Shown here: piece by piece, positions 1 to 64,000 of the stretch | How positions within the stretch are numbered: the stretch's first letter is position 1 | Layout of the letters: every line of letters begins with the position of its first letter | Assembly: GCA_028699255.1 (NCBI GenBank) | Contig: JAQVUX010000006.1 | Span: 89,928-153,927 of the forward strand | Length of the DNA: 64,000 nucleotides | Direction: 5' to 3' | From: Candidatus Omnitrophota bacterium | GTDB lineage: Bacteria; Omnitrophota; Gorgyraeia; 2-01-FULL-45-10 | Position numbers and translations under genes: made by a program | The notes under the pieces: generated by a model | Seen by the model: only the letters and a program-made list of their open reading frames with translations | What the model was told of the DNA's origin: nothing | The model's database searches: none

Positions 1-1
1 C

Positions 2-1372
2 GAACTTAAAGCATTAAAAGATAAATGGGCAAAAGGCTCATCACAGCTTATCATAATCTATGGGAAGCGCAGAGTTGGCAAGACCGAGCTTATAAAGCAG
101 TTTATTAAAGATAAAGAGTCTGTATATTTTCTCGCCGATAAACGAACATCATTGGAACAGCTTCGAGAGCTTGGCCAGATCATCGGCGATATGTTTAAAG
201 ACGATATGTTGAAAAGCCATGGATTTCAAAATTGGCTTGAGGTCTTTAGTTATATAAAGAAACACAAAAAAGGGAAATTCATATTCGCGATAGACGAGTA
301 CCCTTACCTTGTTGAAGCCGATAAATCTATAAGTTCGGTATTTCAGAAAGGCTGGGATGAGAGCTTGAAAGATGCCGGCATATTCCTTATCTTGTCCGGT
401 TCAAGTATCAGCATGATGGAGTCCGAAGCCCTAGCATACAAGGCTCCTTTATATGGCAGACGTACGGGGCAGTTCCTGATTAAGCCGCTTCTATTCAAAG
501 AGGCGAGGAAGTTTTTTCCCAAGAAGGATTTTGATGAGTCTTTAGGTGTTTATACTATCACCGGTGGCATCCCTGCTTATATTTTGCAGTGGGATCCGGC
601 GCTTTCCATTGATAATAATATCAAGGAGAAAGTGTTTCTAAATACGGAATTCCTGCATAATGAGGTTGAGTTCATTCTGAAAGAAGAGTTTAGAGAGCCG
701 AAGAATTATCTGTCGATCTTACGGGCTATTTCGTGGGGGAAGAGGAAATTCGGCGAGATCGTGAACGAAACAGGTCTTGAGAAAAATATACTTACCAAGT
801 ACCTTATGACGCTTGAGCGGCTTCAGATAACAGAAAAGGAAGTGCCCGTTACTGAAGAGACGCCGCATAAATCTAGAAAAGGGCTATATGCAATAACCGA
901 TAATTTCTTTAGGTTTTGGTTTCAGTATGTATTCCCCTATAAGAGTGATCTGGAGATACAAAGATATGATGAGGTTTTAAGAAAAATGCGAGAGAGCTTT
1001 AAATTGCTCGAAGCCTGGACGTATGAGGCGGTCTGCCGTCAGATGATAAATGATTTCAGAAACGAGCTATTTACATTTGAGCGTGTTGGGAAATGGTGGG
1101 AAAACGAGAAGGAGATTGATCTTGTCGCTCTCAATTCTCAAACAAAGGACATCCTGTTTGGCGAAGTTAAGTGGTCAGAGAAACAGGTCGGTACCAACAT
1201 CTATACCGAACTAAAAGAAAAAGCAACGTATGTTAATTGGAAGAAGGGATCGCGCAAGGAGCACTATATTCTTTTTAGTAAAAGCGGTTTTACGAAGGAT
1301 ATGGTCGAGCTGGCTAAGAAAGACAACGTTTATCTTATCCATAAAGATAAGCTTATCACGCTGTCCCAGTAA
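2..1372 (+). CDS. AAA+ ATPase, archaeal-type (Arch_ATPase/DUF234-like), 5' partial (continues upstream of window)
   Basis: Open frame from window start; in-frame translation upstream of listed Met gives Walker A-like 'IYGKRRVGKTEL' and Walker B-like 'FAIDEYPYL'; overall resembles PF01637-type ATPases with DUF234-like C-terminus. Confidence 0.65.
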   Translation, partial: ELKALKDKWAKGSSQLIIIYGKRRVGKTELIKQFIKDKESVYFLADKRTSLEQLRELGQIIGDMFKDDMLKSHGFQNWLEVFSYIKKHKKGKFIFAIDEYPYLVEADKSISSVFQKGWDESLKDAGIFLILSGSSISMMESEALAYKAPLYGRRTGQFLIKPLLFKEARKFFPKKDFDESLGVYTITGGIPAYILQWDPALSIDNNIKEKVFLNTEFLHNEVEFILKEEFREPKNYLSILRAISWGKRKFGEIVNETGLEKNILTKYLMTLERLQITEKEVPVTEETPHKSRKGLYAITDNFFRFWFQYVFPYKSDLEIQRYDEVLRKMRESFKLLEAWTYEAVCRQMINDFRNELFTFERVGKWWENEKEIDLVALNSQTKDILFGEVKWSEKQVGTNIYTELKEKATYVNWKKGSRKEHYILFSKSGFTKDMVELAKKDNVYLIHKDKLITLSQ

Positions 1373-1378
1373 TTCCAG

Positions 1379-1396
1379 GGACACACAACTTAATTA
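1379..1396. repeat. Left terminal inverted repeat GGACACACAACTTAATTA of RAYT mini-element
   Basis: Perfect 18-bp reverse complement of 2099..2116 seen directly in sequence. Confidence 0.85.
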
Positions 1397-1430
1397 TTGA
1401 CATCTTTATTATTTCTGTTATGATTTTTGT

Positions 1431-2105
1431 ATGGCTCGCATAGCTCGTATTGTTGTTCCCGGTATTCCGCATCATGTCACTCAAAGAGGCAACAGGCGCC
1501 AGGACGTATTCTTTTCCGATAACGATCGTACTTTTTATCTGAATCTTTTGCACGCTCACGCGAAACAATGTGGACTGAAAATATGGGCTTATTGCCTTAT
1601 GGACAATCATATTCACGTGATTGTTGTTCCCCAGCACGAAGACGCTCTTGCCGACGGATTTTCTGAAGTACATCAACGCTATACCCGCATGATAAATTTT
1701 CGAGAAAAGTGGAGAGGGTATTTATGGGAAGGTAGATTTAAATCATGCCCTTTGTCCGAGCAACACTTATATGCCGCCATTCGGTATGTGGAGAATAATC
1801 CCGTTCGCGCTAAAATAGTCAAACATGCCTGGTTATATCCTTGGTCAAGCGCGCAGGCGCATGCTTTAAAGAAACCCAACACTCTTATCGAATCATGTTT
1901 TATTACGGATGATATTAAGGATTGGAAAGCATATTTATCGGATAGCAAAGAGGACAAGGGGCTTATAAAACGGTTAGTATCGAATAGTAATACCGGCAGG
2001 CCCTTAGGAGACGAAGTATTCATTAAACATCTTGAGAAAATTACGGGCAGGACGTTGCGAAAACAGAAACCGGGGCCCAGGGAAAATGAAAAGAGTAATA
2101 ATTAA
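1431..2105 (+). CDS. REP-associated tyrosine transposase (Y1/HUH, IS200/IS605-like TnpA; COG1943-type)
   Basis: 224 aa; 'HIHVIV' HUH motif, conserved Tyr-containing C-terminal half ('YVENNPVRAKIV'), typical RAYT length; flanked by inverted repeats. Confidence 0.8.
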   Translation: MARIARIVVPGIPHHVTQRGNRRQDVFFSDNDRTFYLNLLHAHAKQCGLKIWAYCLMDNHIHVIVVPQHEDALADGFSEVHQRYTRMINFREKWRGYLWEGRFKSCPLSEQHLYAAIRYVENNPVRAKIVKHAWLYPWSSAQAHALKKPNTLIESCFITDDIKDWKAYLSDSKEDKGLIKRLVSNSNTGRPLGDEVFIKHLEKITGRTLRKQKPGPRENEKSNN

Positions 2106-2116
2106 GTTGTGTGTCC
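2099..2116. repeat. Right terminal inverted repeat TAATTAAGTTGTGTGTCC (overlaps transposase stop codon)
   Basis: Perfect reverse complement of 1379..1396. Confidence 0.85.
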
Positions 2117-2118
2117 CC

Positions 2119-2150
2119 GGAATAGGCCCGGAATAGGCCCGGAATAGGCG
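2119..2150. repeat. Tandem repeat 3 x 11 bp (GGAATAGGCCC, last unit GGAATAGGCG) immediately outside right IR
   Basis: Direct inspection. Confidence 0.8.
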
Positions 2151-2257
2151 GAGTTGAAAGAACGCGTAAGGGCTCTCGAGAAAAAATACGGCCTTTCCAA
2201 CTGATATCCTTGTCGCAGATACTCATTCTACCCCCACGCGGGACTTAATAAAAAATA

Positions 2258-2308
2258 TTGCATAATTACAGAGTAATAGTGTATAATTAGTAATGAACAT
2301 ATGTTCAT
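2258..2308 (+). promoter_or_regulatory. Putative promoter (TTGCAT-18-TATAAT) followed by perfect 16-bp palindrome ATGAACATATGTTCAT (2293..2308) upstream of DUF134 gene
   Basis: Hexamers and palindrome seen in sequence; position 15 nt upstream of start codon at 2323. Confidence 0.4.
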
Positions 2309-2322
2309 AACGAGGCGGTAAA

Positions 2323-2628
2323 ATGAGACCAAAAAAAACCAGATGGATAAAATGTGTCCCGGGCGAAAGGTGTTTTAAGCCTATATGCAAACCTTTAAAT
2401 AAGGTTAAATGCGTGTGTCTGACCCTTGACGAATTTGAAGCGGTAAGGCTCGCGGATCTTGAGGGCTTGAAGCAAGTTGACGCGGCAAAAAGACTTAAGA
2501 TATCCAGACCTACATTCTCAAGGATTGTATCCTCGGCACGTAACAAGATAGCCGATGGATTAGTAAATATTAAAGCCATAAGGATTGAAGGGGGCTGTTG
2601 TAAAGTGATAAGGAGAGATACGCGATGA
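2323..2628 (+). CDS. DUF134/UPF0251-family small DNA-binding protein (sigma-70 region-4-like HTH), Cys-rich with C-terminal GGCCKV
   Basis: 'MRPKKTRWIKCVP...FKP...LTLDEFEAVRLADLEGL...ISRPTF..IVSSARNKIADGLVNIKAIRIEG' matches DUF134 architecture from memory. Confidence 0.7.
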   Translation: MRPKKTRWIKCVPGERCFKPICKPLNKVKCVCLTLDEFEAVRLADLEGLKQVDAAKRLKISRPTFSRIVSSARNKIADGLVNIKAIRIEGGCCKVIRRDTR

Positions 2629-3932
2629 AAGATTTAAAGAAATTATACTGGCTCGTAGGCATATTCATAGTGATGTATTTTCTGCCACTGGGTAATCCCA
2701 AGGTGTCGAATGCCATTTTTGAGGCGTTTAAGCTTCTTCAATGGTATGTCATTAATCATACATTAGCTTGCGTTGTGCCTGCCATGTTCATTGCCGGAGC
2801 TATAGCGACATTTTTGTCTCAAGCCTCCGTAATGCGGTATCTTGGCCCAGATGCGAATCGTCCGCTAGCTTATACGGTAGCGTCTATCTCGGGGGTTATA
2901 CTTGCGGTATGCTCATGCAGCGTGCTTCCGATGTTCGCAGGTATCTATACCATGGGGGCCGGGCTTGGGCCCGCGAGCGCCTTCCTATATTCCGGTCCTG
3001 CTATAAATGTTATGGCTGTATTTCTTTCTGCGCGCGTTCTAGGGTTTGATATAGGATTAGCCAGGGTGATAGGCGCGATAGGCTTTGCCTTTATCATAGG
3101 TCTTTCCATGGCGTTCATATTCAGAAAGTCGGAACACGTTCGTAACAAAGCGGCTATGGCTATGCCACCCGCATCGCCTCCAACCAGATCCTTATGGAAG
3201 ACGGGACTTTATTTCTTCTGTATGATAATGTTCCTTGTCTTCAGCGACTGGTATAATACCAACGATGTTACCATTACAATGAAAAATGAAGCGGTGATGA
3301 AAGCCAGCGTTCAATACTCTACACAAGATTTTATCGAGGTAAAAGAATATAATCCTGATGGGGTTAGGGTCATAGACGCTGTACGCCTTGACCGTAAAGA
3401 TATTGCAAAAATAACTCCGGAAGATAATTTTGTAATGCGGGTACACGCTATGAAGTGGTATCTGGCAGGCGCCATGTTACTGGCCATCCTCATTATGCTC
3501 AAGAAATGGTTTACTCGTGCGGAGATAAAGGAGTGGATGACTGCGACTTGGGATTTTGGGATGATGATAATCCCGCTATTATTCGGAGGTGTCTTTGTAA
3601 CAGGCTTTATCGGTGGAATACTTCCGGAGAAAGCGGTAGCGGCTTTTGTGGGAGGCAATGGACTTTTATCTAACCTTGTCGCATCTGTCATAGGCTCGCT
3701 CTGGTATTTCGCAACGTTAACTGAGATACCGATCACTGAAATGCTGATGCGCTTAGGAATGGGCAAAGGACCTGCACTTGCGCTTCTATTGGCGGGCCCA
3801 GCATTGTCGCTCCCGAGCATTTTAGTCATTAACAAAATATTAAAGTGGCGCAAAACGCTCGTATTCTGTTTACTCGTAATTGGATTCTCAACTATAGTTG
3901 GGTACATTTTCGGGATAATGGCTCAAAAATGA
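2625..3932 (+). CDS. arsP: Permease of DUF318/ArsP family (organoarsenical efflux permease-like), with ~60-aa soluble insert
   Basis: Polytopic membrane protein; 'AVCSCSVLPMFAG' Cys-x-Cys motif characteristic of ArsP-type permeases; context next to arsM. Confidence 0.55.
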   Translation: MKDLKKLYWLVGIFIVMYFLPLGNPKVSNAIFEAFKLLQWYVINHTLACVVPAMFIAGAIATFLSQASVMRYLGPDANRPLAYTVASISGVILAVCSCSVLPMFAGIYTMGAGLGPASAFLYSGPAINVMAVFLSARVLGFDIGLARVIGAIGFAFIIGLSMAFIFRKSEHVRNKAAMAMPPASPPTRSLWKTGLYFFCMIMFLVFSDWYNTNDVTITMKNEAVMKASVQYSTQDFIEVKEYNPDGVRVIDAVRLDRKDIAKITPEDNFVMRVHAMKWYLAGAMLLAILIMLKKWFTRAEIKEWMTATWDFGMMIIPLLFGGVFVTGFIGGILPEKAVAAFVGGNGLLSNLVASVIGSLWYFATLTEIPITEMLMRLGMGKGPALALLLAGPALSLPSILVINKILKWRKTLVFCLLVIGFSTIVGYIFGIMAQK

Positions 3933-3956
3933 AACGGGAGAGGGTATAAAGAAAAT

Positions 3957-4736
3957 ATGAAGAGAAAATCGGAAGAAATAAAAAAGATCGTCAAGGATGG
4001 TTACGCGAACGCATTGGCGAAAAGCGTATCCTGCTGCTCCAGTCCTTGCTGTTGCGGAACAGATCAGGTAAAAGAGATCAGTAAGAAGATTGGTTACAGC
4101 GATTCTGAAATGAACGCTGTCCCCGAAGGCGCGAATTTGGGCTTTGGATGCGGTAATCCTGTTGCGCTCGCATCTTTAAAAGAAGGAGATGTTGTGCTTG
4201 ATCTGGGTAGCGGTGCAGGATTTGACGCATTTCTATCGGCCGGGCGAGTCGGCAAGACAGGCAGAGTCATCGGCGTAGATATGACTCCGGAGATGCTCGA
4301 AAAAGCCCGGGCAAATGCCAGGAAGGGCAATTATGCGAATGTAGAATTCAGGCTTGGTGAGATCGAAAAGTTACCGGTAGATAATGGTTCGGTCGACGTG
4401 ATCATATCAAACTGTGTTATTAACCTCTCGCCTGATAAAGAGGAAGTATTTAAAGACGCTTACAGGGTCTTGAGATCCGGCGGCAGGCTTATGGTTTCAG
4501 ATCTGGTGCTTGCCAAAGATCTGCCGAAAGAGCTTAAGGAGTCAGTTGAGGCGTACGTAGGCTGCCTTGCAGGAGCTATTAAGAAAGACGAATATTTAAA
4601 TTTTATTTCATTAGCAGGATTTCAGGATATCAAGGTGATCAGTGAATCGAGTTATCCGGTTGATGCTATGTTCGATAATCTTAAGGGTGCTCAAGACGCG
4701 ATAGTTAGCGTAAAAGTTTCTGCTGTAAAAGTATAA
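3957..4736 (+). CDS. arsM: Arsenite S-adenosylmethionine methyltransferase ArsM
   Basis: SAM-MTase motif 'VLDLGSGAGFDAF', 'VIGVDMTPEML', 'VDVIISNCVINL'; N-terminal Cys cluster 'CCSSPCCCG' typical of ArsM. Confidence 0.85.
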   Translation: MKRKSEEIKKIVKDGYANALAKSVSCCSSPCCCGTDQVKEISKKIGYSDSEMNAVPEGANLGFGCGNPVALASLKEGDVVLDLGSGAGFDAFLSAGRVGKTGRVIGVDMTPEMLEKARANARKGNYANVEFRLGEIEKLPVDNGSVDVIISNCVINLSPDKEEVFKDAYRVLRSGGRLMVSDLVLAKDLPKELKESVEAYVGCLAGAIKKDEYLNFISLAGFQDIKVISESSYPVDAMFDNLKGAQDAIVSVKVSAVKV

Positions 4737-4749
4737 ATGGAGGCGCGCA

Positions 4750-4983
4750 ATGAAGATCGAGATCTTAGGAGTCGGCTGTCCGAAATGCAAACAGTTTACC
4801 GCTAATGCTGAAGCAGCGGTGAAGGAGTTAAATATTCAGGCCGAAATAGGCAAGGTCACCGATATCGTCAAAATTACAGAATATGGGGTCATGATGACTC
4901 CGGCGTTAGCGATTGACGGTACTGTTGTATCTGTGGGTAAGGTATTAAGCAAGGACGATATTAAAAAGATTATCTCAAAATAA
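4750..4983 (+). CDS. Thioredoxin-family small protein (redox-active disulfide protein 2 type), CPKC active site
   Basis: 77 aa, 'GVGCPKCKQ' near N-terminus, TIGR00412-like. Confidence 0.7.
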   Translation: MKIEILGVGCPKCKQFTANAEAAVKELNIQAEIGKVTDIVKITEYGVMMTPALAIDGTVVSVGKVLSKDDIKKIISK

Positions 4984-4999
4984 GCACAATGAGGAAAAG

Positions 5000-5437
5000 G
5001 TGAAAAAATTATTTCTAGTTCTTCTGGCGGTTGCCGCGCTAAGTAGTAGCGGCATAATTTTTTCTTCGATAGCCGAAGCAGGAGGTAATGCCAAAGGCAC
5101 GCAACTTATTGCATATTATTTTCATGGAGACATGCGCTGTCCCACCTGCCATAAATTGGAGCAGTATTCTAAGGAAGCGATAGAGACTAATTTTAAAGAT
5201 GCGGTAGCTTCTGGAAAACTAGAGTATAAAGTCGTCAACGTAGAGGATAAGGACAACGAACACTATACTGGCGATTATAAGCTTTATACAAAATCACTTA
5301 TCCTGTCGCTGGTTAAAGACGGTAAGGAAATTAAATGGAAGAATATGGATAAGATCTGGGAGTATGTCGGCAATAAAAATAGATTTCTAGATTACGTGAA
5401 GAGCGCCGTCGCTGACTTATTAAAGGAAGCCGAATGA
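5000..5437 (+). CDS. Secreted thioredoxin-like CxxC protein (probable periplasmic partner of CcdA)
   Basis: Signal peptide, 'RCPTCHKLE' CxxC motif; translationally coupled (ATGA overlap) to downstream CcdA. Confidence 0.5.
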   Translation: MKKLFLVLLAVAALSSSGIIFSSIAEAGGNAKGTQLIAYYFHGDMRCPTCHKLEQYSKEAIETNFKDAVASGKLEYKVVNVEDKDNEHYTGDYKLYTKSLILSLVKDGKEIKWKNMDKIWEYVGNKNRFLDYVKSAVADLLKEAE

Positions 5438-6123
5438 CAGAGATATTAATAGGGTTTGCATCGGCATTATGGCTGGGGATTCTGACTTCCATCAGCCCGT
5501 GTCCTTTAGCCAGTAATGTGGCCGCTATTTCTTTTCTATCCAAAAAAATAGCTCATCCGGCGCTTGTGTTCATCTCGGGGTTGGCGTATACGCTAGGACG
5601 TATGGCTTCGTATGCGGTATTAGGATGGATTATTATTCACTCTCTTTTGAGTGTCCCGCAGGTTGCTCAATTCTTACAGAAATACATGGGCAAGGCTTTG
5701 GGGCCCATTCTGATTCTCACCGGCCTCATCCTGCTTGAAGTAATACCACTTCGCTTGCCTGGGTTGTCGTTATCGCAAAAACATCATAATAAACTTGCTG
5801 AGTCTGGCGCACCGGGTGCCTTTTTGCTTGGTTTTATTTTTGCGCTGGCGTTTTGTCCTATTTCTGCCGCGCTATACTTCGGGAGCCTTATTCCTTTAGC
5901 TATTAACAGTAAAAGCGGTATCGTATTGCCTTTTATTTACGGAATTGGCACAGGCTTACCGGTTCTTGTATTCGCTGTTGCCATAGCCTTGGGCGTGACA
6001 TCCTTGAGCCATTGGTTTAATAAGATCACGAGGCTCGAATACTATACTAGGAAGATCACCGGAATCATATTCATTCTTGTTGGCCTATACTATACGGGGA
6101 TATATATTTTCAGATTATTTTAA
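5434..6123 (+). CDS. ccdA: Cytochrome c-type biogenesis/disulfide-transfer membrane protein CcdA (DsbD transmembrane-domain family)
   Basis: 6-TM protein with 'SISPCPLA' and second Cys in 'FCPISAAL', hallmark of DsbD/CcdA. Confidence 0.8.
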
Positions 6124-6139
6124 GGTGAAGGAGAATAAT

Positions 6140-7234
6140 GTGAGCGAAGGCATAGTTAAAAAGTTATCTTTCCTGGATAGATTTCTGACTCTATGGATAT
6201 TTTTAGCAATGGGTGTTGGTGTATTATCAGGATATTTCTATCCGCAGATCGTGGGGTTTTGGAATAAATTTCAGATAGGGACGACTAATATTCCGATCGC
6301 GATAGGTCTGATTCTTATGATGTATCCGCCTTTAGCAAAGGTTAAATATGAAGAGATGGAAGATGTTTTCCGTAACACAAGAGTGCTTGGGCTTTCGCTT
6401 ATCCAGAACTGGGTAATTGGCCCGATTCTTATGTTTATTCTCGCGGTTGTATTTTTGCGTGGATATCCTGAATATATGGCAGGGCTGATCATGATTGGGC
6501 TTGCGCGATGCATTGCTATGGTTATTGTGTGGAACGAGCTGGCAAAGGGTGATACCGAATACTGCGCAGGCCTGGTGGCATTTAATTCCGTTTTTCAAGT
6601 GTTATTTTATTCCGTGTATGCGTGGGTTTTTATTACGGTCTTACCAGCATGGCTTGGGCTTAAAGGAGCGGTAGTACGAATTACCATTGGGCAGATTGCC
6701 TGGAGTGTGTTTATTTATTTAGGGATACCGTTTCTTGCCGGGATCATCAGCCGTTTTGGCCTGATTAAGCTTAAGGGTAAGGAATGGTATGAGAGGAAGT
6801 TTATTCCACGCATAAGTCCAATAACCCTGATTGCGCTTCTTTTTACCATCGTGGTTATGTTTTCACTTAAAGGAGAGTACATCGTCAAGATTCCGCTTGA
6901 TGTGGTACGCATAGCGATACCGCTTGTTATCTATTTCATAGTCATGTTTCTGGTGTCTTTCTATATGGGCAGGCGAGCAGGGGCAGATTACTCAAAAACG
7001 GCTACACTTTCATTTACAGCGGCCAGCAACAATTTTGAGCTTGCCATTGCGGTAGCGGTTGCTGTTTTTGGCATTAATTCAGGTGCCGCGTTTGCCGCTG
7101 TAATAGGTCCTTTGGTAGAAGTGCCCGTGCTCATAAGCCTGGTTAACGTCTCACTTTATTTTAAACGGAGATATTTTAATCATTTGCTACGAAAGGAGCA
7201 TAGAAATGAGAATATGTATACCAACAGAAAATAA
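6140..7234 (+). CDS. acr3: Arsenite efflux transporter ACR3 (start moved to GTG at 6140 after CcdA stop; ORF track start 6077 overlaps CcdA)
   Basis: '[13 protein letters not shown]' with conserved TM4 Cys, '[15 protein letters not shown]'; RBS AAGGAG upstream of GTG. Confidence 0.85.
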
Positions 7235-7571
7235 GGAAGGGTTAAATGCCAAGGTTCATGGGCATTTCGGTAGTGCACCATATTTTACCATTATTGACAC
7301 AGAGAAAGATTCCATAGAAGTCATTAGTAATACCAACCAGCATCACTCGCACGGGGCATGTCAGCCAATGAACGAATTAATAGGCAAGAAGGTTGACGCT
7401 GTGGTTACCGGTGGAATGGGAGGCCGGGCAGTGCAAAAGCTTAATGAGGGCGGGATCAAGGCTTATCGGGCTATCCCGGGAACAGTTACAGATATCATCA
7501 GTCAGTTTACTAAGGGTGGGCTTGAGGAAATAACTGTGCAGAATGCCTGCGCGCAGCACGGCTGTCACTAA
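7206..7571 (+). CDS. NifB/NifX-like dinitrogenase FeMo-cofactor-binding domain protein (Nitro_FeMo-Co family)
   Basis: '[14 protein letters not shown]...' and '[17 protein letters not shown]' typical of PF02579. Confidence 0.7.
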
Positions 7572-7679
7572 TGTGAATGAAATAGACAGATTGATTAGGT
7601 TTTGTGCATCGGTTGCAAGATATTGTATTTTGGTCAAAGTGTGATATACTTGCGCGATAGAATAACATAGGAGGGGTGT

Positions 7680-8153
7680 ATGAATATCGGTAAGTTCAAG
7701 GTTGCAGGGTTTTTTGTTTTTACCGCATTGGTCTTATCGGCGGGCGTTATATGCGCGGAGTCAACCGTTGATAAGACTACCGTACAGGAAAGTATGGCGG
7801 CGGTCGGCGTAGAAAGCAAAAAACCGGATATTTATAAAGATCTTAATTTAACGGAAGCGCAAAAGAAAGCGCTGGACGCCAGCAGGAATAAGTATAGAGA
7901 GGAAATGAAAAAAGCGCTCGGCGAGGTAAGGGTAAAAAAAGCGGCCATGTACCAGGAGCTTTACAAGGAAAAGTTGGACACGAACAAGATAAAGCAGATA
8001 AATAATGACTTGAAAAAACTCGAGGCTCAAGTGCTCGATTACCGGCTCCAAAGTGTGCTGGACTTAAGAAAGATATTGTCCCCGGAGCAGTTCAGCAAAC
8101 TTAATGCCAGAGTGGCGAATATCATGGAGAACAGGCGGAAGAGTAAGAAGTAA
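7680..8153 (+). CDS. Periplasmic LTXXQ-motif protein (Spy/CpxP/ZraP family)
   Basis: Signal peptide; 'DLNLTEAQKKALD' LTXXQ motif; helical K/E-rich. Confidence 0.6.
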   Translation: MNIGKFKVAGFFVFTALVLSAGVICAESTVDKTTVQESMAAVGVESKKPDIYKDLNLTEAQKKALDASRNKYREEMKKALGEVRVKKAAMYQELYKEKLDTNKIKQINNDLKKLEAQVLDYRLQSVLDLRKILSPEQFSKLNARVANIMENRRKSKK

Positions 8154-8235
8154 CACGCGAAAGCACTTCGATTTGCATTTTTTAGAATCGTAGTGTATCT
8201 TTATATATGTTGTATAGCATAAGAAAGGGGGCAGT

Positions 8236-8487
8236 ATGAGGTATTTTATGGTTTTGATAGCGGTTGTGGCTCTTTTGGCGTTTGCCGTGCCGGCCAGCGC
8301 GGAGACTTGTTTTAATGAAATGAGTAAGTGCATCCAGACTTTTGGTAAAGGATGCTGTGGCACATGTGGCGCGACTAAGACAGAATGCGCCAAGACATGC
8401 CCGAAGAGCGTAGTAGCGGTAGACGCTTTGGGTAATGACGTGTCGCTCGTTACCGATAATTCAGGGAAATCACAGTTAGGAATATAA
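8236..8487 (+). CDS. Small secreted cysteine-rich protein (8 Cys in ~35 aa), hypothetical
   Basis: Signal peptide then 'ETCFNEMSKCIQTFGKGCCGTCGATKTECAKTCPKS'. Confidence 0.5.
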   Translation: MRYFMVLIAVVALLAFAVPASAETCFNEMSKCIQTFGKGCCGTCGATKTECAKTCPKSVVAVDALGNDVSLVTDNSGKSQLGI

Positions 8488-8513
8488 ACCATTCCTAATA
8501 AAGGTTAGTTATG

Positions 8514-8543
8514 ATGTAGGGCACCTTTAAAGGTGCCCTACAT
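8514..8543 (+). terminator. 30-bp perfect palindrome ATGTAGGGCACCTTT|AAAGGTGCCCTACAT downstream of Cys-rich gene (no T-tract)
   Basis: Seen directly; second small hairpin TTAGGAAT..ATTCCTAA at 8475..8497 overlaps stop codon. Confidence 0.45.
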
Positions 8544-8585
8544 TGTTATTGGATAATTTGATATAAGAGTATATAATAACAAAAT

Positions 8586-9962
8586 ATGACAAAAAAATTC
8601 CTTATCCTCATAGCTATAGCGTTATCTTTAGGCCTGGCGGCTGTAAAGATCGGATTGAATTGTCAACAATCACTGGCGGTGTCGATATTCTCCGCGTCTA
8701 TACTGGGCACGCTTTTCTTCTGGGATTTCCGTCTCAGTTTTGCTTTTATCGGCACATCACTTCTCCTGGCAACCAGGACCATAGATATCGAACATCTCGT
8801 AAGGTTTGCCTCCCTCGACGTTATTTTGTTTTTAGTCTGTATGATGGTGCTTGTGGGAATGCTGAAAGAGGCCAATTTTTTTAATATAATCTCCCACCTT
8901 CTTCTCGGGATAAAGCGCCTTAATTCTTTCAAGTTTATTATAATACTTTCGGCCGTTTCGGCTGTGATGGCCGCAATGGTCGATGAAGTTACATCGATAA
9001 TATTTATGATCGTAGCCGTGCTGGAGATATGCGATCGGCTCGAAATAGACCCGGTGCCGTATCTAATAACATCCGTTCTCGCTACCAATATAGGTTCTTC
9101 CGCGACAGTCTTGGGCAATCCAATCGGCATATTGATAGCCACGAGATCCGGGTTGACATTCGAGGATTTTATAATAAAAGCCGCCCCATTGGCGGCGGTG
9201 TGCCTTATGGTGACGATCGCGATCTGTCTTGTCTGGTACAGGAAATCCTTCGCGCAATTCGATAAGAACATCCGGCGTTTTACGGAGGCCAGGATCGCTT
9301 CCATGGAAAAGCCGATGGTTTTCACTAAAGACCTTAAGATAGGTTTAGCGATATTCGGCGCAACGATCCTTGCAATAGCGCTTCATCACCGTCTCGAGCT
9401 TTTGTGGGGGCTCGGGGCAAATACCATACTTATCGCCGCGCCTCTTATTTCCTGCGGCGGAGTTTTTATCTGGAAACGTAAGAATGCCAGAAAACACGTC
9501 GAGCGGGATGTAGAATGGTGGACGCTACTTTTCTTCATGCTTCTTTTCGCTCAGGCGGGTACGCTCCAATATACCGGCGCTACGGATGAACTGGCAAAAC
9601 GGCTCGCGGGAATGGTTGGGAATAGCCAGACATTTCTTACGGGCGTGATATTATGGATATCGGCCATAGGTTCCAGTATTCTGGACAATGTGGTTTTAGT
9701 AGCGGCTTTTATTCCGGTAATCCAGGGTTTTAAAGACATAGCTACGCAATCTTTCTGGTGGGCGCTTCTCTTCGGGGGGTGCCTCGGCGGCAATATAACA
9801 CTTGTCGGCTCAACAGCCAACATAGTAGCCCTCGGCATGTTGGAAAAAGAGAAGAATATACGGATCACCTTCCTGCGATGGTTCGGCATCGGACTGACGG
9901 TGGGCTTATCAACCACTATAGTGGTCTGGCTCGCTCTCACATTTCTGCCTTTTTATAGATGA
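8586..9962 (+). CDS. ArsB/NhaD-superfamily permease (CitMHS-type anion/cation transporter)
   Basis: 458 aa, ~12 TM, internal duplication-like symmetry, 'GSSATVLGNPIGILIA' and 'GGNITLVGSTANIVAL' motifs. Confidence 0.6.
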   Translation: MTKKFLILIAIALSLGLAAVKIGLNCQQSLAVSIFSASILGTLFFWDFRLSFAFIGTSLLLATRTIDIEHLVRFASLDVILFLVCMMVLVGMLKEANFFNIISHLLLGIKRLNSFKFIIILSAVSAVMAAMVDEVTSIIFMIVAVLEICDRLEIDPVPYLITSVLATNIGSSATVLGNPIGILIATRSGLTFEDFIIKAAPLAAVCLMVTIAICLVWYRKSFAQFDKNIRRFTEARIASMEKPMVFTKDLKIGLAIFGATILAIALHHRLELLWGLGANTILIAAPLISCGGVFIWKRKNARKHVERDVEWWTLLFFMLLFAQAGTLQYTGATDELAKRLAGMVGNSQTFLTGVILWISAIGSSILDNVVLVAAFIPVIQGFKDIATQSFWWALLFGGCLGGNITLVGSTANIVALGMLEKEKNIRITFLRWFGIGLTVGLSTTIVVWLALTFLPFYR

Positions 9963-10867
9963 AAAAAATCATCATCTTTTTATTCATTGCCTTAGCTATA
10001 ACCGCGCTCGTATTTTCATACGACCGTTTTCAGAAAATATCGGCGGAGCGCGCCCGGATAATTGCGAAACGTGCCGTTGCGTGGGAGCGGTTGAAGCATA
10101 ATATAAACAGACAAACCCGGGGATATAAAGGCACAGCGGCTATAGTGATACAGGATATTAAGACCGGATGGCGGATAGAGTCTTGTGAATACAAAGTAAT
10201 GCCGTCGGCAAGCCTGGTCAAGATACCCGTAATGATGGCGTATTTCAGCGCGGAAAAAGAAGGCAGGCTAAGTTTTGATGATATAATAATATTAAGAAGG
10301 GCCGATAAGACCGACGGCTCCGGGAAGTTGAAAGATATGGTGGCCGGGTCGAAACACAGGATACGGGACCTTATCTATCTGATGATAACCGAGAGCGATA
10401 ATACGGCCGCTAATATTCTGATAAACCGTTTGGGGCTTGAAGAGCTTAACGGTTATTTTGCGAAGCTCGGTCTTAAAAATACCAACCTATCGCGCAGAAT
10501 GATGGATTTTAAATCACGCAGGGCGGGTATAGAAAATTATACAACCGCTTCCGACATGGCGTATCTTTTGGAAAAACTGTATCGCGGCAAGTTTATAGAC
10601 AAAGATATTTCGAATAAATGCCTGGCGCTTTTGGCGGAGCAGAAAGTAAACGACAGGATACCTAAAAAATTACCGCCTGCCACTACGGTCGCTCACAAGA
10701 CCGGACTGGAGAACGGCATATGCCACGACGTTGGTATCGTCTATACACCCAAAGGTGATTTTATAATATGTGTCCTGACAAAACATAAATACACTACGGC
10801 CAGGCCTACAAAAAGGCTGATATCGCAACTGTCGCTTCTTACGTATAACTATTACAGCGGATTATGA
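9959..10867 (+). CDS. Class A beta-lactamase-like serine hydrolase
   Basis: S-x-x-K ('SLVK'), 'SDN' ('ESDNTAAN') and 'KTG' ('HKTGLENG') motifs in correct order/spacing; signal anchor. Confidence 0.75.
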   Translation: MKKIIIFLFIALAITALVFSYDRFQKISAERARIIAKRAVAWERLKHNINRQTRGYKGTAAIVIQDIKTGWRIESCEYKVMPSASLVKIPVMMAYFSAEKEGRLSFDDIIILRRADKTDGSGKLKDMVAGSKHRIRDLIYLMITESDNTAANILINRLGLEELNGYFAKLGLKNTNLSRRMMDFKSRRAGIENYTTASDMAYLLEKLYRGKFIDKDISNKCLALLAEQKVNDRIPKKLPPATTVAHKTGLENGICHDVGIVYTPKGDFIICVLTKHKYTTARPTKRLISQLSLLTYNYYSGL

Positions 10868-10870
10868 TGC

Positions 10871-11353
10871 ATGAGAAAACGGAATGTATTTGATGCTATA
10901 ACCGGTTTTTTCAGGCTTATATACGAGAAGCTTGTAAAGATCGACGACACCCCGCAGAAAATAGCTTCCGGGTTCGGCATTGGCGTTTTTGCCGGTGTAT
11001 TGCCGATGGCCGGGCCCATAGCGGCCGTATTCCTGGCGGTACTTTTCAAGGTTAATCGCGCCGCCGCACTTTTGGCCGCTCTTATAACCAATACATGGAT
11101 AAGTTTCGTAATATTTTTATTTTCCGTTAAAATAGGCGCTTTTATTTTTGGCGTCGACGGCTCGGCCATACAACTACAATGGGCGGAGCTTTTAAAAGAT
11201 TTTCATCTATCGGGATTATTTAAATTATCGGCTATGAGGATCGCTCTTCCCGTTATAACAGGGTATCTCGTTATGGCGCTATTTTCTGCGGGAACGGCTT
11301 ATGTTATGATTCTTACGGTGATGAAGTTTATTAAAAATAACGGAAAGTCCTAA
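10871..11353 (+). CDS. DUF2062-family small membrane protein
   Basis: '...TPQKIASGFGIGVFAGVLP...' pattern typical of DUF2062. Confidence 0.5.
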   Translation: MRKRNVFDAITGFFRLIYEKLVKIDDTPQKIASGFGIGVFAGVLPMAGPIAAVFLAVLFKVNRAAALLAALITNTWISFVIFLFSVKIGAFIFGVDGSAIQLQWAELLKDFHLSGLFKLSAMRIALPVITGYLVMALFSAGTAYVMILTVMKFIKNNGKS

Positions 11354-11357
11354 AAAT

Positions 11358-13928
11358 ATGCCGTTGCCGCAAATAGAATTAAAAAATATCAAAGGCCTCT
11401 CGGAATCGGAAGTAGCCGCGCGCTTACAGCGCGACGGTTATAATGAATTGCCGCTCGGAAATACACGCAGTATGTTCGCGATAGCCTTAAGCGTATTTAA
11501 GGAGCCGATGTTCCTGCTTCTGGTAGCGTGCGGAGCTATATATTTTATACTGGGCGAGATGCAGGATGCGGTGATGCTTTTGGGATTTGTCTTTGTGATA
11601 ATGGGTATCACGATATATCAGGAAGGCAAATCCGAAAGGGCCCTGGAGGCCCTGAGGGATCTTTCCAGCCCGCGCGCGCTCGTTGTAAGGGATGGCGCGC
11701 AGAAGAGGATACCCGGCAGAGAAGTGGTAAAGGACGATATTATAATAATAAGGGAAGGCGACAGGGTGCCGGCGGATGCGGTTATGCTATGGGGTATAAA
11801 TATTGCCGCGGATGAGTCGATACTATCCGGCGAGTCTGTGCCGGTTCGGAAAGCGGCGGTTAATGGCGCGGAACCGAAATTTGGACGGCCGGGAGGAGAC
11901 GACACTCCGTTCCTTTACTCGGGGAGCCTTATCACGCGCGGGCAGGCTCTGGCAAGAGTGGCGTTGATAGGCGCTGACACGGAGATGGGCAGGATCGGTA
12001 AGGCGATAGAGGAGATAGCGGAAGAGCCGACCGCCCTGCAGAAGGAGACGGGCAGGTTAGTCAAAGTAATATTTACTATAGCTCTATTCCTTTGCCTGGC
12101 AGTAGTCATGGTTTACGGTTTTACTCGCGGCAACTGGCTTGACGCGGCATTATCCGGCATAACTTTAGCCATGGCGATGTTGCCGGAGGAGTTTCCGGTG
12201 GTGCTTACCATATTTTTGGCGCTCGGCGCATGGCGCATATCCAAAAAGAATGTTTTGACCAGAAAAGCCTCGGCTGTAGAGATGTTGGGCGCCGCGACGA
12301 TTCTATGTGTGGACAAGACAGGCACTCTGACCCAGAACAAAATGTCGATAAAGGAATTGTTTAACGGTAAAGAGTTTTATGATATCGTCCCCGGCCGTCA
12401 GGCGCCGCTACCCGAATCTTTCCATGAGGTCGTCGAATACGGAATACTCGCAAGCAAGAAAGACCCTTTCGATCCGATGGAAAAAGCGCTCGAAGAGTTG
12501 GGGCACACAACCCTTTATAATACAGAACATATACACAATGACTGGCCTCTCGTAGAAGAATATCCTCTATCGAAGGAGATGATGGCCTTATCCCATGTCT
12601 GGGAAACGCCGGATAGGAAAGGCTTTGTCGTTTCTACCAAAGGCGCGCCGGAGGCGATACAGGAACTATGCCATTTAGATGAGAACGAAAGAAAAGAGGT
12701 ATCCGCCGCGATTGACAGGATGGCCGGCATCGGTTTGCGTGTATTGGGTGTGGCTAAAGCCTCGTTTGATAAAGCGACACTACCGTCATCGCAACATGAC
12801 TTCGATTTCAAATTCATAGGTCTTATAGGCCTGGCCGATCCTATACGCTCCAGCGTTCCTCTGGCTATACAGGAATGCTACGGCGCCGGCATCAGGGTGG
12901 TGATGATAACCGGTGATTATCCGACCACCGCCCAGAATATCGCCAGAGAGATAGGGCTTAAAAATCCCGAAGCTGTTATAACCGGGCCGGAACTCGAAAG
13001 AATGGGGAAGGATCAGTTGCGGGAAAAATGCGCAGGCGTGAATATATTTTCCAGAGTCCAGCCGGAACAAAAATTATTGATCGTCAATGCCCTGAAGGCC
13101 GCCGGCGAGATGGTTGCTATGACAGGCGACGGAGTCAATGACGCGCCTGCCATAAAGTCGGCGGCGATAGGTATTGCGATGGGGGGCCGAGGCACGGACG
13201 TTGCCAGGGAGGCCTCCGATATAGTGCTGTTGGACGACGATTTTTCGTCTATAGTCGAGGCGGTGCGTCTCGGTAGGCGCATATTTGACAATCTTAAGAA
13301 GGCGATGGCGTATATAATAAGCGTTCATATCCCGATAGCGGGCGCCGCCATAATTCCGGTTATCATGGGCTGGCCGATAATATTATATCCGGCTCATATA
13401 GTTTTTCTGGAGCTGATTATAGACCCGGCCTGTTCGATAGTATTCGAATCGGAACCGGCTGAGAAGAACGTGATGAATCGGCCACCCAGAAATCCAAAAG
13501 GCGCGTTATTCGGGGAAAAGTTACTCGCATTAAGCCTGCTCCAGGGATTGTCATCTCTGGCGGCAGTGATAGCCGTATTCCTGCTCGCCTTGCGTTTTGG
13601 CCAGACGGAAGGCGGCGCCCGTGCGCTCGCATTCACAACGCTTATTATATCCAACCTGTGCCTTATACTGACGAACCGGTCGTGGACCAGAGGCATAATA
13701 TCCGTATTTTCGGTTTCGAACAAGGCGCTAACCGGCGTTATTATCGGCGCCGTCGGCTTTCTTTTAATGGTAATATACATTCCGTTTTTACAGAACATGT
13801 TCCATTTTGGGCAGATACATTCGGAAGACATGGTAATATGCTTTGCCGCCGGAGTATGGAGCATTTTATGGTTCGAGCTTTTGAAGTGGGCCTTCAGAAA
13901 GATGCATATAGACCTTATGGAGGCATGA
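11358..13928 (+). CDS. Cation-transporting P-type ATPase (type II, Ca2+/Mg2+-like)
   Basis: 'DKTGTLT' phosphorylation motif, 'MTGDGVNDAPAIK' hinge motif, N- and C-terminal TM bundles. Confidence 0.9.
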   Translation: MPLPQIELKNIKGLSESEVAARLQRDGYNELPLGNTRSMFAIALSVFKEPMFLLLVACGAIYFILGEMQDAVMLLGFVFVIMGITIYQEGKSERALEALRDLSSPRALVVRDGAQKRIPGREVVKDDIIIIREGDRVPADAVMLWGINIAADESILSGESVPVRKAAVNGAEPKFGRPGGDDTPFLYSGSLITRGQALARVALIGADTEMGRIGKAIEEIAEEPTALQKETGRLVKVIFTIALFLCLAVVMVYGFTRGNWLDAALSGITLAMAMLPEEFPVVLTIFLALGAWRISKKNVLTRKASAVEMLGAATILCVDKTGTLTQNKMSIKELFNGKEFYDIVPGRQAPLPESFHEVVEYGILASKKDPFDPMEKALEELGHTTLYNTEHIHNDWPLVEEYPLSKEMMALSHVWETPDRKGFVVSTKGAPEAIQELCHLDENERKEVSAAIDRMAGIGLRVLGVAKASFDKATLPSSQHDFDFKFIGLIGLADPIRSSVPLAIQECYGAGIRVVMITGDYPTTAQNIAREIGLKNPEAVITGPELERMGKDQLREKCAGVNIFSRVQPEQKLLIVNALKAAGEMVAMTGDGVNDAPAIKSAAIGIAMGGRGTDVAREASDIVLLDDDFSSIVEAVRLGRRIFDNLKKAMAYIISVHIPIAGAAIIPVIMGWPIILYPAHIVFLELIIDPACSIVFESEPAEKNVMNRPPRNPKGALFGEKLLALSLLQGLSSLAAVIAVFLLALRFGQTEGGARALAFTTLIISNLCLILTNRSWTRGIISVFSVSNKALTGVIIGAVGFLLMVIYIPFLQNMFHFGQIHSEDMVICFAAGVWSILWFELLKWAFRKMHIDLMEA

Positions 13929-14051
13929 CGCATTTTATACTTGTTATAATTACGCCCCGAGAGTATAATGACGTTGAGTTTACCGGGTTTGGGGTCCGGG
14001 TGAAAGCAGTCGTATAATACATACGGCTGTAAAAAAAGGAGAGGTAGAAAG

Positions 14052-14408
14052 ATGAGGAAAGTAGCATTGGTATTGATCGCGATCGCGTTTGCATCCGGAG
14101 CGGCTTTTGCTCAGGATCAGGCCGCGGCTCCGGCGAAAACGGAGACACCGGCACAGCAGGCTAAGGCAGTGGTGGGGAAACTGGTTAATGTTACAGTAGC
14201 TGAGCCGGCAAAAGGCATAGCCAACGGCACAGTTACCATAACGGATGATACCGGTAAGGCCGTCGAGTTTACGGTAACCCAGAGCACGAAAGTCCTTGAT
14301 GCCACTTTGAATGCCATTACTTTGAACCAGCTCAAGATAGGGGAAAAAGTAAAGGTAAAATCAAAAGAAGGCACAAAAGAGGCCGCCGCTATAAAAGTAG
14401 CGGAGTAG
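14052..14408 (+). CDS. Secreted small protein, hypothetical
   Basis: Signal peptide 'MRKVALVLIAIAFASGAAFA'; strong RBS GGAGAGG. Confidence 0.5.
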   Translation: MRKVALVLIAIAFASGAAFAQDQAAAPAKTETPAQQAKAVVGKLVNVTVAEPAKGIANGTVTITDDTGKAVEFTVTQSTKVLDATLNAITLNQLKIGEKVKVKSKEGTKEAAAIKVAE

Positions 14409-14428
14409 TTTTTAAGACAACGCAAAAC

Positions 14429-14471
14429 GGCGGACATCCGAGTATTCGAACCCCAAGATGTCCGCCTTTTT
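14429..14471 (+). terminator. Rho-independent terminator (GGCGGACATC...GATGTCCGCC + TTTTT)
   Basis: 10-bp perfect stem followed by T-run directly after 14052..14408 gene. Confidence 0.7.
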
Positions 14472-14485
14472 GTCGAGGTGAATTT

Positions 14486-14806
14486 ATGGCAACGTATGAA
14501 GATTTCAGGAAGATAGAACTGAAGATAGCGAAGATCAAAGAGGTGAATGATCATCCTAATGCCGACCGTTTGTATGTTATTATAGTTGAGGTGGGCGATA
14601 AAACTAAGCAGATAGTTGCCGGCATCAGGAATTCATATAAGAAAGAAGATTTAATAGGACGGCAGGTCGTGCTTGTAGATAATCTGGATCCTGCGATATT
14701 GCGCGGAGTCGAAAGCCAGGGCATGTTATTAGCCGCGTCCGATGAAAAAGGTATCGCTATCATTACCTCCGACAGGGAAATGGTGTCGGGAAGCGTGGTG
14801 AAGTAG
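14486..14806 (+). CDS. tRNA-binding protein (CsaA/YgjH, EMAP/MetRS C-terminal-like OB fold)
   Basis: 'ELKIAKIKEVNDHPNADRLYV..VEVGDKTKQIVAG' matches tRNA-binding domain family. Confidence 0.75.
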   Translation: MATYEDFRKIELKIAKIKEVNDHPNADRLYVIIVEVGDKTKQIVAGIRNSYKKEDLIGRQVVLVDNLDPAILRGVESQGMLLAASDEKGIAIITSDREMVSGSVVK

Positions 14807-14836
14807 AGAATAAGAATTTGCACTGCAAATTTTCTA

Positions 14837-14913
14837 GCGCCTGTAGCTCAGTTGGATAGAGTATCTGGCTACGAACCAGGTGGTCGCAGGTTCGAATCCT
14901 GCCAGGCGCGCCA
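14837..14913 (+). tRNA. tRNA-Arg: tRNA-Arg (anticodon ACG), with encoded CCA
   Basis: Cloverleaf folded by hand: acceptor GCGCCTG/CAGGCGC, D-arm GCTC..GAGT, anticodon stem TCTGG/CCAGG with loop CTACGAA, T-arm GCAGG TTCGAAT CCTGC. Confidence 0.85.
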
Positions 14914-14969
14914 GTTTTCGCCCGTGTAACACTATAGCGAAAACGCCCCGAAGCATATGTGGAAATTAT

Positions 14970-15018
14970 CTAAGATAATTTCCACATGTTTATGCAAGGG
15001 GCAAGGGCGTGATTTCCT
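14970..15018. repeat. 49-bp direct repeat copy 1 (CTAAGATAATTTCCACATGTTTATGCAAGGGGCAAGGGCGTGATTTCCT)
   Basis: Matches 15121..15169 with 1 mismatch. Confidence 0.85.
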
Positions 15019-15120
15019 TTAGGAAATTTTATGGTCCTGGAGTCTAAGATGCATCGATTTTGCTATGAGTTTTCTTCAAGCAAAATCGATGGACTCCAAA
15101 AATATCTCAGATCCTATCAT

Positions 15121-15169
15121 CTAAGATAATTTCCACATGTTTATGCAAGGGGCAAGTGCGTGATTTCCT
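15121..15169. repeat. 49-bp direct repeat copy 2 (overlaps stop codon of FecR-like gene)
   Basis: Matches 14970..15018 with 1 mismatch. Confidence 0.85.
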
Positions 15170-15647
15170 ATTTCACCGCGTCAACTTTGACGGAAAATTT
15201 GGTGCCGCGCACACCGACTACCGAGGTGGGAGTTTTTACTTCGAACTTCGATTCCGGCGTATCGAGTTTTTCCGCTTTTATAAGAATCTGTCCTATAGCA
15301 AGGTCGAGGAGTGTTTTATTTGTGCCAGTCGTCGCTTCGTGCGCCAGTGTGGTAAATGACAGGAGCGATTTTTCATCCATGTCCACAATCGCGGCTTGAT
15401 GAGTAGCGCCATCTACCGTAAGTACCGCTCTACCTCCCAAACCCGTTTTAATAAACGACCCTTCGGTTAAGACGTCTCCAATCTTTGCATTTTCCCACGT
15501 CCCAGGCCCACCATGTTTTATCATAACCTCTCCACCCAATTTACTGACGATGACCGAGCGCTTTATTTCTTCGGAAAAACAATTGTATGTAAAAAGACAA
15601 AGCGCGAGCACCGCGCATAAAATTTTTGATATTTTCATATTGGTCAC
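15168..15647 (-). CDS. FecR-domain secreted protein
   Basis: Signal peptide, then 'EVMIKHGG..W..A..GD.L..G..I.TG..GRA.L' beta-rich pattern typical of PF04773. Confidence 0.6.
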   Translation of the reverse strand: MTNMKISKILCAVLALCLFTYNCFSEEIKRSVIVSKLGGEVMIKHGGPGTWENAKIGDVLTEGSFIKTGLGGRAVLTVDGATHQAAIVDMDEKSLLSFTTLAHEATTGTNKTLLDLAIGQILIKAEKLDTPESKFEVKTPTSVVGVRGTKFSVKVDAVK

Positions 15648-15686
15648 CTTGGACTAAATATACCGGATAAAACCGGCAAAGTCAAG

Positions 15687-15722
15687 TTAACCGTTCGACC
15701 TCGGAGGTCGAACGATGGTTAA
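15687..15722. promoter_or_regulatory. Near-perfect palindrome TTAACCGTTCGACCTCGGAGGTCGAACGATGGTTAA in divergent FecR/RlpA intergenic region
   Basis: 10-bp perfect arms GTTCGACCTC/GAGGTCGAAC plus flanking TTAACC/GGTTAA. Confidence 0.3.
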
Positions 15723-15876
15723 AAATAAAAAAGGAGGATAAGGGGGTGGTTGTATTTCGTTGAATATATGATAAACTTAACATGAAAAGATAGAATGCAG
15801 ACATCCGATGGCCATAACGAAGTCATTGGATATTTTTTGGGCAGTTAATAAAAACTTTTAACATGACGGTGAGCCC

Positions 15877-16260
15877 ATGAGAATCGCGAAAGTTTTAAAA
15901 ATCGGCATTCTGATCTTATTAGTGGTGGCTCTGGCTGGTTATGCATGGCCCGGGTTAGTTATAAGTGAAGGCGTGGCAAGCTATTATTCATACGAATGCG
16001 CCAGATTGCCGATGGCAAACGGGAAACCGTTCGATCCGGAAAACAGAACATGCGCCAGCTGGTTCTACGATTTTGGCACGGTACTGATAGTGAAAAGCCT
16101 TGATACGGGTTTGTCTACGGAAGTTGTGGTTACTGATAGAGGGCCTAATAAGCGGCTCGTAAGAGAAGGAAGGATAATCGACCTCTCCAAAAGGGCATTC
16201 CAGGATATCTGCAGGTTGGAAAAAGGGCTCACCAGAGTTGCTATTATCGTTAAAGAATGA
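15877..16260 (+). CDS. RlpA-like double-psi beta-barrel (DPBB) lipoprotein-like protein
   Basis: 'ASYYSYECARLPMANGKPFD...VVVTDRGP' characteristic of RlpA/expansin-like DPBB_1. Confidence 0.7.
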   Translation: MRIAKVLKIGILILLVVALAGYAWPGLVISEGVASYYSYECARLPMANGKPFDPENRTCASWFYDFGTVLIVKSLDTGLSTEVVVTDRGPNKRLVREGRIIDLSKRAFQDICRLEKGLTRVAIIVKE

Positions 16261-16325
16261 AAAATATTCAGATCGACATATTTAAAAAATTAATCCCTCA
16301 GCAGAAATTCCTGGACTTAAATATC

Positions 16326-16351
16326 AAAATTCCACCCCGGGGTGGAATTTT
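16326..16351. promoter_or_regulatory. 26-bp perfect palindrome AAAATTCCACCCC|GGGGTGGAATTTT abutting a putative -35 (TTGACT 16355..16360) of the coiled-coil/ParA operon
   Basis: Seen directly; 18-bp core TTCCACCCCGGGGTGGAA recurs at 61260..61281. Confidence 0.5.
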
Positions 16352-16436
16352 ACTTTGACTTACGCTTGAGATATGGTGTAAAATACCTTATTAAAATAAA
16401 GAAGTTTCTTCGTTTCGCTTGAGGAGGGGGTACCGA

Positions 16437-16757
16437 ATGCTGGATATAGGTTTGGCCAATATTACGATGTTCTTTGTGATAATAGGAATATGCCTGATTT
16501 TCATCATTACGTGGATAATCAAGTCCGAAGCCAGGATAAATGTTTGCAAAGATGAAATAAAGAAATTAAAAACTAGCCTTGATTCTTCCGAGCGCGAGAG
16601 GTTTGTCCTTTCCGAGAAAATCGTAAATCTCGAATCCGGTCGTTCTTCCGATAAGCTTGGCGAGGCCGAAGCGCTTAAAGCGGAAAACGATGCCCTTAAG
16701 CGGGAATTAGCCGCCGCGAAATCATCGTTGGAAGAGGTCTATAAGGCGTTAAGTTAA
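16437..16757 (+). CDS. Membrane-anchored coiled-coil protein (start moved to ATG 16437 with GGAGGGGG RBS)
   Basis: N-terminal TM helix then heptad-rich K/E/L segment. Confidence 0.5.
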   Translation: MLDIGLANITMFFVIIGICLIFIITWIIKSEARINVCKDEIKKLKTSLDSSERERFVLSEKIVNLESGRSSDKLGEAEALKAENDALKRELAAAKSSLEEVYKALS

Positions 16758-16758
16758 T

Positions 16759-18357
16759 ATGGAAATTAGCGAAATAAAACAGAAGATAATGGCAAGGATC
16801 GAGGAAGAGAAGTCCAGGTCCTCCGGCAAGAAAAATCCCCTGAACCTGGATGCGCTATCTTCTAAGATGGGGCGCCCAAAAGAAGATCTGCTGAAGCTTT
16901 TCAATAAAGACGCCAAGGTCGCCTCGCCGCCACCGGTGAGTGTTAAGAACCCCACCCCTGCCCATCATGAAAAACTGAGCGAGCTTGAAGCCGAAAACAT
17001 CCGCCTTAAAAAGATACAGGAAGATGCCCGCGCCAAGAGCGACACGCTTTTGAACGAGATAGAAGAAAAAGACAGGGCCATAGTTGAATTGCAGGATAGG
17101 CTTAAGAGAGAATCCATAAGCCTTATAAAAGACAGCGAAAAAGAAAAATCCCTCATAAATACAGCGATAGAAAAATCTATCTCCGAATACCGCAATAAAC
17201 TTACCGCGCTTGAATCCGAAAATAAGTCGCTAAAACAGACCCATGCCGGCGCGCTTCAGAAGAATGAGGGTATATTTCTACAGATATCCCAGAAAGATAA
17301 AGAGATCGCCGAGCTTAAAAAGAAGATACAGAGCGACGTCGACGAAATAGATAAGAATAAGAAGCTGAAGCGCTTGCACGAGGATTCCTTAAAACAGAAC
17401 GACAATCTTTTAATACGTCTCGAAGAAAAAGATGCGGAGATAGTCGGCTTAGAGAAGAAATTGCAGGAGGCGCTCGAGCGTTCCAAAAAGATAAAAGAGC
17501 ATGAAAAGGCCGTCGAGGAACATCGCGCCGAGCGGGACAAAGCCGCCGCCAATATGGAAAACTTGCGCTCGAAACTCTACGCCGCCACCAAAGAGCTGAA
17601 AGAGCAGGCCGGACGGATAGCCCAGATGGAAGATACGCTGAAACACAGGGAGAAGCGCCTTGCCGACAGTGACAAGGTCTATAAAAATCTGGAAAACGAA
17701 AAGAACGCGATAGCGCTCAAACTGCAGGCGTCAGAGGAAGCCGCGAGGGGCCTCGAAGATAAAGTAAAGGCCGTGATTGCCGAATTGGAGGCAAAAGAAA
17801 AACGCGTCGTCGATGCCGAAAAGAACGCTATTAAAAATATCGAGGCGGCCAGGAAAGAGATGGCTCTGGAGGTGCAGGCGGTCGACAGAAATAAGAAGGC
17901 CCTCGAAGGCAAGATCGCCCAGTTGAATATAGAGTTGGAGGCGAAGAACAGGCGGATAGAAGAGACGGAAGGGGCCAACAACGAGCTGGACGCTCTGGCG
18001 AAGGAGGCGGCTATTAAACTGCATGCCGCCGAAGACGCTAAAGCCGATCTGGAAGAGAAGATGCGGGAAAACGAAAACGAACTGGTCAATATCGGTAAAA
18101 AACACGATACCGAAAATGCGGCCGCCGAAGATAAAATTGCCGGCATGAACTCCGAGATAGAATCGCTCAAGACTGTTATAAAGGACAAGGAGAATGCGGA
18201 AGAGGAGCTTAGGGAAAATATCACGCGCCTCGAAACGGAAATAGAAGCCCGTGATAAAAAGATACAGACGGACGTAAAATACTGCGAAGATGTAGTCAGG
18301 GAAGTTAACGATCTCAGACAGAAGATAAAGGCATATCGCCTTAAATCAGTGAAATAG
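16759..18357 (+). CDS. Long coiled-coil protein (532 aa), hypothetical
   Basis: Almost entirely K/E/L/A heptad repeats; stop overlaps GTG start of ParA gene. Confidence 0.6.
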   Translation: MEISEIKQKIMARIEEEKSRSSGKKNPLNLDALSSKMGRPKEDLLKLFNKDAKVASPPPVSVKNPTPAHHEKLSELEAENIRLKKIQEDARAKSDTLLNEIEEKDRAIVELQDRLKRESISLIKDSEKEKSLINTAIEKSISEYRNKLTALESENKSLKQTHAGALQKNEGIFLQISQKDKEIAELKKKIQSDVDEIDKNKKLKRLHEDSLKQNDNLLIRLEEKDAEIVGLEKKLQEALERSKKIKEHEKAVEEHRAERDKAAANMENLRSKLYAATKELKEQAGRIAQMEDTLKHREKRLADSDKVYKNLENEKNAIALKLQASEEAARGLEDKVKAVIAELEAKEKRVVDAEKNAIKNIEAARKEMALEVQAVDRNKKALEGKIAQLNIELEAKNRRIEETEGANNELDALAKEAAIKLHAAEDAKADLEEKMRENENELVNIGKKHDTENAAAEDKIAGMNSEIESLKTVIKDKENAEEELRENITRLETEIEARDKKIQTDVKYCEDVVREVNDLRQKIKAYRLKSVK

Positions 18358-19178
18358 TGACGACACCTATAGCTATAAAGCAGTTGTTCCTTAATTACAA
18401 AGGCGGTACGGGGAAGACGAGTATATCCTCCGCGTACGGTTATTGCCTGGCGGGCATGGGCAAGCGCGTCCTTATGGTGGATCTCGACGCCCAGGCGCAC
18501 CTGACGGCATGTTTAAACCATAATGATGCGGCGCGTCCGGATAAAAGTTTATATAGCATTATGATAAACGGCGGCAATGTCTCCGATATCATAAGGCCTA
18601 CATCGCTTCCTTCCATGCACGTTATCCCGTCGTCGCTCTCGCTGTCCGCAATGGAAGTGCCATTGTTTAAAATGCACCTGAGGGAATTTCGCCTGCGCCA
18701 GGTGCTCAAGCCCGTAGAAAAAGATTACGACTACATTATTATAGACTCCGCGCCGAATATAAACCTCCTGGGCCTTAACGCCATCCTTGCTTCCGACGAA
18801 ATATTAATACCGCTCTTGGCCGATTTCCTTTCATTCCATGGCTTGAAGTTGCTTATGGAAACGCTTGCCTCTATCGAGACAGATTTCGGATTTTATCTGA
18901 GGAATATAAACATATTCCTGAACCGCTTCAACGCGCAGTACCCTATATGCTCCGAATGTAAAGAAGCGGTGCATAAATTCTATCCGGAATACGCGCTGGA
19001 GACGGTTATACGAGAATCGCACGAGATAATAGACGCTTCAAGCACGGGCAAATCGATATTCGAGCTTTACCCGGAATCAAAAGTGGCCTCGGATATAATG
19101 AGCCTGGTACTGGAAGTAAACGATGAGAAGCTCGGGGATGCCCCAAACCGGAGAATTAAATATGAAGAAAAAGTTTGA
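18357..19178 (+). CDS. ParA/MinD-family P-loop ATPase (no N-terminal HTH)
   Basis: Deviant Walker A 'KGGTGKTS', 'VLMVDLDAQ', Walker B 'IIIDSAP'. Confidence 0.8.
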   Translation: MTTPIAIKQLFLNYKGGTGKTSISSAYGYCLAGMGKRVLMVDLDAQAHLTACLNHNDAARPDKSLYSIMINGGNVSDIIRPTSLPSMHVIPSSLSLSAMEVPLFKMHLREFRLRQVLKPVEKDYDYIIIDSAPNINLLGLNAILASDEILIPLLADFLSFHGLKLLMETLASIETDFGFYLRNINIFLNRFNAQYPICSECKEAVHKFYPEYALETVIRESHEIIDASSTGKSIFELYPESKVASDIMSLVLEVNDEKLGDAPNRRIKYEEKV

Positions 19179-19701
19179 AGACAATGTAGCGGCCGATATA
19201 CCGAAGACAAAATTGCACGAGCCGAACCTGCCGTGGAAATTGACCGAAGACGAAGTCGGGCAGATATCCCCCGGTAACGAAGAGTTCAAAGATGCTATAA
19301 GCGGCACGCCGCCGCTTAAGACACGCGCGCCATTTTTGATACTTCTGGTCGTGGGCATATTCGGCATCACCACATATATGATATCGAGCGGCATTGTGGA
19401 AAATGGGAAGATACACGACAATATGTCTAAGGCCCAGGCCGAGCTTTCCGCCGCGCAGTTGAACCTGGTAAAGACGGTTGCCGAAAAGGACGCCATAAAT
19501 AAAAATTCTGCCCAGCTTGAAAAAAAAGTCAGTGATCTGATGGCGCAGAAGAAGCTTTTCGCGAATGTCATAGAAACTCTTACGAGGAAGGGCGAGGACA
19601 TCGATGCGATCCCGTCCGCGCCGGTACTTACGATGACACAGCCGGTTAATGCTTCTTCCGATAATACCGCTGTAGATTCACGGACAGCGCAAAACAGATA
19701 G
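19162..19701 (+). CDS. Membrane-anchored coiled-coil protein (probable start ATG 19162; ORF track start 19123 overlaps ParA)
   Basis: TM helix 'FLILLVVGIFGITTYMI' then coiled-coil; GGAG RBS before 19162. Confidence 0.5.
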   Translation: MKKKFEDNVAADIPKTKLHEPNLPWKLTEDEVGQISPGNEEFKDAISGTPPLKTRAPFLILLVVGIFGITTYMISSGIVENGKIHDNMSKAQAELSAAQLNLVKTVAEKDAINKNSAQLEKKVSDLMAQKKLFANVIETLTRKGEDIDAIPSAPVLTMTQPVNASSDNTAVDSRTAQNR

Positions 19702-19710
19702 GGCGGGTGT

Positions 19711-22452
19711 ATGTTAAAACCTATGCCGAAGATTTTTATAAGAAGTGTGGTTATATTATCGGTATCGGTATTTGCTGTATCTTTTGCCTGTGCCCAGGAA
19801 AGCTCATTCTATCAGCTTAATCAGAAATCCGCCGAATTCGCACGCCAGGGCAGATACGACGAATCTCTCCAATTTGCCAGGCAGGCCATTGAAACGGCAA
19901 AGAAGGAATTTGGCCCGTATCATGACAATGTAGCCATGGCGCTTAATACTCTCGCGGCCATATATACTTCCCAGGGAAAATATTCTAAAGCGGAAAAGGC
20001 TCTAAAAAGAGTCCTCGCTATAAGGACGCTCGCCGTAGGGGATACGGTAGTGAGCAAAAATTATTCCGATATTGCCACGGCTATGCGCAACCTGGCTAAA
20101 CTTTACGCGGAGGCGGGCAAATATACTCGCGCCGAGAAATTTATAAAACGCGCCATAAAGATGGATATCAAAGCCGCAGGGGAAAATTACCCACAGCGTC
20201 AGGCGGACCTGAAATTTTTAATAGGCGTGTGCGAGACGCAGGGGCGGGCCGCGGACGCGCGGGACGCGTATAAACTGCTTCTCGATAATTATGAAACTTC
20301 CGGTGCGGCCGACAATCCATCAACGGCAATTGCGGCGAACAATCTCGCAAACATATACCTGGTAGAAAAGAAATACGCGGAAGCTGAAATGTTGCTCAAA
20401 CGCGCTCTCGCGATAAACGAAAAGATGCTCGCTCCGGATGACGCGGGTGTAGCCGTATCTTTGAATAACCTTGCCGCCGTGTATATCAGCGAGCTCAAAT
20501 ATGCAGAGGCGGAGACTCTTTTATTAAGATCGCTGGCGATATCCGAGAAAATATATGGGAAGGAATCCCCGGAGATAATAAGCGGACTAAATAATCTTGC
20601 CACCGTCTATTCATGCCTGAAGAAGAACGCCGAAGCCGAAGCGCTTTATAAAAGGGTGGTGGAAATAAGCGAAACCTCGCCTAAGATGAACAGGGAAGAG
20701 CTTGCCAAGGCGTTGAATAATCTCGCGGCTATATATTCTTACGGAAAACGGTACGCAGAAACAGAACCGATTCTTAAAAAAGAACTTGAGCTTAATGAAA
20801 GCCTGCATGGAGCCAATGATCTGTCGGTGGCGATATCGCTTAATAATCTCGCGGCCGCTTATCTTTTTCAGGCTAAGATAGATATGTCCGAGCCTGCTTT
20901 CAAGCGCGCTCTCGCGATAGGCGAAAGATGCATTGCTGAAAATCCATCAATAGCCGCGGCGTCGTATGCGGGACTCGGCAAGATATACGAATCACAGGGC
21001 AAATATTCCGAGGCTGAAGGTTTCTACGTAAAGATGGTAGAGCTCTACAATAAGACTTTCGATAAATATTCGCCGGAAATAGCCTCAGCCTCCAGCGATC
21101 TTGCCAGGATATACATGGCGCAGAAGAAATACTCCGAAGCTGAAGAATTGCTCAAACGTTGCCTGGAGATAAACGAGCATAATCTCGGGGCGGATCATCA
21201 TACGGTAGCCGTATCCTTGAATAATCTTGCCGCCGCGTATAGCAATGAAGGTAAATATTCGGAATCCGAGCCTCTCTTGATAAGAGCCCTGGAGATCGAC
21301 GAGAAAGCGCTTGGACAGGATTCTCCGGAGATAGTCACCGGCCTGAATAATCTCGCCACAGTGTATTCGTATCAGAATAAATATCCGGAAGCGGAGGCTC
21401 TTTACAAAAGGGCGCTTCTCATAAACGAGAAGGCTTATGGGCCCGACAGCGCGGAATTGGCCGGCTGGCTTAACAGGGTAGCGACGGCTTATTCCTACCA
21501 AAAAAAATATACTCACGCTATAAGCGCGTTAAAGCGCGCGATAGAGATAAATGAAAAGAATTTTGGACCAGATAACCGCGCCGCCGCAGTTTATCTTAAT
21601 AATCTCGCCGCCACCTACTGCAATTGTGGTAAATATCCGGAAGCGGAGCCGCTTATATTGAAGGCGCTTGCTATTGACAGGGCTTCTTGCGGTGAAGATT
21701 CGATCGAAGTTTCCTCCGATTTAAATAACCTGGCTACAGTTTATTCGAACGAGGGTAAATATCAGGAGGCCGAAGGCGTCCTGATCGGCGCGTTGGACAT
21801 GGATGAAAGAGTGTTTGGCATAATGCATTCGGAAACGATGACGACACTCAGGAACCTGGTGAATCTATACGAATCCCAGGGCAAATATTCCGAGGCTGAA
21901 GGTTTCTACGTAAAGATGGTAGAGCTCTACAATAAGACGTTCGATAAATATTCGCCGGAAATAGCCTCAGCCTCCAGCGATCTTGCCAGGATATACATGG
22001 CGCAGAAGAAATACTCCGAAGCCGAAGAATTGCTCAAACGTTGCCTGGAGATAAACGAGCATAATCTCGGGGCGGATCATCATACGTTAGCCGTATCCTT
22101 GAATAATCTCGCCGCCGCGTACAGTAATGAAGGTAAATATTCGGAATCCGAGCCTCTCTTGATAAGAGCCCTGGAGATCGACGAGAAAGCGCTTGGACAG
22201 GATTCTCCGGAGATAGTCACCGGCCTGAATAATCTCGCCACAGTGTATTCGTATCAGAATAAATATCCGGAAGCGGAGGCTCTTTACAAAAGGGCGCTTC
22301 TGATAAGCGAGAAGGCTTATGGGCCCGACAGCGCGGAACTCGTGGGGACATTGACCAACATGTCAATTTTATATGAAAAGACCGCACGTGGTGAAGAAGC
22401 CAGGGCTTTTGAGGAACGCGCCAGAAGTATATACGAAAAGCGGCGTGGATAG
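19711..22452 (+). CDS. TPR-repeat protein (kinesin-light-chain-type TPR_10/12 units), signal peptide
   Basis: Many repeats of 'NLAxxYxxxGKYxEAEPLxxRALxI'. Confidence 0.8.
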   Translation: MLKPMPKIFIRSVVILSVSVFAVSFACAQESSFYQLNQKSAEFARQGRYDESLQFARQAIETAKKEFGPYHDNVAMALNTLAAIYTSQGKYSKAEKALKRVLAIRTLAVGDTVVSKNYSDIATAMRNLAKLYAEAGKYTRAEKFIKRAIKMDIKAAGENYPQRQADLKFLIGVCETQGRAADARDAYKLLLDNYETSGAADNPSTAIAANNLANIYLVEKKYAEAEMLLKRALAINEKMLAPDDAGVAVSLNNLAAVYISELKYAEAETLLLRSLAISEKIYGKESPEIISGLNNLATVYSCLKKNAEAEALYKRVVEISETSPKMNREELAKALNNLAAIYSYGKRYAETEPILKKELELNESLHGANDLSVAISLNNLAAAYLFQAKIDMSEPAFKRALAIGERCIAENPSIAAASYAGLGKIYESQGKYSEAEGFYVKMVELYNKTFDKYSPEIASASSDLARIYMAQKKYSEAEELLKRCLEINEHNLGADHHTVAVSLNNLAAAYSNEGKYSESEPLLIRALEIDEKALGQDSPEIVTGLNNLATVYSYQNKYPEAEALYKRALLINEKAYGPDSAELAGWLNRVATAYSYQKKYTHAISALKRAIEINEKNFGPDNRAAAVYLNNLAATYCNCGKYPEAEPLILKALAIDRASCGEDSIEVSSDLNNLATVYSNEGKYQEAEGVLIGALDMDERVFGIMHSETMTTLRNLVNLYESQGKYSEAEGFYVKMVELYNKTFDKYSPEIASASSDLARIYMAQKKYSEAEELLKRCLEINEHNLGADHHTLAVSLNNLAAAYSNEGKYSESEPLLIRALEIDEKALGQDSPEIVTGLNNLATVYSYQNKYPEAEALYKRALLISEKAYGPDSAELVGTLTNMSILYEKTARGEEARAFEERARSIYEKRRG
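20985..21465. repeat. Intragenic ~480-bp direct repeat, copy A (in TPR gene)
   Basis: ~98% identical to 21867..22347, offset 882 bp (in frame, 294 aa). Confidence 0.85.
21867..22347. repeat. Intragenic ~480-bp direct repeat, copy B (in TPR gene)
   Basis: See copy A. Confidence 0.85.
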
Positions 22453-22461
22453 ATTTGACTT

Positions 22462-23625
22462 TTGTATGGTTATAAGGTATACTGGAAAAAGTTAGTTACT
22501 AACCTGGTTAAGAAAATGAAAAAATTAAAAAAATATCAATTTAGTTTTCAGGAACTTTCAGATAAGGATATCAAAAGCCTTAAAATACTGGAGCTTATAA
22601 CCAGGAAGGGCGTGATCTCCCGTACGGAGATATCCAAAGCCACAGGTATAAATATAGTTTCGACATCTAATTATATTAAAGAATATATAGCTGATAAACT
22701 CGTCCTGGAAAAGGGTTTTGATGTATCGACCGGTGGCAGGAAACCGGAGCTCATAGAACTGGATAAGTCCGACAACCGTGTGATTGGCGCGCATATAGCC
22801 CAGGAATATATTTACATTACGCTGACCAATATGGGGTTGGATATTATAGAGAAAATTCGGATACCGCGGCCTAATGGAAAAATAAAAGATGCCATCGAGC
22901 CGATGTGTAAAACTATAGAAGAAATGGCGCGAAAAGCGGGATTGGCCGCCGGCGGCATAAAAGCCGTAGGATTAGGGGTAAAGATTCCTGCGGGTGATCA
23001 CGGGGTGATAGGTAAAAAGATCGAAGATATTCTCGGTATCGAGACGTTTGTCGGAGACGAGCCTCTATGCGCGGCCTTTGCCGAGAAGACGCTGAACAAG
23101 GATGCTCTTGCCGGCGATATTCTCTATATATATTCCGATGCGGGCAACGCTGTAGTTGTCAAAAACGATGGCAGTATAGTTTCGCGTAGTGAATCAAAAT
23201 ATCTTGGCCCCTGGAGCGACGAATTCGGCATACTGCGCCTTGCTAAATACGACGTTGCCAGAGGCGTAGGAACATCCATGGTAGAGCTTGCCCATGGCAG
23301 GATCGATAATATGTCCATCAGGACGGTGATAGATGCCGCCGCCGGTAGAGATGAGGTCGCCTTAAGCATTATGCGTTCCGTCGGCATGATATTAGGACTG
23401 CGTATCGCTTACTTAGTCAACATCTTCGGCCCAAAGACGGTTGTGATCGGCGGAGGGTTTGAGGCGGCCGGAGACCTTATTCTCGAGCCGATAAAAAAGA
23501 TGATCGGAAAATTAGCGCTCAAAAATTATTCTGGTACAACGGTTATGCCGGGGATGTTTAGCGAGGATGCCGTGAGCATAGGCGCGGCAACGCTTGCGGC
23601 CCGGGAGATTTTTCTTGAGGCCTAA
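22462..23625 (+). CDS. ROK-family protein (N-terminal wHTH + sugar-kinase-like domain; NagC/XylR-type regulator); alternative start ATG 22516
   Basis: 'ISRTEISKATGINIVSTSNYIKEY' HTH, Gly-rich ROK core 'VVIGGGF'. Confidence 0.7.
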   Translation: MYGYKVYWKKLVTNLVKKMKKLKKYQFSFQELSDKDIKSLKILELITRKGVISRTEISKATGINIVSTSNYIKEYIADKLVLEKGFDVSTGGRKPELIELDKSDNRVIGAHIAQEYIYITLTNMGLDIIEKIRIPRPNGKIKDAIEPMCKTIEEMARKAGLAAGGIKAVGLGVKIPAGDHGVIGKKIEDILGIETFVGDEPLCAAFAEKTLNKDALAGDILYIYSDAGNAVVVKNDGSIVSRSESKYLGPWSDEFGILRLAKYDVARGVGTSMVELAHGRIDNMSIRTVIDAAAGRDEVALSIMRSVGMILGLRIAYLVNIFGPKTVVIGGGFEAAGDLILEPIKKMIGKLALKNYSGTTVMPGMFSEDAVSIGAATLAAREIFLEA

Positions 23626-23637
23626 ACATAGAGAGGT

Positions 23638-24000
23638 ATGCTTATGACAGAAGAAAAAAGTTGCCGTATATGCGGTAAGCCGTTCCTTCCCAATAAATAT
23701 CGTCCGAACCAGACGATATGTTCCTCTCTTGAGTGCCAGTACCAGCGCCAGCTTGAAAATATGAAGAAATGGCGCGATAGAAATCCGCATTATTTCAAAT
23801 ATAAAGAGACCCGGGATTCTTCCTGGAAGGAGACATGCCGCCAGCGTTCGCTCGATTGGCGCAAGAAACACCAGGAATATCTTAAACTTTATCGGGAAGA
23901 GCACCGTCAGCGCCATCGCGAGTACATGAGAGACTACATGAGGGAATATAGAAAACAGAATGGCTTGGCGGAAAAGAATATCCAGGATAGCAGTAAATAA
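23638..24000 (+). CDS. Zinc-ribbon (CxxC...C) basic protein, hypothetical
   Basis: 'CRICGKPF...CSSLEC' then R/K/E-rich tail. Confidence 0.45.
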   Translation: MLMTEEKSCRICGKPFLPNKYRPNQTICSSLECQYQRQLENMKKWRDRNPHYFKYKETRDSSWKETCRQRSLDWRKKHQEYLKLYREEHRQRHREYMRDYMREYRKQNGLAEKNIQDSSK

Positions 24001-24012
24001 TAAGGAAATCTT

Positions 24013-25683
24013 TTGAATACAAATAAAGCTGTGTTTCTTTTCGGAATGTTATTTTTTTTCCTTGCCATGTTTGGGGTAGGGGAAAGTCATGTTTTTGCCG
24101 CCACGACCTCAGGTGAGCCGGTAAAAGAGCTACAGCCGGCGGTAAAAAATGTAAACAGCGAAGTCGTTCCGAATGAGAAACGGATGACGCTTAATATCGA
24201 CCGAGGCAACTCAGCCGGCGAGAAAAAATTTACTATAGGTATGACCCCTCCCGCAAGCATGATGGCCAGCAAGAAAGGCTCTCCCTCCGATCCCGGCACC
24301 GGCGTTGTGCGTGGCCTTAAAAGCAAAAGGCCGATCGGCGGCATATATAACCTGCAAGAGTGTATAGATATCGCGGTGAACAATCACTTGCCTTTACAAA
24401 TAGCGAAGAAGAGCGTCAGGCTTGCCGAGATGCGCCTCTTTGAAGCGCGTCGTAATCTGTTACCTTCGGCATCGATCGATTATCAGGAATACCACGGTAG
24501 GATAAGCGGGCAGGCATATGTCGGCCGCAAACAGATATTAGAAGGGCAACAGCCGATATTCCGCGGCGGTGAACTATTCTATACCATGAAGCAATCCGAA
24601 GTGAACCTGGCTATAACAAAAAATGATTATGGCAGAATACGCAACGACCTTGTGCTTCAGATCAAAAAAGCCTATTACACACTGGCTAAAGCAAAAGGTA
24701 ATATGCGGATGCAGGAGGATCTGGCAAAAGAGGTTGAGAGGATCCTCGGTATGGTTACCAGGCAAGCCGAAGCGGGAATAATTTCAAAAATTGAGGTTTT
24801 GAATGTTTCATCCCAGGCCAGCCAGGCGAAGTACCAGCTCGCCTCAGCCGAAGGAGATCTCTCTATAGCGCGTCTCATTCTTAAACAGGCTATGAATGTG
24901 GATCCTAAAGAAGAAGTGGATGTTAAAGAGATTGCGGAATTTAAAAAAGTCGAAGTGGATTACGAAAAGGCGCTCAGCATAGCCACGGTGAACCGTCCGG
25001 AAATGAAGATAAACTCCATGATGATAGAGTACTATAATTATGGCAAAGGCATAGCTAAAGCGAAGTTCTGGCCGAAAGTGGATCTTCTGGGTTCATGGGG
25101 GCTGGCAAAGGAAGAGATAGCGCCCGACGATGTCGATACGTCCAATGCTAACGATGCCGACCAGAAACTTGGACAGCAATGGTACGCGGGTTTAAAAGTC
25201 GGAGTTCCCCTCTGGGGTTCATCCGGAGAATGGTCGCTGACGAAAGAGCAGTGGGTGCCTGTAGTCAGTACGTACCACGGCACATCAGCTACCACGATGG
25301 ATATGAAATTAAAGATATTGGATAAGCTCGATTCGTACTCAGAAAAGCAACTATCGGAAATAGATTTTGACAAGGCCAGGCAGGAATTCAATAAGATAAG
25401 ACAGGATGTGACCCTCGAGGTTAGCGAAGGATGTTTTAATTACCAGAAAGCCGTGATCCAGGCGGATACGGCGGCGAATAAAGTGAAATATCAGTCGAGC
25501 GACCTGGAATTAGTTAAACTCAAGCGCGCGCTTGACGAGGCCCAGGACTCGAATGTAATAGAGAGCATGATAAGGCTGGCGCAGGAAAAATTCGGATACT
25601 TGCAGGCGCTGGCGGATTGCCACATAACTATCGCCGGGATAAATAAGGCTATAGGCGTGGAAGACTATTACAAAGACGAATAA
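24013..25683 (+). CDS. Outer-membrane efflux protein (TolC/OEP family), TTG start
   Basis: Signal peptide; two-repeat OEP-like helical/beta pattern; first gene of efflux operon. Confidence 0.7.
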   Translation: MNTNKAVFLFGMLFFFLAMFGVGESHVFAATTSGEPVKELQPAVKNVNSEVVPNEKRMTLNIDRGNSAGEKKFTIGMTPPASMMASKKGSPSDPGTGVVRGLKSKRPIGGIYNLQECIDIAVNNHLPLQIAKKSVRLAEMRLFEARRNLLPSASIDYQEYHGRISGQAYVGRKQILEGQQPIFRGGELFYTMKQSEVNLAITKNDYGRIRNDLVLQIKKAYYTLAKAKGNMRMQEDLAKEVERILGMVTRQAEAGIISKIEVLNVSSQASQAKYQLASAEGDLSIARLILKQAMNVDPKEEVDVKEIAEFKKVEVDYEKALSIATVNRPEMKINSMMIEYYNYGKGIAKAKFWPKVDLLGSWGLAKEEIAPDDVDTSNANDADQKLGQQWYAGLKVGVPLWGSSGEWSLTKEQWVPVVSTYHGTSATTMDMKLKILDKLDSYSEKQLSEIDFDKARQEFNKIRQDVTLEVSEGCFNYQKAVIQADTAANKVKYQSSDLELVKLKRALDEAQDSNVIESMIRLAQEKFGYLQALADCHITIAGINKAIGVEDYYKDE

Positions 25684-25718
25684 GGTATAGATAACCGGAT
25701 TTCGAAGAACTTAAGGAG

Positions 25719-26969
25719 ATGAAGATGGAAAATCCTGGCGACAAGCTTACAATGGATATTGAACCAAAAAAGAAGGGTTCGAAGAAGCGGCTGATAGTAA
25801 TATTACTCGTCGTGGTTGTAGGTGTTATAGTCCTGGCGCGCATGGGCGCGAATATTCAGAACGCGCTTTTTAAAAAGAAGACTCCGGCCGGGAAATCCGC
25901 CGCTATAAAATTTGAAGAGGAAGCGACTCCTGTAAAGGCGTTCAAGACGAAGAAGACGGAGTTTAAAGATACACTGCCGGCCATAGGCAGTGTCAAAGGC
26001 TTTAAAGAGATAGAGCTTAAGTTCCAGGTGGCCGGGATCATAGAGAGTTTCAATTTTGAGGAAGGCGAGAAAATACAGGAAGGCGATATCATAGCCAGCC
26101 TTGTGCAGAAGGACGCTCTTTTAAAACTGAAGTACGCGGAGATAGAGCTTAGTAAGAACCAGAAATTATTCGATATCGGCGCGATAAATCCCATCAAACT
26201 TGAGCAGGGAAAACTTGAATACGAATCCGCTAAATCGGAACTTGATAAAACCAATATATATGCCATTTCGAACGGGCTTTTGGGTTCCAGGATAATAGAT
26301 GCCGGCAGTTATGTTACTCCGAACGATAGAGTAGGCATTTTTGTCGATATAGATAAAGTGTACGCCGAATTCAGTATAATAGAAAAGGACGTACCGAAAG
26401 TGTCTCTGGGCCAGAAGGCGGAGGTGTTTGCTGACGCGTACCCGGCCAAGGTTTTTAATGGTTCCGTTGACAGGATATCCCCAATAATAGAGGGGAGGAG
26501 CCGCACTGAAAACATAAAGATAGAGCTCGATAACAAGGATGGCTTCCTGCGGCCCGGCATGTTCGTTCGCGCCCAGATAGCGACTTATGACAAGAAAGAT
26601 GTGATAGTGGTGCCTTCGTCCGGATTAAAGAAGAAAGACAATGATTACTTTGTGTATGTCGTACAGAAGGAAGAGCCGAAGCCCGTCGAGGCCGCGCCGG
26701 CGCCGAAGGTAAAATCGCAGAAACAGGTATGGCCTTTCGGTAAGAAGAAAGAAGCCGCGAAGGAAGAAGCAAGGCCGGCTGTCCCCGAAAAAGCGCCGGA
26801 GTTAGGCCTTGTCGAAATAAGAAAAGTCAAACCCGGATATATGACTCAGGACTTAGTAGAGATAGACGAGGGATTGAACGAAGACGAGATAATAATCATA
26901 GAGATACAGGAAGAGTTTAAGGATAAGTCTAAAGTAGAGATTTCCGAGATGCAGGAAGGACTGATTTAA
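25719..26969 (+). CDS. Efflux RND periplasmic adaptor (membrane fusion protein, HlyD-like)
   Basis: N-terminal TM anchor, lipoyl/beta-barrel pattern 'GSVKGFKEIELKFQVAGII', AAGGAG RBS. Confidence 0.8.
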   Translation: MKMENPGDKLTMDIEPKKKGSKKRLIVILLVVVVGVIVLARMGANIQNALFKKKTPAGKSAAIKFEEEATPVKAFKTKKTEFKDTLPAIGSVKGFKEIELKFQVAGIIESFNFEEGEKIQEGDIIASLVQKDALLKLKYAEIELSKNQKLFDIGAINPIKLEQGKLEYESAKSELDKTNIYAISNGLLGSRIIDAGSYVTPNDRVGIFVDIDKVYAEFSIIEKDVPKVSLGQKAEVFADAYPAKVFNGSVDRISPIIEGRSRTENIKIELDNKDGFLRPGMFVRAQIATYDKKDVIVVPSSGLKKKDNDYFVYVVQKEEPKPVEAAPAPKVKSQKQVWPFGKKKEAAKEEARPAVPEKAPELGLVEIRKVKPGYMTQDLVEIDEGLNEDEIIIIEIQEEFKDKSKVEISEMQEGLI

Positions 26970-26978
26970 GGCGGTATA

Positions 26979-29900
26979 ATGAATTTAGCGAAATTTTCGG
27001 TAGAGCGCCCGGTAACGATCATGATGGTCGTTGCCGGAATAATAATATTCGGCATCGTTTCCCTGAGCCTGCTTCCTCAGGAACTTTTGCCGCAGATCGT
27101 CTATCCGCAGTTGACGGTAGTTACCCCATATGAAAATGCTGCACCCGAAGAGATAGAGACCCTAATAACAAAACCGATAGAAGAAGCTATCGGTACCGTA
27201 GCCGGTGTAAAGAGGATCACATCCATATCCAAGGAAGGGCTGTCGCTGGTAATAGCGGAATTCGGCTGGAACCAGAATATTAATTTCGCCGCACTCGGCA
27301 TGCGCGAAAAGATAGACCTTATAAAAGAACGCCTTCCAAGAGAAGCCGAAGAGCCGATAGTCCTGCCGTATAACCCGTTTGATAAGCCCATCCTCATATT
27401 AAGTATAACAAGTTCCAGGGCCGACCGCTCGCCGCTTGTTTTGCGTGAATTGACCAGAAGGATGATAAAGGACGAGGTTGAGAAAGTCGAGGGCGTGGCA
27501 TCGGCGACCATTTCCGGCGGATTGGAGCGGGAAATAGAGGTCGAGATAAACCGCGATAAGCTCGAATCCAGGCGCATACCCATTACAGATGTGTCAAAAG
27601 CGATATCGAGCTCAAACTTAAACTATCCTGCCGGTACGATAAAGGAGAGTTTCTACGAATATCTTATAAGAACGCTGGGCGAATTCGAACACGTTCGCGA
27701 TATCGGTAACGTCGCCATCGGTTCGAGCTCTCCCGAAGACAACGAGCCTTATGCGTATCGAGGCGCCGAAGCTTCCCGCGAGAAAGGCGTTGTAGCGAAA
27801 GATAAACGGCTTATATATTTAAAAGACGTTGCGCAGATAATCGACGACGTGAAAGAGAGGACCAGCTTCTCTCGTTTTAACGGCAAAGAGAATATTTCCA
27901 TCGCCATCCAGAAACAGGCGCTGGGCAATACCGTAAAGACGATCGACCGTGTCAAAGCCAAGATCCGTGAACTTAAAAGCGATCTTCCAAAAGACATGGC
28001 GATAGCGATTGTTTATGACCAATCGATATTTATCAAAGATTCCATCATAGGTGTGTGGGATGCCGCCTGGCAGGGCGGCGTACTCGTCTTCGCGATACTT
28101 TTCTTCTTCCTGCGGAACCTTTACAGCGCTTTTATCGTTACGCTCATGATACCGATATCCGTCATGGCGACATTCGTACTCATGTTCTTCACGGGCATAT
28201 CCATAAACATGATGTCGCTTTTTGGTCTTGCTTTCGGTATCGGGCACTTAGTCGATACCGCTATTGTCGTCATGGAAAACATATTCCGCCATATGCAGGC
28301 AGGCGAAGATAAAAAAGAGGCGGCCGTAGTAGGTACCAACGAAGTCTTTATCGCCGTGACGGGCTCGATACTCACCAACGTCGTTGTGTTTCTGCCTCTC
28401 GTTTTTGTCGTCGGTGTATTCGGCCAGATAGTGCGTGACCTGGCCATGACGCTGACCTTCGCGCTCTTAGCTTCGCTTTTAGCGTCCATGACGCTGGTTC
28501 CTCTTCTTGCTTCGAGAGGCATAAGCGTAGGCAAAACTCACTCTGTGTCGGAGTCCGGCGTCGGCAGGTTCTACAGTTCCATACTCGATAGATTTATAAG
28601 ATCGAAAGCGAGATATCTTCTTATTACATTTATAGTATTCATGGTATCGCTCGTCTTGTTCTCATTTTTGGATAAAGAGCTCATGCCTAAGGTCGACCAG
28701 GGGCAATTTACGATAAAAGTGAATATGCCGGCAGGTACGCGGCTCGGTACGACGAACACCGTGACGGAACGCATCGAAAAATTATTACTCTCCATTCCCG
28801 AGGTGGAAACGATAAACGTAACGGTAGGTTCGACAAAAGAGTCGACGACGCGCAGTATTATCGAGCGGCTCAATTATAATCAGGCGGAGATAGTCGTTAC
28901 ATTAAAGAAGAAGCGTAAACTTAAATCCTCCGCGGTTGTGCAGATAATAAAGAATAAGCTCGCCACCATAAATTTGGACGCCGCGCGCATAGAGTACATT
29001 CTGCAGGAGAACGTTTTCGCTTCGGGTATGGCCACCTCCGCGCCGGTTACGGTAGAATTGAAAGGCAACGACCTCAAAACGCTGGAGAAGCTGACGCGCG
29101 AAGTCGAAGCCGGCCTGAGTACGACTAAAGGAATATACGGTATAAAGGATGATCTGTCCGAGCCCTCTCCGGAAGTGAAAGTTTATATCGATAAAGACAA
29201 GGCGGCCCTCTACGGACTTTCCGTAACAGATATCGCCCAGACATCCCTTATCGGGCTTAAAGGGTATGTCGCGAGTAAATTAAAAGAGAAGGGCGAAGAG
29301 TTTGATATAAGAGTGCGCCTGAGAGAAAAAGACCGCGATGATTTCAATAAGCTGGCAAACCTGAATATACAATCCCCCTCGGGGGTGAAAGTGCAGTTAG
29401 GTAGTGTGGCAACTTTCGGTAAAGGTAAAGGGCCGAGCGAAATACGCAGGATAAACCAGGAGAGGGTCATCTCCGTTTACGCGAATATTTACGATCGGCC
29501 GCTTAAAGACATAACCTCCGATGTTACGACCATGATAAACCGTCTCGACATACCCAGGAATTATTTCGTGAAACTTACCGGCGAGTCGGAAGAGATGAAG
29601 GCTTCCTTCGAAAGCATAAGGAACGCCATAATAGCGGCGTTCCTGCTCGTGTACATGATAATGGCCGCGCTCTTCGAATCGCTCTGGCAACCTTTCATAA
29701 TAATGTTCACGATCCCGCTCTCGGTAATAGGCGTGGCGTGGGCGCTATTTTTCACCGGTACAAGTATAAACGCTTATGTGCTTATAGGTTTTGCCATGCT
29801 CGGAGGTATAGTAACGAATAACGCCATAGTGCTTATCGACTGCATAAACCTTTTCCTTGCCAAAGGCATGAATCTTCTGGAAGCGGTTGTGGGCGCTACT

Positions 29901-30128
29901 AAAGTCAGGTTGAGGCCGATCCTTATGACGGCACTTACGACGATACTCGGCCTTGTCCCGATGGCGTTTCTGGGTGGGGAAGGAGCAGAACTTCGCCGGC
30001 CGATGGCGATAACGGCGATAGGCGGGCTTATCGTCGCCACGTTCCTTACGCTGAACGTTATACCCACTCTCTATCTTGCGTTTGTCGATACGGTAAAACG
30101 TATATTTAAACATAAAGTGCATAAATAA
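26979..30128 (+). CDS. RND efflux transporter, AcrB/HAE1-type, pump 1
   Basis: 1049 aa, 12 TM with two large periplasmic loops, conserved TM4 'GLAFGIGHLVDTAIVVMENIFRH'. Confidence 0.9.
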   Translation: MNLAKFSVERPVTIMMVVAGIIIFGIVSLSLLPQELLPQIVYPQLTVVTPYENAAPEEIETLITKPIEEAIGTVAGVKRITSISKEGLSLVIAEFGWNQNINFAALGMREKIDLIKERLPREAEEPIVLPYNPFDKPILILSITSSRADRSPLVLRELTRRMIKDEVEKVEGVASATISGGLEREIEVEINRDKLESRRIPITDVSKAISSSNLNYPAGTIKESFYEYLIRTLGEFEHVRDIGNVAIGSSSPEDNEPYAYRGAEASREKGVVAKDKRLIYLKDVAQIIDDVKERTSFSRFNGKENISIAIQKQALGNTVKTIDRVKAKIRELKSDLPKDMAIAIVYDQSIFIKDSIIGVWDAAWQGGVLVFAILFFFLRNLYSAFIVTLMIPISVMATFVLMFFTGISINMMSLFGLAFGIGHLVDTAIVVMENIFRHMQAGEDKKEAAVVGTNEVFIAVTGSILTNVVVFLPLVFVVGVFGQIVRDLAMTLTFALLASLLASMTLVPLLASRGISVGKTHSVSESGVGRFYSSILDRFIRSKARYLLITFIVFMVSLVLFSFLDKELMPKVDQGQFTIKVNMPAGTRLGTTNTVTERIEKLLLSIPEVETINVTVGSTKESTTRSIIERLNYNQAEIVVTLKKKRKLKSSAVVQIIKNKLATINLDAARIEYILQENVFASGMATSAPVTVELKGNDLKTLEKLTREVEAGLSTTKGIYGIKDDLSEPSPEVKVYIDKDKAALYGLSVTDIAQTSLIGLKGYVASKLKEKGEEFDIRVRLREKDRDDFNKLANLNIQSPSGVKVQLGSVATFGKGKGPSEIRRINQERVISVYANIYDRPLKDITSDVTTMINRLDIPRNYFVKLTGESEEMKASFESIRNAIIAAFLLVYMIMAALFESLWQPFIIMFTIPLSVIGVAWALFFTGTSINAYVLIGFAMLGGIVTNNAIVLIDCINLFLAKGMNLLEAVVGATKVRLRPILMTALTTILGLVPMAFLGGEGAELRRPMAITAIGGLIVATFLTLNVIPTLYLAFVDTVKRIFKHKVHK

Positions 30129-30209
30129 AGCGGAGATATCCGCGTATAGATTATCAAAGTCAACCACAGGCCAACCTGCGTGGTTGATCGCGTAATATAA
30201 GGGATTCCG

Positions 30210-33200
30210 ATGAGCCTTCCTACCTTTTCGATAAAAAAACCCATCACGATGCTGGTCATCTATATCATGCTCGTTATGTCGGGCATAGTTTCCCTGGCCC
30301 AGCTACCGGTAGAACTGTATCCCAACATAAGTTTCGGCGAGATAAGCATAATAATAGAAGTGCGCGGAGGAATACCTCCCACGGAAGTCGAGGCGCTCGT
30401 CTCAAAGCCCGTCGAGGAGGCCGTCGGCAGTGTCAGCCATCTCGAGGAGATGATGTCGATATCGAAAGAGGGCGAGTCGACGGTGGTTTTGAGTTTTGAA
30501 CCGGGCATAAACATGGAATTCGCGGCTCTCGATGTCAGGGAGAAGTTCGCCAGGGTTAAGAATAAATTACCCAAAGAGATAGAGAAGCCGATCATAGCTC
30601 AGTTCAAACGCTCCGATGTGCCGATAGTCATACTTGCCGTTACCTCCTTACGCAGGACGACGGAAGAGATACGCAAGATAGTCGACGAGAACGTGCGCGA
30701 GGCGATAAAGCGCATAAGCGGGGTGGCAGACGCCGAAGTTGCCGGCGGCAGGGAGCGGAAGATATTGATAGAGGCCGACCAGAGGAAGATGGCCGCCTGT
30801 AATCTGTCGCTCGAGCGGCTGATATCAGCTGTAGGCCAGAATAACCTTAATTTACTCTCCGGGGATATAAACAAGGGTAACAATAAATATATTATAAGAA
30901 CGATAGGTCTGTATACGACCGTCGACGATGTAAAGAATATACCGGTATCTGCCATGCCCGACGGCACTATGATCCGGTTGAAAGACGTCGCGACAGTCCT
31001 CGATTCTTATCTCGAGCCGTCCGGATACGCGAGAGTCAACATCCGTCCTGTAGTCTCGATATATGTGCAAAAAGAGTCGACGGCAAATACCATAAAGGTA
31101 GCGGCCCAGATAGAGAAAGAGGTCGAAAGACTCAAAACGGTTCTCCCGAAGGACATACAGATAGTCGTAACTTCCAACCAGGCTAATTTTATAAAAAGCG
31201 CGATAGATAATTTAAAAGACGCGCTTATAAAAGGCGCCGCGCTCGTTATGCTCGTCTTAACGATATTCTTAATCCGCCTCGATAAAAAATTCATGATGAT
31301 AGTGCTGGCCATCCTGGTGTCGGTGGTATTGATGCCGCCGTTCCTTTTACTGCCGCTGGTAATTATAATGAGCATTGCCTTTGTCTCGATTGCCAGGATA
31401 CGTTCCGTCGCTATCGTATCTTCCGCCATACCTATATCCGTCATAATAACATTCACTCTCATGTACGCGATGAAGCTGACCTTGAATTTCATGACGCTAT
31501 TCGGCCTTGCCTTAGGCGTCGGTATGCTCGTCGACAACGCCATAGTCGTTTTTGAAAACATCGTCCATAAACACGAGAAAGGCATTGAAGGTATCCCGGC
31601 CGCGATAGAAGGCACCGAAGAGGTATGGGTGGCGATATTGGCCGGTACACTTACGCATATATGCGTATTCCTTCCAATGGTCTTCGTCGGCCAGGAGATA
31701 AAACTCCTGTACGGAGGAGTGGCATGGACGGTCGTCTTCTCGCTCCTCATATCGCTTTTTGTCGCGATAACCGTAGTGCCGCTTCTCGTTTCCCGCTCGA
31801 AGATACAGCTCGAGAAGGTTACTTTCCTGGACAATGTTTATCGCCTACAGAGAAAATGGGTCGTAAAATTCATGCGGTACAGATACAGGGTCATGCTTTT
31901 CGCGCTTATCCTTTTCCTCGGATCGCTCTTTTTCTTTACACGGCTCGGCATGGAGTTTTTGGGCACTACGGAGCAGAATAAGTTCACGGCATTCATCGAA
32001 CTGCCAACCGGCACGAAATTAGACGTAACCGATACCATAGTAAAAAAAGTCGAAGCGCTTATAAAAGAGATACCGGAGGTCAAGACTTTCTCGTCGAGAG
32101 TTGAACCGTGGTCGAGCAAGGTATATGTGGAACTGGTAAGCCTGATGCAGAGGAAGCGCTCCGTCGGCGAGGTTATCGAGAGCCTGCGGCCCAAGGTCGA
32201 GAGGATACGCCCGGCGTTCATATATTTTGAGGAAGAGCAGGAGGTTGGCACAAAAGAAGTCGTTATCGAGCTTTTCGGCTATGATTACGCAAAATTAAGA
32301 GAGATAGCCATCTCCATAGCGACGCGGCTGGGCACAATAAAAGGATTTACTGACACAAAGATAAGGATGAGAGAAGGCCGCCCCGAGTTAGGGCTCAAAG
32401 TCGACAGGACGAGGGCGAGTTTATTCGATATGACGGTTTCCGAGGTGGCCGATTCTGTCCACGCTCAGATGAGGGGCTTGCGGGCCACGTTATTCCATAC
32501 CTCCTCGAGCGAAGTCGAAACGATAGCGCGCCTCGACGAGAAATACAGGAAGACGTTCAAAGACGTGCATAAGCTTATATTGATGAATAAAAACGACGAT
32601 AGCATATATTTAGAACAAATGACGGATTTTAAATATGGCCTGGGTCCAAGCGAGATATGGCGGAAGAACAAGACGCGGGTCATACAGGTAAGCGCTAATA
32701 TCGGTAAATTGCCTTTGAGTAAAGCGGCTGAAATGACCAAAAAGGCACTCGCAGATCTGCGGCTTCCCGAGGGTTATTACTGGCGCCTGGGCGGCAATTA
32801 TCCTACAATGGTGGCCACGCAAAAACAGGTTTGGCCGATATTGATCCTTACGGTACTTTTGATATACCTTGTGCTGGCCTCGCTTTTCGAGTCGTATCAT
32901 CAGCCGCTTATAATAATGCTGGCCGTGCCGTTAGCGCTCGTTGGAGTCGTGTTGTCGCTGTATCTTACGGGAAAGTCCGTCGGAATGGGCGTCTTTGTCG
33001 GTATGATAATGCTGGGCGGCATAGTCGTAAATAACTCGATACTTTTGATAGACCACGCCAATAATCTTCGCCGGCAGAATATAAATCACGTCAAAGCCAT
33101 AATACTTGCTTCCCGCGACAGGCTTCGGCCCATACTCATGACCACATCGACGACGCTTTTAGGGCTTCTGCCGATGGCGATCAGCACACAGGAAGGATCG

Positions 33201-33341
33201 AACTTGTGGAGCCCGCTCGCTATAACAGTCATGGGAGGGCTGACATCCTCTACTATACTTACACTTCTTATAGTCCCCAATGCTTATATCATATCCGAAG
33301 ATATAAGAGTCTGGATAGCCGCCAAATTGAAGAAAAAGTAA
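30210..33341 (+). CDS. RND efflux transporter, AcrB/HAE1-type, pump 2 (tandem paralog)
   Basis: 1043 aa, 'GLALGVGMLVDNAIVVFENIVHK', same topology. Confidence 0.9.
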   Translation: MSLPTFSIKKPITMLVIYIMLVMSGIVSLAQLPVELYPNISFGEISIIIEVRGGIPPTEVEALVSKPVEEAVGSVSHLEEMMSISKEGESTVVLSFEPGINMEFAALDVREKFARVKNKLPKEIEKPIIAQFKRSDVPIVILAVTSLRRTTEEIRKIVDENVREAIKRISGVADAEVAGGRERKILIEADQRKMAACNLSLERLISAVGQNNLNLLSGDINKGNNKYIIRTIGLYTTVDDVKNIPVSAMPDGTMIRLKDVATVLDSYLEPSGYARVNIRPVVSIYVQKESTANTIKVAAQIEKEVERLKTVLPKDIQIVVTSNQANFIKSAIDNLKDALIKGAALVMLVLTIFLIRLDKKFMMIVLAILVSVVLMPPFLLLPLVIIMSIAFVSIARIRSVAIVSSAIPISVIITFTLMYAMKLTLNFMTLFGLALGVGMLVDNAIVVFENIVHKHEKGIEGIPAAIEGTEEVWVAILAGTLTHICVFLPMVFVGQEIKLLYGGVAWTVVFSLLISLFVAITVVPLLVSRSKIQLEKVTFLDNVYRLQRKWVVKFMRYRYRVMLFALILFLGSLFFFTRLGMEFLGTTEQNKFTAFIELPTGTKLDVTDTIVKKVEALIKEIPEVKTFSSRVEPWSSKVYVELVSLMQRKRSVGEVIESLRPKVERIRPAFIYFEEEQEVGTKEVVIELFGYDYAKLREIAISIATRLGTIKGFTDTKIRMREGRPELGLKVDRTRASLFDMTVSEVADSVHAQMRGLRATLFHTSSSEVETIARLDEKYRKTFKDVHKLILMNKNDDSIYLEQMTDFKYGLGPSEIWRKNKTRVIQVSANIGKLPLSKAAEMTKKALADLRLPEGYYWRLGGNYPTMVATQKQVWPILILTVLLIYLVLASLFESYHQPLIIMLAVPLALVGVVLSLYLTGKSVGMGVFVGMIMLGGIVVNNSILLIDHANNLRRQNINHVKAIILASRDRLRPILMTTSTTLLGLLPMAISTQEGSNLWSPLAITVMGGLTSSTILTLLIVPNAYIISEDIRVWIAAKLKKK

Positions 33342-33537
33342 CCGTTTACATAATTCCCTCTCCAAGGCAACCTATAGCGATAATCTATTCAAGCCTGAAT
33401 GCAGGATTATGCCATTTTTAACCGCATAGCGGCCAATTAAAAAATGTTTTTAAAGGTAACAAAAAACACATTCATAACTATTTAAAACATAAAGAGTTAT
33501 GAATACATTAGTATTTAAAAAAGCCAGCCATTACCTA

Positions 33538-33565
33538 TTGACAACATACTATTGTATGATATAAT
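33538..33565 (+). promoter_or_regulatory. Consensus sigma70-type promoter TTGACA-16-TATAAT upstream of giant gene
   Basis: Hexamers read directly at 33538..33543 and 33560..33565; RBS AAGGGGT before ATG 33640. Confidence 0.5.
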
Positions 33566-33639
33566 ATATACGTAAGACGTTTAAAAAGGTAGATTTAACA
33601 GGATAGCGGTATTAGCTTTTAAAAAGGGGTAATCTCAAA

Positions 33640-36600
33640 ATGTTAGCTTGGCAAAGCAAGACATTTATTAAGGGCGGACTCGTCTCTAACGACGTGTCTG
33701 TTCGCGAGGAGCTCGGCAACGCCTCTCTCATCATGGACTGGAGAAGTCCGCACAATAAGTGGTGGATGAGGATAGTTGCCGTAACTCTGACCCTTTGCTT
33801 TATATACCAAGATGTGGTATGGGCGCAGGATGGACAACCCGTATGGTCTAAGCCGGCTAATGAGAAATGGGGACAGTCCCCTTCGGGGACAGTTCCCATT
33901 TCTTTAAATACTAATATAGCAATACCGAAAGACATAGCTACAACCAAAGAAGCATATAATGGTAGTAACAGTTCTTCCCCCAAGACCATCATTCAGATCC
34001 AGGACGCCCACGCATCTTTAGCCGCCCAGGAATCCATATCCTCGATACTCGACTCGTTAGTTACCAACTACGATCTTAAGCTCGTAGCTGTGGAAGGCTC
34101 ATCAGGCTACATCGATACCTCGATCTTAAAGACATTCCCCGACGAAGGAATCCGCAGGAACACCGCAGAATATCTTATGCAGAAAGGTAAGATGTCGGCC
34201 GGAGAGTTCTATTCGGTTACAAGTAACAAGAATATCGCTTTATACGGCATAGAAGACAAAGATTTATACAAAGCTAACGTTGAAGAGTTCAAGAAGATAT
34301 ACGAGGCTAATCAGTCTGTCCGGAAAGACATCACAGGTCTTATAAATACCCTCAAAGCCATAGAAGACAAGGTCTACTCCAAAGAGTTAAAAGCCCTCGA
34401 GGATAACTCCGTATTAAACACCAACGGCAAGGTATCTTTTACAGACAGATGGGCGTATATAAGCGCTCTTGCCTCAAAGGTCGGTATAGATATAAATGGA
34501 AAAATGTCCCAGTCCAAGGGGACAGTCCCCTTCGGGGACAGTCCCCTTTTTCCCAACCTTTCAAAACTCGTCGAATCTATAAAGCTTGAAAAAGAGATCT
34601 CCTTCGATAAGGCCAACAAAGAGCGCGATGCCTTAATCGACGTCTTAAGTAAATCGATAACTAAGACAGAATTGGAGAAGCTCGTATTAAACTCCCTCTC
34701 ATTCAAACAGGGCAAGATAACCCAGGGCGAATACTACGTATTCCTCCAGGGACTGGCCAATGACAACAACGTATCACCCTTAAAGTACAAGAACCTCATA
34801 AACTTCACCGACTACATCACCCTCTATGAGTCGATAGACTTACTCGAGATATTCGAAGAGGCTAAAGTATTGGAAGATGCCATCAAAGACAGGCTCTACA
34901 CTTCCCCCGACCAGAGGAAGTTACACGACCTATTGAAGTGCGCTAACTTTATCAAAGACATCTTCGATCTTAAACTTACCAACTCCGACTTCGAATACTT
35001 GGCCAAGAGCTTAAAGACATGGAATGCGGATACGATTGCCCAATTCATTGAGGAAACAGGTAACCGCGTAGGTTACACCTCCGGTAACCGCGTAGGTAAC
35101 CTACGCGGTTGTACTGGTGACGATGGTTACGACCTCGATAACATCTTCTCGAATCTGCCCATAGCCATACAATTCTACAATACCGCGGAAAGACGTAACA
35201 ACGTCATCCTGAATAACACCATATCCCGTATGAATAAAGAAGGCCAGACAGTAGCGGCCCTTATCACAGGCGGCTACCACACCAAAGGTATATCCGAGCT
35301 ACTAAAGCAGAAAGAGACCTCCTATTTAGTAATATTACCTAAGTTCGACGCCTCAAAGCCTGAAAGGCCCTACGTAGCTATACTGACCAATAAGAAAGAC
35401 AACTATGAAGAGCTATTGGAATCGGGTAAGTACCAGCTATTAACCGATAACTACTTAAAAGACGGCATCCAGGACCCCAAGAAGATAGAAGGCTTTATTA
35501 AAGAGATAGTGGTTGTATCCATAGGCCAGGCGGCCATAGAGCGTAAAGACATCGCCAGTGTCAAGAAGCTGTGGATCGAGAGCTATCGCAGGTCGTACGA
35601 GGCCCTTATGGAGAAGGGGATAGTAAAGAAACCATCTTCCGAACCTGGTGCGGCAGAAGGTTCCAGCGAAAAGTTTTCCAAACCAGGTTTGGGCAAAGGA
35701 AACCGTTTCTACAAACCTGGTTTGGAAAGCCAGGAACAAGGTTATGGCGACCAGCATATAGCGACGACGACGAACTTTAGTCCGGTTGCTCTCGAGAAAT
35801 TTATTCAACTTATAGACGATATAAATGCCATCCGGATTAGCGATGCTGTGGCGGTTGTAGAGCTGGGCGATACGCGCTGGACGATAGCGATATCAAGCGA
35901 TAACACGATAACGCGACGTGAACCAACGCCCGCTGAGCTACGAGGATTTAATTCGCAACTGAGAAAAATCGCGTCGCAACCCGCTTCTACCGAACATGTT
36001 CCATCCGCCGCGCAACGTGTCAAAATCCTTGAGGGCACGACACGGGACTTATTGATCGACGCTATCGTAGAAAGAATGCATGGCGTTTCCACTGAAGAGT
36101 CGTTCGACGACGCTGTCCGCGGGAAAACAGCCTATACGAATTTGACCGTAGACGGCCAAAGAGAGATACGGCAAGCGGTTATGAATAGATTTAAACCTAT
36201 CGAAACCGCCCAAAAAGTTACTGTCGTCTCGCGTATTCCCGAAGCGTTCATAACAAGAAACGCTCAAGCGAAGAAGAATAAAGAAGAGAGAAGAGGCAAG
36301 ATCGAGGTAATAGTAAAAGACGCCGGTCAAGACGGCATTACTATAACAAAAATCCTTTCTCAGCTCACCGCCCAAGGCGTTACCGTAAGCCGTTCTACCG
36401 TATTTAATGACCTGAAAGAATTAGCCGCAAAGAGCGACGCAGTGATCACGATTGAAAAAGCCAGCGGTAAAGCGAATATATACAGGATTAGACCTCAAGC
36501 TACTCCGGTGCCGGAAGCCGCACCTATAGAAACGCCGCAGGCTGTAGCGCCTGTAGCGGAAGTTACTCCTGCGCCTGCAGTCGAAGCCGCACCAGCTCCG

Positions 36601-39600
36601 GAAACTCCAGAGCTGTCCCCGGAAGAAATCAGCCAAGCGGTAGACGAAGGTTTAGCCAGGCTTACAAGGCAAAATGACGGATTTGAACATGCGCTTATAA
36701 GATCCAAATTTACCACAAACGCCGAAAACAAATTACTCGCGACAGTAGAAATTTTAGTGGATAGCCGCGGAGTGCCGCGCTACTTAGCGGATGAGAAAAA
36801 CACGATATCCGATGAAGAGAGAAATACGCTTACCGAGGTTGCCGTAACAGTCGACGATACGGGAAGAATAAATCCAGAGACCATTGAAGTCTCGTCCCCA
36901 GAGAAATCAAAATTATCAGACCAGGCAAAAACAACACTTCAGCAAATAACCGCTAAATATAACAAACAACTGCCGTCTTCATTGCGAATAATCGCAAAAA
37001 GAGCCGTTTCCGCCGTAACCCATTTTATGGAGAATGCGTGGAGCGCGGCGAAGGAACATTTAGAAAGCATCTCCCCTGAACAAAAAAGAGTATATCTTAT
37101 TGTATTTATCATGGGAATTGCGGGGGTAGTTTCGGCGCTTATGTTCACATATTTGGCGTGCATAGGTAATTTAAATATTTCGCCCGTTAGTCTGCGTACC
37201 ACTGAAGGCGGTATCAATCTGATAGCAGCATTAGGGATTTCGGCTATTATAAGGAAATCAGCCGTCTCGCGTATTCCCGAAGCGTTCATAACAAGAAACG
37301 CTCAAGCGAAGAAGAATAAAGAAGAGAGAAGAGGCAAGATCGAGGTAATAGTAAAAGACGCCGGTCAAGACGGCATTACTATAACAAAAATCCTTTCTCA
37401 GCTCACCGCCCAAGGCGTTACCGTAAGCCGTTCTACCGTATTTAATGACCTGAAAGAATTAGCCGCAAAGAGCGACGCAGTGATCACGATTGAAAAAGCC
37501 AGCGGTAAAGCGAATATATACAGGATTAGACCTCAAGCTACTCCGGTGCCGGAAGCCGCACCTATAGAAACGCCGCAGGCTGTAGCGCCTGTAGCGGAAG
37601 TTACTCCTGCGCCTGCAGTCGAAGCCGCACCAGCTCCGGAAACTCCAGAGCTGTCCCCGGAAGAAATCAGCCAAGCGGTAGACGAAGGTTTAGCCAGGCT
37701 TACAAGGCAAAATGACGGATTTGAACATGCGCTTATAAGATCCAAATTTACCACAAACGCCGAAAACAAATTACTCGCGACAGTAGAAATTTTAGTGGAT
37801 AGCCGCGGAGTGCCGCGCTACTTAGCGGATGAGAAAAATACGATATCCGATGAAGAGAGAAATACGCTTACCGAGGTTGCCGTAACAGTCGACGATACGG
37901 GAAGGATAAATCCAGAAAACATCGAAGTATTTCATGGGAAAGAATTATCGGACCAGGCAAAAACAACACTTCAGCAGATAATCGCTAAATATAACAAACA
38001 ACTGCCGTATTCATTGCGAATATTTGCAAAACGTGCGTGGAATGCGGCGAGAGAAAAGCTGGGATCCGTATTAAGCATACAAAAGATCTCCCCGGATTTC
38101 CTTGCCCGCACGATATCTTACACATTAGCTGGGTCTTTAATACTCGCACTTTTTGTATTCTGGCAACCGGCCGCTTTTACAGGATTTGTTCACAATGTTG
38201 AATGGTTCCTCGGAACCGTTGTAAGCAGTACCTCGCTGTCCTATCACGGAGTAAGCCTTTCTGCCGGCAAGATCATGCTGGCATTATCTATGTTCGAGCT
38301 TGTCGCGACTCCTATCACGCTCGGACTTAAAATAATGCTTAAGAGGGCGGGGATGGCTGAAGATGTGCCGGTGGTTGATGCCACTTCCACAGCAGATGAG
38401 ATCAATGCGGCGATGAAGGCGCGTTTTGGCTATACGGTAGATGAGCTTCAGGCGGCCATGGAAGCCCAAGCGCTTAAACGCGCCACCGGTGAGCAGGGGG
38501 AGGTAGCGCTTAAAAAGATACGCGCGCTGTTTGAAGGCTTCGGGCATGATAAGTGGCAGTTGCTCCGAACTTATAAATTACTCGAATCGGGATGGTTCGA
38601 CACGCTGGGTGTTCTCGCGGCGGCAAGCAGGCGCCAGCGTCTCGGCCCGGTACTTAATTTCATCAACAATATGATAAACCCGATCGAGCTTTTAAAGATA
38701 ATATACGGTTTTTATCCGGCATTCTATCTGGAAAAGATAAAGCGATCGTTCCAGTCCGGAGGGGCCGAGCTTTTACAACTTAACGAAAAGCAGGCAGAGC
38801 AGGCTATGCCCATGTTTGGGACCTCTGACACGAGAGAGCTTGTTCTCGATATATTTGCCCGCTCTGTAATGCCGCGTATAGGCAATACCAAGTCCGTTTC
38901 ATCTTATATGTGGACCGGCGGTTTGCAGTATGTTTCAGCCGTGTGGGCCGATTCCATATATATTAAAGGAACATTGCAATTCATAAAAGCGCGGCTTACG
39001 CTCGCGTTCGCAAGCAGAGTAGGCTCGATCCTCATACTTACTCCGCTATCCTGGATGTTCAATCTGAACGGTCAATGGCTCGCCGGCGCCGCTCAGAAAT
39101 TCTTTAGCGGGCAGATGGGCCTGCAGTTGCCGGTGCCAGGCGCTGTGCCGGGCGTAGCCAATCTCGCGTCGAACGAGAATTTCCTATTCGGTTTTATACC
39201 GGGCATAGCGAAAACCATGGCCCCGATAAATTACGCCGGAGTAATGGCGCGCGAATTCATCATTTCCGGCGCGGCAAAACAGCTTACCTTGGCCGCCGTC
39301 GCGGGAGCATTCTCTACTACGTTTGTTCTTCGGATATTTGCCGGCGCTCGAAGGCTGTACAGTGATTATAGACAAACAGGGAAGATAAATATAGCCAAAT
39401 ACATGACAACTGCGGCTATTGTTGCCATGGTTATGAGTATCGGAAAATCTACATGGGGTATGTGGTTGGTCAATGTCGAAATACCGATGGTATTAGGCCA
39501 GGCCGCAGTTGCCGACAGGGTTATGTTTGGGCAGGGCGGCGGCACATATTTACATGATACACTGGCCCTTGTAGAAGGCCATGAAGGCGCCATAGGTGTA

Positions 39601-42600
39601 GGTAATACGATTTTTGACAGGACGCTATCCATGCTTGGGATAGGCGCGCCTGTTGCGGAACAAGCGCCGGCGCCGGCTACTATACCGTCTGTGCCTCAGG
39701 CGGAAAAGGCAGAAGCCGCGAAAGTTATTGCGCCTACTGTTGAAAAACCTTTAGAGATCGCAAAGCCGGTTGTTGTTCCGGAAAAAGCGGCAGTCAAGTC
39801 CACTGTTGCTCAGGCACCAGCGCCTTTACGGGAAAAAGAATTGGCTCAGACGCCATCCGCGCCGATCACGGAAAAAGCAAAGCGCGTGACGGTTTTCAAA
39901 CCGGTCGCGGTTACTAAACCTGTCGAAGCTTTACCGCCGCGTGTAGAGTCGTCTGAGGCAAAAACCCGTGAAGCCGCCTTATCAGATAATAGATCTCGCG
40001 GCGCTCTCGCATACAAAACCGAGATGGCGGCCTACGATGCGGCAAATAACAACAAAGATTATAGCGGAGCCTTTGCTCACCTCGACAAATCCATAAATAT
40101 TATCGAGGCACTTATTAAAAATGGTAATAGCGACTTACCCGGCATGCTGGCGCAATTAAAAGCTACCCGGCAGGATCTTTTGCAAAGATACGCCTTCGGC
40201 GATCCGGATGGATATAAAAATACAATCGCGGCGTATATTGAAATAAACGCACGCTATGATAGCGATCTCAAAAAATATAATGCGGCGGCCAAGGCGGGGA
40301 ATGCCAAAGATGCGTTAAAATATGCGACTCTATGCGCGAGTGAAATCAGAGAGATGTTAGCCGCCGGAGCCGCCAAGCTTTATCCACAACTTGAGAGGGC
40401 GTCCAAGAAGTGGTCGGATATTGAGAATTATCAACGTACGAAATCCGCATCTCCTGTCGTAAAATCGCAAGAAACCGCAAAAGTTACAACTAAGGACGAG
40501 CTCGCTGAAAATGCCATCCAATACTGGGCGGAGTCTCAGATACTTCGCGGCAGGTATCTCGAGGCCATACAAAAAACAGCTAATCTTAAGGCAGAGTACG
40601 ATAATTACATTAATAAGTCCATTAAGTTGAGAGGCATTTCTCCGGTTATAGACGCGCGTCTGAAAACGCTCGCCGGTGAAATCGCGGCCTCGCAAAGGGC
40701 AGAGAAGAACGCTTTGAAGGCCATGAGCGCTTTAAAAGACGCCGCCGAGAAAAAGGAGGCGGATATTAAGAGTTTTCGGTATAAAAATCTTCTCAAAGCG
40801 TATAGCATAGCCAATGACCACTACGCAAAAGCGGCAGGCGACAGGGAACTTGCCCTCGAGTATCTCGAGGAGATGATAATCATAGCCGGGAAGATGGCGC
40901 AATTATATGATAAAAATGCCGATGTAAAAGAACTTCTGAAGCAATTACAGGCCCGCGTTCCGGTGAGATACCCTATTCTTGCCAATTCATATCTGAACGT
41001 TATCAGGCAACTCACATTTGCCAATAAAAATGGCAAGATTGATTCCCTAACTCTGCAGAAAGCGTCGTTCAAGCTCAACAAAGAGATATTGAAAGAGCTT
41101 CAAGCTATTAAGACCACTCCGAGATTTGTTCGGACCAGAGAAGAGCGGCTTTATGATGGCCGGGCGCTGGGAAATGAAAAAAGTGAATGGCCGCGTCGGG
41201 AGATCAAAGATATCAATGAAGAGATAAAAATAATCGAACAGTTTGTGGCAGATAATGAAGCGAAGTTAAGGGCGAAAGACCTGCAGTATAAGTTTTTGAG
41301 GGGTGAAAAGAGCTTTTCTGATTATAAAAAAGAAGCCGCCGCTATATTTTCCAAATTCGGATTTAAAATATCCATTCCAGCACGCGAAGCGGACGCGCGC
41401 TCCGCAATAATCGAAGACGCAATAGTAACAGAACAGATAGCCGCCTCGAGTGTCAGAAGCCAGCTTCAGGAGATATCGGAAGAGCTGGGAAGGCGGACAT
41501 TGACTCCGCAAAATAAAGGGTATGTAAGACGTGATAGTTTAAGGCAGGCGATACAAAGCAGGTTGGACGAGGTAAACGGGCGCATAAAATCTTTGCAGGT
41601 TGCGGAAAAGGCCGTGAAAGAAGGCAAGCCATTACCGAAAGGCTTGGATCTCCCCGTTATAGAACTTGAAGAGCCGAAAGCTGACATGGCTAAACTAAGG
41701 CCGCTACTTGTCGAGCCCACCGTAGAAATGCTGGGTATCCCACACGCGCCGGCTGAGCTGAAACCTTTCGTGGCAGATATTATAAAGCAGGGGCTCGGCA
41801 TTGATAATCCATCCGATAAGTCCATCGATATCCTGGCTCATCTCTTTAGCCGTTATTTTGAAACGCATTATTTTGTGCATGCGGATGAAAGAGCTCAATA
41901 TTTCAAGCTTATGACGGCGATCTTGCGAGAATTGAAGGCGCAGGGTTTCTTTGAGAGCCAGGAAGTATTATTACCCGGCGAAGAGATGTCGAGCATGTGG
42001 AGCGCGAATCTTTCGGGCCCTGTTTCCAACTCAGAAGTGCAATTATTAACTAAAACATTTCCTGAAAAACGAAGTGAGTTGAGCGTTATAAACCGTCTGG
42101 GGTTTGCCAGCAGTATGGCATGCCATATTATGCGAGTGCGGTATATCGATAACAGCGCTCCGGACAATCTTCTCAGCGACTTACAGGCTGTTCCAGAAGG
42201 CCAGATGGATAATTATGTAAAACTGTTAGTGTCGAACATATTGAAATTAAAACCCAGGATGGAAAGTGCTATAGGCATGTCGGTAAGCATAAGCAGTCTC
42301 GGCAGGACGGGTTGGGGATGCGTCATGAGCGCGGCCGTGTATTTATCCGCCGCCCGTAGCGTGAATCTATCGCCGGTCATAAATTCGGGCAAAGACCGCT
42401 TTGATGTTCGCGGCCTGGTTTTCCCGTCTTTTGGTATAGATGCGGATAGCGTCCCAAGCAGTTGGCTTAAAAAAGCCGTAGGCCCCGGCGGCTCTATAAG
42501 AGAGAACGCAGAGTTCTATGGGCCAGATAATGATAAGGAGCGTATTTTAATAGGCCCAACATTTGATAACGCCGATCTTAACATGATACCGGTGAGTATA

Positions 42601-45600
42601 ATATTAGGAAAGCGCGCCGAGCAAGGCGCCATAGAAACACTTACAAACTTATGGAATTTTAAGGGCATCTATAGGGTTGATGATAATGTGTCGGAAGCTA
42701 TAAGAATACGGGAAATATTATCTGTCTATCTGGAGTATATGGGCGAACCGAGTGACGCGGAGATTGCCGCAAGCCCTGAGCTAAGAAATGAATTCGCCGA
42801 GTGGGATAGGATAATCGCGCAATCCAACGATCCATATGTCAGGCAAAAAGAAATGTCGGCTAAAGACGAAGCGCGTCAGGAAATGCGCGATTCTATATTG
42901 CTCGGAAATGCTATGTACTGGTGGGAAAGGGCGAGGAAAGAAAGACATGATTTTTCCGTAGCGGAATTCAGAGAATTAATGAAGCAGGTGAAAGCGGACA
43001 GCGTGGATGCCATACAGATACTAAAATTAATACATGGCAAAGACTATCAGCCGGATTTCCACAGAGCGGCCGATATGGGCTGGCTGATATCGTATTCACT
43101 CCCGCGGCTTTTAGAATCGAAGGAATCGGCTGATAAAACAGTTCCTGCGCAAGGGCCGGTTTCCCCGCGAGGCATGAGCCGCATAGAGGCTTTTAACCTG
43201 CTTCTGGACGCGGATAAAGACGGTAATTTAAGAGATTTGACCGAGAAGTATCTGGCCAAAACCGGATCGTTGGTTAATTATGGCAAGCTTACCCCAACCG
43301 CCCTTCTTGACCCGCAGGTATGGGGGAAGATACAATTTTTAGCTTCTAATTATCTTGAAGGCAAAGAAGCGCCCTCTGCCGTAAAAAATTTCGCTGGTAT
43401 GGTCAAGGCCAGAATAAGGATGATCGACGCCGCCGAACGGCTGGGACAGACAAAAGATAAAGTCATATCAGTATACGAAGGTACGCGGGAAGAAGCGTTA
43501 AAGGCGTATATAAACAGTCAGGAGTCGGCGCACCGTAGGGTAATGGGCGCCAGGCCGGTAAGCGACGCCATGCGTAGGGCATGGGAGAAACGTTTTGCTT
43601 CCCAGTGGGACCTGTACCATACTATGAAGAAGGCCTATATTGAAACAAAAGCGTCCGAATATAAGAAAGACGCCGGTGTTTCTGATGTGCCAAAAGAGCT
43701 ATTCAGCATATGGGGCAGTGAATTCCCGGGTATGTATTGGGAAGGCAATCTTTCTTCCGAAGCTGAAAATTTTGAAAAGAAGGCAACGGAAAAACAGGTT
43801 GAAAAAGAAATTATTGTAAGGCCTCCTACGGAAGAAATAAAGAGTATTAAAACACCCGTTGCAAAGCCTGCCGCCCAGCCGGCATCAGAAAAAGGCGCGC
43901 AAACCATACCGGCCATTCCGTCGTTTGCCCGGATGCTTTTTAACGCGTTAATAGGCCAGCATCCCGCAAATATAGACTCTCTTGCGCCTAAAGATTATCC
44001 TGTTTGGGGCATATCTACGGCAGATAATCCTGAAAACCCGGAGCAGTATGAGGAATTAGGCGCGCCCATCGGCTCTAAGGACAGAGCTAATAAAGGTTAT
44101 CCGGATAAACAGATTATAACCCCATATGCCGCAGTCTTGGCACTTGACTGTGCTCCAAAGGAGGCGGTAAGGAATATAACCCAGATATTAAACAGGTACC
44201 CGCAGGCTATAGGTAAATATGGCCCGTATGATTCCATAGATCTTAAAAGCGGGGCGGTATCTAATACATATGTAGCTGATAACAAAGGCATGGAGTTTAT
44301 AACAATAGCGAATTATTTCAGCGGCGGAGCAGTACAAAAATATTTTTCCGGGAGTAGCATTGTTAAGCAGGCTCTGCCGCTTCTTAATGAGAATTTTAGC
44401 CGGATGAAGATGCCGGATGGATTATCGTTAGAAAAAAACATATCAAAAGAAGAGAAGGAAACCCTGCTTAAACTCGAAAAAGCGGCATGGGATTATTTTG
44501 CGGATAATTCCAACGCATCGACGAACTGGCTCCCGCCGAATAGGATAAATTCCGGAGAGTCAAAATCATACACTTCGATTACCAATATAGGGCTGTACCT
44601 CGCCGGCATAGTAGCCGCTGAAAAAAGAGGTTACATTACATCCGACGAGGCCAAAGACAGATTATCAAAAGCACTCGATGCTATAAGCAAATTGGATACA
44701 TGGAATGGGCTTTTTAGGAATTATTATGATTTGGGGACGCTCAAATCTTCTACGAAAAGCGATAGGCTGATATCACCTGTCGACAACGGATGGCTCGCCG
44801 CAGGCCTTATAGTTGCTGGTGAGGCGCATCCCGAATTAAAGGACAAAGCGCATGGCGTAGTGACCGGTATGCAATTCGGCCATCTTTATGATAAAAATGC
44901 CGGTAACCTTGTAAATAATTACGACGAAAATAGCGGCCCCGCATCTTCGCATTATGGGCTTATCTATACCGAAATAAGGCCTACCCTTATCATTGCCATA
45001 GGACTGGGAAAATTAAACAAAGATCCTTCGGTGCCGATAGTCCCCGAAACCGCATGGCATAGCACCGCAAGAACGCTCCCCGCCGATTGGGACTGGCAGG
45101 CTCAGCGGCCGGACGACTCATATTATTCGTATAAAGTAAACGTGAATGGAAAAGAAGAGACGGTTTGTTTCGTCCCGTCGTGGGGCGGCAGTATGTTTGA
45201 AGGATTGATGCCCAATCTATTTATCGATAATAAGATTTATTCGCCGAAAGGGTATGCGATACAGGATGCCGTGTATGTATTCCTGCATAAATATTTCGCG
45301 ACAGGCGCTTCCGCGCAAAAGGTTGAAACCCCGGTAACTCAACCGGTAAAAGTTGCTCCCGCGGAAAAGCCTGCCGTCGCCGTACCGAGTCCCGAGGCTA
45401 AAATACTGCCGATTGTTACCCGCGAACAAGCCGTATCTCAGGAATCATTAGTTTCAGGTGTGCCGCAAACGCCAGAGTCACCACTGGTGATACCAGGTTA
45501 TATAAGTGATGCCATAGCGGGGGCGAAACCCGGGAATACAGCCGATGAAGGTGTCGAAGCCGTTCTTAAGCTAAGAGAGCTTCTAAGCATATTGGCGGAC

Positions 45601-48600
45601 GAAAAAGTATTCTCGATAGCCGATGAAGGCGGCGCTTTTGATAATGCGCTGATAAGTTACGAGAAAAAGAGATCCGCGGAATTGAATAAACTGTTTAAAG
45701 GCAATGACAAATTAGCGAAGAGCGTTTTGCGGGAAGAATTGAAGAACTTTGCCGTTCAATACCGGGGAGGTGTAATAAATTCTACCGCCAATACCTTCTT
45801 CTTCGATCTCGGCATATCGGATCCCGGGGTTGTGGAGAAGATCATCCGAGCGGATAAATATATAGATATGGTGGGTAAAAGCAATAAGCACCCGCTTAGC
45901 GCTCCTGAGGTAGGGAACTGGAGGAAAGAGTTCCTCGAGAGGGTATATCTTACAGAGGCCGAGAGAAAGCTGAATGAGGATCCGAAACGTGAGCTTCTGA
46001 TAAAACGTATGGGCGAAAGAAAAGACCTTGATGATTGGCGCGGCAGTAAATTATCCGGGAAAGCCGGTGAAGCGTATCGGTACATTTCGGATCTTTTCAG
46101 GTTAATTGCTTATCTTGAGACAGCGGCCATAGATGTTTCCGAAGATATAAAGAAGGAGGAGAAGGTGCAAGAAGGCCGTCCTGTCGATGATTATGCCGCG
46201 TTAAATACGCTTTTAGAGGCATATAGGGCGACAGGAAAAGCGATCCCGGCTATTGAGGTATTAGCGGCTAAGACACAGAGTGCCGATTTCGCATTCTGGA
46301 GAAGCGCGAGGGATCATATAGAAGAGCTCGAACAACTAAAAAACACACTTCTTACAGAACAGGATTTCGCGAAACGGCCGGATGAAATAACCCGTATTTT
46401 AGAGAAAGCCAAAGATCTTCGCTCTTATGCCAAAAAAGATCCGGTTCGCGGTCTTTTAATACAACAATTTGTCGATTTAGCCGATCCCGAAAACCCCGCA
46501 AAAGCGATAACCGCTGATGATAAGAAAACGTATGTCAATGAATCGCCTTCTAATATGGCATTTGCCAAAGTTAACGCATTACTCCTCGGTATGGATCAGG
46601 TGATCAAGATGATGAAAAAAAACCGTGCGGAAGAATTAAAAACAATGAAGGAATTTTCGGATACAATGTTCGAAGAGCGCATTCGCATAGCGGAAGAGTT
46701 GAGAGCGCATGAGTTAAAAGCCTCGGAGTTCAATGAAGACTGGCAAAAAAATAAGACAGGGTGGGCAGGCAGGGTCTGGTCCAGGATGTTTGGGAGTAGC
46801 GCCGAATCCCGGGCCATAGAGGCTGAGAGAAAACGGTCTGACGATTTTAGGACAGCCCTGTATGATTATTCCGTATTGTACAACTGTTATTTATCGAGGC
46901 AGAAGACGCCGTTTGAAACAGCGATCGCCGAAGCGCAGTTCCTATATGAAAAACTTACAAAAGAACGGACGAGGGAAAATATAGCCGACCTTGAATGGTA
47001 CGAAGCCGCGAGGGCGGCCAAGAAAGAATTATTTTATAAAACATACCTGCAGATGGTTTCGAAATCTGTCGGTCGTGAGTTAAAAGGCGGAGATTTGAGT
47101 TTTATGTTCAAAGAGATAACGCTCGATCCTTATATGCGCAGGCAAAAAGATAATTATAAGCAAAAACTTGGCAACGATTATCCGGAGAACGTCAAAGAGC
47201 AGATGGGCGAGCGTTTCGTATCGGACAAGATAGCCGAATATGTAAAGTTGGAAGCGCTTGTGATGGAGCTTGAGGCAAATCTCAGAAAAAACCAGGAGAT
47301 ACCTGAATATGCCCCGCAGTTCAGCCGCGGTATTACTACGGCGACGTATATGGAATATGATGAAAAGAATATGAGTTATGATGAAAAAGCCCGGAATATT
47401 CGCGAGTGGTTTAAGGATGCCTCGCTGTGCCAGCGATTTGCCAAAAAATACCTTGGGTACTATTTCGGTTACTATACGCTCCAACATGTGGTCAGGACGA
47501 TGCGTGAAGATGACAGGGCGACCCCTGTTTTATTTGAGAAACCAGACCGCGCCGAAGCGAATTTTAAATCCAAATATTCTACCGATCTCGCATATAAAAA
47601 TTATGGTCCGCGGCTTAATAATATGCATGACACCGGATACGCTCTCAGGGTTACTTTCGACGCGGTAGATGATAACAGGTATGATCTCTTATTGAAGGAG
47701 CTGGACAGAATAAACGGCGGGAAAGCGTCTGGTGAAATCAGGATGGTTCGTGATGAAGCAGTTGAACGTCTTGGTAGTTTCCACAATGAGTTGGCTAAAT
47801 TGCTCCTGCGTTTTTACAATAGCAAACCGCGCGAATCGGTTGAACGGGATGTCACGGAGCTTGAGAAAGAAGCTCTTGCGGGAATAATCGAAAATCTTAC
47901 GATAAATCTTGAAACCCGTAATAAAGAATATGCAGATGCGAATAAAAAGATTTGGGAGAACGCGGCGGAGAGACAGGAGCTTATTAAGGAAGTGCGCCGT
48001 AATAGGAAGCGCGGATACGATAGTCTTGAGAGGTTTGACCGCACAAATACCGTGGGTAGGCTATCCATAGAGATGAATGATGCGTTGAAGGTGGCCAATC
48101 GGGTGATGCCGCCGGACGCTAAAATATCGATAAATCAGGAACGGATCGATTATTTCGTGACACAGTGCATGGAGAGCGGTATGACGCCTATGGAACAGGT
48201 GGATATCGCTTTTATAAAACCGCAAGCTTTACGAAAAATATACGTTGAGATATTTGGTAAAGAGCCGACCCCGCATCAATGGGAGGACATAAGGTTCTAT
48301 GTTGAATCAAAAATGGACCTTGATGGCTGGACTGAAGATAATGTCAGGGTATGCATAGTATATGGGGAGTATATCAGGGAAATATATAAGACCCTACCGG
48401 GCGCGCGTCAACCGAATGACGGCGAAACGAAGATGCTGGTCGAGCATATGCTAAAGAACGGAATCCTTCCTATTAATACTAATGTCCGCGAGATGAACAT
48501 TGAGCCGAATCGTATCACAGTCAAGGCGCTTATCGAAAAACGGCTTGCACCGGAGCGTGTTATAAAACTGACCGCAGATATATTGACTACGCTGGAACGC

Positions 48601-51600
48601 AAAGAATATGGAAAGCTTAGCGGCGAAGAAGAGTTTATCAATCAGGTTTTCTATCTTATGGGTTATGTACTGGACACAAATATAGTGGAGAAGCCCGAGG
48701 ATGCAAAACCTTCGTATAATAAGGAAGCTTTGGTAAAGAATATCGGCGATAGGCTTAAAGGTCTAAATATAGAAGGATCCGGCTATACCACCCAGGAGCT
48801 TGCCGGTAAGATAGTTGATAATATTATAAATAGAGGACTTCAAGCGGATAATTTTCCTGCGCTCGTCGATCGCCTTTTACAGATGAAAACGCGTATAAAT
48901 AAAGTGGACGATATTATCAGAGATAAAAAAACGAAGGCTAAGAGTGAGGGGAGAGAATTCGAGTTTAACGAAGAACAGCGCGCCGATATAGTTCCGATAA
49001 GCGAAAACGACCTGAACATCCTTGCGGTTCTGGATGATAGCCGGCAGAATAGAAGTGACGGTATAGGCATAGCGGAGATAGCCGGATTCAAGCGCGATTC
49101 TTCTGCCTGGAAACGACTGAAGGAGGACGTTAAAAAACCTATAGATGCGTTATGGGGCGGTTTGCTTAATAGTGAAGCCGAATCCCGCTATAACGCGATC
49201 CGCGGAAAAATAATAGACGCGGCATTCGCAAGATATAAAGGTAAGTACACCAAAGAGTATCTGGGTAGTATGGTCGACAGGCTGATCAGGGCCGGATTAT
49301 ATACCCCGGAAGGCGAATTGACCGAAGTAGCAAAAATAGCCGGACTGCAAAAGGCAGTCCTTTCTATGCGGGGCGTAGAACCATCCAGTGATACCGAAGA
49401 GCTTAAGAGGCAATTAGACAGGATCAGGGATAACGCGCCGGAAGATATTCTCGAAAAGGCCGAACTGGCGGCATGGCAAAAAACAGCTCAGCTTTTCGGT
49501 GTTTCCGATATTGCCGCTACCAAGGTTGGCATAAAAGAGCAGTTAGCGGCCCGTCTTTTAACGCTTGAGAAAAATATTAAAGAAGCGGCGGAGCTTGCGG
49601 GTTTACGCGCTCTCGCGACCGAAGAATTTGGTATAAATAATCCTGGCCGGAATATCATAGAAGCTACAGATCAGATTCAGCGTTCCGCCCGAGAAAATAA
49701 AGTGCCGTTCGTAAATGAATCGGAATATCTGGTGGACCTGCGCGCCAAGGCCGGCGCTCTTGGCGTAACGACCAGGGCCGGAGCTTCCAATGAAAAAGAA
49801 TTACTGAATAAGGCTATAGCCGAAGCGGAAGAAAAACTACCCCGGACATTAAAATATTATGCCGATAACGCCTTCCTGCGCTATTTCGCCGCGGAGATCG
49901 GGGTAAGCGCAAAATCCGGCGATGAAACATCTGTAAGAAAAGAAGCCGCCGACGAAGCCCGCGCAAAAGCTGAGGTAATGTTGAATGAGGCAAAATTAGA
50001 AGGACTTAAAACGGAAGCGCGGCTACTCGGGATCACGTCAGCCGATTCTGATGCGGAAGGACTTCAGGCGCAGATCGATGCCGAGGCAAGATCGATCAAA
50101 ACAAAGGAATCCGAGGTATTGGATAAAGTCAAGACGGGACTTTCTGTTGACAGTACGGCCATGTTTAAATCGATGGCGAAAATAGGTATTATTAGCTCAG
50201 TTGTTACGCTGTCACTTTCGCTTTTAGGGTACGTTATCAGAAATCTTCGTAAGTGGCTGAATCTGTTACGCGCGAAACCTCAGGCGGCAGAACAGCCGCA
50301 AGAGGCCGCGCGTGCGGCTGTTCCAGCTCCGCAGGCTGTACCGGTTTCGCCGGGCGCGCCAATCGAGCCGCAAATCGCGCCGACCGCACCTGTTCCTGCG
50401 ACCATAGTTGACAACACAAAAAATACGGAGCGCAAATTCTGGTCAAAAGGACTCTGGGACATGTCTTTCATGATGATGAAGCTGAGCGTACAAATCTCTG
50501 TTGCGTATTCACTGCTCTTCAAAGGGCCGGTGTCGCCTTTTGCAGGGTGGGCTTTCAATTTCGGCGCCCTCGGAACATTTTTAAAGTCAGTATGGGCATA
50601 TTTCTTTACTTCAGGGATAATTGATTTTGACAGTTTCGGCGTGTTTTTGCAGTCAGCAAGCCACGATTTACAAGCATTGGCTCCATTTGCCGCGGTAGGC
50701 CTGGCAATAGGAGTGGTAACTCTTATAATGAATCAGGTTGTAAAATACGGACGGCAATCAGTCGGTATAAGGATTTTAAAAGAAAAACCGGGATTTGCGG
50801 GCACTCTGCACTTAATCGCTAAGTCCGCATTTCTTGCCCCCGTGCTTGCGTTTGCCAGCTACTTTTTCATATCAAAAGGCAATCTAATCGCGACCTCCGG
50901 CGCCGGAAACGCTATATGGTTATTCAGCTCTCCGGTTATCGTGTTAGGGGCTATTTTCGCCATAATCTATGTAAGTAATAAACTTTTGATAAAGGCTTTC
51001 CCGCGCTCTTCGACACTTAGGTCTATTTCGGTACTCGGGATCACTGTGGCAGGTATAGCAACGATCGCTATGTTTCTGCCGGGTGGATTGTTCTCGAATT
51101 TTGCCAATGTATTCACCTTCGGCGTATATGCTTATATAATAGGTAAGTTCAGTTTCAGGACGTTCGAATTTATTTCGTCAGCCTTACAGATACCCGCCCG
51201 TTTCGTATGGGATCGGGAAGGCGAAAAAGCCTGGAGCAAAGAGGCATTATGGGACGGGTGGAAACATTTTAAAGGATCGTTGAACAATTTTGTGTTCGAA
51301 GGTGTTCTATTCTCCACCACGATGGTTTATGTTTTTGTTACGCAGAACATGTTCACAAGTGTAGGATGGCTCGTGGCCCTTGGCGCGGCATTGTATTACT
51401 ACTCCAATAATAGCGCCGCGTCTCTTACGGCCGGGCAGGTATTTTATATAGGCAAGAATTTTGTAAAGACGACGTCATTTGCTCTATCTATATATTTCTT
51501 CGCGCAGATAGGTATCGCTCTGAGCGGAGGCGCGGCAGTCGCGAGCATATCGCAAAATCTGGGCTATATCGTTCTTATTACAGTGATCAATATATTTGTC

Positions 51601-54600
51601 GATACTCTGCGCAGAAGTATTTTTGGTAAAGATTACATAGGCACGCCAAAAGAAGCGGTAATAAGCAAAACCGGTAAGGGTGATGCGGAAAACACCGTTG
51701 TCCAGGTACAGAACACCCGCAATGAATACGGCGAAGCGGTTATTTCCTCGCTCGGCGTCCTTTTCAGAAGTTTTGCGAATAATCGTTCGGCGGTTGGATC
51801 AGCCATATTTACAAGTGATACGGCGCAAGGCCCGCTTAAGACGATGGAGCTTATACTTGCCAGTATGGAGCAGTTACGACATGGCGAAAGTAGCGCTTTT
51901 ATAGCCGGCAGAAACAACCTGCCCGGGGTGACCGGTCCCGCCCATGGCAAAAAATGGGGCGGGTATCAGCAGTTCTTCGTCGCCCTTTATTTCGGTTTTA
52001 TGCATCATATAGCATATACAGGCAGAGAAAATGACCAGAGGGACCAGATATTTGTGTATGAAAAAGGCGGTAAAAAGTTCTTCGGAGAACACCTGAAGAA
52101 TTCCAGAAGGACCTACGGGGATGATAGCGTAAGAGATTCTAACGATAATATAAGGGAAGTGCTTATCGAAGAAGAGGATTGTGATTTCTATATAAAATTA
52201 AAAGAGGGAGATAATAAGTTTGTTTATGAAGAGATAGTCGTCGTGGATAATAATAACCCTTCGCAAAACCTTACCGGCGTAGTATTTGATACGCGACATT
52301 ATCTGATCGATTGCGAAAATAAAGATAAGATATTGCGTGTAGTCGCGGACGGAATATTTGAGTTTAAAAAAGATGTGGAAAACTACAATGGTAAACCCGG
52401 CGCATGGGTGTTGGTAGCGAAAACCGATCAGATAAAATTAACAGAAGATGGTTATCTGATAGATCCGGAAAATGCGGTCAAAGATATAAAAGATTTTTAC
52501 GGGAATATTTTGCCGAAACGAGTAAGACCGGCTATAGTTCAGCAGGTCACAGGTAAAGACATAAATGGCAACAGGCGCGTTCTGCGGCTTGAAAAGACCG
52601 GAGATATTATCGATCCGATAACCGGAAAGAAGGCTGGAACCATATTCGATAAGTCGGCTCAAAAAATGTATTACGGTGTGGACGCAAATTATAATCGCAC
52701 AAATCTGCTCATGACATCAAAGTTATTCAGGAAAGGCGAGTGGGAATACGTTGACGACACAACTAAGGATGCTGTAAGGGATACAACAACAGGCATAATA
52801 TATAAAAAAGGGCCATATACCAATCTTGCTATGGATAAGAACACCGGCGCTATGTTTTTGAAATTTGCAGGCAAGACGCTTGATTTTGGCGACGGCAGGT
52901 TGATACCTCTGGAAAGAGTGAGGGCGTTTAGTCCGGAATCCGTTAATCCGCTTGTCGATAATATTATAAAACGCCGGGGCGAATTCCTGATCCATGGTGA
53001 TAATCTTGTAACCGATAATAACGGGCAACCGGTAAAGGTTAAGGATTTCTGGGGAGAAGATGTGCTGATATCGCTGGATAATGCTTATGTTGACAGTCAT
53101 GGTAATCTTATTCATTCCAATGTAACGGAATTACTCGCGGTAAAAGAAGCGTGGGAGATAGATCCTTATACCGGTGATGCGGTGGTTAAGGGGAGCGGGT
53201 TCAGGGGAGACGGCCATATCCTGGCGGCGAAAAATAAATGGGTTGCGGATAAAGACGGGAAATTATATGCCAGAGGTATTACTCAAAGCGAGGCCGATTA
53301 TGCCGCAAAGACAGGCGTGTATGGACTTTTGGATAAACTTAATCTGGGCCTGACAGGGGTTGAGAATAATTGGTATATAGAGGATCCGGAACATCGCCTG
53401 CCGCTTGCGGGATATCCTGTCCAGAGAGTAAGGAACGGCTGGGTTGTTAACGAGGGCAAAGGATTTTCACTCGACGCATCAGGTAATGTAGTGTACACAC
53501 CAAATTGGCTTAGGGTCGGATGGCTGTCGGACGAGACTTTCGGCGAATTACCCGCCTTAACAATACCTGCAAGTAACGTAAAATCGATATCGAAGGACAT
53601 TACAAAGATAAATTACGCGAAAGACAACCGCCTAGAACATATAGAAATTCTCGCAGATTTTGGCAGTTATTACAAGGATGATAAAGGTAGTTATTATAAA
53701 CGCCGCAAAGTTGGATATTTAGATGAAATAAGCGGTGAGCCGGTATGGTATGGTGAAGCTCCCCCCGGAACGGTTCGTTTAGATTTAAAAGGCGGCTTAT
53801 GGGTGGACACGCCCGATTCATTGGATTTGACCGCATGGGCCGGCCGCGGTTATGAAATAGGTATAGCGCAGAATGGCAACCTGGTGGCTATTAAAGCCCT
53901 CGCCGATAAGGCAGAATACGAGATCGACCGCGTTACGGGCAATGCGCGTATCACCTCCGGCGCGAACAAGGGACAGCAATACAGGGTCGGCACATTCTTA
54001 AGAGTTGGGGAATACGGTTCTTACAGATTTATCCTTTCGCTGGAACCCCGCAAGACACAGCTTCCTTACGATATTTATCCGGACATTCAAGGCATAGGCG
54101 CCGATGGACTTATTTCCTCCGACCATCTTATGGCAAATCCAACGCTTATGGAGTATCTCGTCCAGGCGCCTCAAAGGCCGCGGGCTATAGACCAGACGGA
54201 TAGTGAAAACGAAATAATGGATAATGATACCGCGGAAAAATTGAGTGTAGCGGTCAGAAATCGGGAAGGCTTCGATCCGGATAAACTTTATTACACTATA
54301 TTCGGCATTCTGCAAAGAGAGCTGTACATGACGAATGCCGGTGAGTCGGAATACGCTTATCTGGGCGGCACGGCGCATGATATGCTTAACTATATAGCCG
54401 CGATGAATAAGTGGAGCTTTGAAGAATCCTCCGCATACGGGAAAATGTTCGATGTTCTCGGTATATACGCCCTGAACGTTATATTTACGGAAGCCATACC
54501 GCCGTTCGCGCGCTGTCACGATCACTGGGAGGCGTTGAAGGCATATGCTCTGCTTCTGCCCGGTTTCTGGCGCGATAAAGAGAGGTTTGTCGGAGACGAA

Positions 54601-57600
54601 TACTTGTCCCCGAACATAGTAAAGATGGCTCAGGTACAAGGATGGATGCCCGGAGACATAACGCTCTTTTATTACGAGATATCGGCATTGAAGGTTATAT
54701 TGGACGCGCTCAGCGGTTTGTGGCCGAAAGCAAGCCGCTCCATAGATGATCTGCATGAGAAACATCCGTTCTCGGCCGGTTCAGGTAAGGCGATGTCGAT
54801 CATATTGTACGGCGCTTTTGGAACGCTCGCCTTCGCTGTATGGCTTATGGCCCTCGGCGTAGTCAGTGTATTGGTGCCGGGCTTGCGCGAAGCCCAGGAC
54901 GCATGGCGCTCGAACCTGCTTTTTGGTATCGTTATGTTAGTCATGATAGAAATATCGAAAGCTGTGATATCCGGCATAAAGAGATTATTTGAACAGGAGC
55001 GCAATGATTATATCGTCCGGCTGTTTGGCAAAGATATAGTTATAAGCAAGGCGCTTGTAAATCTTATCTTCACGGCTTTCTTTGTAGCACTGACGATCGA
55101 TGTCGGATATTTAGGGTTGAGTCCGCTGATTTCCAAGACGATAGCGCCTAATATAGCGAGCGGGAAGAGCGTCGTAGGCGATGCGGCCGCATATTTTGCC
55201 ATAGCATTCGGCATTACAAATGCATTGATTTATTTTTGGTCCATGTCCGTCACGGCTTTAAAAAATAACAAAGCCATCCGTCGCGCCCCGATTTTATATC
55301 AACCCGGGAAAGATAAAGCATATAGCTGGGCCAAGTCCGTAACGCGGTATTTGATAATTCCGGCGATTTTGGCCTCCGCTATGTTTGCCATAGGACATTT
55401 TTTCCCTGACCATTCTCCACTGGCGCTAATTCGGGACCAATTTGTACATCTGAAATACGTACCTTCCGCGAGATTCGTACCGGCTCTCGTAAATATGATT
55501 TTCTATAATATAGTACCTTATATCTTGCCGTTCTACCTTATAATGGGAAACCTGTCATCCATAGCCGCGAGATATCTGGAAAAGAAATTCGGATGGCAGT
55601 TACTCTATGTGAATACAGATATCTATGATGTGTCTTACAAAGCGCAATGGGAAACATTAAATTCTACAAACCTGCTAATGGTATGGCTTTTCTACCAACC
55701 GATGGCATTCTTTAAATCACTCTTTGTGGTAGGCGTAAAAAGACTGGAGCCGGCCTGGGTAACAGCGGCAAAATTAGCTCTCGAATATTCCGGAGGATAT
55801 AAGCTCTGGGAGTCGTGGACCGGCAAAGATTTCAAAGTAAACAAACAGATGCTGTTTGCGGTCATACCGGCTGTGATATTTGCTTGTTTTACATGGAAGA
55901 CCGATTCATGGTTCGGCTATACGATGTATGGTATCTGGCTGGCGTATATAATCTGGATATCCGGTACGCAAAAGACGCCCACAGCATTAATATTGCCGGT
56001 AGTCTTTTCATTGACACTGCTTTTGGCGACCGCTGTCATGGGACTCGATTCCTCGATAGTCTTAATGGGATTCCCAATCTATATATGGTCGTTCCTCTTC
56101 GCCCCGTATAAAAACTGGACGACCGGCATGTTCGGAGGGTCGCCTCATTATAGCACTAACTCAATGGTGGAAGCCACGCGCCAGATCAGGGTGTGGGAGC
56201 AGAGATACCTGTTAGGCATGGGTAAGCCGGTTGAAGATAGCGAGGCCGTAAAGAAAATAATCGGATTAGATAAGTTCTTCAGGGATGGCAAGAACGAGCC
56301 TACAATGCTTAACCAGAGAGATAAGTTACGACTATTGCTGTTCCATCTTACAAATATAAACCTTAATATAAATCCGATATTTGAGCAGTATATAGATAAG
56401 GCGCTTGAAGCCCGCCGGCCGGAGGAAGAGGCGCGGTTGAGAACCAAAGGATTTATAGTAGAATCCCGCAGATGGCCGAGATTCCAGGAGTTCGATAAAT
56501 CGCGCGAGAGGGCTTTTGCGATATTGGATGAGTTGCGTGGCAACGCGGCTCTAAGAACGCAGTACGGCAATGAAAAACTGGAACAGCTTATTAATGAAGA
56601 AAAGAACCGCTGGATATTGCGTGACGCTGTAAATAAGGCGATCATCCGCCGCGCGCATGAATTGGCCGGGATAAAACGTTTACGGGAAAAAGATTGGGAT
56701 ACGCTTTCCGTCCTGACGCGTTTGGAAATATTGCTGGAATTATTGAAATCAAAAGATATTGATGTGCGATCGGCCGCGGATAACGCGCTGACAACGCTGG
56801 GCGCCGCGGATAATAGAAATGTTGCCGAAACCACAGCGCTTATGAATGCGCTCGCCGCAATAATAAATCGCATGGGGCCCAGGGCTTACAATATTACGGA
56901 TTGGGAAAAACTTCGCCGCTCCGAGCAATCCGGTTTTATTAATTCTGTGCTTAAGTATTTTTCAATTACGGGAGCACGCGCCAAATATATTCGTACTTTA
57001 TCAAAACCATTCCGAAAGTCCACCGCTCCGGCGACGTCGCCGGTAGTTATGAAGGGCGGCGTAGAGGGCGGCAGATATGAGATCGTCACGGCAGATATAA
57101 TAGACGGCGCTATACAGAACTATAATGGTGTCGGATATGAAGATACAGATACAAAATTAAGGCAGGATCTGAATAATGCCATAAAGCGGATTTTTACGCT
57201 TGATGGATTTTCTGAAGAAGCAAAAACTAAAATAGCGGCAAAGATTATGAGCCTTTTAGGCGATCAAGCCTCGATAAACGCATTATTACAAAATAAGAAA
57301 CTTAGGGTGGTCGAAGGTAACGATCGTCTTATGCATTTTACGGAAAGCGCCGATACGATAACGCTGGATATAGACGCGCTACTTCATAATAACGACCTGT
57401 TATTCATGGAATTGGTCCACGAACTCTTGCACGCTAAACTCGCGGCTACCCAGACAAGGGCGGGTCCCGCGGCGGATCTCGCTACGCGTATTCAGGAAGA
57501 GATAGAAGTTACCACACAGGAAGTAGAGTTATTCCTCGCGTTCCCCAAAGATGCTCAAGACAGGATCCTCGCGGCATTGGCCGCCGACAACGACCTCGAC

Positions 57601-60600
57601 GACAGAAATTTCAGGCAGATACTTGTAAAGGCGCAGGCGGAAGGCCTTAGCACCCGGATAAAAACCGACATCGAAAGATATGTCGGAACTTTAGGTAGCG
57701 TCGAATACGCGTTGCCGCCGCAAGCTACATGGTCGCTCGAGAAGAATGCGCCGGAATTGGTCGGCAAAACGATAGTTACGCTTTCGATGGAAGGCAATAT
57801 CCCGGAATTTGAAGGATACGCCGCGCAGAATGCCAATACAAAAGGCGGTCTTGGCGCGTACTTTGGCGATAAGTTAGAAGGATTGTCGAAAGTAGGAGCC
57901 ACGGCTTACGGGATAACGCCCAGATATGCTATGGCCGGTGATCAGAATGTTGAGGCGGATTATCGGGAACTTGTTCGTAAAGGTATTTTAAAAAGAGTAC
58001 AGGGCCGCGACGGTAAGCCGTTAACATTGCGCGTTTCGGCGTGGGATGAATGGGATAAGGATAATGCCGATAACAATCCTGTTTATGATGTAGAGGTTTA
58101 TGTCGTAAATCGCGGCGGAACTCCTTTGTATGTACTCTCAATGCCAATGGTCTTTGACAGTTTATATACAGATAATCGCCTGCACCGCTATACGCAAGAG
58201 ATCGTTTTCGGGAAAGCGGCCTTCCAGTTAATGGAAAAACTCGGGCTACCTCCGGATATTTTACATTTGAACGAAGCGCATACCGTAGTAGCCGCGGCTC
58301 TTATTAAGGCGGATATAGCGAAAGCCAAATGGGCGCGGGAAAACCTTGGCTCAAGCCGCAAATCTGTTTTTGAAAACAAAAATATGAAAGTTGTGCTGAC
58401 GAACCATACGCTTGTTTCCGCCGGTATGGAGATGCATCAGCCGGAGCACATGTACAATGCGAATATAGACCGCATGCGGGCCATTCTCGAAATACCCGCA
58501 GAAGTCGCGGGCCAATATGGCAGTATGTTCCTCAAGAGGCATATACTCGATAGCGAAGATCACCCTATCAGCCCAGCATCGCTTAGCGCGATAGGCGTGC
58601 GATTGAATGAAAAGGGTGAACCTGCCGACGCGGATAGCTGGAAGCGTTTTAATGCGGCAGGCTGTAAGTACAGGATGATAGTCGATTTCTGCTACGCGGC
58701 TTTTAAACTGGCAGATGAGATGAACGCTGTAAGCGAAGAGCATGCTTTAGCGACCACAAACTTATTCAAAGCCCTTTACGGGAATGAGTTTAATAAAAAA
58801 GTTACAGGGATATTAAATGGTTCCGGTAATACATGGAAAAACCGGGAGCTTTTAAATGCTGAAACCGGTAATAATGTTCCGGACTCCAACGCGTTATATG
58901 ATATTCACGAGAAGGGCAAAAAAGAGGCTTACGCAGAAATAGAAGCGCGAACCGGAGTGAAGCTTAATCCGGATAAGCCGACGGTATGGCTCGTAAGACG
59001 GCTTGTGGAATATAAGAGCCAGTATCCGATACTCAGGTTTATAGTTCCTATAATCTGTTCCGGCAGGGGCGAGGTCTTTACCAGGGAAAAATTAATGAGG
59101 ATATGGATGGAAGATATCCCGGCTATGAGCGGCGCGGATGCCAATAGGCGCTATAACCGGGATATGCACGCTAAAGCTAACCGAATACTCGATATGCTAT
59201 TCGCCGGCAAGACCGAAATACGCGGATTGGATATGCAGATGGTGATTGCCGGCCCGGAGTATGAACATGGTTGGGTCAAGCGCTTCAAGTCATGGCATGC
59301 GAAATATGACGGCAACTTTGTTTACGTCCCGAATTCCGACGCAAAATTACTAAAGATGCAGGCGATAGGCTCTGATGTATGTCTTACTATACCGCGTCCG
59401 TTGGAAGAAGCGTGCGGTACGTCCGACCAAAGATCGGGTATGAACGGAGGCGTTACAGTTTCGATTAACGGCGCCGGCCCTGCCGAATGGGTTACGGAAT
59501 TTAATGAAGCTACTCTTGAGGGCAACGGATTCCTGATAGGTTCATATACAAAGATGACGCCGCAAGGCCTCGAGGCCGATATTGATGGATTCTACGCAGA
59601 TGCCCCGGCCGATGTATTTAATAAGCTCACAATTTGTTCGCGGCTATTTTACGAAAGAGGCACAAATCCCGCGTGGAAGCAATTGATGCATAATTCGTAC
59701 ACGGCCGCGAATTACGGCGCTCTGAGTAAGAAGGCGGTTACGGCCAAGGCGATGGAGGAAAGATACGCGGTGCGCGTATATGCGCCCGCGCTTAAAGCCG
59801 CCGCGGAAGTTTCGCAACAGCAGGTTGTTGCGGCATCCGCTATAAGCATACTTGCCGTAGCGGCCTCTACACCGCTTGGGTCATTTGTGAATCAGGTAAT
59901 AAATAATTCGTTGGATGCCATCGGAATGCCACACTGGCTGGCGGGTGTTATTATTATAGCGGCATTAGGTATAGCCGCGGTGATAAAAATAAAGAAGGCG
60001 GTTATCTCTTCGAAAATCACCGTCGGAATACCGCCCTCGGCAATCACTACACGCAAGGCGGCTATCGAAACTATCCTCAGCTCGGCAGGCGGTAAATACG
60101 AAGTGGTAACCGTCGATAATATCGCCTCATTCGCCGATGAGTCCGCCGGTAGAGGCACAGCGAGGATATTCATAGATAATGATATCTCCGAGGAAGCCAT
60201 AAAAGAGCACATCCTATTAGCGAAGCTCGCCACAAACTATTCCGGCGTATTGGCTACAGCCAATATAGACAGGGCATTGGTAAAAGAGATAACTGACCTC
60301 ATTAAAGATATCCTCGGCGATGATGCCATGAGCTTAAACGCCGCGGAAATATTCTCAAGGGTAAGCGAAGCCGTCAAAGATTCGGTTAAAAAAGAGAAGA
60401 TAGCCCGGTTAGCGGGGCTCGTAGTAACCCAGAGCCAGAATCTTACGTCATTCGCGAATAATCATTCCCCGAGATTCAATCCATCCGCGAGAAAAGAAGA
60501 CTCGGCCATCGCCACAGCCGCGACAGACACAATAGCCGCCAAGTCGCTTGAATTCGCCGATGATGTACGTCGTAACGCCGCGGAAGGCCGCAAAACATCG

Positions 60601-61077
60601 CTCATATACGGCGAAGTTTACAAAACGCCTCAGCAAGCCGAAGCTTTCATAAGAGCGCTCGGCCTGAACATGGCAAACATAGAGCTCATTGACGGTAATG
60701 CCCTGGGCTATGACAACGATACGATAGTCGCGCAGATAGCGAAGTCTACGCCCGGATTAAATGAAGCAAAGATAGGCATAAGAGCGGCTGTAGGCCAGAT
60801 TAAGGGTAGGCCTACTAAAGGCAAGCTATTGGAAGTGCCGTCAGTCACCATAGGCGGCAAGAATGTCCTTGTCACGATGAATACGGAAAAGGTATTAGTC
60901 AGGATGCTGCAACTACCGCCTGATAGTGTCGCGGTGGAAGAGCTCGGTATCCAGGGTCTTGCCTATGATCAGGAGACCAACCGGTATGTGTATCTACAAC
61001 CGATCGTGCCGATCAACTACGCCGAGGAGATAGAGACGTATCGCGCGGCGATATTGGTACTGGCCGCCGCGGCGTAA
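33640..61077 (+). CDS. Giant gene: 27,438-nt uninterrupted ORF encoding a 9,145-aa multi-pass membrane mosaic protein (glycosidase-like + GT35 phosphorylase-like domains, internal repeats)
   Basis: Single open frame in ORF track with no in-frame stop for 27.4 kb; own promoter and RBS; terminator-like hairpin downstream. Confidence 0.85.
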   Translation: MLAWQSKTFIKGGLVSNDVSVREELGNASLIMDWRSPHNKWWMRIVAVTLTLCFIYQDVVWAQDGQPVWSKPANEKWGQSPSGTVPISLNTNIAIPKDIATTKEAYNGSNSSSPKTIIQIQDAHASLAAQESISSILDSLVTNYDLKLVAVEGSSGYIDTSILKTFPDEGIRRNTAEYLMQKGKMSAGEFYSVTSNKNIALYGIEDKDLYKANVEEFKKIYEANQSVRKDITGLINTLKAIEDKVYSKELKALEDNSVLNTNGKVSFTDRWAYISALASKVGIDINGKMSQSKGTVPFGDSPLFPNLSKLVESIKLEKEISFDKANKERDALIDVLSKSITKTELEKLVLNSLSFKQGKITQGEYYVFLQGLANDNNVSPLKYKNLINFTDYITLYESIDLLEIFEEAKVLEDAIKDRLYTSPDQRKLHDLLKCANFIKDIFDLKLTNSDFEYLAKSLKTWNADTIAQFIEETGNRVGYTSGNRVGNLRGCTGDDGYDLDNIFSNLPIAIQFYNTAERRNNVILNNTISRMNKEGQTVAALITGGYHTKGISELLKQKETSYLVILPKFDASKPERPYVAILTNKKDNYEELLESGKYQLLTDNYLKDGIQDPKKIEGFIKEIVVVSIGQAAIERKDIASVKKLWIESYRRSYEALMEKGIVKKPSSEPGAAEGSSEKFSKPGLGKGNRFYKPGLESQEQGYGDQHIATTTNFSPVALEKFIQLIDDINAIRISDAVAVVELGDTRWTIAISSDNTITRREPTPAELRGFNSQLRKIASQPASTEHVPSAAQRVKILEGTTRDLLIDAIVERMHGVSTEESFDDAVRGKTAYTNLTVDGQREIRQAVMNRFKPIETAQKVTVVSRIPEAFITRNAQAKKNKEERRGKIEVIVKDAGQDGITITKILSQLTAQGVTVSRSTVFNDLKELAAKSDAVITIEKASGKANIYRIRPQATPVPEAAPIETPQAVAPVAEVTPAPAVEAAPAPETPELSPEEISQAVDEGLARLTRQNDGFEHALIRSKFTTNAENKLLATVEILVDSRGVPRYLADEKNTISDEERNTLTEVAVTVDDTGRINPETIEVSSPEKSKLSDQAKTTLQQITAKYNKQLPSSLRIIAKRAVSAVTHFMENAWSAAKEHLESISPEQKRVYLIVFIMGIAGVVSALMFTYLACIGNLNISPVSLRTTEGGINLIAALGISAIIRKSAVSRIPEAFITRNAQAKKNKEERRGKIEVIVKDAGQDGITITKILSQLTAQGVTVSRSTVFNDLKELAAKSDAVITIEKASGKANIYRIRPQATPVPEAAPIETPQAVAPVAEVTPAPAVEAAPAPETPELSPEEISQAVDEGLARLTRQNDGFEHALIRSKFTTNAENKLLATVEILVDSRGVPRYLADEKNTISDEERNTLTEVAVTVDDTGRINPENIEVFHGKELSDQAKTTLQQIIAKYNKQLPYSLRIFAKRAWNAAREKLGSVLSIQKISPDFLARTISYTLAGSLILALFVFWQPAAFTGFVHNVEWFLGTVVSSTSLSYHGVSLSAGKIMLALSMFELVATPITLGLKIMLKRAGMAEDVPVVDATSTADEINAAMKARFGYTVDELQAAMEAQALKRATGEQGEVALKKIRALFEGFGHDKWQLLRTYKLLESGWFDTLGVLAAASRRQRLGPVLNFINNMINPIELLKIIYGFYPAFYLEKIKRSFQSGGAELLQLNEKQAEQAMPMFGTSDTRELVLDIFARSVMPRIGNTKSVSSYMWTGGLQYVSAVWADSIYIKGTLQFIKARLTLAFASRVGSILILTPLSWMFNLNGQWLAGAAQKFFSGQMGLQLPVPGAVPGVANLASNENFLFGFIPGIAKTMAPINYAGVMAREFIISGAAKQLTLAAVAGAFSTTFVLRIFAGARRLYSDYRQTGKINIAKYMTTAAIVAMVMSIGKSTWGMWLVNVEIPMVLGQAAVADRVMFGQGGGTYLHDTLALVEGHEGAIGVGNTIFDRTLSMLGIGAPVAEQAPAPATIPSVPQAEKAEAAKVIAPTVEKPLEIAKPVVVPEKAAVKSTVAQAPAPLREKELAQTPSAPITEKAKRVTVFKPVAVTKPVEALPPRVESSEAKTREAALSDNRSRGALAYKTEMAAYDAANNNKDYSGAFAHLDKSINIIEALIKNGNSDLPGMLAQLKATRQDLLQRYAFGDPDGYKNTIAAYIEINARYDSDLKKYNAAAKAGNAKDALKYATLCASEIREMLAAGAAKLYPQLERASKKWSDIENYQRTKSASPVVKSQETAKVTTKDELAENAIQYWAESQILRGRYLEAIQKTANLKAEYDNYINKSIKLRGISPVIDARLKTLAGEIAASQRAEKNALKAMSALKDAAEKKEADIKSFRYKNLLKAYSIANDHYAKAAGDRELALEYLEEMIIIAGKMAQLYDKNADVKELLKQLQARVPVRYPILANSYLNVIRQLTFANKNGKIDSLTLQKASFKLNKEILKELQAIKTTPRFVRTREERLYDGRALGNEKSEWPRREIKDINEEIKIIEQFVADNEAKLRAKDLQYKFLRGEKSFSDYKKEAAAIFSKFGFKISIPAREADARSAIIEDAIVTEQIAASSVRSQLQEISEELGRRTLTPQNKGYVRRDSLRQAIQSRLDEVNGRIKSLQVAEKAVKEGKPLPKGLDLPVIELEEPKADMAKLRPLLVEPTVEMLGIPHAPAELKPFVADIIKQGLGIDNPSDKSIDILAHLFSRYFETHYFVHADERAQYFKLMTAILRELKAQGFFESQEVLLPGEEMSSMWSANLSGPVSNSEVQLLTKTFPEKRSELSVINRLGFASSMACHIMRVRYIDNSAPDNLLSDLQAVPEGQMDNYVKLLVSNILKLKPRMESAIGMSVSISSLGRTGWGCVMSAAVYLSAARSVNLSPVINSGKDRFDVRGLVFPSFGIDADSVPSSWLKKAVGPGGSIRENAEFYGPDNDKERILIGPTFDNADLNMIPVSIILGKRAEQGAIETLTNLWNFKGIYRVDDNVSEAIRIREILSVYLEYMGEPSDAEIAASPELRNEFAEWDRIIAQSNDPYVRQKEMSAKDEARQEMRDSILLGNAMYWWERARKERHDFSVAEFRELMKQVKADSVDAIQILKLIHGKDYQPDFHRAADMGWLISYSLPRLLESKESADKTVPAQGPVSPRGMSRIEAFNLLLDADKDGNLRDLTEKYLAKTGSLVNYGKLTPTALLDPQVWGKIQFLASNYLEGKEAPSAVKNFAGMVKARIRMIDAAERLGQTKDKVISVYEGTREEALKAYINSQESAHRRVMGARPVSDAMRRAWEKRFASQWDLYHTMKKAYIETKASEYKKDAGVSDVPKELFSIWGSEFPGMYWEGNLSSEAENFEKKATEKQVEKEIIVRPPTEEIKSIKTPVAKPAAQPASEKGAQTIPAIPSFARMLFNALIGQHPANIDSLAPKDYPVWGISTADNPENPEQYEELGAPIGSKDRANKGYPDKQIITPYAAVLALDCAPKEAVRNITQILNRYPQAIGKYGPYDSIDLKSGAVSNTYVADNKGMEFITIANYFSGGAVQKYFSGSSIVKQALPLLNENFSRMKMPDGLSLEKNISKEEKETLLKLEKAAWDYFADNSNASTNWLPPNRINSGESKSYTSITNIGLYLAGIVAAEKRGYITSDEAKDRLSKALDAISKLDTWNGLFRNYYDLGTLKSSTKSDRLISPVDNGWLAAGLIVAGEAHPELKDKAHGVVTGMQFGHLYDKNAGNLVNNYDENSGPASSHYGLIYTEIRPTLIIAIGLGKLNKDPSVPIVPETAWHSTARTLPADWDWQAQRPDDSYYSYKVNVNGKEETVCFVPSWGGSMFEGLMPNLFIDNKIYSPKGYAIQDAVYVFLHKYFATGASAQKVETPVTQPVKVAPAEKPAVAVPSPEAKILPIVTREQAVSQESLVSGVPQTPESPLVIPGYISDAIAGAKPGNTADEGVEAVLKLRELLSILADEKVFSIADEGGAFDNALISYEKKRSAELNKLFKGNDKLAKSVLREELKNFAVQYRGGVINSTANTFFFDLGISDPGVVEKIIRADKYIDMVGKSNKHPLSAPEVGNWRKEFLERVYLTEAERKLNEDPKRELLIKRMGERKDLDDWRGSKLSGKAGEAYRYISDLFRLIAYLETAAIDVSEDIKKEEKVQEGRPVDDYAALNTLLEAYRATGKAIPAIEVLAAKTQSADFAFWRSARDHIEELEQLKNTLLTEQDFAKRPDEITRILEKAKDLRSYAKKDPVRGLLIQQFVDLADPENPAKAITADDKKTYVNESPSNMAFAKVNALLLGMDQVIKMMKKNRAEELKTMKEFSDTMFEERIRIAEELRAHELKASEFNEDWQKNKTGWAGRVWSRMFGSSAESRAIEAERKRSDDFRTALYDYSVLYNCYLSRQKTPFETAIAEAQFLYEKLTKERTRENIADLEWYEAARAAKKELFYKTYLQMVSKSVGRELKGGDLSFMFKEITLDPYMRRQKDNYKQKLGNDYPENVKEQMGERFVSDKIAEYVKLEALVMELEANLRKNQEIPEYAPQFSRGITTATYMEYDEKNMSYDEKARNIREWFKDASLCQRFAKKYLGYYFGYYTLQHVVRTMREDDRATPVLFEKPDRAEANFKSKYSTDLAYKNYGPRLNNMHDTGYALRVTFDAVDDNRYDLLLKELDRINGGKASGEIRMVRDEAVERLGSFHNELAKLLLRFYNSKPRESVERDVTELEKEALAGIIENLTINLETRNKEYADANKKIWENAAERQELIKEVRRNRKRGYDSLERFDRTNTVGRLSIEMNDALKVANRVMPPDAKISINQERIDYFVTQCMESGMTPMEQVDIAFIKPQALRKIYVEIFGKEPTPHQWEDIRFYVESKMDLDGWTEDNVRVCIVYGEYIREIYKTLPGARQPNDGETKMLVEHMLKNGILPINTNVREMNIEPNRITVKALIEKRLAPERVIKLTADILTTLERKEYGKLSGEEEFINQVFYLMGYVLDTNIVEKPEDAKPSYNKEALVKNIGDRLKGLNIEGSGYTTQELAGKIVDNIINRGLQADNFPALVDRLLQMKTRINKVDDIIRDKKTKAKSEGREFEFNEEQRADIVPISENDLNILAVLDDSRQNRSDGIGIAEIAGFKRDSSAWKRLKEDVKKPIDALWGGLLNSEAESRYNAIRGKIIDAAFARYKGKYTKEYLGSMVDRLIRAGLYTPEGELTEVAKIAGLQKAVLSMRGVEPSSDTEELKRQLDRIRDNAPEDILEKAELAAWQKTAQLFGVSDIAATKVGIKEQLAARLLTLEKNIKEAAELAGLRALATEEFGINNPGRNIIEATDQIQRSARENKVPFVNESEYLVDLRAKAGALGVTTRAGASNEKELLNKAIAEAEEKLPRTLKYYADNAFLRYFAAEIGVSAKSGDETSVRKEAADEARAKAEVMLNEAKLEGLKTEARLLGITSADSDAEGLQAQIDAEARSIKTKESEVLDKVKTGLSVDSTAMFKSMAKIGIISSVVTLSLSLLGYVIRNLRKWLNLLRAKPQAAEQPQEAARAAVPAPQAVPVSPGAPIEPQIAPTAPVPATIVDNTKNTERKFWSKGLWDMSFMMMKLSVQISVAYSLLFKGPVSPFAGWAFNFGALGTFLKSVWAYFFTSGIIDFDSFGVFLQSASHDLQALAPFAAVGLAIGVVTLIMNQVVKYGRQSVGIRILKEKPGFAGTLHLIAKSAFLAPVLAFASYFFISKGNLIATSGAGNAIWLFSSPVIVLGAIFAIIYVSNKLLIKAFPRSSTLRSISVLGITVAGIATIAMFLPGGLFSNFANVFTFGVYAYIIGKFSFRTFEFISSALQIPARFVWDREGEKAWSKEALWDGWKHFKGSLNNFVFEGVLFSTTMVYVFVTQNMFTSVGWLVALGAALYYYSNNSAASLTAGQVFYIGKNFVKTTSFALSIYFFAQIGIALSGGAAVASISQNLGYIVLITVINIFVDTLRRSIFGKDYIGTPKEAVISKTGKGDAENTVVQVQNTRNEYGEAVISSLGVLFRSFANNRSAVGSAIFTSDTAQGPLKTMELILASMEQLRHGESSAFIAGRNNLPGVTGPAHGKKWGGYQQFFVALYFGFMHHIAYTGRENDQRDQIFVYEKGGKKFFGEHLKNSRRTYGDDSVRDSNDNIREVLIEEEDCDFYIKLKEGDNKFVYEEIVVVDNNNPSQNLTGVVFDTRHYLIDCENKDKILRVVADGIFEFKKDVENYNGKPGAWVLVAKTDQIKLTEDGYLIDPENAVKDIKDFYGNILPKRVRPAIVQQVTGKDINGNRRVLRLEKTGDIIDPITGKKAGTIFDKSAQKMYYGVDANYNRTNLLMTSKLFRKGEWEYVDDTTKDAVRDTTTGIIYKKGPYTNLAMDKNTGAMFLKFAGKTLDFGDGRLIPLERVRAFSPESVNPLVDNIIKRRGEFLIHGDNLVTDNNGQPVKVKDFWGEDVLISLDNAYVDSHGNLIHSNVTELLAVKEAWEIDPYTGDAVVKGSGFRGDGHILAAKNKWVADKDGKLYARGITQSEADYAAKTGVYGLLDKLNLGLTGVENNWYIEDPEHRLPLAGYPVQRVRNGWVVNEGKGFSLDASGNVVYTPNWLRVGWLSDETFGELPALTIPASNVKSISKDITKINYAKDNRLEHIEILADFGSYYKDDKGSYYKRRKVGYLDEISGEPVWYGEAPPGTVRLDLKGGLWVDTPDSLDLTAWAGRGYEIGIAQNGNLVAIKALADKAEYEIDRVTGNARITSGANKGQQYRVGTFLRVGEYGSYRFILSLEPRKTQLPYDIYPDIQGIGADGLISSDHLMANPTLMEYLVQAPQRPRAIDQTDSENEIMDNDTAEKLSVAVRNREGFDPDKLYYTIFGILQRELYMTNAGESEYAYLGGTAHDMLNYIAAMNKWSFEESSAYGKMFDVLGIYALNVIFTEAIPPFARCHDHWEALKAYALLLPGFWRDKERFVGDEYLSPNIVKMAQVQGWMPGDITLFYYEISALKVILDALSGLWPKASRSIDDLHEKHPFSAGSGKAMSIILYGAFGTLAFAVWLMALGVVSVLVPGLREAQDAWRSNLLFGIVMLVMIEISKAVISGIKRLFEQERNDYIVRLFGKDIVISKALVNLIFTAFFVALTIDVGYLGLSPLISKTIAPNIASGKSVVGDAAAYFAIAFGITNALIYFWSMSVTALKNNKAIRRAPILYQPGKDKAYSWAKSVTRYLIIPAILASAMFAIGHFFPDHSPLALIRDQFVHLKYVPSARFVPALVNMIFYNIVPYILPFYLIMGNLSSIAARYLEKKFGWQLLYVNTDIYDVSYKAQWETLNSTNLLMVWLFYQPMAFFKSLFVVGVKRLEPAWVTAAKLALEYSGGYKLWESWTGKDFKVNKQMLFAVIPAVIFACFTWKTDSWFGYTMYGIWLAYIIWISGTQKTPTALILPVVFSLTLLLATAVMGLDSSIVLMGFPIYIWSFLFAPYKNWTTGMFGGSPHYSTNSMVEATRQIRVWEQRYLLGMGKPVEDSEAVKKIIGLDKFFRDGKNEPTMLNQRDKLRLLLFHLTNINLNINPIFEQYIDKALEARRPEEEARLRTKGFIVESRRWPRFQEFDKSRERAFAILDELRGNAALRTQYGNEKLEQLINEEKNRWILRDAVNKAIIRRAHELAGIKRLREKDWDTLSVLTRLEILLELLKSKDIDVRSAADNALTTLGAADNRNVAETTALMNALAAIINRMGPRAYNITDWEKLRRSEQSGFINSVLKYFSITGARAKYIRTLSKPFRKSTAPATSPVVMKGGVEGGRYEIVTADIIDGAIQNYNGVGYEDTDTKLRQDLNNAIKRIFTLDGFSEEAKTKIAAKIMSLLGDQASINALLQNKKLRVVEGNDRLMHFTESADTITLDIDALLHNNDLLFMELVHELLHAKLAATQTRAGPAADLATRIQEEIEVTTQEVELFLAFPKDAQDRILAALAADNDLDDRNFRQILVKAQAEGLSTRIKTDIERYVGTLGSVEYALPPQATWSLEKNAPELVGKTIVTLSMEGNIPEFEGYAAQNANTKGGLGAYFGDKLEGLSKVGATAYGITPRYAMAGDQNVEADYRELVRKGILKRVQGRDGKPLTLRVSAWDEWDKDNADNNPVYDVEVYVVNRGGTPLYVLSMPMVFDSLYTDNRLHRYTQEIVFGKAAFQLMEKLGLPPDILHLNEAHTVVAAALIKADIAKAKWARENLGSSRKSVFENKNMKVVLTNHTLVSAGMEMHQPEHMYNANIDRMRAILEIPAEVAGQYGSMFLKRHILDSEDHPISPASLSAIGVRLNEKGEPADADSWKRFNAAGCKYRMIVDFCYAAFKLADEMNAVSEEHALATTNLFKALYGNEFNKKVTGILNGSGNTWKNRELLNAETGNNVPDSNALYDIHEKGKKEAYAEIEARTGVKLNPDKPTVWLVRRLVEYKSQYPILRFIVPIICSGRGEVFTREKLMRIWMEDIPAMSGADANRRYNRDMHAKANRILDMLFAGKTEIRGLDMQMVIAGPEYEHGWVKRFKSWHAKYDGNFVYVPNSDAKLLKMQAIGSDVCLTIPRPLEEACGTSDQRSGMNGGVTVSINGAGPAEWVTEFNEATLEGNGFLIGSYTKMTPQGLEADIDGFYADAPADVFNKLTICSRLFYERGTNPAWKQLMHNSYTAANYGALSKKAVTAKAMEERYAVRVYAPALKAAAEVSQQQVVAASAISILAVAASTPLGSFVNQVINNSLDAIGMPHWLAGVIIIAALGIAAVIKIKKAVISSKITVGIPPSAITTRKAAIETILSSAGGKYEVVTVDNIASFADESAGRGTARIFIDNDISEEAIKEHILLAKLATNYSGVLATANIDRALVKEITDLIKDILGDDAMSLNAAEIFSRVSEAVKDSVKKEKIARLAGLVVTQSQNLTSFANNHSPRFNPSARKEDSAIATAATDTIAAKSLEFADDVRRNAAEGRKTSLIYGEVYKTPQQAEAFIRALGLNMANIELIDGNALGYDNDTIVAQIAKSTPGLNEAKIGIRAAVGQIKGRPTKGKLLEVPSVTIGGKNVLVTMNTEKVLVRMLQLPPDSVAVEELGIQGLAYDQETNRYVYLQPIVPINYAEEIETYRAAILVLAAAA
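33991..36267. repeat. 2.28-kb long direct repeat, copy 1 (5' region of giant gene 1)
   Basis: Near-identical to 61724..64000 (offset 27,733 bp); spot-checked lines identical. Confidence 0.9.
36225..37262. repeat. Intragenic tandem repeat unit 1 (1,038 bp = 346 aa) within giant gene
   Basis: First ~690 bp near-identical to 37263..37928; identical antisense ORFs at +1038 offset in track. Confidence 0.9.
37263..38040. repeat. Intragenic tandem repeat unit 2 (partial, diverging after ~690 bp)
   Basis: See unit 1. Confidence 0.85.
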
Positions 61078-61118
61078 TTTAGGATTTGTAACAAGGGTAG
61101 GGAGATTACCCTAACAAA

Positions 61119-61171
61119 CCATCCCCGTTTCTTGAGGGCTTTTGCCAAGCGGTCTTCAAGAGCGGGGATGG
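61119..61171 (+). terminator. Imperfect hairpin CCATCCCCG...CGGGGATGG downstream of giant gene 1 (weak T-tract)
   Basis: 9-bp perfect outer arms with longer imperfect stem, 41 nt after stop. Confidence 0.4.
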
Positions 61172-61207
61172 ACTATTTTAAGGTATAAAATAGTTAGATT
61201 TACCATA

Positions 61208-61235
61208 TTGACATGCCGATTTAATATGGTATAAT
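61208..61235 (+). promoter_or_regulatory. Consensus sigma70-type promoter TTGACA-16-TATAAT upstream of second giant gene
   Basis: Hexamers at 61208..61213 and 61230..61235. Confidence 0.5.
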
Positions 61236-61259
61236 TATGTAAACGTTAAAAAAGTTATA

Positions 61260-61281
61260 TTTTCCACCCCGGGGTGGAAAA
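61260..61281. promoter_or_regulatory. 22-bp perfect palindrome TTTTCCACCCC|GGGGTGGAAAA in leader of second giant gene (same core as 16326..16351)
   Basis: Seen directly; lies ~25 nt downstream of -10 and 28 nt upstream of TTG start. Confidence 0.5.
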
Positions 61282-61308
61282 ACAGAAGACTTGGCATAAG
61301 GAGGCAGT

Positions 61309-64000
61309 TTTGTTAGAAGCTTGGCACTCAAAAAATACGCTTGGCACACGCGAGGAGCTCGGCAACGCCTCTCTCATCATGGACTGGAGAAGTCCGCACA
61401 ATAAGTGGTGGATGAGGCTGGTGGCCGTAACTCTGACCCTTTGCTTTATATACCAAGATGTGGTATGGGCGCAGGATGGACAGCCCGTATGGTCTAAGCC
61501 GGTTAATGAGAAATGGGGACAGTCCCCTTCGGGGACAGTTCCCATTTCTTTAAATGCTAATATAGCAATACCGAAAGACATAGCTACGGTAAAAGAGGCG
61601 TACAAAGCCTCATCCATCCCTCGACGCGGCCAAAATTATTCTTCGAGCCTGGCCGAAGACCGTGTCGAGAAGGATAATTTTGGCCTTGCTCGGGATGAAT
61701 CTGAATCAAAATCAAAAACCGTGATTCAGATCCAGGACGCCCACGCATCTTTAGCCGCCCAGGAATCCATATCCTCGATACTCGACTCGTTAGTTACCAA
61801 CTACGATCTTAAGCTCGTAGCTGTGGAAGGCTCATCAGGCTACATCGATACCTCGATCTTAAAGACATTCCCCGACGAAGGAATCCGCAGGAACACCGCA
61901 GAATATCTTATGCAGAAAGGTAAGATGTCGGCCGGAGAGTTCTATTCGGTTACAAGTAACAAGAATATCGCTTTATACGGCATAGAAGACAAAGATTTAT
62001 ACAAAGCTAACGTTGAAGAGTTCAAGAAGATATACGAGGCTAATCAGTCTGTCCGGAAAGACATCACAGGTCTTATAAATACCCTCAAAGCCATAGAAGA
62101 CAAGGTCTACTCCAAAGAGTTAAAAGCCCTCGAGGATAACTCCGTATTAAACACCAACGGCAAGGTATCTTTTACAGACAGATGGGCGTATATAAGCGCT
62201 CTTGCCTCAAAGGTCGGTATAGATATAAATGGAAAAATGTCCCAGTCCAAGGGGACAGTCCCCTTCGGGGACAGTCCCCTTTTTCCCAACCTTTCAAAAC
62301 TCGTCGAATCTATAAAGCTTGAAAAAGAGATCTCCTTCGATAAGGCCAACAAAGAGCGCGATGCCTTAATCGACGTCTTAAGTAAATCGATAACTAAGAC
62401 AGAATTGGAGAAGCTCGTATTAAACTCCCTCTCATTCAAACAGGGCAAGATAACCCAGGGCGAATACTACGTATTCCTCCAGGGACTGGCCAATGACAAC
62501 AACGTATCACCCTTAAAGTACAAGAACCTCATAAACTTCACCGACTACATCACCCTCTATGAGTCGATAGACTTACTCGAGATATTCGAAGAGGCTAAAG
62601 TATTGGAAGATGCCATCAAAGACAGGCTCTACACTTCCCCCGACCAGAGGAAGTTACACGACCTATTGAAGTGCGCTAACTTTATCAAAGACATCTTCGA
62701 TCTTAAACTTACCAACTCCGACTTCGAATACTTGGCCAAGAGCTTAAAGACATGGAATGCGGATACGATTGCCCAATTCATTGAGGAAACAGGTAACCGC
62801 GTAGGTTACACCTCCGGTAACCGCGTAGGTAACCTACGCGGTTGTACTGGTGACGATGGTTACGACCTCGATAACATCTTCTCGAATCTGCCCATAGCCA
62901 TACAATTCTACAATACCGCGGAAAGACGTAACAACGTCATCCTGAATAACACCATATCCCGTATGAATAAAGAAGGCCAGACAGTAGCGGCCCTTATCAC
63001 AGGCGGCTACCACACCAAAGGTATATCCGAGCTACTAAAGCAGAAAGAGACCTCCTATTTAGTAATATTACCTAAGTTCGACGCCTCAAAGCCTGAAAGG
63101 CCCTACGTAGCTATACTGACCAATAAGAAAGACAACTATGAAGAGCTATTGGAATCGGGTAAGTACCAGCTATTAACCGATAACTACTTAAAAGACGGCA
63201 TCCAGGACCCCAAGAAGATAGAAGGCTTTATTAAAGAGATAGTGGTTGTATCCATAGGCCAGGCGGCCATAGAGCGTAAAGACATCGCCAGTGTCAAGAA
63301 GCTGTGGATCGAGAGCTATCGCAGGTCGTACGAGGCCCTTATGGAGAAGGGGATAGTAAAGAAACCATCTTCCGAACCTGGTGCGGCAGAAGGTTCCAGC
63401 GAAAAGTTTTCCAAACCAGGTTTGGGCAAAGGAAACCGTTTCTACAAACCTGGTTTGGAAAGCCAGGAACAAGGTTATGGCGACCAGCATATAGCGACGA
63501 CGACGAACTTTAGTCCGGTTGCTCTCGAGAAATTTATTCAACTTATAGACGATATAAATGCCATCCGGATTAGCGATGCTGTGGCGGTTGTAGAGCTGGG
63601 CGATACGCGCTGGACGATAGCGATATCAAGCGATAACACGATAACGCGACGTGAACCAACGCCCGCTGAGCTACGAGGATTTAATTCGCAACTGAGAAAA
63701 ATCGCGTCGCAACCCGCTTCTACCGAACATGTTCCATCCGCCGCGCAACGTGTCAAAATCCTTGAGGGCACGACACGGGACTTATTGATCGACGCTATCG
63801 TAGAAAGAATGCATGGCGTTTCCACTGAAGAGTCGTTCGACGACGCTGTCCGCGGGAAAACAGCCTATACGAATTTGACCGTAGACGGCCAAAGAGAGAT
63901 ACGGCAAGCGGTTATGAATAGATTTAAACCTATCGAAACCGCCCAAAAAGTTACTGTCGTCTCGCGTATTCCCGAAGCGTTCATAACAAGAAACGCTCAA
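61309..64000 (+). CDS. Second giant gene, 5' partial view (TTG start with AGGAGG RBS); paralog of 33640..61077, continues beyond window
   Basis: Translation 'LLEAWHSKNTLGTREELGNASLIMDWRSPHNKWWMRLVAVTLTLCFIYQDVVWAQDG...' parallels giant gene 1 N-terminus; open to window end. Confidence 0.75.
61724..64000. repeat. 2.28-kb long direct repeat, copy 2 (5' region of giant gene 2; runs off window)
   Basis: See copy 1. Confidence 0.9.

Follow-up and report, generated by a model that had tools for sequence, protein, structure and literature searches.

RESULTS

Gene content and conservation

The window, which is the entire 64,000-nucleotide (nt) stretch of Omnitrophota DNA that was analyzed, contains five tightly packed plus-strand genes (A, B, ParA, D, and E) with orthologues in at least 16 Omnitrophota loci. 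Identities to the Omnitrophota orthologues are approximately 45% for A, approximately 30% for B, 62 to 82% for ParA, 31 to 67% for D, and 35 to 63% for E, and because the orthologues of all five keep this gene order in Omnitrophota loci, these are real genes and not chance open reading frames (ORFs). The ORFs that the original prediction placed in this region are all present where it put them. The A-B-ParA-D order occurs in 13 of 13 genome loci and in loci L002 to L007, and the B/ParA and ParA/D pairs overlap or abut in every locus examined. These four genes are kept together while their flanks vary between lineages, and among named carriers the cassette is restricted to Omnitrophota. A full-text literature search found no description of an A-B-ParA-D cassette.

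Upstream of A lies a plus-strand gene (positions 15877 to 16260) for a 127-amino-acid (aa) RlpA-like protein (Pfam DPBB_1, E=6e-12), whose orthologue is also found upstream of A in L008 and L010 to L013 but between E and the ROK gene in L014, L100, L102, and L106. A promoter-like TTGACT-18-TAAAAT sequence on the plus strand 5' of A (positions 16355 to 16384) is a consensus match only, agreeing at 10 of 12 positions in a consensus scan.

Coiled-coil proteins A and B

Gene A (positions 16437 to 16757, plus strand) encodes a 106-aa protein with an N-terminal transmembrane (TM) anchor and a coiled coil; its ATG start follows a GAGGAGGGGG ribosome-binding site, and there is an alternative TTG at 16419. 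The protein has a single hydrophobic segment (residues ~5 to 27), heptad-like sequence over residues 38 to 106, and an invariant SLEEVYKAL motif at its C terminus. In most aligned orthologues, there are 0 Lys or Arg residues before the TM segment and at least 3 just after it, and from this charge bias, the sole basis of the topology of A, the coiled coil is probably cytoplasmic. A match to DivIC (E=4e-4, 20.5 bits) fell under the 28.9-bit cutoff.

Gene B (positions 16759 to 18357, plus strand) encodes a Glu/Lys-rich coiled-coil protein of 532 aa, with orthologues ranging from 428 to 811 aa. Heptad-like windows make up 58% of B (residues 88 to 505), as opposed to an average of at most 7% in shuffles, and residues 1 to ~87 lie outside the coiled coil. 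Conservation is seen in a basic amphipathic helix at the N terminus (EISEIKxKIxxxIE), in a block midway along the protein (LRSKLYAATKE...), and at the C terminus (RDKKIQ..KYCE). B has no family match in Pfam or NCBIfam and is predicted to be a cytoplasmic coiled-coil scaffold.

A PomZ-related ATPase with replaced DNA-binding residues

The third gene (positions 18357 to 19178, plus strand) encodes a 273-aa ParA/MinD-type ATPase of a PomZ-related clade (AAA_31, E=1.2e-44), and its GTG start overlaps the TAG stop of B by one base (TAGTG). No HTH domain was found in a profile search. There are 1,660 homologues at E<=1e-10, the best 120 of which are at least 65% identical, and the named ones are all from Omnitrophota. 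The motifs needed for catalysis are complete, comprising a deviant Walker A (KGGxGK[ST]), a Walker A', and a Walker B. K15, K20, D42, and D44 are invariant, and the ATPase has lost neither lysine of the deviant Walker A motif (the signature lysine and the Walker A lysine) nor either aspartate of Walker A'.

ParA falls under the cutoff of every NCBIfam ParA, MinD, RepA, and BcsQ model. We rejected its assignment as a MinD (TIGR01968, minD_bact; 40.1 bits versus a cutoff of 212.9), as a BcsQ (TIGR03371; 53.5 bits versus a cutoff of 157.85, with no bcsA or bcsB neighbors), and as a BY-kinase of the Wzc/CapB type (TIGR01007; 38.7 versus a cutoff of 108, with the KGG signature lysine present and no Tyr cluster). 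The best PDB match is 8RAY, the ParA of Myxococcus xanthus (MxParA; 30% identity, E=5e-33), followed by HpSoj and TtSoj. In a neighbor-joining (NJ) tree, the ParA family is monophyletic (100% bootstrap) and groups with its nearest relatives, of 40 to 48% identity (99%), and the ParB-linked Soj proteins form a separate clade (90%).

The column of MxParA R235 contains E in 121 of 121 family members, that of MxParA R238 (Soj R218) contains E (99 members) or D (22 members), and the "DSR" arginine column contains D, Q, E, G, A, N, S, or L, being non-basic in all 121. In ParB-linked Soj, these three columns are occupied by R, R, and R/K in every aligned sequence. The substitution R238E abolishes DNA binding by MxParA (PMC12462528), and PomZ K268E is DNA-binding deficient (PMC13170346); K268 was assigned to the R238 column by numbering offset, and one PomZ-like relative, P0244, has K there. 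R190 is nearly invariant in the ParA family. Because the Soj/ParA DNA-binding columns are non-basic, two of them being Glu and Glu/Asp, ParA probably does not use DNA as a matrix; loss of the canonical basic residues is not proof that all DNA binding is gone. The original prediction likened the locus to the ParA systems of carboxysomes, chemoreceptor arrays, and pole organizers. Those ParAs ride on the nucleoid, and the analogy is not supported for a family in which the DNA-binding columns are replaced.

Of the six hydrophobic residues lining the activator pocket of MxParA, five are kept in the ParA family. L150, L152, L155, and L192 correspond to I135, L137, L140, and F177, which vary little or not at all, and V116 corresponds to a variable position 101 (V, L, or M, with a minority of Q or F). 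There is no MinD-type amphipathic membrane tail, with mostly 2 to 4 residues following the sequence EVN.

A PomX-type peptide on a membrane protein

Gene D (positions 19162 to 19701, plus strand) overlaps ParA by 17 nt and encodes a 179-aa bitopic protein with the N terminus MKKKFEDNVAADIPKTKL. Its predicted layout consists of a PomX-NPEP-like cytoplasmic N-terminal peptide (MKKKFEDNVAADIPKTKLHEPNLPW), a TM segment (residues ~56 to 78), and a long periplasmic helix (residues 79 to 148). An AlphaFold2 model based on a 41-sequence alignment has one continuous helix from residues 56 to 148 (pLDDT >95), which comprises the TM segment and a helix of ~70 residues, and a separate short helix at residues 3 to 10. 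The D family has 134 members, the named ones all being Omnitrophota hypothetical proteins.

The experimentally defined ATPase-activating peptide of M. xanthus PomX is MKKAFEQNVSRAKPRLRL (MKKAFEQNVSRAKPRLRLGALT; PMC7993993). Residues 1 to 18 of D match this peptide with 9 of 18 identities plus K15 and K17 (pairwise E=6e-5), a short N-terminal match that went undetected by hhalign. PomX R15 is kept as K15 in D, and D has Ile in place of PomX K13, which in M. xanthus is one of two essential residues. Across 41 aligned homologues of D, residues M1, K2, F5, E6, N8, V9, and P14, which make up most of the positions shared with PomX, are invariant or nearly so.

Two of the nearest relatives that group with the ParA family (P0244 and P0246) sit between a HEAT-repeat protein and a PomX-like protein, the latter consisting of an N-terminal peptide, an Ala/Pro-rich region, and a C-terminal coiled coil and beginning with MKSAFNKNVSKRKPRTRLG and MRKAFSANVSTARPKTRLG, respectively; the PomZ-like identity of these two relatives is assigned by gene context and not by the sequence of M. 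xanthus PomZ. Judged from sequence, D carries a PomX-type activating peptide and ParA clusters with PomZ-like proteins, a relation that the original prediction missed.

E and the downstream array

Gene E (positions 19711 to 22452, plus strand) encodes a 913-aa secreted (SPase I type) TPR protein with TPR_12/TPR_10 repeats; its signal peptide is of the AxA|Q cleavage type, and a signal peptide is present in the 13 orthologues compared. E directly follows D in most lineages and is absent from this position in L017 and L020. Further downstream on the plus strand, at a conserved position, is F (positions 22462 to 23625), a ROK-family protein with an N-terminal wHTH (NagC/Mlc-like), and then G (positions 23638 to 24000), a 120-aa Cys4 zinc-ribbon-like protein with a basic C terminus that shows the highest conservation in the array (62 to 91% identity) and has no match in Pfam, NCBIfam, or PDB. 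The genes H-I-J-K (positions 24013 to 33341, plus strand) specify a TolC-like OEP (24013 to 25683), a membrane-fusion protein (MFP; 25719 to 26969), and two RND proteins (26979 to 30128 and 30210 to 33341). Among 12 cassette loci extending past D, 10 continue into ROK, Zn-ribbon, TolC-like, MFP, and RND genes. The cassette is co-linear with this ROK/RND array, with gaps of 9 to 12 nt, an arrangement that fits a cargo different from the site-marking role considered in the Discussion.

Giant gene 1 (positions 33640 to 61077, plus strand) encodes a multi-TM protein of 9,145 aa with glucoamylase-like, DUF3131, and starch-synthase-like domains. A second giant ORF has a TTG start at ~61310 and is open to the end of the window. 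An 18-nt palindrome (TTCCACCCCGGGGTGGAA) occurs in 2 copies in the window versus 0.01 expected. Copy 1 (AAAATTCCACCCCGGGGTGGAATTTT, positions 16326 to 16351) forms a terminator-like hairpin after the DPBB gene, and copy 2 (positions 61262 to 61279) is in the leader of the second giant ORF, downstream of a TTGACA...TATAAT promoter. The palindrome had been described as common to the cassette and the 9,145-aa gene, but copy 2 lies outside that gene, and the palindrome is absent from orthologous loci and thus strain-specific, making it weak evidence for a link between the cassette and the giant genes.

DISCUSSION

The chances appear about even that the cassette (A-B-ParA-D and, in most cases, E) is related to the PomZ/PomX ATPase-activator pair, in a form specific to Omnitrophota that was rebuilt on the inner membrane. 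ATP-bound ParA dimers would leave the nucleoid uncoated and be recruited to a membrane-bound assembly in which A anchors the coiled-coil scaffold protein B. The cytoplasmic N-terminal peptide of D would trigger ATP hydrolysis and the release of ParA, creating a local, self-limiting switch, and the periplasmic helix of D, together with the secreted TPR protein E, would link the site to the periplasm and cell wall. Because of the homology to PomXYZ and the neighboring RlpA-like wall enzyme, the most likely role for such a module, by analogy, is to define or stabilize a single place on the envelope, at a pole or at the site of division. The lost DNA-binding residues combined with a PomX-type peptide on a membrane partner point to what is probably envelope-site marking and not DNA segregation. 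FtsZ has been reported in Omnitrophica, so a PomXYZ-like division role is possible (PMC5147048); the lack of a PomY (HEAT) homologue in the cassette counts against a PomXYZ-like reading.

It is possible, but unlikely, that the cassette is instead the control module of a trans-envelope apparatus, determining the location of the double-RND/TolC exporter and of the giant multi-TM surface proteins, as the original prediction proposed for the giant protein. The ParA-type switch would then run on a membrane-bound coiled-coil scaffold and not on the nucleoid, D and the periplasmic TPR protein would carry positioning across, and the apparatus would be placed and assembled at a defined site, much like the pilus and cellulose machines served by TadZ/CpaE and BcsQ, for example, where these ultra-small bacteria, which are predators or episymbionts, contact their prey or host. 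Consistent with this, A through K lie on one strand with no convincing internal terminator and with gaps of 9 to 12 nt at E/F, F/G, and G/H that become larger downstream; E-ROK-G-OEP-MFP-RND follows D in 10 of 10 E-carrying loci that reach that far; a long same-strand ORF lies 3' of the second RND gene in 26 of 30 loci; the DPBB wall enzyme shifts position between lineages yet remains within the array; and both D and E extend into the periplasm. However, the cassette is missing upstream of about half of the ROK-to-RND-to-giant arrays (P-ATPase-DPBB-ROK in L102 and BipA-ROK in L103 and L137; also L099, L100, L121, L129, and L138), and in L017 and L020, A-B-ParA-D is followed by a hybrid histidine kinase (in L020, also by a Volactin-type actin) and there is no array. 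Moreover, giant gene 1 has its own perfect promoter (positions 33538 to 33565), the palindrome is confined to this strain, and the nearest characterized homologues work in cell division, not secretion. The suggested giant-gene connection draws some support from synteny, in that 10 of 12 loci enter the array and arrays of this kind usually lead into a giant gene, but with about half of the arrays lacking the cassette, and two cassette loci lacking the array, it is suggestive and not obligatory.

Much less probable is an unorthodox form of chromosome segregation or anchoring, in which B acts as a non-ParB adaptor and the chromosome is tied to the membrane via A and D in the manner of RacA/PopZ. 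The best solved homologues of ParA are indeed chromosomal ParA/Soj proteins, its sister subfamilies have N-terminal MerR/HTH_17-like or Lys-rich extensions that suggest DNA contact, and the N-terminal region of B is basic. But none of the three canonical DNA-binding columns is basic and two are acidic throughout the family, the HTH-like part of the B N terminus is conserved in the closer clade only, and A, B, and D have no match to an HTH or DNA-binding domain in Pfam or NCBIfam. Furthermore, a Spo0J probe returned 0 tblastn matches to parB at E<=1 in the window and 73 related loci (1.02 Mb), and in the positive control, the same probe detected parB immediately 3' of 25 Soj-type genes. With no adjacent parB in any of these loci, a phylogenetic position apart from ParB-linked Soj, and NCBIfam scores below cutoff, the original view of the locus as an orphan ParA-type ATPase with coiled-coil partners, and not a parABS system, holds. 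Least probable of all, and very improbable, is that the genes have no dedicated common function and are neighbors by inherited gene order in small, operon-dense genomes, with ParA served by unlinked partners: the compact genomes of Omnitrophota do contain long runs of co-directional genes, and the cassette flanks vary, but A, B, ParA, and D occur together in every locus despite these changing flanks, their start and stop codons overlap or abut, and D presents an activator-type peptide beside its own ATPase, as in PomX/PomZ loci.

Two papers on PomXYZ (PMC7993993, PMC13170346) describe it as a myxobacterial system only. If the PomZ/PomX reading is correct, this ATPase-activator pair has relatives in Omnitrophota, a Riflebacteria MAG, and other uncultured lineages, and in the Omnitrophota version the nucleoid matrix was given up and the activator peptide put on a membrane-spanning protein. 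It would then illustrate, in nature, the switch of a ParA system from a DNA matrix to patterning on a membrane/scaffold and would offer a handle on how division or contact sites are marked in very small cells, where nucleoid gradients may work poorly. The analysis also flags a conserved neighborhood (ROK, Zn-ribbon, TolC, MFP, two RND pumps, and a giant gene) that differs from the type II secretion-like loci reported beside Omnitrophota giant genes.

Comparison with known systems

TadZ/CpaE and BcsQ are ParA/MinD ATPases that localize envelope-spanning secretion machines and are not known to bind DNA. Like theirs, the gene of the cassette ATPase is accompanied by genes for TPR and outer-membrane parts of an envelope machine; unlike them, the cassette has no receiver-like N-domain and no secretin, synthase, or pilus genes. 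The Tad loci of Omnitrophota have their own 719-aa TadZ-like fusion protein. With MinCDE, the cassette would share, as proposed here, a membrane site of action for the ATPase and activation by a partner protein's N-terminal peptide, but its ParA has no C-terminal amphipathic membrane-targeting helix and there are no minC or minE neighbors. ParABS (Soj/Spo0J; 8RAY) offers the best PDB match, with the same deviant Walker A sandwich-dimer ATPase fold and a conserved hydrophobic pocket for an N-terminal activator helix, whereas the cassette is without ParB or parS, its counterparts of the DNA-binding arginines (Soj R189 and R218; MxParA R238) are replaced, and its ATPase belongs to a separate clade.

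Several features set the cassette apart from the PomXYZ system of M. xanthus (PMC7993993, PMC13170346). The position assigned to PomZ K268 is Glu or Asp in the cassette ParA, and PomX K13 is not conserved in D. The peptide-bearing protein D is bitopic with a periplasmic helix, whereas PomX is cytoplasmic, with an Ala/Pro-rich region and a coiled coil; the coiled coil of PomX is itself self-polymerizing, but the cassette has its scaffold in another protein, B, whose N terminus differs. PomY combines a coiled coil, HEAT repeats, and a wHTH, and no HEAT match occurs among the Pfam-scanned ORFs in and around the cassette. A, a coiled-coil protein with a TM anchor, and E, a secreted TPR protein, are additional components. 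There are also likenesses to PomXYZ: the closest relatives of the ATPase outside Omnitrophota include proteins in PomY-PomZ-PomX-like loci, a long coiled-coil scaffold gene lies beside the ATPase gene, the genes being adjacent in both systems, and the N-terminal motif of the partner, MK(K)xFExNVxxxxP(K/R)x(K/R)L, equates with the ATPase-activating peptide of PomX.

Organization and conservation of the ParA cassette

Positions 16437 to 22452 of the window hold five tightly packed genes, all read in one direction (+ strand). Gene A (16437 to 16757, 106 amino acids [aa]) encodes a single hydrophobic segment at the N terminus, then heptad-like sequence, and carries an invariant C-terminal SLEEVYKAL motif. 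The Glu/Lys-rich product of gene B (16759 to 18357, 532 aa) is 58% covered by heptad-like windows, versus an average of no more than 7% in shuffled sequences; its N-terminal basic amphipathic helix is conserved, and its coiled coil varies in length. The ParA-type ATPase (18357 to 19178, 273 aa; AAA_31, E = 1.2e-44), in which a Pfam domain search found no helix-turn-helix, has a GTG start that shares one base with the TAG stop of B. Gene D (19162 to 19701, 179 aa) overlaps the ATPase gene by 17 nt, and gene E (19711 to 22452, 913 aa) encodes a signal peptide and TPR_12/TPR_10 repeats. The original prediction, of a ParA ATPase among coiled-coil proteins followed by a TPR protein, describes the five genes correctly, except that coiled coil is absent from the N-terminal ~87 residues of B. 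Within E, a 300-nt repeat (20984 to 21283 and 21866 to 22165; 98% identical; spacing of 882 nt, equal to seven 126-nt units) reflects recent duplication of TPR units in tandem.

Judged by charge bias, the coiled coil of A is probably cytoplasmic. An assignment of A to FtsB/DivIC was rejected, the Pfam match being below the cutoff and the charge bias suggesting the opposite topology. An AlphaFold2 model of D (41 homologues) contains a short helix at residues 3 to 10 and a continuous helix at 56 to 148 (pLDDT > 95), the latter modeled as a transmembrane segment that runs on into a helix of ~70 residues.

The ATPase (MDD3906102.1, from a Candidatus Omnitrophota metagenome-assembled genome [MAG]) has 1,660 homologues at E ≤ 1e-10; identity to it is 65 to 99% for the best 120, and the named ones are all from Omnitrophota. 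In a set of 1.84 billion representatives (clustering at 50% identity), the whole family falls into a single cluster, the nearest other proteins being only 40 to 48% identical. A scan of species-representative genomes recovered 13 orthologous loci at 61 to 82% identity, followed by a gap to 34% or less. The order A-B-ParA-D is kept in all 13 and in loci L002 to L007. The D family has 134 members, the named ones all hypothetical proteins of Omnitrophota, and no Pfam domain is recorded in it other than PF24319 in two members. PDB sequence searches with D and with the Cys4 protein G, encoded downstream, returned nothing significant. PADLOC matched no defense system, and Rfam and tRNA scans of the region yielded only a tRNA-Arg at 14837. 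Farther upstream, positions 152 to 11353 carry transport and resistance genes unrelated to the cassette (ArsP permease, SAM methyltransferase, DsbD_2, SBF-family transporter, CpxP/LTXXQ-like protein, CitMHS transporter, class A beta-lactamase-like protein, and DUF2062), together with an IS200-like Y1 transposase at 1431 to 2105.

Relationship to the RND array and giant genes

Downstream of E lie genes for a ROK/wHTH protein (F), the 120-aa Cys4 protein (G), a TolC-like outer membrane efflux protein (OEP; H), a membrane-fusion protein (MFP; I), and two RND pumps (J and K), with gaps of 9 to 12 nt at the E/F, F/G, and G/H junctions of the A-through-K stretch. A 9,145-aa giant gene follows after a 299-nt gap that contains a perfect promoter, and a second giant ORF lies behind it. 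Every cassette locus that has E and enough sequence runs on to ROK, G, OEP, MFP, and RND. In 30 loci, RND2 is followed by 3 kb or more of sequence; 26 of them have a long ORF (at least ~900 aa) on the same strand that starts within 1.5 kb of that gene, and the N termini of these long ORFs fall into two families. That the cassette organizes this RND/giant apparatus is a less likely but live alternative; the original proposal was that it could position or organize the giant-protein complex. The link is suggestive and not obligatory, since in about half of the arrays other genes precede ROK (a P-type ATPase with DPBB, BipA, or others). In L017 and L020, the most divergent of the cassette loci, the gene after D encodes a hybrid histidine kinase.

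The palindrome upstream of A recurs in the leader of the second giant ORF and is statistically real, but it is confined to this strain, being absent from the orthologous loci; its two copies have only the hairpin core in common, and its proposed role in tying the cassette to regulation of the giant gene was rejected. The region from 61207 to 64000 (+ strand) contains the second giant ORF, which starts at ~61310 with TTG after GGAGG, is open at the end of the window, and encodes no fewer than ~900 aa; its leader holds a perfect TTGACA...TATAAT promoter and the second palindrome copy (61262 to 61279).

The array itself (ROK, Zn-ribbon, TolC-like, MFP, RND, RND, giant) is conserved across Omnitrophota (window 22462 to 61077; loci L088 to L140), with RND2 45 to 87% identical among loci. 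It differs from the giant-gene context reported earlier for this phylum, in which type II secretion-like loci lie upstream (10.1101/2023.11.21.568195). An RlpA-like DPBB gene shifts position, always within the array. G (23638 to 24000, + strand) is always encoded between ROK and the TolC-like gene. At 62 to 91% identity among Omnitrophota loci, it surpasses ParA, ROK, and the RND pumps in conservation. Its sequence combines an invariant Cys4 pattern (CxxC...x15...CxxxxC) with a C terminus that is very basic (YLKLYREEHRxRHRxYMRxYMREYRK), and G matched nothing in Pfam, NCBIfam, or the PDB. In one lineage (L120:1483-5576), genes for an outer membrane beta-barrel protein, a Wza-like polysaccharide exporter, and a Wzc-like chain-length/BY-kinase protein replace ROK/G/OEP directly upstream of MFP-RND-RND-giant. 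The kinase after D in L017 and L020 has a REC-GAF/PAS-HisKA-HATPase layout and is followed in L020 by a Volactin-type actin (Pfam Volactin, E = 1e-70), a family described from archaea (coordinates for these genes: L017:4722-6470, L020:2573-4744, and L020:4861-5748).

The ATPase family lies outside the ParB-linked Soj clade

When searched with a Spo0J probe, the window and 73 Omnitrophota loci (1.02 Mb) yielded no parB. In 25 non-Omnitrophota loci, this probe picked up parB immediately downstream of the ParA match, a positive control that validates it; the Bacillus subtilis Spo0J and Soj and Escherichia coli MinD sequences served only as probes or outgroup. In a neighbor-joining tree (46 sequences, 100 bootstraps), the family is monophyletic (100%) and nests with the relatives at 40 to 48% identity (99%), and the ParB-linked Soj clade, including Myxococcus xanthus ParA (MxParA) and B. 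subtilis Soj, stands apart (90%). The absence of parB from these loci with a working control and the position in the tree support the original view that this is not a chromosome-partitioning system. The literature searched yielded nothing on canonical parAB or minCDE in these genomes. NCBIfam models for MinD, BcsQ, RepA, ParA_partition, and BY-kinase all scored far below their cutoffs. ParA-like proteins in three other loci were rejected as Omnitrophota Soj: these 719-aa proteins (L065:3504-5663, L072:9986-12145, and L073:3073-5232), TadZ-like by inspection, have a ParA/MinD-like N terminus that seems to be joined to a larger C-terminal portion, and their loci are called Tad-pilus-like from putative CpaB/RcpC and secretin genes judged by size and order.

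The best solved homologue is MxParA (8RAY; E = 5e-33, 30% identity). The family shows no variation at the signature lysine, at the Walker A lysine, or at either Walker A' aspartate. At three DNA-binding columns, every ParB-linked Soj has R, R, and R/K; the 121 family members have D/Q/E/G/A/N/S/L at the first, Glu in all 121 at the second, and Glu (99) or Asp (22) at the third. This third column corresponds to MxParA R238, where R238E abolishes nonspecific DNA binding (PMC12462528), and, by numbering offset, to PomZ K268, where K268E reduces DNA binding (PMC13170346). The tail past the conserved EVN is mostly 2 to 4 residues, and ParA therefore has no MinD-type membrane helix. Five of the six hydrophobic positions of the MxParA ParB-peptide pocket remain hydrophobic (I135, L137, L140, and F177 invariant or nearly so; position 101 V/L/M in most members), and the sixth, L187, is an invariant Ser. 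From these residues we infer that ParA is probably an active, dimerizing switch that remains able to accept an activator helix and uses neither DNA nor lipid directly as its surface. An unorthodox chromosome-anchoring system, for which the kinship to MxParA might speak, is unlikely beside the non-basic columns and the missing parB.

A PomX-type activator peptide at the N terminus of D

Two of the relatives at 40 to 48% identity, P0244 and P0246, are flanked by a HEAT-repeat protein and by a protein with an N-terminal peptide, an Ala/Pro-rich region, and a C-terminal coiled coil, the same architecture as Myxococcus PomY-PomZ-PomX (PMC7993993, PMC13170346). Their probable PomZ-like status rests on gene context; P0244 has Lys at the R238/K268 column. 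The downstream proteins begin with MKSAFNKNVSKRKPRTRLG and MRKAFSANVSTARPKTRLG, the N-terminal ATPase-activating peptide (NPEP) of M. xanthus PomX is MKKAFEQNVSRAKPRLRLGALT (PMC7993993), and D begins with MKKKFEDNVAADIPKTKL. D is identical to the PomX peptide at 9 of 18 positions and also has K15 and K17 (pairwise E = 6e-5); most of the shared positions, namely M1, K2, F5, E6, N8, V9, and P14, are invariant or nearly so in the D family. This match, a short motif found by pairwise BLAST and by eye, implies that a PomX-type activator peptide heads D; an hhalign comparison of the D family with a full-length PomX-like protein returned only coiled-coil noise. Variant peptides also head coiled-coil proteins adjoining two more relatives, Riflebacteria P0243 and the Lys-rich ParA fusion P0245, and the motif may extend beyond the myxobacteria.

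The PomY-PomZ-PomX-like loci (HEAT protein, ParA, and NPEP, Ala/Pro-rich, coiled-coil protein) are on metagenomic contigs. In the Riflebacteria MAG, the variant NPEP protein (MNNRFDRTLPKKIPKLSEFRP) lies upstream of ParA, beside hybrid histidine kinases (coordinates for these loci: L143:4571-8342, L146:3277-7190, and L144:4074-6086). A sister ParA subfamily (P0241, P0242, and P0245) has a Lys-rich low-complexity N terminus, and its ATPase domain is fused to a coiled coil; E/D occupy the DNA-binding columns here too. Homology of A to this coiled coil was rejected (hhalign probability, 13%). At the one locus examined (P0245, L141:4484-6183), the next gene downstream encodes a soluble coiled-coil protein of 153 aa that begins with an NPEP-like sequence, MVNRYNEIAEKMPWVKKKENPKKPW.

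Comparison with the Pom system

The literature searched held no description of the cassette or its RND-giant neighborhood. We give about an even chance to the cassette being a PomZ/PomX-type ATPase-activator pair rebuilt on the inner membrane, most likely defining a division or polar envelope site. B would form the scaffold, tethered by A, and D would both provide the activating peptide and connect through the periplasm to E. By analogy, definition of such a site is the most probable role because of the PomXYZ homology, the wall-enzyme neighbor, and the FtsZ reported in Omnitrophica (PMC5147048). B resembles the scaffold half of PomX in architecture only, through its basic amphipathic N-terminal helix and long coiled coil. 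Unlike PomX, D is predicted to display its activator peptide at the cytoplasmic side of the membrane, with the chain continuing across it into the periplasm.

Follow-up and report, generated by a model that had tools for sequence, protein, structure and literature searches.

A 27-kb gene resembling the known giant-protein genes of the Omnitrophota, with a TIKI-like head module and an upstream RND efflux operon

Giant proteins that are rich in transmembrane (TM) helices and carry GT5-type glycosyltransferase as well as glycoside hydrolase (GH) domains are a hallmark of the Omnitrophota (West-Roberts et al. 2023, bioRxiv 10.1101/2023.11.21.568195; Nielsen & Lui 2026, bioRxiv 10.64898/2026.06.07.730766). 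According to these two studies, GT5 is the most prevalent glycosyltransferase family among them, 153 of the 916 long proteins carry PF08323, 94% possess a signal peptide or TM helices, and the N-terminal regions are generally devoid of identifiable domains or uncharacterised. The catalogue of Nielsen & Lui 2026 comprises 916 proteins of at least 10,000 aa, and catalogued Omnitrophota proteins reach 147,155 aa. A giant ORF was defined as one of at least 7,000 aa by Seymour 2023, as cited in West-Roberts et al. 2023, whose own focus is on proteins of more than 30,000 aa. The closest described groups are the Archaeovorins, with the 39,678-aa Velamenicoccus archaeovorus protein as their type, and the 'multi-enzyme metabolic cluster' SP+TM class of Nielsen & Lui 2026.

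The window analysed here, a 64,000-nt stretch of an Omnitrophota contig (GenBank JAQVUX010000006.1), contains a real 27-kb giant gene, which is the first of a tandem array and lies behind an RND efflux operon:

24013..33341, + strand: RND tripartite efflux operon (OEP, MFP and two AcrB-type pumps; Pfam), upstream of the giant gene
33538..33565, + strand: sigma-70-type promoter of the giant gene, TTGACA-16-(TG)TATAAT (12/12 matches, TG extension)
33640..61077, + strand: giant ORF of 9,145 aa with ATG start (frame listing, translation, codon usage)
61119..61171, + strand: long stem-loop 3' of the stop codon, a putative terminator (MFE of the region -49.5 kcal/mol, z = -6.1)

The original prediction had described a single 27.4-kb ORF that lacks internal stops, is essentially impossible by chance and has its own consensus promoter, ribosome-binding site and downstream hairpin, and all of this was borne out. 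The translation has one stop codon, at the frame end, the base composition puts the probability of 9,145 codons without a stop at about 1e-233, and the other two forward frames contain 69-72 stops per 1,000 codons. In addition, codon usage, scored as a log-likelihood with 14 neighbouring genes as the training set, favours the frame of the giant ORF in all 59 windows of 300 codons. A Shine-Dalgarno-like AAGGGG precedes the ATG by about 10 nt. The stem-loop was missed by a simple terminator scan because it has no clean T-run; GGGGACAGTCCCC elements, in turn, were rejected as terminators, since all of them are located inside the coding frame.

With respect to its affiliation, the 67 named homologues of the N-terminal head module described below are nearly all Omnitrophica or Omnitrophota MAG proteins, and the best 80 head-bearing genome loci come from Omnitrophota-type MAGs. 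The suggestion that the gene belongs to an undescribed system could thus not be upheld, as its close relatives are all Omnitrophota and TM-rich GT5/GH giants have already been described there. Giant genes of such type being known as typical of this phylum, the gene therefore adds a new case to them rather than representing a novel kind of system, and it resembles a further instance of the known Omnitrophota giant-protein type, Archaeovorin-like or SP+TM multi-enzyme. With 9,145 aa its product is longer than the 7,000-aa definition demands but falls below the 10,000-aa cut-off of the catalogue and below 30,000 aa; it is one more, fairly small example beside the catalogued proteins of 10,000 to 147,000 aa.

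With the Archaeovorins it has in common the phylum, a single very long ORF with its own promoter, many TM helices, GT5-like glycogen-synthase-type and glycoside-hydrolase-like domains, weak HEAT-like stretches, mostly unannotatable sequence and an N-terminal region without recognisable Pfam domain. However, it is four to nine times shorter, and neither tiling of the protein contained, at E <= 0.1, SecA_DEAD (PF07517), which is present in most Archaeovorins, nor were methyltransferase, NUDIX or peptidase C39/S8 domains detected by Pfam and NCBIfam. Instead of T2SS or type IV pilus genes, of which there are none in the 33 kb upstream, the RND efflux operon precedes it: the nine genes directly upstream comprise, by Pfam, ParA-like, TPR, ROK, OEP, MFP and two AcrB genes as well as two without match, with resistance and transport genes farther upstream. 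Of 80 related loci, 11 have the same four RND genes immediately in front of the head ORF. The SP+TM class shares with it a signal peptide, many TM helices, a PF08323-centred sugar module, a sequence-unique body with recurring modules and internal repeats, whereas the largest proteins of that class, from which it also differs by its length below the 10,000-aa cut-off, have 21-50 Pfam families in contrast to the two counted here by way of comparison; about 85% of the giant protein is without Pfam match.

What is new are details, namely the TIKI-type head, a conserved tail with terminal Ala-Ala, an HExxH module, the RND synteny and a permuted GH domain without the GH189 nucleophile; the head, the tail and the HExxH module do not appear in the Archaeovorin paper (West-Roberts et al. 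2023). Their value lies in the handles they offer on the insertion, processing and use of giant proteins: long ORFs beginning with the TIKI/TraB/Ere-type head number in the hundreds across the Omnitrophota, and tail, HExxH module and RND-operon synteny are equally concrete and testable. Moreover, a protein of 9 kaa is small enough for expression module by module, with the permuted beta-1,2-glucanase-like domain and a GT-B module with a Lys-to-Arg exchange as defined targets for enzymology. The modules are as follows:

33769..33825, + strand: hydrophobic segment near the N-terminus (aa 44-62), a signal peptide of Sec type or an anchor, then VWA|QD (sequence; homologues have classical signal peptides ending in (W/F)AQ)
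33922..35619, + strand: head domain core, aa 95-660, TIKI/TraB/ChaN/erythromycin-esterase-like alpha/beta fold (confident structure model)
36226..36999, + strand: internal repeat copy A1, aa ~863-1120, with weak winged-helix-like matches, a Pro/Ala-rich linker and an alpha/beta part (96.9% DNA identity to A2)
37264..38031, + strand: internal repeat copy A2, aa ~1209-1464 (DNA identity to A1)
38101..39474, + strand: first TM-rich region, aa ~1488-1945 (hydropathy; a homologue directly follows the head in related locus L004)
44005..45309, + strand: (alpha/alpha)6 beta-1,2-glucan-enzyme-like domain of GH144/GH162/GH189 type, circularly permuted (PF10091 3e-18, PF11329 6e-9)
50173..51594, + strand: TM block 1, aa ~5512-5985 (hydropathy peaks)
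52027..54189, + strand: strand/turn-enriched region, aa ~6130-6850, with repeated D..G..-hydrophobic motifs, possibly YD/RHS-like (composition, motif count)
54802..56049, + strand: TM block 2, aa ~7055-7470 (hydropathy)
57016..57684, + strand: conserved HExxH zincin-like module, aa ~7793-8015, HELLH at 7927 (homologues in 7 other proteins, 45-64% identity)
57697..59799, + strand: GT-B glycosyltransferase module, aa ~8020-8720, related to GT5 glycogen synthase and GT35 alpha-glucan phosphorylase (PF08323 2e-9; TIGR02094 1.6e-16; glgA models; alignment with PDB 9l6i)
59824..59991, + strand: TM hairpin, aa ~8729-8784 (hydropathy)
60007..61074, + strand: C-terminal tail module, aa ~8790-9145, ending ...PINYAEEIETYRAAILVLAAAA (…AA), conserved among relatives

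Hydropathy, Pfam and structure matches thus largely confirm a mosaic of signal sequence, internal repeat, helical stretches, multi-TM blocks and two carbohydrate-enzyme-like domains. It is also, as had been stated, unlike RTX/Ig adhesins or NRPS/PKS, as RTX, Ig and cadherin repeats and condensation, adenylation and KS domains were found neither in two offset Pfam tilings (E <= 0.1) nor by NCBIfam, which yielded nothing beyond the GT-B assignment. In a hydropathy scan, 24 peaks of at least 1.6 resolve into about 20 distinct TM segments in four blocks. All TM blocks, the beta-rich region, the HExxH module and the tail are without Pfam match even at E <= 10, and relatives of TM block 1 were absent from a metagenome scan. 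Head, HExxH, GT-B and tail modules recur in other large proteins in varying order. The structure model of the tail is of moderate confidence; HAD phosphatase activity was dismissed, since the fold is HAD-like but the DxD motif is not conserved, and a tail profile retrieved only noise from the PDB sequences, that is, EF-hand-like matches with E > 0.001. Likewise, the winged-helix matches of the A1/A2 repeat (FUR, HTH_11, Arg repressor) are weak and were not used for functional assignment.

At the N-terminus, for which a signal-anchor had originally been proposed, the hydrophobic stretch comprises only ~13-14 residues, stays below the TM threshold and is followed by VWA|QD, and it therefore looks more like a cleavable signal peptide than like a signal anchor. 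The head behind it is confidently modelled as a predicted hydrolase of the TIKI/TraB/erythromycin-esterase type with an intact D-x-H…E…H set. Its model has the parallel beta-sheet core fold common to the TIKI/TraB-PrgY-GumN/ChaN/erythromycin-esterase superfamily, to which RRSP of MARTX toxins, EreC and Bcr135/136 belong, and D122-x-H124, E152 and H547, conserved in 37 head sequences, parallel the 2His/2Glu catalytic motif (E-x-H, E, H) of this superfamily (PMC6254334), E152 following the head His by 28 residues as E3930 follows H3902 in RRSP. It differs, however, in that the first acid is Asp and not Glu, that a helical insert of ~330 aa splits the core fold, that it invariably forms the beginning of a very long ORF, and that no sequence match to any superfamily model exists: Pfam and NCBIfam gave no match for aa 1-915, including PF01963, PF05139 and PF04187, and a profile of the 37 head sequences found no superfamily member among the PDB sequences but only noise of the same EF-hand kind. 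A search for the same N-terminus on giant ORFs elsewhere, which the original prediction had proposed, revealed that the head opens at least 581 ORFs in Omnitrophota genomes, always at the N-terminus, and in closer relatives the whole conserved module spans aa 1-~880 (33640-36279). Among the best 80 loci, the head-bearing ORF extends beyond the fetched locus in 63, and in about 19 a further ORF, of more than 2,000-3,000 aa, lies next to it on the upstream side.

In the (alpha/alpha)6 module, PF10091 scores above its cut-off, DUF3131 is matched as well, and further matches include the GH144 structures 4gl3, 4qt9, 3eu8 and 5gzh. The catalytic positions in this group of enzymes are an acid or acid/base Glu (TiCGS E1356, TfSGL E262, CpSGL E211) and the nucleophile E1442 of TiCGS (PMC10834661). 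According to pairwise HMM alignments across a circular permutation, the acid/base Glu is kept as E3778 (YDLLASEAR aligned to HYGLIYTEIR), as is E3853, while the GH189 nucleophile Glu of TiCGS (WGISE) is replaced by Thr in WGIST3460 and the His-His pair H1536/H1537 of TiCGS by Asp/Asn (AHHQGM aligned to ADNKGM; D3547, N3548), D3547 occupying the position of the GH162 general base. Given this GH162-like Glu/Asp pair, the predicted activity of the module is that of an inverting beta-1,2-glucanase rather than a cyclase.

The GT-B module, for which 484 relatives were found, 83 of them at E<=1e-30, shares with GT35 (TIGR02094; 9l6i) and GT5 (GlgA) the GT-B fold, the N-terminal GGLG (KGGLG at 8068, in KGGLGAYFGD) and the C-terminal E-A-x-G-T-S (here EEACGTS at 8589). 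PF08323 is above its cut-off, but TIGR02094 (60 vs 191.7 bits) and the glgA models are below theirs, so that the module scores far under the cut-offs of the GT35 and GT5 families, from whose members it also differs by its location inside a giant membrane protein. In GT35 enzymes, the Lys of EASGTS-x-x-K binds PLP. Here, EACGTSDQR aligns with EASGTSGEK of the phosphorylase 9l6i, placing Arg at the PLP lysine position, and the same Arg is found in four homologues (P0068, P0070, P0071, P0107). Since KxGGL and E-x-C-G-T-S are retained but Arg stands in for the PLP lysine, the module probably works as a sugar-transferring synthase rather than a phosphorylase, according to this prediction. In the neighbouring HExxH module, GxDRLMxF, HExxH, RAGP and EE are invariant.

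The best explanation overall, to which we give somewhat better than even chances, is that the giant protein acts as a membrane-threaded, envelope-anchored enzyme scaffold, a function inferred from folds and motifs. The Sec-type signal would export the N-terminal part of ~1,100 aa, so that the TIKI/TraB/Ere-like hydrolase may come to lie on the outer face of the inner membrane, and the TM helices of the four blocks would thread the chain through the membrane. Since the chain would be stitched through the membrane in this way, the successive soluble modules would each be attached to the envelope at one or the other face of the membrane, although the hydropathy scan does not fix the parity of the TM segments and thus the side of each module. 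These would include the putative inverting beta-1,2-glucanase, the zincin-like module and, as the last catalytic module, the putative synthase, and the scaffold could co-localise glycan-making, glycan-cutting and peptide- or ester-cutting activities. Judging from these predicted activities, its likely role is to build or remodel the cell's own surface glycans or to attack those of a host or prey cell. Against this proposal it counts that nucleotide-sugar glycosyltransferases and winged-helix-like modules are normally cytoplasmic. Also on that side, the data contain no link to predation, and SecA_DEAD, methyltransferase, NUDIX and T2SS/type IV pilus components, common in Archaeovorins, were not found.

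Alternatively, the product might be a polyprotein precursor that is cut by the HExxH module and/or the TIKI-like head, or by a separate protease, at Pro/Ala-rich linkers or conserved sites, its pieces then working independently as separate membrane and soluble proteins. We regard this as possible but unlikely. There are two predicted hydrolase/peptidase-like modules with intact motifs, Pro/Ala-rich linkers separate the modules, which also occur as shorter stand-alone proteins, e.g., head-only ORFs of 598-967 aa among the homologues, and West-Roberts et al. 2023 (bioRxiv 10.1101/2023.11.21.568195) voice the same idea with regard to C39 and S8 domains. However, no cleavage sites are known, and the exported head need not share its side of the membrane with most of the candidate sites. 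As reported in West-Roberts et al. 2023, the 39,678-aa V. archaeovorus protein has been detected by proteomics (Kizina et al. 2022); it is thus made, which does not bear on its intactness.

The giant gene is followed in the array by a second one:

61208..64000, + strand: second array gene, starting with TTG at 61310 and still open where the window ends, with its own promoter and ribosome-binding site

Its promoter (TTGACA-16-TATAAT at 61208-61235) is accompanied by the ribosome-binding site AAGGAGG, its head is a near-identical copy of that of the first gene, and it corresponds to the public partial protein P0001 ('Candidatus Omnitrophica bacterium PHS46_06265'). Quite speculatively, the exported TIKI-like head, the conserved tail with its amphipathic …A/AA-COOH end and the recurrent RND/TolC-type operon might together form a cassette-like, phylum-wide and previously unrecognised system for the handling or export of giant envelope proteins, an idea that we consider doubtful. 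If it were true, members of the array would share "start" and "stop" modules read by a dedicated machinery for insertion, processing or quality control, the bodies between these modules would be shuffled by recombination, and the 100% identical 2.3-kb heads would reflect a fresh conversion event.

It appears improbable that the protein is a surface adhesin or toxin-delivery device which attaches to, or injects into, a host or prey cell via RHS/YD-like beta structure, the enzymes being accessory cargo. While 13 of 20 D..G..-hydrophobic motifs fall within aa 6130-6850 (1.6 expected), RHS-like antiparallel beta-helix tubes have been predicted in Archaeovorins (West-Roberts et al. 2023) and the toxin effectors RRSP and HopBA1 use the TIKI fold, the putative beta structure of this region is deduced from composition and motifs, RHS, Ig, cadherin, dockerin and lectin domains were not found by Pfam even at E <= 10, and the region is situated between two multi-TM blocks and not at an exposed end.

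Even less probable is a Cgs/NdvB-like glucan synthase, in which the GT module would polymerise glucose, the (alpha/alpha)6 module trim or cyclise the product and the TM blocks export periplasmic glucans. It is true that, among solved structures, the (alpha/alpha)6 module is best matched by the cyclisation domain of Cgs (8wy1, 3.3e-33) and by full-length Cgs (8rf9/8rf0, 2.5e-20), with the segment order swapped, and that Cgs, too, is a very large polytopic membrane protein joining glycosyl-transfer with phosphorylase-like and glucan-processing modules. The matches, however, span only Cgs residues ~976-1525, the order of domains is permuted, Thr and Asp/Asn replace the nucleophile and the His-His pair, the glycosyltransferase is of the alpha-glucan-type GT-B fold, and neither a GT84 (GT-A) synthase nor a GH94 phosphorylase domain was detected by Pfam or NCBIfam; true Cgs identity was therefore dropped, its defining domains and nucleophile being missing.

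As to the assembly, positions 33991-36267 are 100% identical to 61724-64000 at the start of the next gene (2,277 nt), in contrast to 42-59% identity for tandem paralogue heads elsewhere, and 36225-36999 repeats at 37263-38031 with 96.9% identity (775 nt). The length of P0001 implies that the source contig ends ~84 nt beyond the window, inside the repeat, and continuity of the first 2.3 kb hence rests on repeat resolution. A Logan contig of SRR22315503, an independent short-read data set, breaks 93 nt into the giant ORF; a metagenome scan with the head revealed no same-species contig and thus gave no independent confirmation of continuity, no contig is recorded as encoding P0001, and the exact giant protein is absent from a collection of 15 billion proteins. 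That the frame of 9,145 aa, or the ~900-1,500 aa at its N-terminus, should nevertheless be a short-read chimera created through collapsed near-identical repeats, the true gene or genes being shorter or joined otherwise, is the least probable of the alternatives, given that two genuine copies are evident from their differing 5' ends (94.9% identity and an indel of 87 nt) and their unlike upstream sequences, that joining the body to the second head would yield a cycle and the given order would thus be the sole linear solution, that the 8,270 aa 3' of the repeat are unique, stop-free and uniform in codon usage, and that dozens of independent assemblies have the same head in front of ORFs measuring 3,000 to more than 4,000 aa.

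The giant gene occupies 33640..61077 on the forward strand as one reading frame of 9,145 codons that opens with ATG and has its lone stop at the end (ORF listing, translation), just as the original prediction had it. From the base composition, a stop-free run of this length would arise by chance with a probability of about 1e-233, and the other two forward frames contain 69-72 stops per 1,000 codons. Codon-usage log-likelihoods trained on 14 neighbouring genes preferred this frame in 59 of 59 windows of 300 codons, so that over its full length it has the look of a coding sequence native to the host genome. The predicted expression signals were likewise recovered, namely a perfect promoter of its own (TTGACA-16-TATAAT with a TG extension, 33538-33565), an AAGGGG stretch ahead of the ATG as RBS, and past the stop a long stem-loop at about 61119-61171 (z = -6.1 vs shuffles). 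The close relatives of the product all come from Omnitrophota MAGs.

However, the proposal that the gene represents an undescribed system did not hold, as its architecture is that of the Archaeovorins (West-Roberts et al. 2023, bioRxiv 10.1101/2023.11.21.568195) and of the multi-enzyme SP+TM long proteins (Nielsen & Lui 2026, bioRxiv 10.64898/2026.06.07.730766). It thus belongs to an already known kind, and we regard the identity of the gene with high confidence. Several Archaeovorin features (SecA_DEAD, methyltransferase, NUDIX and T2SS/T4P neighbours) are absent from protein and locus. It brings some new annotations, open to testing, that bear on the giant-protein class more widely. Pfam thresholds were passed by PF10091, PF11329 and PF08323 only, an NCBIfam scan gave sub-threshold alpha-glucan phosphorylase and GlgA matches, and the remainder of the protein is Pfam-dark even at E <= 10.

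Module map of the giant protein (33640..61077, forward strand; amino acid positions)
1-64: predicted Sec-type signal sequence (basic n-region, hydrophobic stretch of 13-14 residues, VWA-QD junction; below the TM threshold used)
65 to ~880: conserved head
863-1120 and 1209-1464: repeat units A1 and A2, each with weak winged-helix-like matches and a Pro/Ala-rich linker, and a TM hairpin in between
1488-1945: TM-rich region
2100-3400 and 3960-5500: long stretches rich in helix-forming residues
3456-3890 (nucleotides 44005-45309): (alpha/alpha)6 glycoside-hydrolase-like domain
5512-5985: TM block 1
6130-6850: strand/turn-enriched region (13 of all 20 D..G..-hydrophobic motifs in the protein vs 1.6 expected)
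7055-7470: TM block 2
7793-8015: HExxH module
8020-8720: GT-B module
8729-8784: TM hairpin
8790-9145: conserved C-terminal tail

The N-terminal regions of Omnitrophota giants generally lack identifiable domains (West-Roberts et al., bioRxiv 10.1101/2023.11.21.568195), and the head matched no sequence model of its superfamily in Pfam, NCBIfam or a profile search against PDB sequences. An AlphaFold model from an alignment of 37 homologues (pLDDT 84.3, pTM 0.78) shows an alpha/beta core interrupted by a helical insertion of ~330 residues. The (nearly) invariant residues of that alignment, D122-x-H124, E152, R519 and G544-G545-x-H547, reproduce the 2His/2Glu motif of the TIKI/TraB/Ere superfamily with the 28-residue His-to-Glu spacing of RRSP (PMC6254334), from which we infer an active, periplasm-exposed peptidase or esterase. 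Word searches did not find 'erythromycin esterase' in West-Roberts et al., or TraB and Tiki in Nielsen & Lui.

A search for the same N-terminus on giant ORFs elsewhere, as had been proposed, bore out its recurrence: matches to the head alignment number at least 581 across species-representative genomes. Where upstream sequence exists among the best 80 of these loci, the head is offset from the opening of the frame about as in the giant ORF. In 63 of the 80 the ORF extends past the fetched locus (at least 3,900 aa wherever the locus has its complete 10 kb), and the closed ones measure 598-3,589 aa. Conservation is confined to aa 1 to ~650-880, while the bodies differ.

At the other end of the protein, the HExxH module is shared with seven other large proteins at 45-64% identity, with GxDRLMxF, HExxH, RAGP and EE as invariants. 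It is predicted to be zincin-like and matches no Pfam family. The tail stands at the exact C-terminus of six retrieved homologues (P0121, P0123, P0130, P0131, P0149, P0218) and of ORFs in the related loci L007 and L011, all of which end in …LP.T.PI(D/N)Y..EIE.YR.A.L.(I/L)S.AA. An AA C-terminus occurs in 27 of 217 retrieved proteins and, within the related loci, in 6 of 40 stop-terminated frames of at least 1,500 aa vs 3 of 294 frames of 250-1,499 aa. The last residue is Ala in 22 of these 40 large frames (counted from the C-termini listed), usually with an amphipathic E(I/V)..Y… helix ahead of it. Giant ORFs of this group carry an amphipathic end peptide, …PI(D/N)Y..E(I/V)..Y…, with a final Ala as the rule and Ala-Ala often (60997-61074 in the window; large ORFs of L007, L011, L020-L029, L037, L039, L072, L079, L081). 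This C-terminus may be a recognition signal.

The GT-B module carries the motifs KGGLGAYFGD and EEACGTS. The lysine of EASGTSGEK in the phosphorylase 9l6i, which we take to be the PLP lysine, is replaced by Arg (EACGTSDQR) both here and in the aligned close homologues, which argues for a predicted synthase-type transferase. When 1.84 billion representatives were searched exhaustively with HMMER, only 484 relatives emerged, 83 of them at E <= 1e-30, and those listed at the top are 469-7,695 aa long. Head, GT-B and tail occur together in other long proteins in varying order (e.g., P0122, P0188), and six related long proteins (P0068, P0071, P0075, P0083, P0121, P0130) present one small module set (GT-B, HExxH, winged-helix-like units, alpha-amylase-like and PEP-utilising-like regions, tail) in differing orders, which suggests module shuffling within the family.

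The best-supported reading, which we put forward tentatively, is that the protein would form an envelope-anchored scaffold combining an exported head hydrolase with a membrane-stitched body. Head, glycan-acting and zincin-like modules would then act on surface or periplasmic polymers, be they the cell's own or those of host or prey; both the activities read from the folds and the membrane side of each module are presumptive. That the product is instead processed as a polyprotein seems rather unlikely, and an adhesin or toxin-delivery device, for which there are no supporting domains, is improbable. A Cgs-like glucan synthase, whose defining features fail, is very improbable.

The (alpha/alpha)6 domain is of GH144/GH162/GH189 type. 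Compared with every solved relative it is circularly permuted, in that the part matching their C-terminal ~140 residues stands before the part matching their N-terminus. Judged against the TiCGS mutational study (PMC10834661), the acid/base Glu (E3778) and E1400 (E3853) are kept, whereas Thr stands in place of the GH189 nucleophile Glu ('WGIST' for 'WGISE') and Asp-Asn replaces the His-His pair, so that an Asp occupies the general-base position of GH162. These residues make a predicted inverting beta-1,2-glucanase more likely than a transglycosylase.

Also very improbable is a chimera of the assembly, a question raised by the repeats around the head. Directly past the hairpin lies a second perfect promoter (61208-61235), followed by the RBS AAGGAGG and, at 61310, a TTG start codon, so that a second giant-type gene opens 233 nt after the first, its ORF leaving the window end (61208-64000). 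Its product equals P0001, a partial protein on public record ('Candidatus Omnitrophica bacterium, PHS46_06265, partial', 925 aa; 154,011-nt contig), implying that the source contig ends ~84 nt past the window. The 5' ends of the two genes have diverged (94.9% identity over 257 nt, the second with an 87-nt insertion), but their heads are 100% identical over 2,277 nt (33991-36267 vs 61724-64000). Within the giant ORF, 36225-36999 and 37263-38031 share 96.9% identity. Since tandem-paralogue heads in other genomes share only 42-59% identity, perfect identity points either to a duplication or gene conversion that took place very recently, or to a repeat resolved by the assembler. A short-read contig from Logan that shares the genes upstream breaks off 93 nt inside the giant ORF, and two metagenome scans found no same-species contig for checking continuity. 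The 8,270 aa downstream of the repeat are unique, and were this body attached to the second head, a cycle would result, which makes the given order presumably the sole linear solution. The giant ORF is thus very probably real, with a caveat on its first ~1,500 aa.

Paired 13-mers, GGGGACAGTCCCC-TTC-GGGGACAGT(C/T)CCC (8 occurrences vs 0.02 expected; 33869-33897, 34518-34546, 61515-61543, 62251-62279), all lie in frame within head coding regions ('GTVP…GDSP'), one pair in a low-confidence loop of the head model. None turned up in the remaining fetched loci (L001-L081), and the pairs resemble REP/MITE-like insertions that loops tolerate. At 1431-2105 the window also carries a REP-associated tyrosine transposase-like gene. 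Another recent repeat on the contig is a 473-nt internal duplication (20984-21456, 21866-22338; 98% identity) in a 913-aa TPR protein (TPR_12/TPR_10 repeats, 19711-22452).

The ORF next upstream also exceeds 2,000-3,000 aa in ~19 of the best 80 loci, indicating tandem arrays, and one contig has three heads ~30 kb apart. Directly upstream of the giant ORF stands an OEP-MFP-AcrB-AcrB (RND tripartite efflux) operon (24013-33341), which directly precedes the head ORF in 11 of the 80 loci (L008, L010, L015, L017, L018, L022, L044, L048, L057, L061, L080; AcrB identity 49-79%), while other array-first loci have unrelated upstream neighbours. This synteny is unmentioned in the two giant-gene preprints, where word searches for RND, efflux, AcrB and TolC found nothing. 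Further upstream, tRNA-Arg(ACG) (14837-14913) and, after it, two 54-nt direct repeats of 96% identity (14965-15018, 15116-15169) could be an integration-site remnant. A resistance/transport cluster (2625-13928) encodes a Cu/Zn-efflux-like permease, an arsenite methyltransferase, an ArsG-like permease, ACR3, an ArsB/MamN-like transporter, a class A beta-lactamase-like protein and a Ca/P-type ATPase.

Follow-up and report, generated by a model that had tools for sequence, protein, structure and literature searches.

Gene 1, gene 2 and their surroundings

The stretch of DNA analysed (64,000 nt, referred to here as the window) contained a giant ORF from an Omnitrophota MAG, gene 1, and the 5' part of an adjacent paralogous giant gene, gene 2 (Table 1). 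The true start of gene 1 is likely located at 33733 (MDWRSPHNKWW...), and the n-, h- and c-region pattern of the N-terminus that follows would be that of a Sec signal; its motif HQD[IV][IV]WAQ[DG]G was kept in homologues. A crude hydropathy scan gave about 20-24 hydrophobic segments for the whole product, in which the only Pfam matches were Glycoamylase and DUF3131 (aa 3454-3749) and Glyco_transf_5 (aa ~8069-8226). The conserved head region matched no family in Pfam or NCBIfam. The 58 homologues of the gene 1 N-terminus all belonged to Candidatus Omnitrophica/Omnitrophota, most of them being truncated at contig ends. The 33 kb upstream of gene 1 harboured an RND efflux operon, a ROK-family gene, a TPR gene and a ParA-like gene, and lacked type II secretion and pilus genes.

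Table 1. Positions of the genes, repeat units and predicted modules in the window
Feature	Position	Strand	Details and basis
Gene 1, giant ORF, Omnitrophota MAG	33640-61077	+	9,145 aa; ORF list, translation
Signal-peptide-like N-terminus, gene 1	33733-33825	+	MDWRSPHNKWWMRIVAVTLTLCFIYQDVVWA then QDG
Conserved N-terminal head region, gene 1	33991-36224	+	100% identical to gene 2 61724-63957
Unit 1	36225-37262	+	aa 863-1208; repeat search, ungapped comparison, BLASTN
Winged-helix module, copy 1	36271-36495	+	KKNKEERRGKIEV...GKANIYRIRP; AF2, Foldseek, weak HMM matches
Pro/Ala/Glu/Val-rich linker, copy 1	36490-36627	+	46 aa; composition; AF2 pLDDT <50, without secondary structure
Small predicted alpha/beta domain, copy 1	36616-36900	+	low-confidence single-sequence AF2 secondary structure only
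Helical segment, unit 1	36898-37074	+	unit 1/unit 2 DNA similarity fades inside, at ...RIIAKRA
Membrane hairpin, unit 1	37084-37251	+	hydropathy; strong TM helix 37084-37173, weak second helix 37207-37251
Unit 2, shared part	37263-38050	+	winged helix, linker, alpha/beta domain, start of helical segment
Winged-helix module, copy 2	37309-37533	+	within unit 2
Linker, copy 2	37528-37665	+	within unit 2
Two hydrophobic segments after unit 2	38098-38340	+	aa 1487-1518 and aa 1538-1567; hydropathy
Gene 2, 5' part	61310-64000	+	TTG start; paralogous giant gene, continues beyond the window
Start of copy 3, gene 2	63958-64000	+	43 nt identical to 36225-36267 and 37263-37305

The heads of the two genes were 99.87% identical over 2,286 nt (BLASTN), all three mismatches lying at 33984-33990, and the 2,277 nt (2.3 kb) upstream of copies 1 and 3 were identical. 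Gene 2 in turn matched P0001, a partial protein of 925 aa from the NCBI MAG, without a difference over 897 aa. It had been proposed that gene 2 be inspected for the repeat unit of gene 1; it does carry the start of a copy, which P0001 extends by 28 residues of the module up to the contig end. The cassette is present at least three times, two copies standing in tandem in gene 1 and one at the equivalent position of gene 2. Both the third copy, at 63958, and the identical stretch upstream of it had been missed in the preliminary description.

Anatomy of the repeat unit

The repeat search of the window returned two direct copies, at 36225 and 37263, with a start-to-start spacing of 1038 nt; they are in-frame tandem copies within one uninterrupted ORF, codons starting at 36226 and not at 36225 in unit 1. 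Unit positions 1-576 were 100% identical in the ungapped comparison and by BLASTN, and five mismatches were found up to position 661 (577, 643, 655, 657 and 661), four of them synonymous when read in frame. Next came a short divergent stretch containing a 6-nt gap, identity being 91% from there to unit position 775 (36911-37004 vs 37943-38036). The whole shared part matched at 751 of 775 positions (97%, 6-nt indel included). Past ~38050 DNA similarity to unit 1 was absent, and at the protein level only a weak 16-aa match was obtained (WSAAKEHLESISPEQK vs WNAAREKLGSVLSIQK, z=2.5). The spacings before and after the indel (1038 and 1032 nt) are both multiples of 3, and a perfect 576-nt repeat cannot be of chance origin. 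The near-identity followed by divergence previously noted was thus borne out, and the proposed 1,038-bp in-frame tandem repeat stands as regards frame and spacing but is not a clean one, as only the 5' two-thirds are shared.

The peptide SRIPEAF...KANIYRI, highlighted in the preliminary description as winged-helix-like, was found in the translation of both copies. AF2 run on an alignment of three sequences gave a model of the module (~80 N-terminal residues) with pLDDT 75.4 and pTM 0.62, two of the five models being poor (pLDDT 49), and with the elements H2-21, H25-34, H41-54, E57-64 and E68-75 in the topology H-(b)-H-H-E-E; single-sequence AF2 of the whole unit placed a strand where this model has helix 1. 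Foldseek against PDB retrieved Fur/Zur/PerR, PadR, BlaI, RPC39-WH and ArgR (TMq 0.62-0.69, rmsd 2.2-2.9 A), and almost all of the top 50 matches were winged-helix DNA-binding domains. FUR and HTH_11 profiles matched weakly in the three family members and HTH_12 in two of them (1e-4), and ArgR was hit across the helix-turn-helix at E=0.0024 in the profile search vs PDB and at 0.021 in NCBIfam; the weak FUR, Arg_repressor, HTH_11, HTH_12 and PadR matches shared a consistent register, none of the profile matches to the module reaching its curated threshold. The three-sequence model, Foldseek and these sub-threshold matches together showed a predicted winged-helix fold for the first ~80 residues of the unit, in agreement with the earlier proposal. 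The fold is preceded by a basic arm, with a net charge of +7 over the first 90 aa of the unit. In the diverged relatives P0002 and P0003 the winged helix directly follows the same conserved N-terminal domain, which indicated that it belongs natively to the head in one subfamily of these proteins and is not an intruder.

The Pro/Ala/Val/Glu-rich linker was likewise confirmed, both copies presenting the same 46 aa (RPQATPVPEAAP...ETPELSPEE) with 12 P, 11 A, 8 E and 5 V. PDB and Pfam searches with the alpha/beta domain gave no match. With respect to the pair of TM helices assigned to unit 1, membrane segments are indeed present, with one strong helix (aa 1149-1178, Kyte-Doolittle 2.5), but the second is weak (GGINLIAALGISAII, 2.0 over 15 residues); its counterpart in the alignment was the final, stronger TM helix of the protein (GINLIAALGISAII vs GVIIIAALGIAAVI). 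Sequence comparison detected no similarity between the unit 1 hairpin and the hydrophobic segments after unit 2.

Considering these elements together, we regard as probable a modular cassette, present in at least three copies, in the gene of a giant multi-pass membrane protein. Its order would be a basic arm plus an ArgR/Fur-like winged helix, a flexible Pro/Ala-rich linker of ~45 residues, a small alpha/beta domain, an amphipathic helix and a membrane hairpin.

Assembly, copy number and origin of the cassette

The NCBI contig (154 kb) stops 127-129 nt after the start of copy 3, a distance equal to one vertex of a k=127 de Bruijn graph, and the source assembly was very probably a short-read de Bruijn one with this k. 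Owing to this signature the copy number, the gene assignment and the 'perfect' identity are insecure: the perfect identity may come from the same graph edge walked twice, in which case a few SNPs could separate the true copies, and neither the number of traversals of the repeat loop nor the gene holding it is established on this assembly. A Logan contig (SRR22315503), 100% identical to window positions 22309-33732, stops 30 nt inside the part common to genes 1 and 2; this end and that of the NCBI contig in copy 3 indicated that the sequence is multi-copy in the sample.

The tandem of gene 1 could accordingly be an artefact, either of a walk around the loop or of a mis-join of genes 1 and 2, each real gene then having one cassette. 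The position of the contig end would fit with this, as would the occurrence of perfect 576-nt and 2,277-nt repeats on a single short-read contig and the absence of the exact 9,145-aa product from the protein collection searched. However, the hairpin region of unit 1 is a unique sequence (B1, about 37040-37262) with repeat copies on both flanks, grading out of the copy leftward and abutting the sharp start of the next copy rightward, so that any genome path including B1 must read copy-B1-copy. Furthermore, the reading frame is intact across the junction, and the first mismatches between copies are mostly synonymous, as in real coding paralogues. The junction also resembles another one of the same product: from the TM hairpin to 'IPxxxITxR' it was collinear with the stretch leading from the final TM hairpin into the beginning of the C-terminal domain (alignment score 99 vs 36 +/- 6 for shuffles), and judged by sequence it looks like a natural arrangement. 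We therefore consider an artefact unlikely.

A single, very recent 1,038-bp tandem duplication or replication slippage, giving a contingency-type repeat of rapidly varying copy number, appeared even less probable to us, being highly improbable. A period divisible by 3 and identity of the 576 nt at the 5' end are compatible with such an event, but the full 1,038 nt should then be identical, whereas the last ~260 nt could not be aligned, indels of 6 and 39 nt occur and the copies number just two. Units of ~1 kb vary by homologous recombination and not by slippage, and any change in copy number should, with two copies of this size, arise by homologous (unequal) recombination or gene conversion instead of the slippage suggested earlier.

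Since the 3' third has diverged beyond recognition, the duplication as a whole does not seem to be recent, and the identity gradient points to an older duplication of the cassette whose 5' part was kept uniform by gene conversion, and away from slippage. The (near-)identity of the 5' two-thirds and of the 2.3-kb head in common with gene 2 would be kept by gene conversion or unequal homologous recombination; as the cassette also heads the adjacent giant gene, the relevant process would be concerted evolution among the three copies. Homology between the two units is not demonstrable in their TM parts, and an old duplication with later divergence is no likelier than a mosaic origin in which another paralogue recombined with this one. 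A unit has a length divisible by 3 and apparently an even number of membrane passes, the latter depending on the weak second helix, so gain or loss of a unit by recombination would preserve the frame and the downstream topology, which would make the cassette easy to duplicate.

Membrane side, function and comparison with known systems

The winged helix may act as a tethered binding head that the linker holds off the membrane, the topology around the cassette being ambiguous. By standard rules, the signal-peptide-like N-terminus and the lack of a TM segment before unit 1 would place copy 1 outside the cytoplasm, which argues against DNA binding at least for this copy. Conversely, the ~30 residues after the hairpin include about 10 K/R, and such a strongly basic segment should be cytoplasmic by the positive-inside rule. 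An exported (periplasmic or surface) module binding proteins or ligands, and not nucleic acids, in line with the protein-interaction role suggested in the preliminary description, is a real possibility: protein binding by winged helices occurs in many systems, and the signal-peptide-like start is conserved and has a VWA|Q site, copy 1 following it without a TM segment in between. Domains of Omnitrophota giant proteins are also mostly predicted to be extracellular (bioRxiv 10.1101/2023.11.21.568195), and architectures combining a signal peptide and TM segments account for 39% of the catalogue (bioRxiv 10.64898/2026.06.07.730766), although TM-based localisations are unreliable at times (West-Roberts et al., bioRxiv 10.1101/2023.11.21.568195). 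Against export count, besides the basic segment, the +7 net charge of the module, its nearest sequence matches, which are the DNA-binding HTH types ArgR, DeoR and HTH_11, and the arrangement in P0002 and P0003, where the winged helix is fused, with no TM segment in between, to a SecA DEAD ATPase domain requiring cytoplasmic ATP. A nucleic-acid-binding role at the cytoplasmic face is tentatively taken as slightly likelier than an exported protein-binding one.

The module has the fold order of ArgR N-terminal, Fur, PadR and BlaI domains (alpha1-(beta1)-alpha2-alpha3-beta2-beta3), and the alignment showed a motif across helix 2, the turn and helix 3, T..[ED]L...L...G..V[ST]..T[VI]..D[IL]KEL, in common with 5cj9 and 2p5k. 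In contrast to those domains, all its sequence scores were below curated cut-offs, and it lacks an effector or oligomerisation domain, is embedded in a membrane protein and is followed by a Pro/Ala linker; DNA binding is putative.

By analogy, the cassette resembles ToxR and CadC, in which a winged helix, a linker and a membrane-spanning segment occur in one polypeptide. In both of these the winged helix is of the OmpR type and lies at the very N-terminus of a small bitopic protein that has a periplasmic sensor domain, whereas that of the cassette is ArgR/Fur-like, internal, located behind a signal-peptide-like start and duplicated in a 9-kAA multi-enzyme protein. Long in-frame DNA-identical repeats in a large envelope-associated protein are also found in, for example, alpha C/Rib of group B Streptococcus and enterococcal Esp, whose repeats vary in number through recombination, and recombination between units would keep the frame in gene 1 as it does there; unlike them, gene 1 has two copies only, sharing just the 5' two-thirds, and membrane segments in each unit.

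The closest comparison is with the giant membrane proteins of the same phylum (bioRxiv 10.1101/2023.11.21.568195; 10.64898/2026.06.07.730766). Like them, gene 1 is a single ORF of great length, with a signal-peptide-like start, many TM helices, Pro/Ala-rich linkers, domain repetition in one polypeptide and sugar-metabolism domains at scattered positions, among them the starch-synthase catalytic domain PF08323, which is the commonest family in the sugar module of these giants; homologues of both are truncated at contig ends. Repeated domains occur in 65% of the catalogued proteins and strict nucleotide tandems in 17% of the long genes (same sources). Gene 1 differs in its 33-kb upstream region, free of type II secretion and pilus genes, and in its length, below the cut-offs of 10 kAA and 30 kAA (West-Roberts et al. 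2023; Nielsen & Lui 2026). A text search of those two reports found no mention of a winged-helix module in the head, and neither of them describes near-identical heads of two adjacent giant genes. Overall, the finding represents a real but fairly ordinary case of the modular, repeat-rich build of Omnitrophota giant genes.

Repeat copies and the giant genes that carry them

Repeat finding over 34-41 kb returned two copies, starting at 36225 and 37263 and thus 1,038 nt apart, both held by a single ORF on the forward strand (gene 1, 33640-61077, 9,145 codons; a codon starts at 36226). The spacings of 1038 and 1032 were each divisible by three, which confirmed the in-frame tandem repeat of the preliminary description. 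Copies 1 and 2 were identical over unit nt 1-576 (block-wise comparison and BLASTN), after which five mismatches, four of them synonymous in frame, occurred up to unit position 661, followed by a short divergent patch including a 6-nt gap and then by 91% identity that held up to unit position 775 (36911-37004 vs 37943-38036). In all, 751 of the 775 positions matched. Past this point a weak 16-residue protein similarity alone remained (z = 2.5), shifted by a 39-nt indel (AKRA[VSAVTHFMENA]WSAAKEHL vs AKRAWNAAREKL). The alignable part of the unit comprised 775 of its 1,038 nt, and the two copies did not form an array of whole units. The observation is correct and far beyond chance, and its main points had been rightly read; a chance repeat was rejected as the origin. 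Copy-number change by slippage, also put forward earlier, was discarded, the units being 1 kb long.

Everything from the basic arm to the helices ahead of the membrane segment was repeated from unit 1 in unit 2 (see table). The counted composition of the linker agreed with the Pro/Ala/Val/Glu-rich linker described before, and the pair of TM helices attributed to unit 1 was revised to one strong helix and a second, weaker one. No similarity was detectable between the hydrophobic segments of unit 1 and unit 2, and searches of Pfam, NCBIfam and PDB gave nothing for the alpha/beta part of the unit.

Coordinates of the components of the repeat unit and of the palindromic pair sites in the two giant genes
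Feature	Coordinates	Basis
Basic arm (VSRIPEAFITRNAQA)	36226-36270	
Winged-helix candidate	36271-36495	
Linker, 46 residues (12 Pro, 11 Ala, 8 Glu, 5 Val)	36490-36627	
Helix and several strands (low-confidence prediction)	36616-36900	
Helices	36898-37074	
Strong TM helix	37084-37173	hydropathy
Short, weakly hydrophobic helix	37207-37251	hydropathy
Two hydrophobic segments behind unit 2	38098-38193 and 38251-38340	
GGGGACAGTCCCC pair sites	33869-33897, 34518-34546, 61515-61543, 62251-62279	

Gene 2, the adjacent giant gene, had been named as a place to look for further units; a third copy, an addition to the preliminary description, begins there at 63958 and runs off the window, so that only its start is visible. 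The head, the conserved N-terminal region ahead of the unit, preceded copies 1 and 3 (33991-36224 and 61724-63957), and 100% identity between the two genes covered about 2.3 kb (2,277 nt; 33991-36267 vs 61724-64000), an identity that may partly be an assembly effect; the three mismatches of the BLAST hit all lay at its left edge. These identical stretches lie within the 5' portions of the two neighbouring giant genes, which are paralogues. The start codon of gene 2 is TTG (61310), its start codon region differs from that of gene 1, and it holds an extra insertion of ~87 nt near its start (61588-61714 vs 33942-33981). Its product is the database protein P0001 (925 aa, annotated as partial), which was identical across all 897 residues visible in the window and was the only database protein with part of the module.

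No exact match to the gene 1 product, searched under three start codons, was found in the protein collection, and window neighbours of the gene are exact NCBI entries from one contig of a Candidatus Omnitrophica MAG (MDD3906083.1, MDD3906095.1, MDD3906110.1). Pfam matches in the whole 9,145-aa protein were limited to Glycoamylase/DUF3131 (aa 3454-3749) and the starch-synthase catalytic domain Glyco_transf_5 (aa ~8069-8226); a crude hydropathy scan gave about 20-24 hydrophobic segments, and the N-terminus (MDWRSPHNKWWMRIVAVTLTLCFIYQDVVWA followed by QDG) was Sec-signal-like and conserved in the family. A foreign origin was rejected, GC content and skews over 33-40 kb being unremarkable.

The 862-residue N-terminal part of gene 1 gave 58 homologues, most of them 'partial' through contig ends and virtually all labelled Candidatus Omnitrophica/Omnitrophota (one was labelled Vogelbacteria). 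No Pfam, NCBIfam or PDB match was obtained for the head domain. Conserved motifs in the head (33900-35700, aa ~100-690) were IQDAH[AS]S, VEGSSGY and ITGGYH[TS]KG, which may resemble the GTxH...E...GxxH pattern of the Tiki/TraB/ChaN superfamily. Two head relatives, P0010 (1,457 aa) and P0011 (1,373 aa), matched the 9,145-aa protein in the head as well as in the C-terminal domain (gene 1 aa 8684-8860, ~59690-60220, ending ...PI[DN]Y..EIE.YR.A......AA), with a metallophosphatase lacking TM segments in the middle. Since they share both ends and differ in the middle, the family seems to have conserved end-caps around a variable, sometimes enormous insert.

Other repeats were also present in the window. 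The palindromic 13-mer GGGGACAGTCCCC occurred in adjacent pairs (16-nt period) at two sites per giant gene, inside coding sequence (14 matches vs 0.02 expected by chance). At 34518 the site encodes 16 extra residues (GKMSQSKGTVPFGDSP), inserted in frame into a domain that is well conserved elsewhere and missing from all nine aligned homologues; the arrangement may resemble palindromic elements inserted in frame, for example the Rickettsia RPEs. Two 54-nt direct repeats (14965-15018 and 15116-15169, 96% identical, 151 nt apart) were located where genes are sparse, a short way downstream of a tRNA gene (14837-14910), adjoining the start of a minus-strand ORF (15168-15647), and a perfect 11-nt tandem repeat (CCCGGAATAGG x 3.1, 2116-2149) lay directly behind an IS200-like (Y1 transposase) gene (1431-2105).

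A candidate winged helix behind the head

Relatives of the 346-aa unit were absent from a word-indexed search of 5.8 billion proteins and from GTDB genome contigs and JGI metagenome contigs, and full phmmer against 1.84 billion representatives matched only P0001 of the same genome and low-complexity linker sequences. By eye, and then by phmmer, the module was found at the same place, directly behind the head, in the diverged relatives P0003 and P0002 (25-29% identical, with a head domain 62% identical). The profile of the three known modules found no relatives, and with the module HMM neither the 9,145-aa protein nor the remaining 55 N-terminal homologues yielded additional diverged copies.

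The AF2 model of the module displayed a mean pLDDT of 75.4 and a pTM of 0.62, obtained from a shallow alignment (A1) of three sequences with two of the five models poor; the whole unit predicted from a single sequence reached a pLDDT of 51, too poor for use. The elements of the module model (helices 2-21, 25-34 and 41-54, a bridge at 23-24, and strands 57-64 and 68-75) followed the order alpha1-beta1-alpha2-alpha3-beta2-beta3, with a beta-hairpin wing behind the recognition helix. In Foldseek against PDB, the top 50 consisted, with few exceptions, of winged-helix DNA-binding domains (Fur, Zur, PerR, PadR, BlaI, RPC39 WH, ArgR), on which the model superposed with TMq 0.62-0.69 and rmsd 2.2-2.9 A over 67-75 columns at probability 1.0, the best E-value being only 4e-3.

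No profile match reached the cut-off of a curated wHTH family (FUR 18.5 bits, cut-off 23.1; Arg_repressor 16.5, cut-off 27; HTH_11 15.1, cut-off 25; NCBIfam ArgR 14.4, cut-off 200, E 0.021). FUR and HTH_11 were matched by all three members and HTH_12 by two, the relatives, at E=1.1e-4, and Arg_repressor, PadR, HTH_DeoR, PaaX and Penicillinase_R were matched by one member each; these sub-cut-off matches agreed in kind and register. Against PDB sequences, the profile matched ArgR (5cj9) at E=0.0024 across the helix-turn-helix, with the common pattern T..[ED]L...L...G..V[ST]..T[VI]..D[IL]KEL. The AF2 model on three sequences, the Foldseek matches and the sub-cut-off profiles taken together support a predicted winged-helix fold with moderate confidence, in agreement with the wHTH-like fold suggested earlier; membership of any named wHTH family is not supported by these scores. 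The module carries a net charge of +7 and is preceded by the basic N-terminal arm. The C-terminal arginine-binding/hexamerisation domain of ArgR/AhrC is missing here, with no Pfam match, and unlike in those proteins the winged helix leads through the Pro/Ala linker into an unrelated alpha/beta segment.

Origin of the repeat and its reading in short-read assemblies

After a recent single duplication the copies would match along the full 1,038 nt, and this origin was rejected because identity fell from 100% to 99%, to 91% and to nothing, with two indels. The gradient and the indels are as expected for an older duplication, or for a mosaic arising by recombination with a paralogue, the 5' part of which would since have been homogenised; the identical 2.3-kb head in gene 2 indicates that exchange acts between the two genes too. 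The junction at which the unit 1 hairpin passes into unit 2 (…GINLIAALGISAIIRKSAV with SRIPEAFITRNA…) was collinear with the last hairpin and the start of the C-terminal domain in the same protein (…GVIIIAALGIAAVIKIKKAVISSKITVGIPPSAITTRKA…), with a local score of 99 vs 36 ± 6 for shuffles, a score inflated by hydrophobic composition. From this collinear alignment, a hairpin followed by this motif looks like a native arrangement and not a random fusion. Gain or loss of a unit would keep the reading frame and the downstream topology if each unit makes two membrane passes, which depends on the weak second helix.

The TPR gene (19711-22452, 913 aa) contained an internal direct repeat of at least 300 nt with 98% identity (20984-21283 vs 21866-22165), spaced by 882 nt (7 x 126 nt) over a diverged 126-nt periodicity; the window thus contains a second example of a block recently duplicated in frame.

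The source MAG contig (154,011 nt) ends at window-equivalent 64084-64086, 127-129 nt into copy 3 as given by the end of P0001. This matches exactly the k=127 de Bruijn vertex length at which the paths of the head and of B1, the unique stretch at ~37040-37262 including the unit 1 membrane hairpin, merge. A Logan contig (L001, SRR22315503), 100% identical to 22309-33732, stops 30 nt past the point where the sequence common to gene 1 and gene 2 begins, an overrun equal to k-1 for k=31; it starts within the repeat-bearing part of the TPR gene. Both contig ends bear the k-mer-length mark left where a de Bruijn assembly breaks at a repeat. Independently of each other they show that the sample contains these sequences in several copies, and they imply a short-read assembly as the origin of the window. 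The copies may therefore be perfectly identical only because one graph edge was written twice, the number of loop traversals may differ from that assembled, and the loop may sit in either gene 1 or gene 2. The tandem arrangement itself stands firm: B1, a unique sequence, grows from a repeat copy on one side and meets a sharp copy start on the other, so that any path through it reads copy-B1-copy. Short-read assemblies break or loop exactly at these cassettes, which matters for repeat counts in such proteins.

Membrane side of the module and comparison with known systems

Evidence on the membrane side of the winged helix points both ways. A putative cytoplasmic, nucleic-acid-binding head would agree with the DNA-binder-like sequence motif, with the positive charge of the module (+7) and of about ten Lys/Arg directly past the hairpin, and with the module joining a SecA DEAD ATPase domain in P0002 and P0003 without any TM segment. 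A putative exported binding module would agree with an N-terminus that is conserved and signal-like, with the lack of any TM segment ahead of copy 1, and with the published tendency of domains of Omnitrophota giant proteins to be predicted outside the cell, localisation predictions that West-Roberts et al. warn are at times implausible (10.1101/2023.11.21.568195). If only the strong unit 1 helix spans the membrane, the two identical copies would lie on opposite sides. The number of hydrophobic segments that precede the starch-synthase domain (~20) was too uncertain to assign the winged helix to one side.

The order in P0003 and P0002 is head plus winged helix, helical region, Pro/Glu/Ala linker and SecA DEAD-like domain, with no TM segment predicted between them; if the ATPase works, this layout is at odds with the signal-peptide-like N-terminus. 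We regard as unlikely a system in which two adjacent giant membrane proteins with ArgR-like heads form tethered nucleic-acid-binding sites, the head number being tuned by cassette recombination. If it existed, an ultra-small, probably host-dependent bacterium would bear identical heads on long flexible linkers, in a cassette neutral for reading frame and membrane topology, with uses such as autoregulation of the giant genes, chromosome anchoring at the insertion site or capture of foreign DNA.

Omnitrophota giant proteins are SP+TM or TM-only and multi-enzyme, often with repeated domains (10.1101/2023.11.21.568195; 10.64898/2026.06.07.730766); in the 2026 catalogue a Pfam domain is repeated in 65%, and strict nucleotide tandems occur in 17% of long genes (10.64898/2026.06.07.730766). 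The gene 1 product shares with them the Omnitrophota genome, the signal-like start, the many hydrophobic segments and the multi-enzyme content, and its 9,145 aa lie below the cut-offs of 10,000 aa (Nielsen & Lui) and 30,000 aa (West-Roberts et al.). Type II secretion/pilus genes, looked for as flanking features of the catalogued giant genes, were not found in the 33 kb upstream, which encode an RND efflux operon, ROK, TPR and ParA-like genes, transporters and an IS200-like transposase; the downstream side is taken up by gene 2, which extends past the window. Recombinationally variable tandem-repeat surface proteins contain an array of several near-identical whole units, in contrast with the two, partly alignable copies found here.

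Omnitrophota giant genes are largely unannotated. The locus provides an example of a self-contained cassette (putative binding head, linker, membrane hairpin) that could be copied without upsetting the reading frame, of apparent sequence homogenisation between two neighbouring giant genes, and of a so far unannotated candidate winged-helix module belonging to the head that one subfamily conserves, a module which relatives join to a SecA-like ATPase. It belongs to the modular, repeat-containing giant genes of Omnitrophota and leaves the current picture of these proteins unchanged, adding in detail a probable winged-helix head module present in two relatives too, apparent concerted evolution of adjacent giant genes, and a warning on repeat counts.
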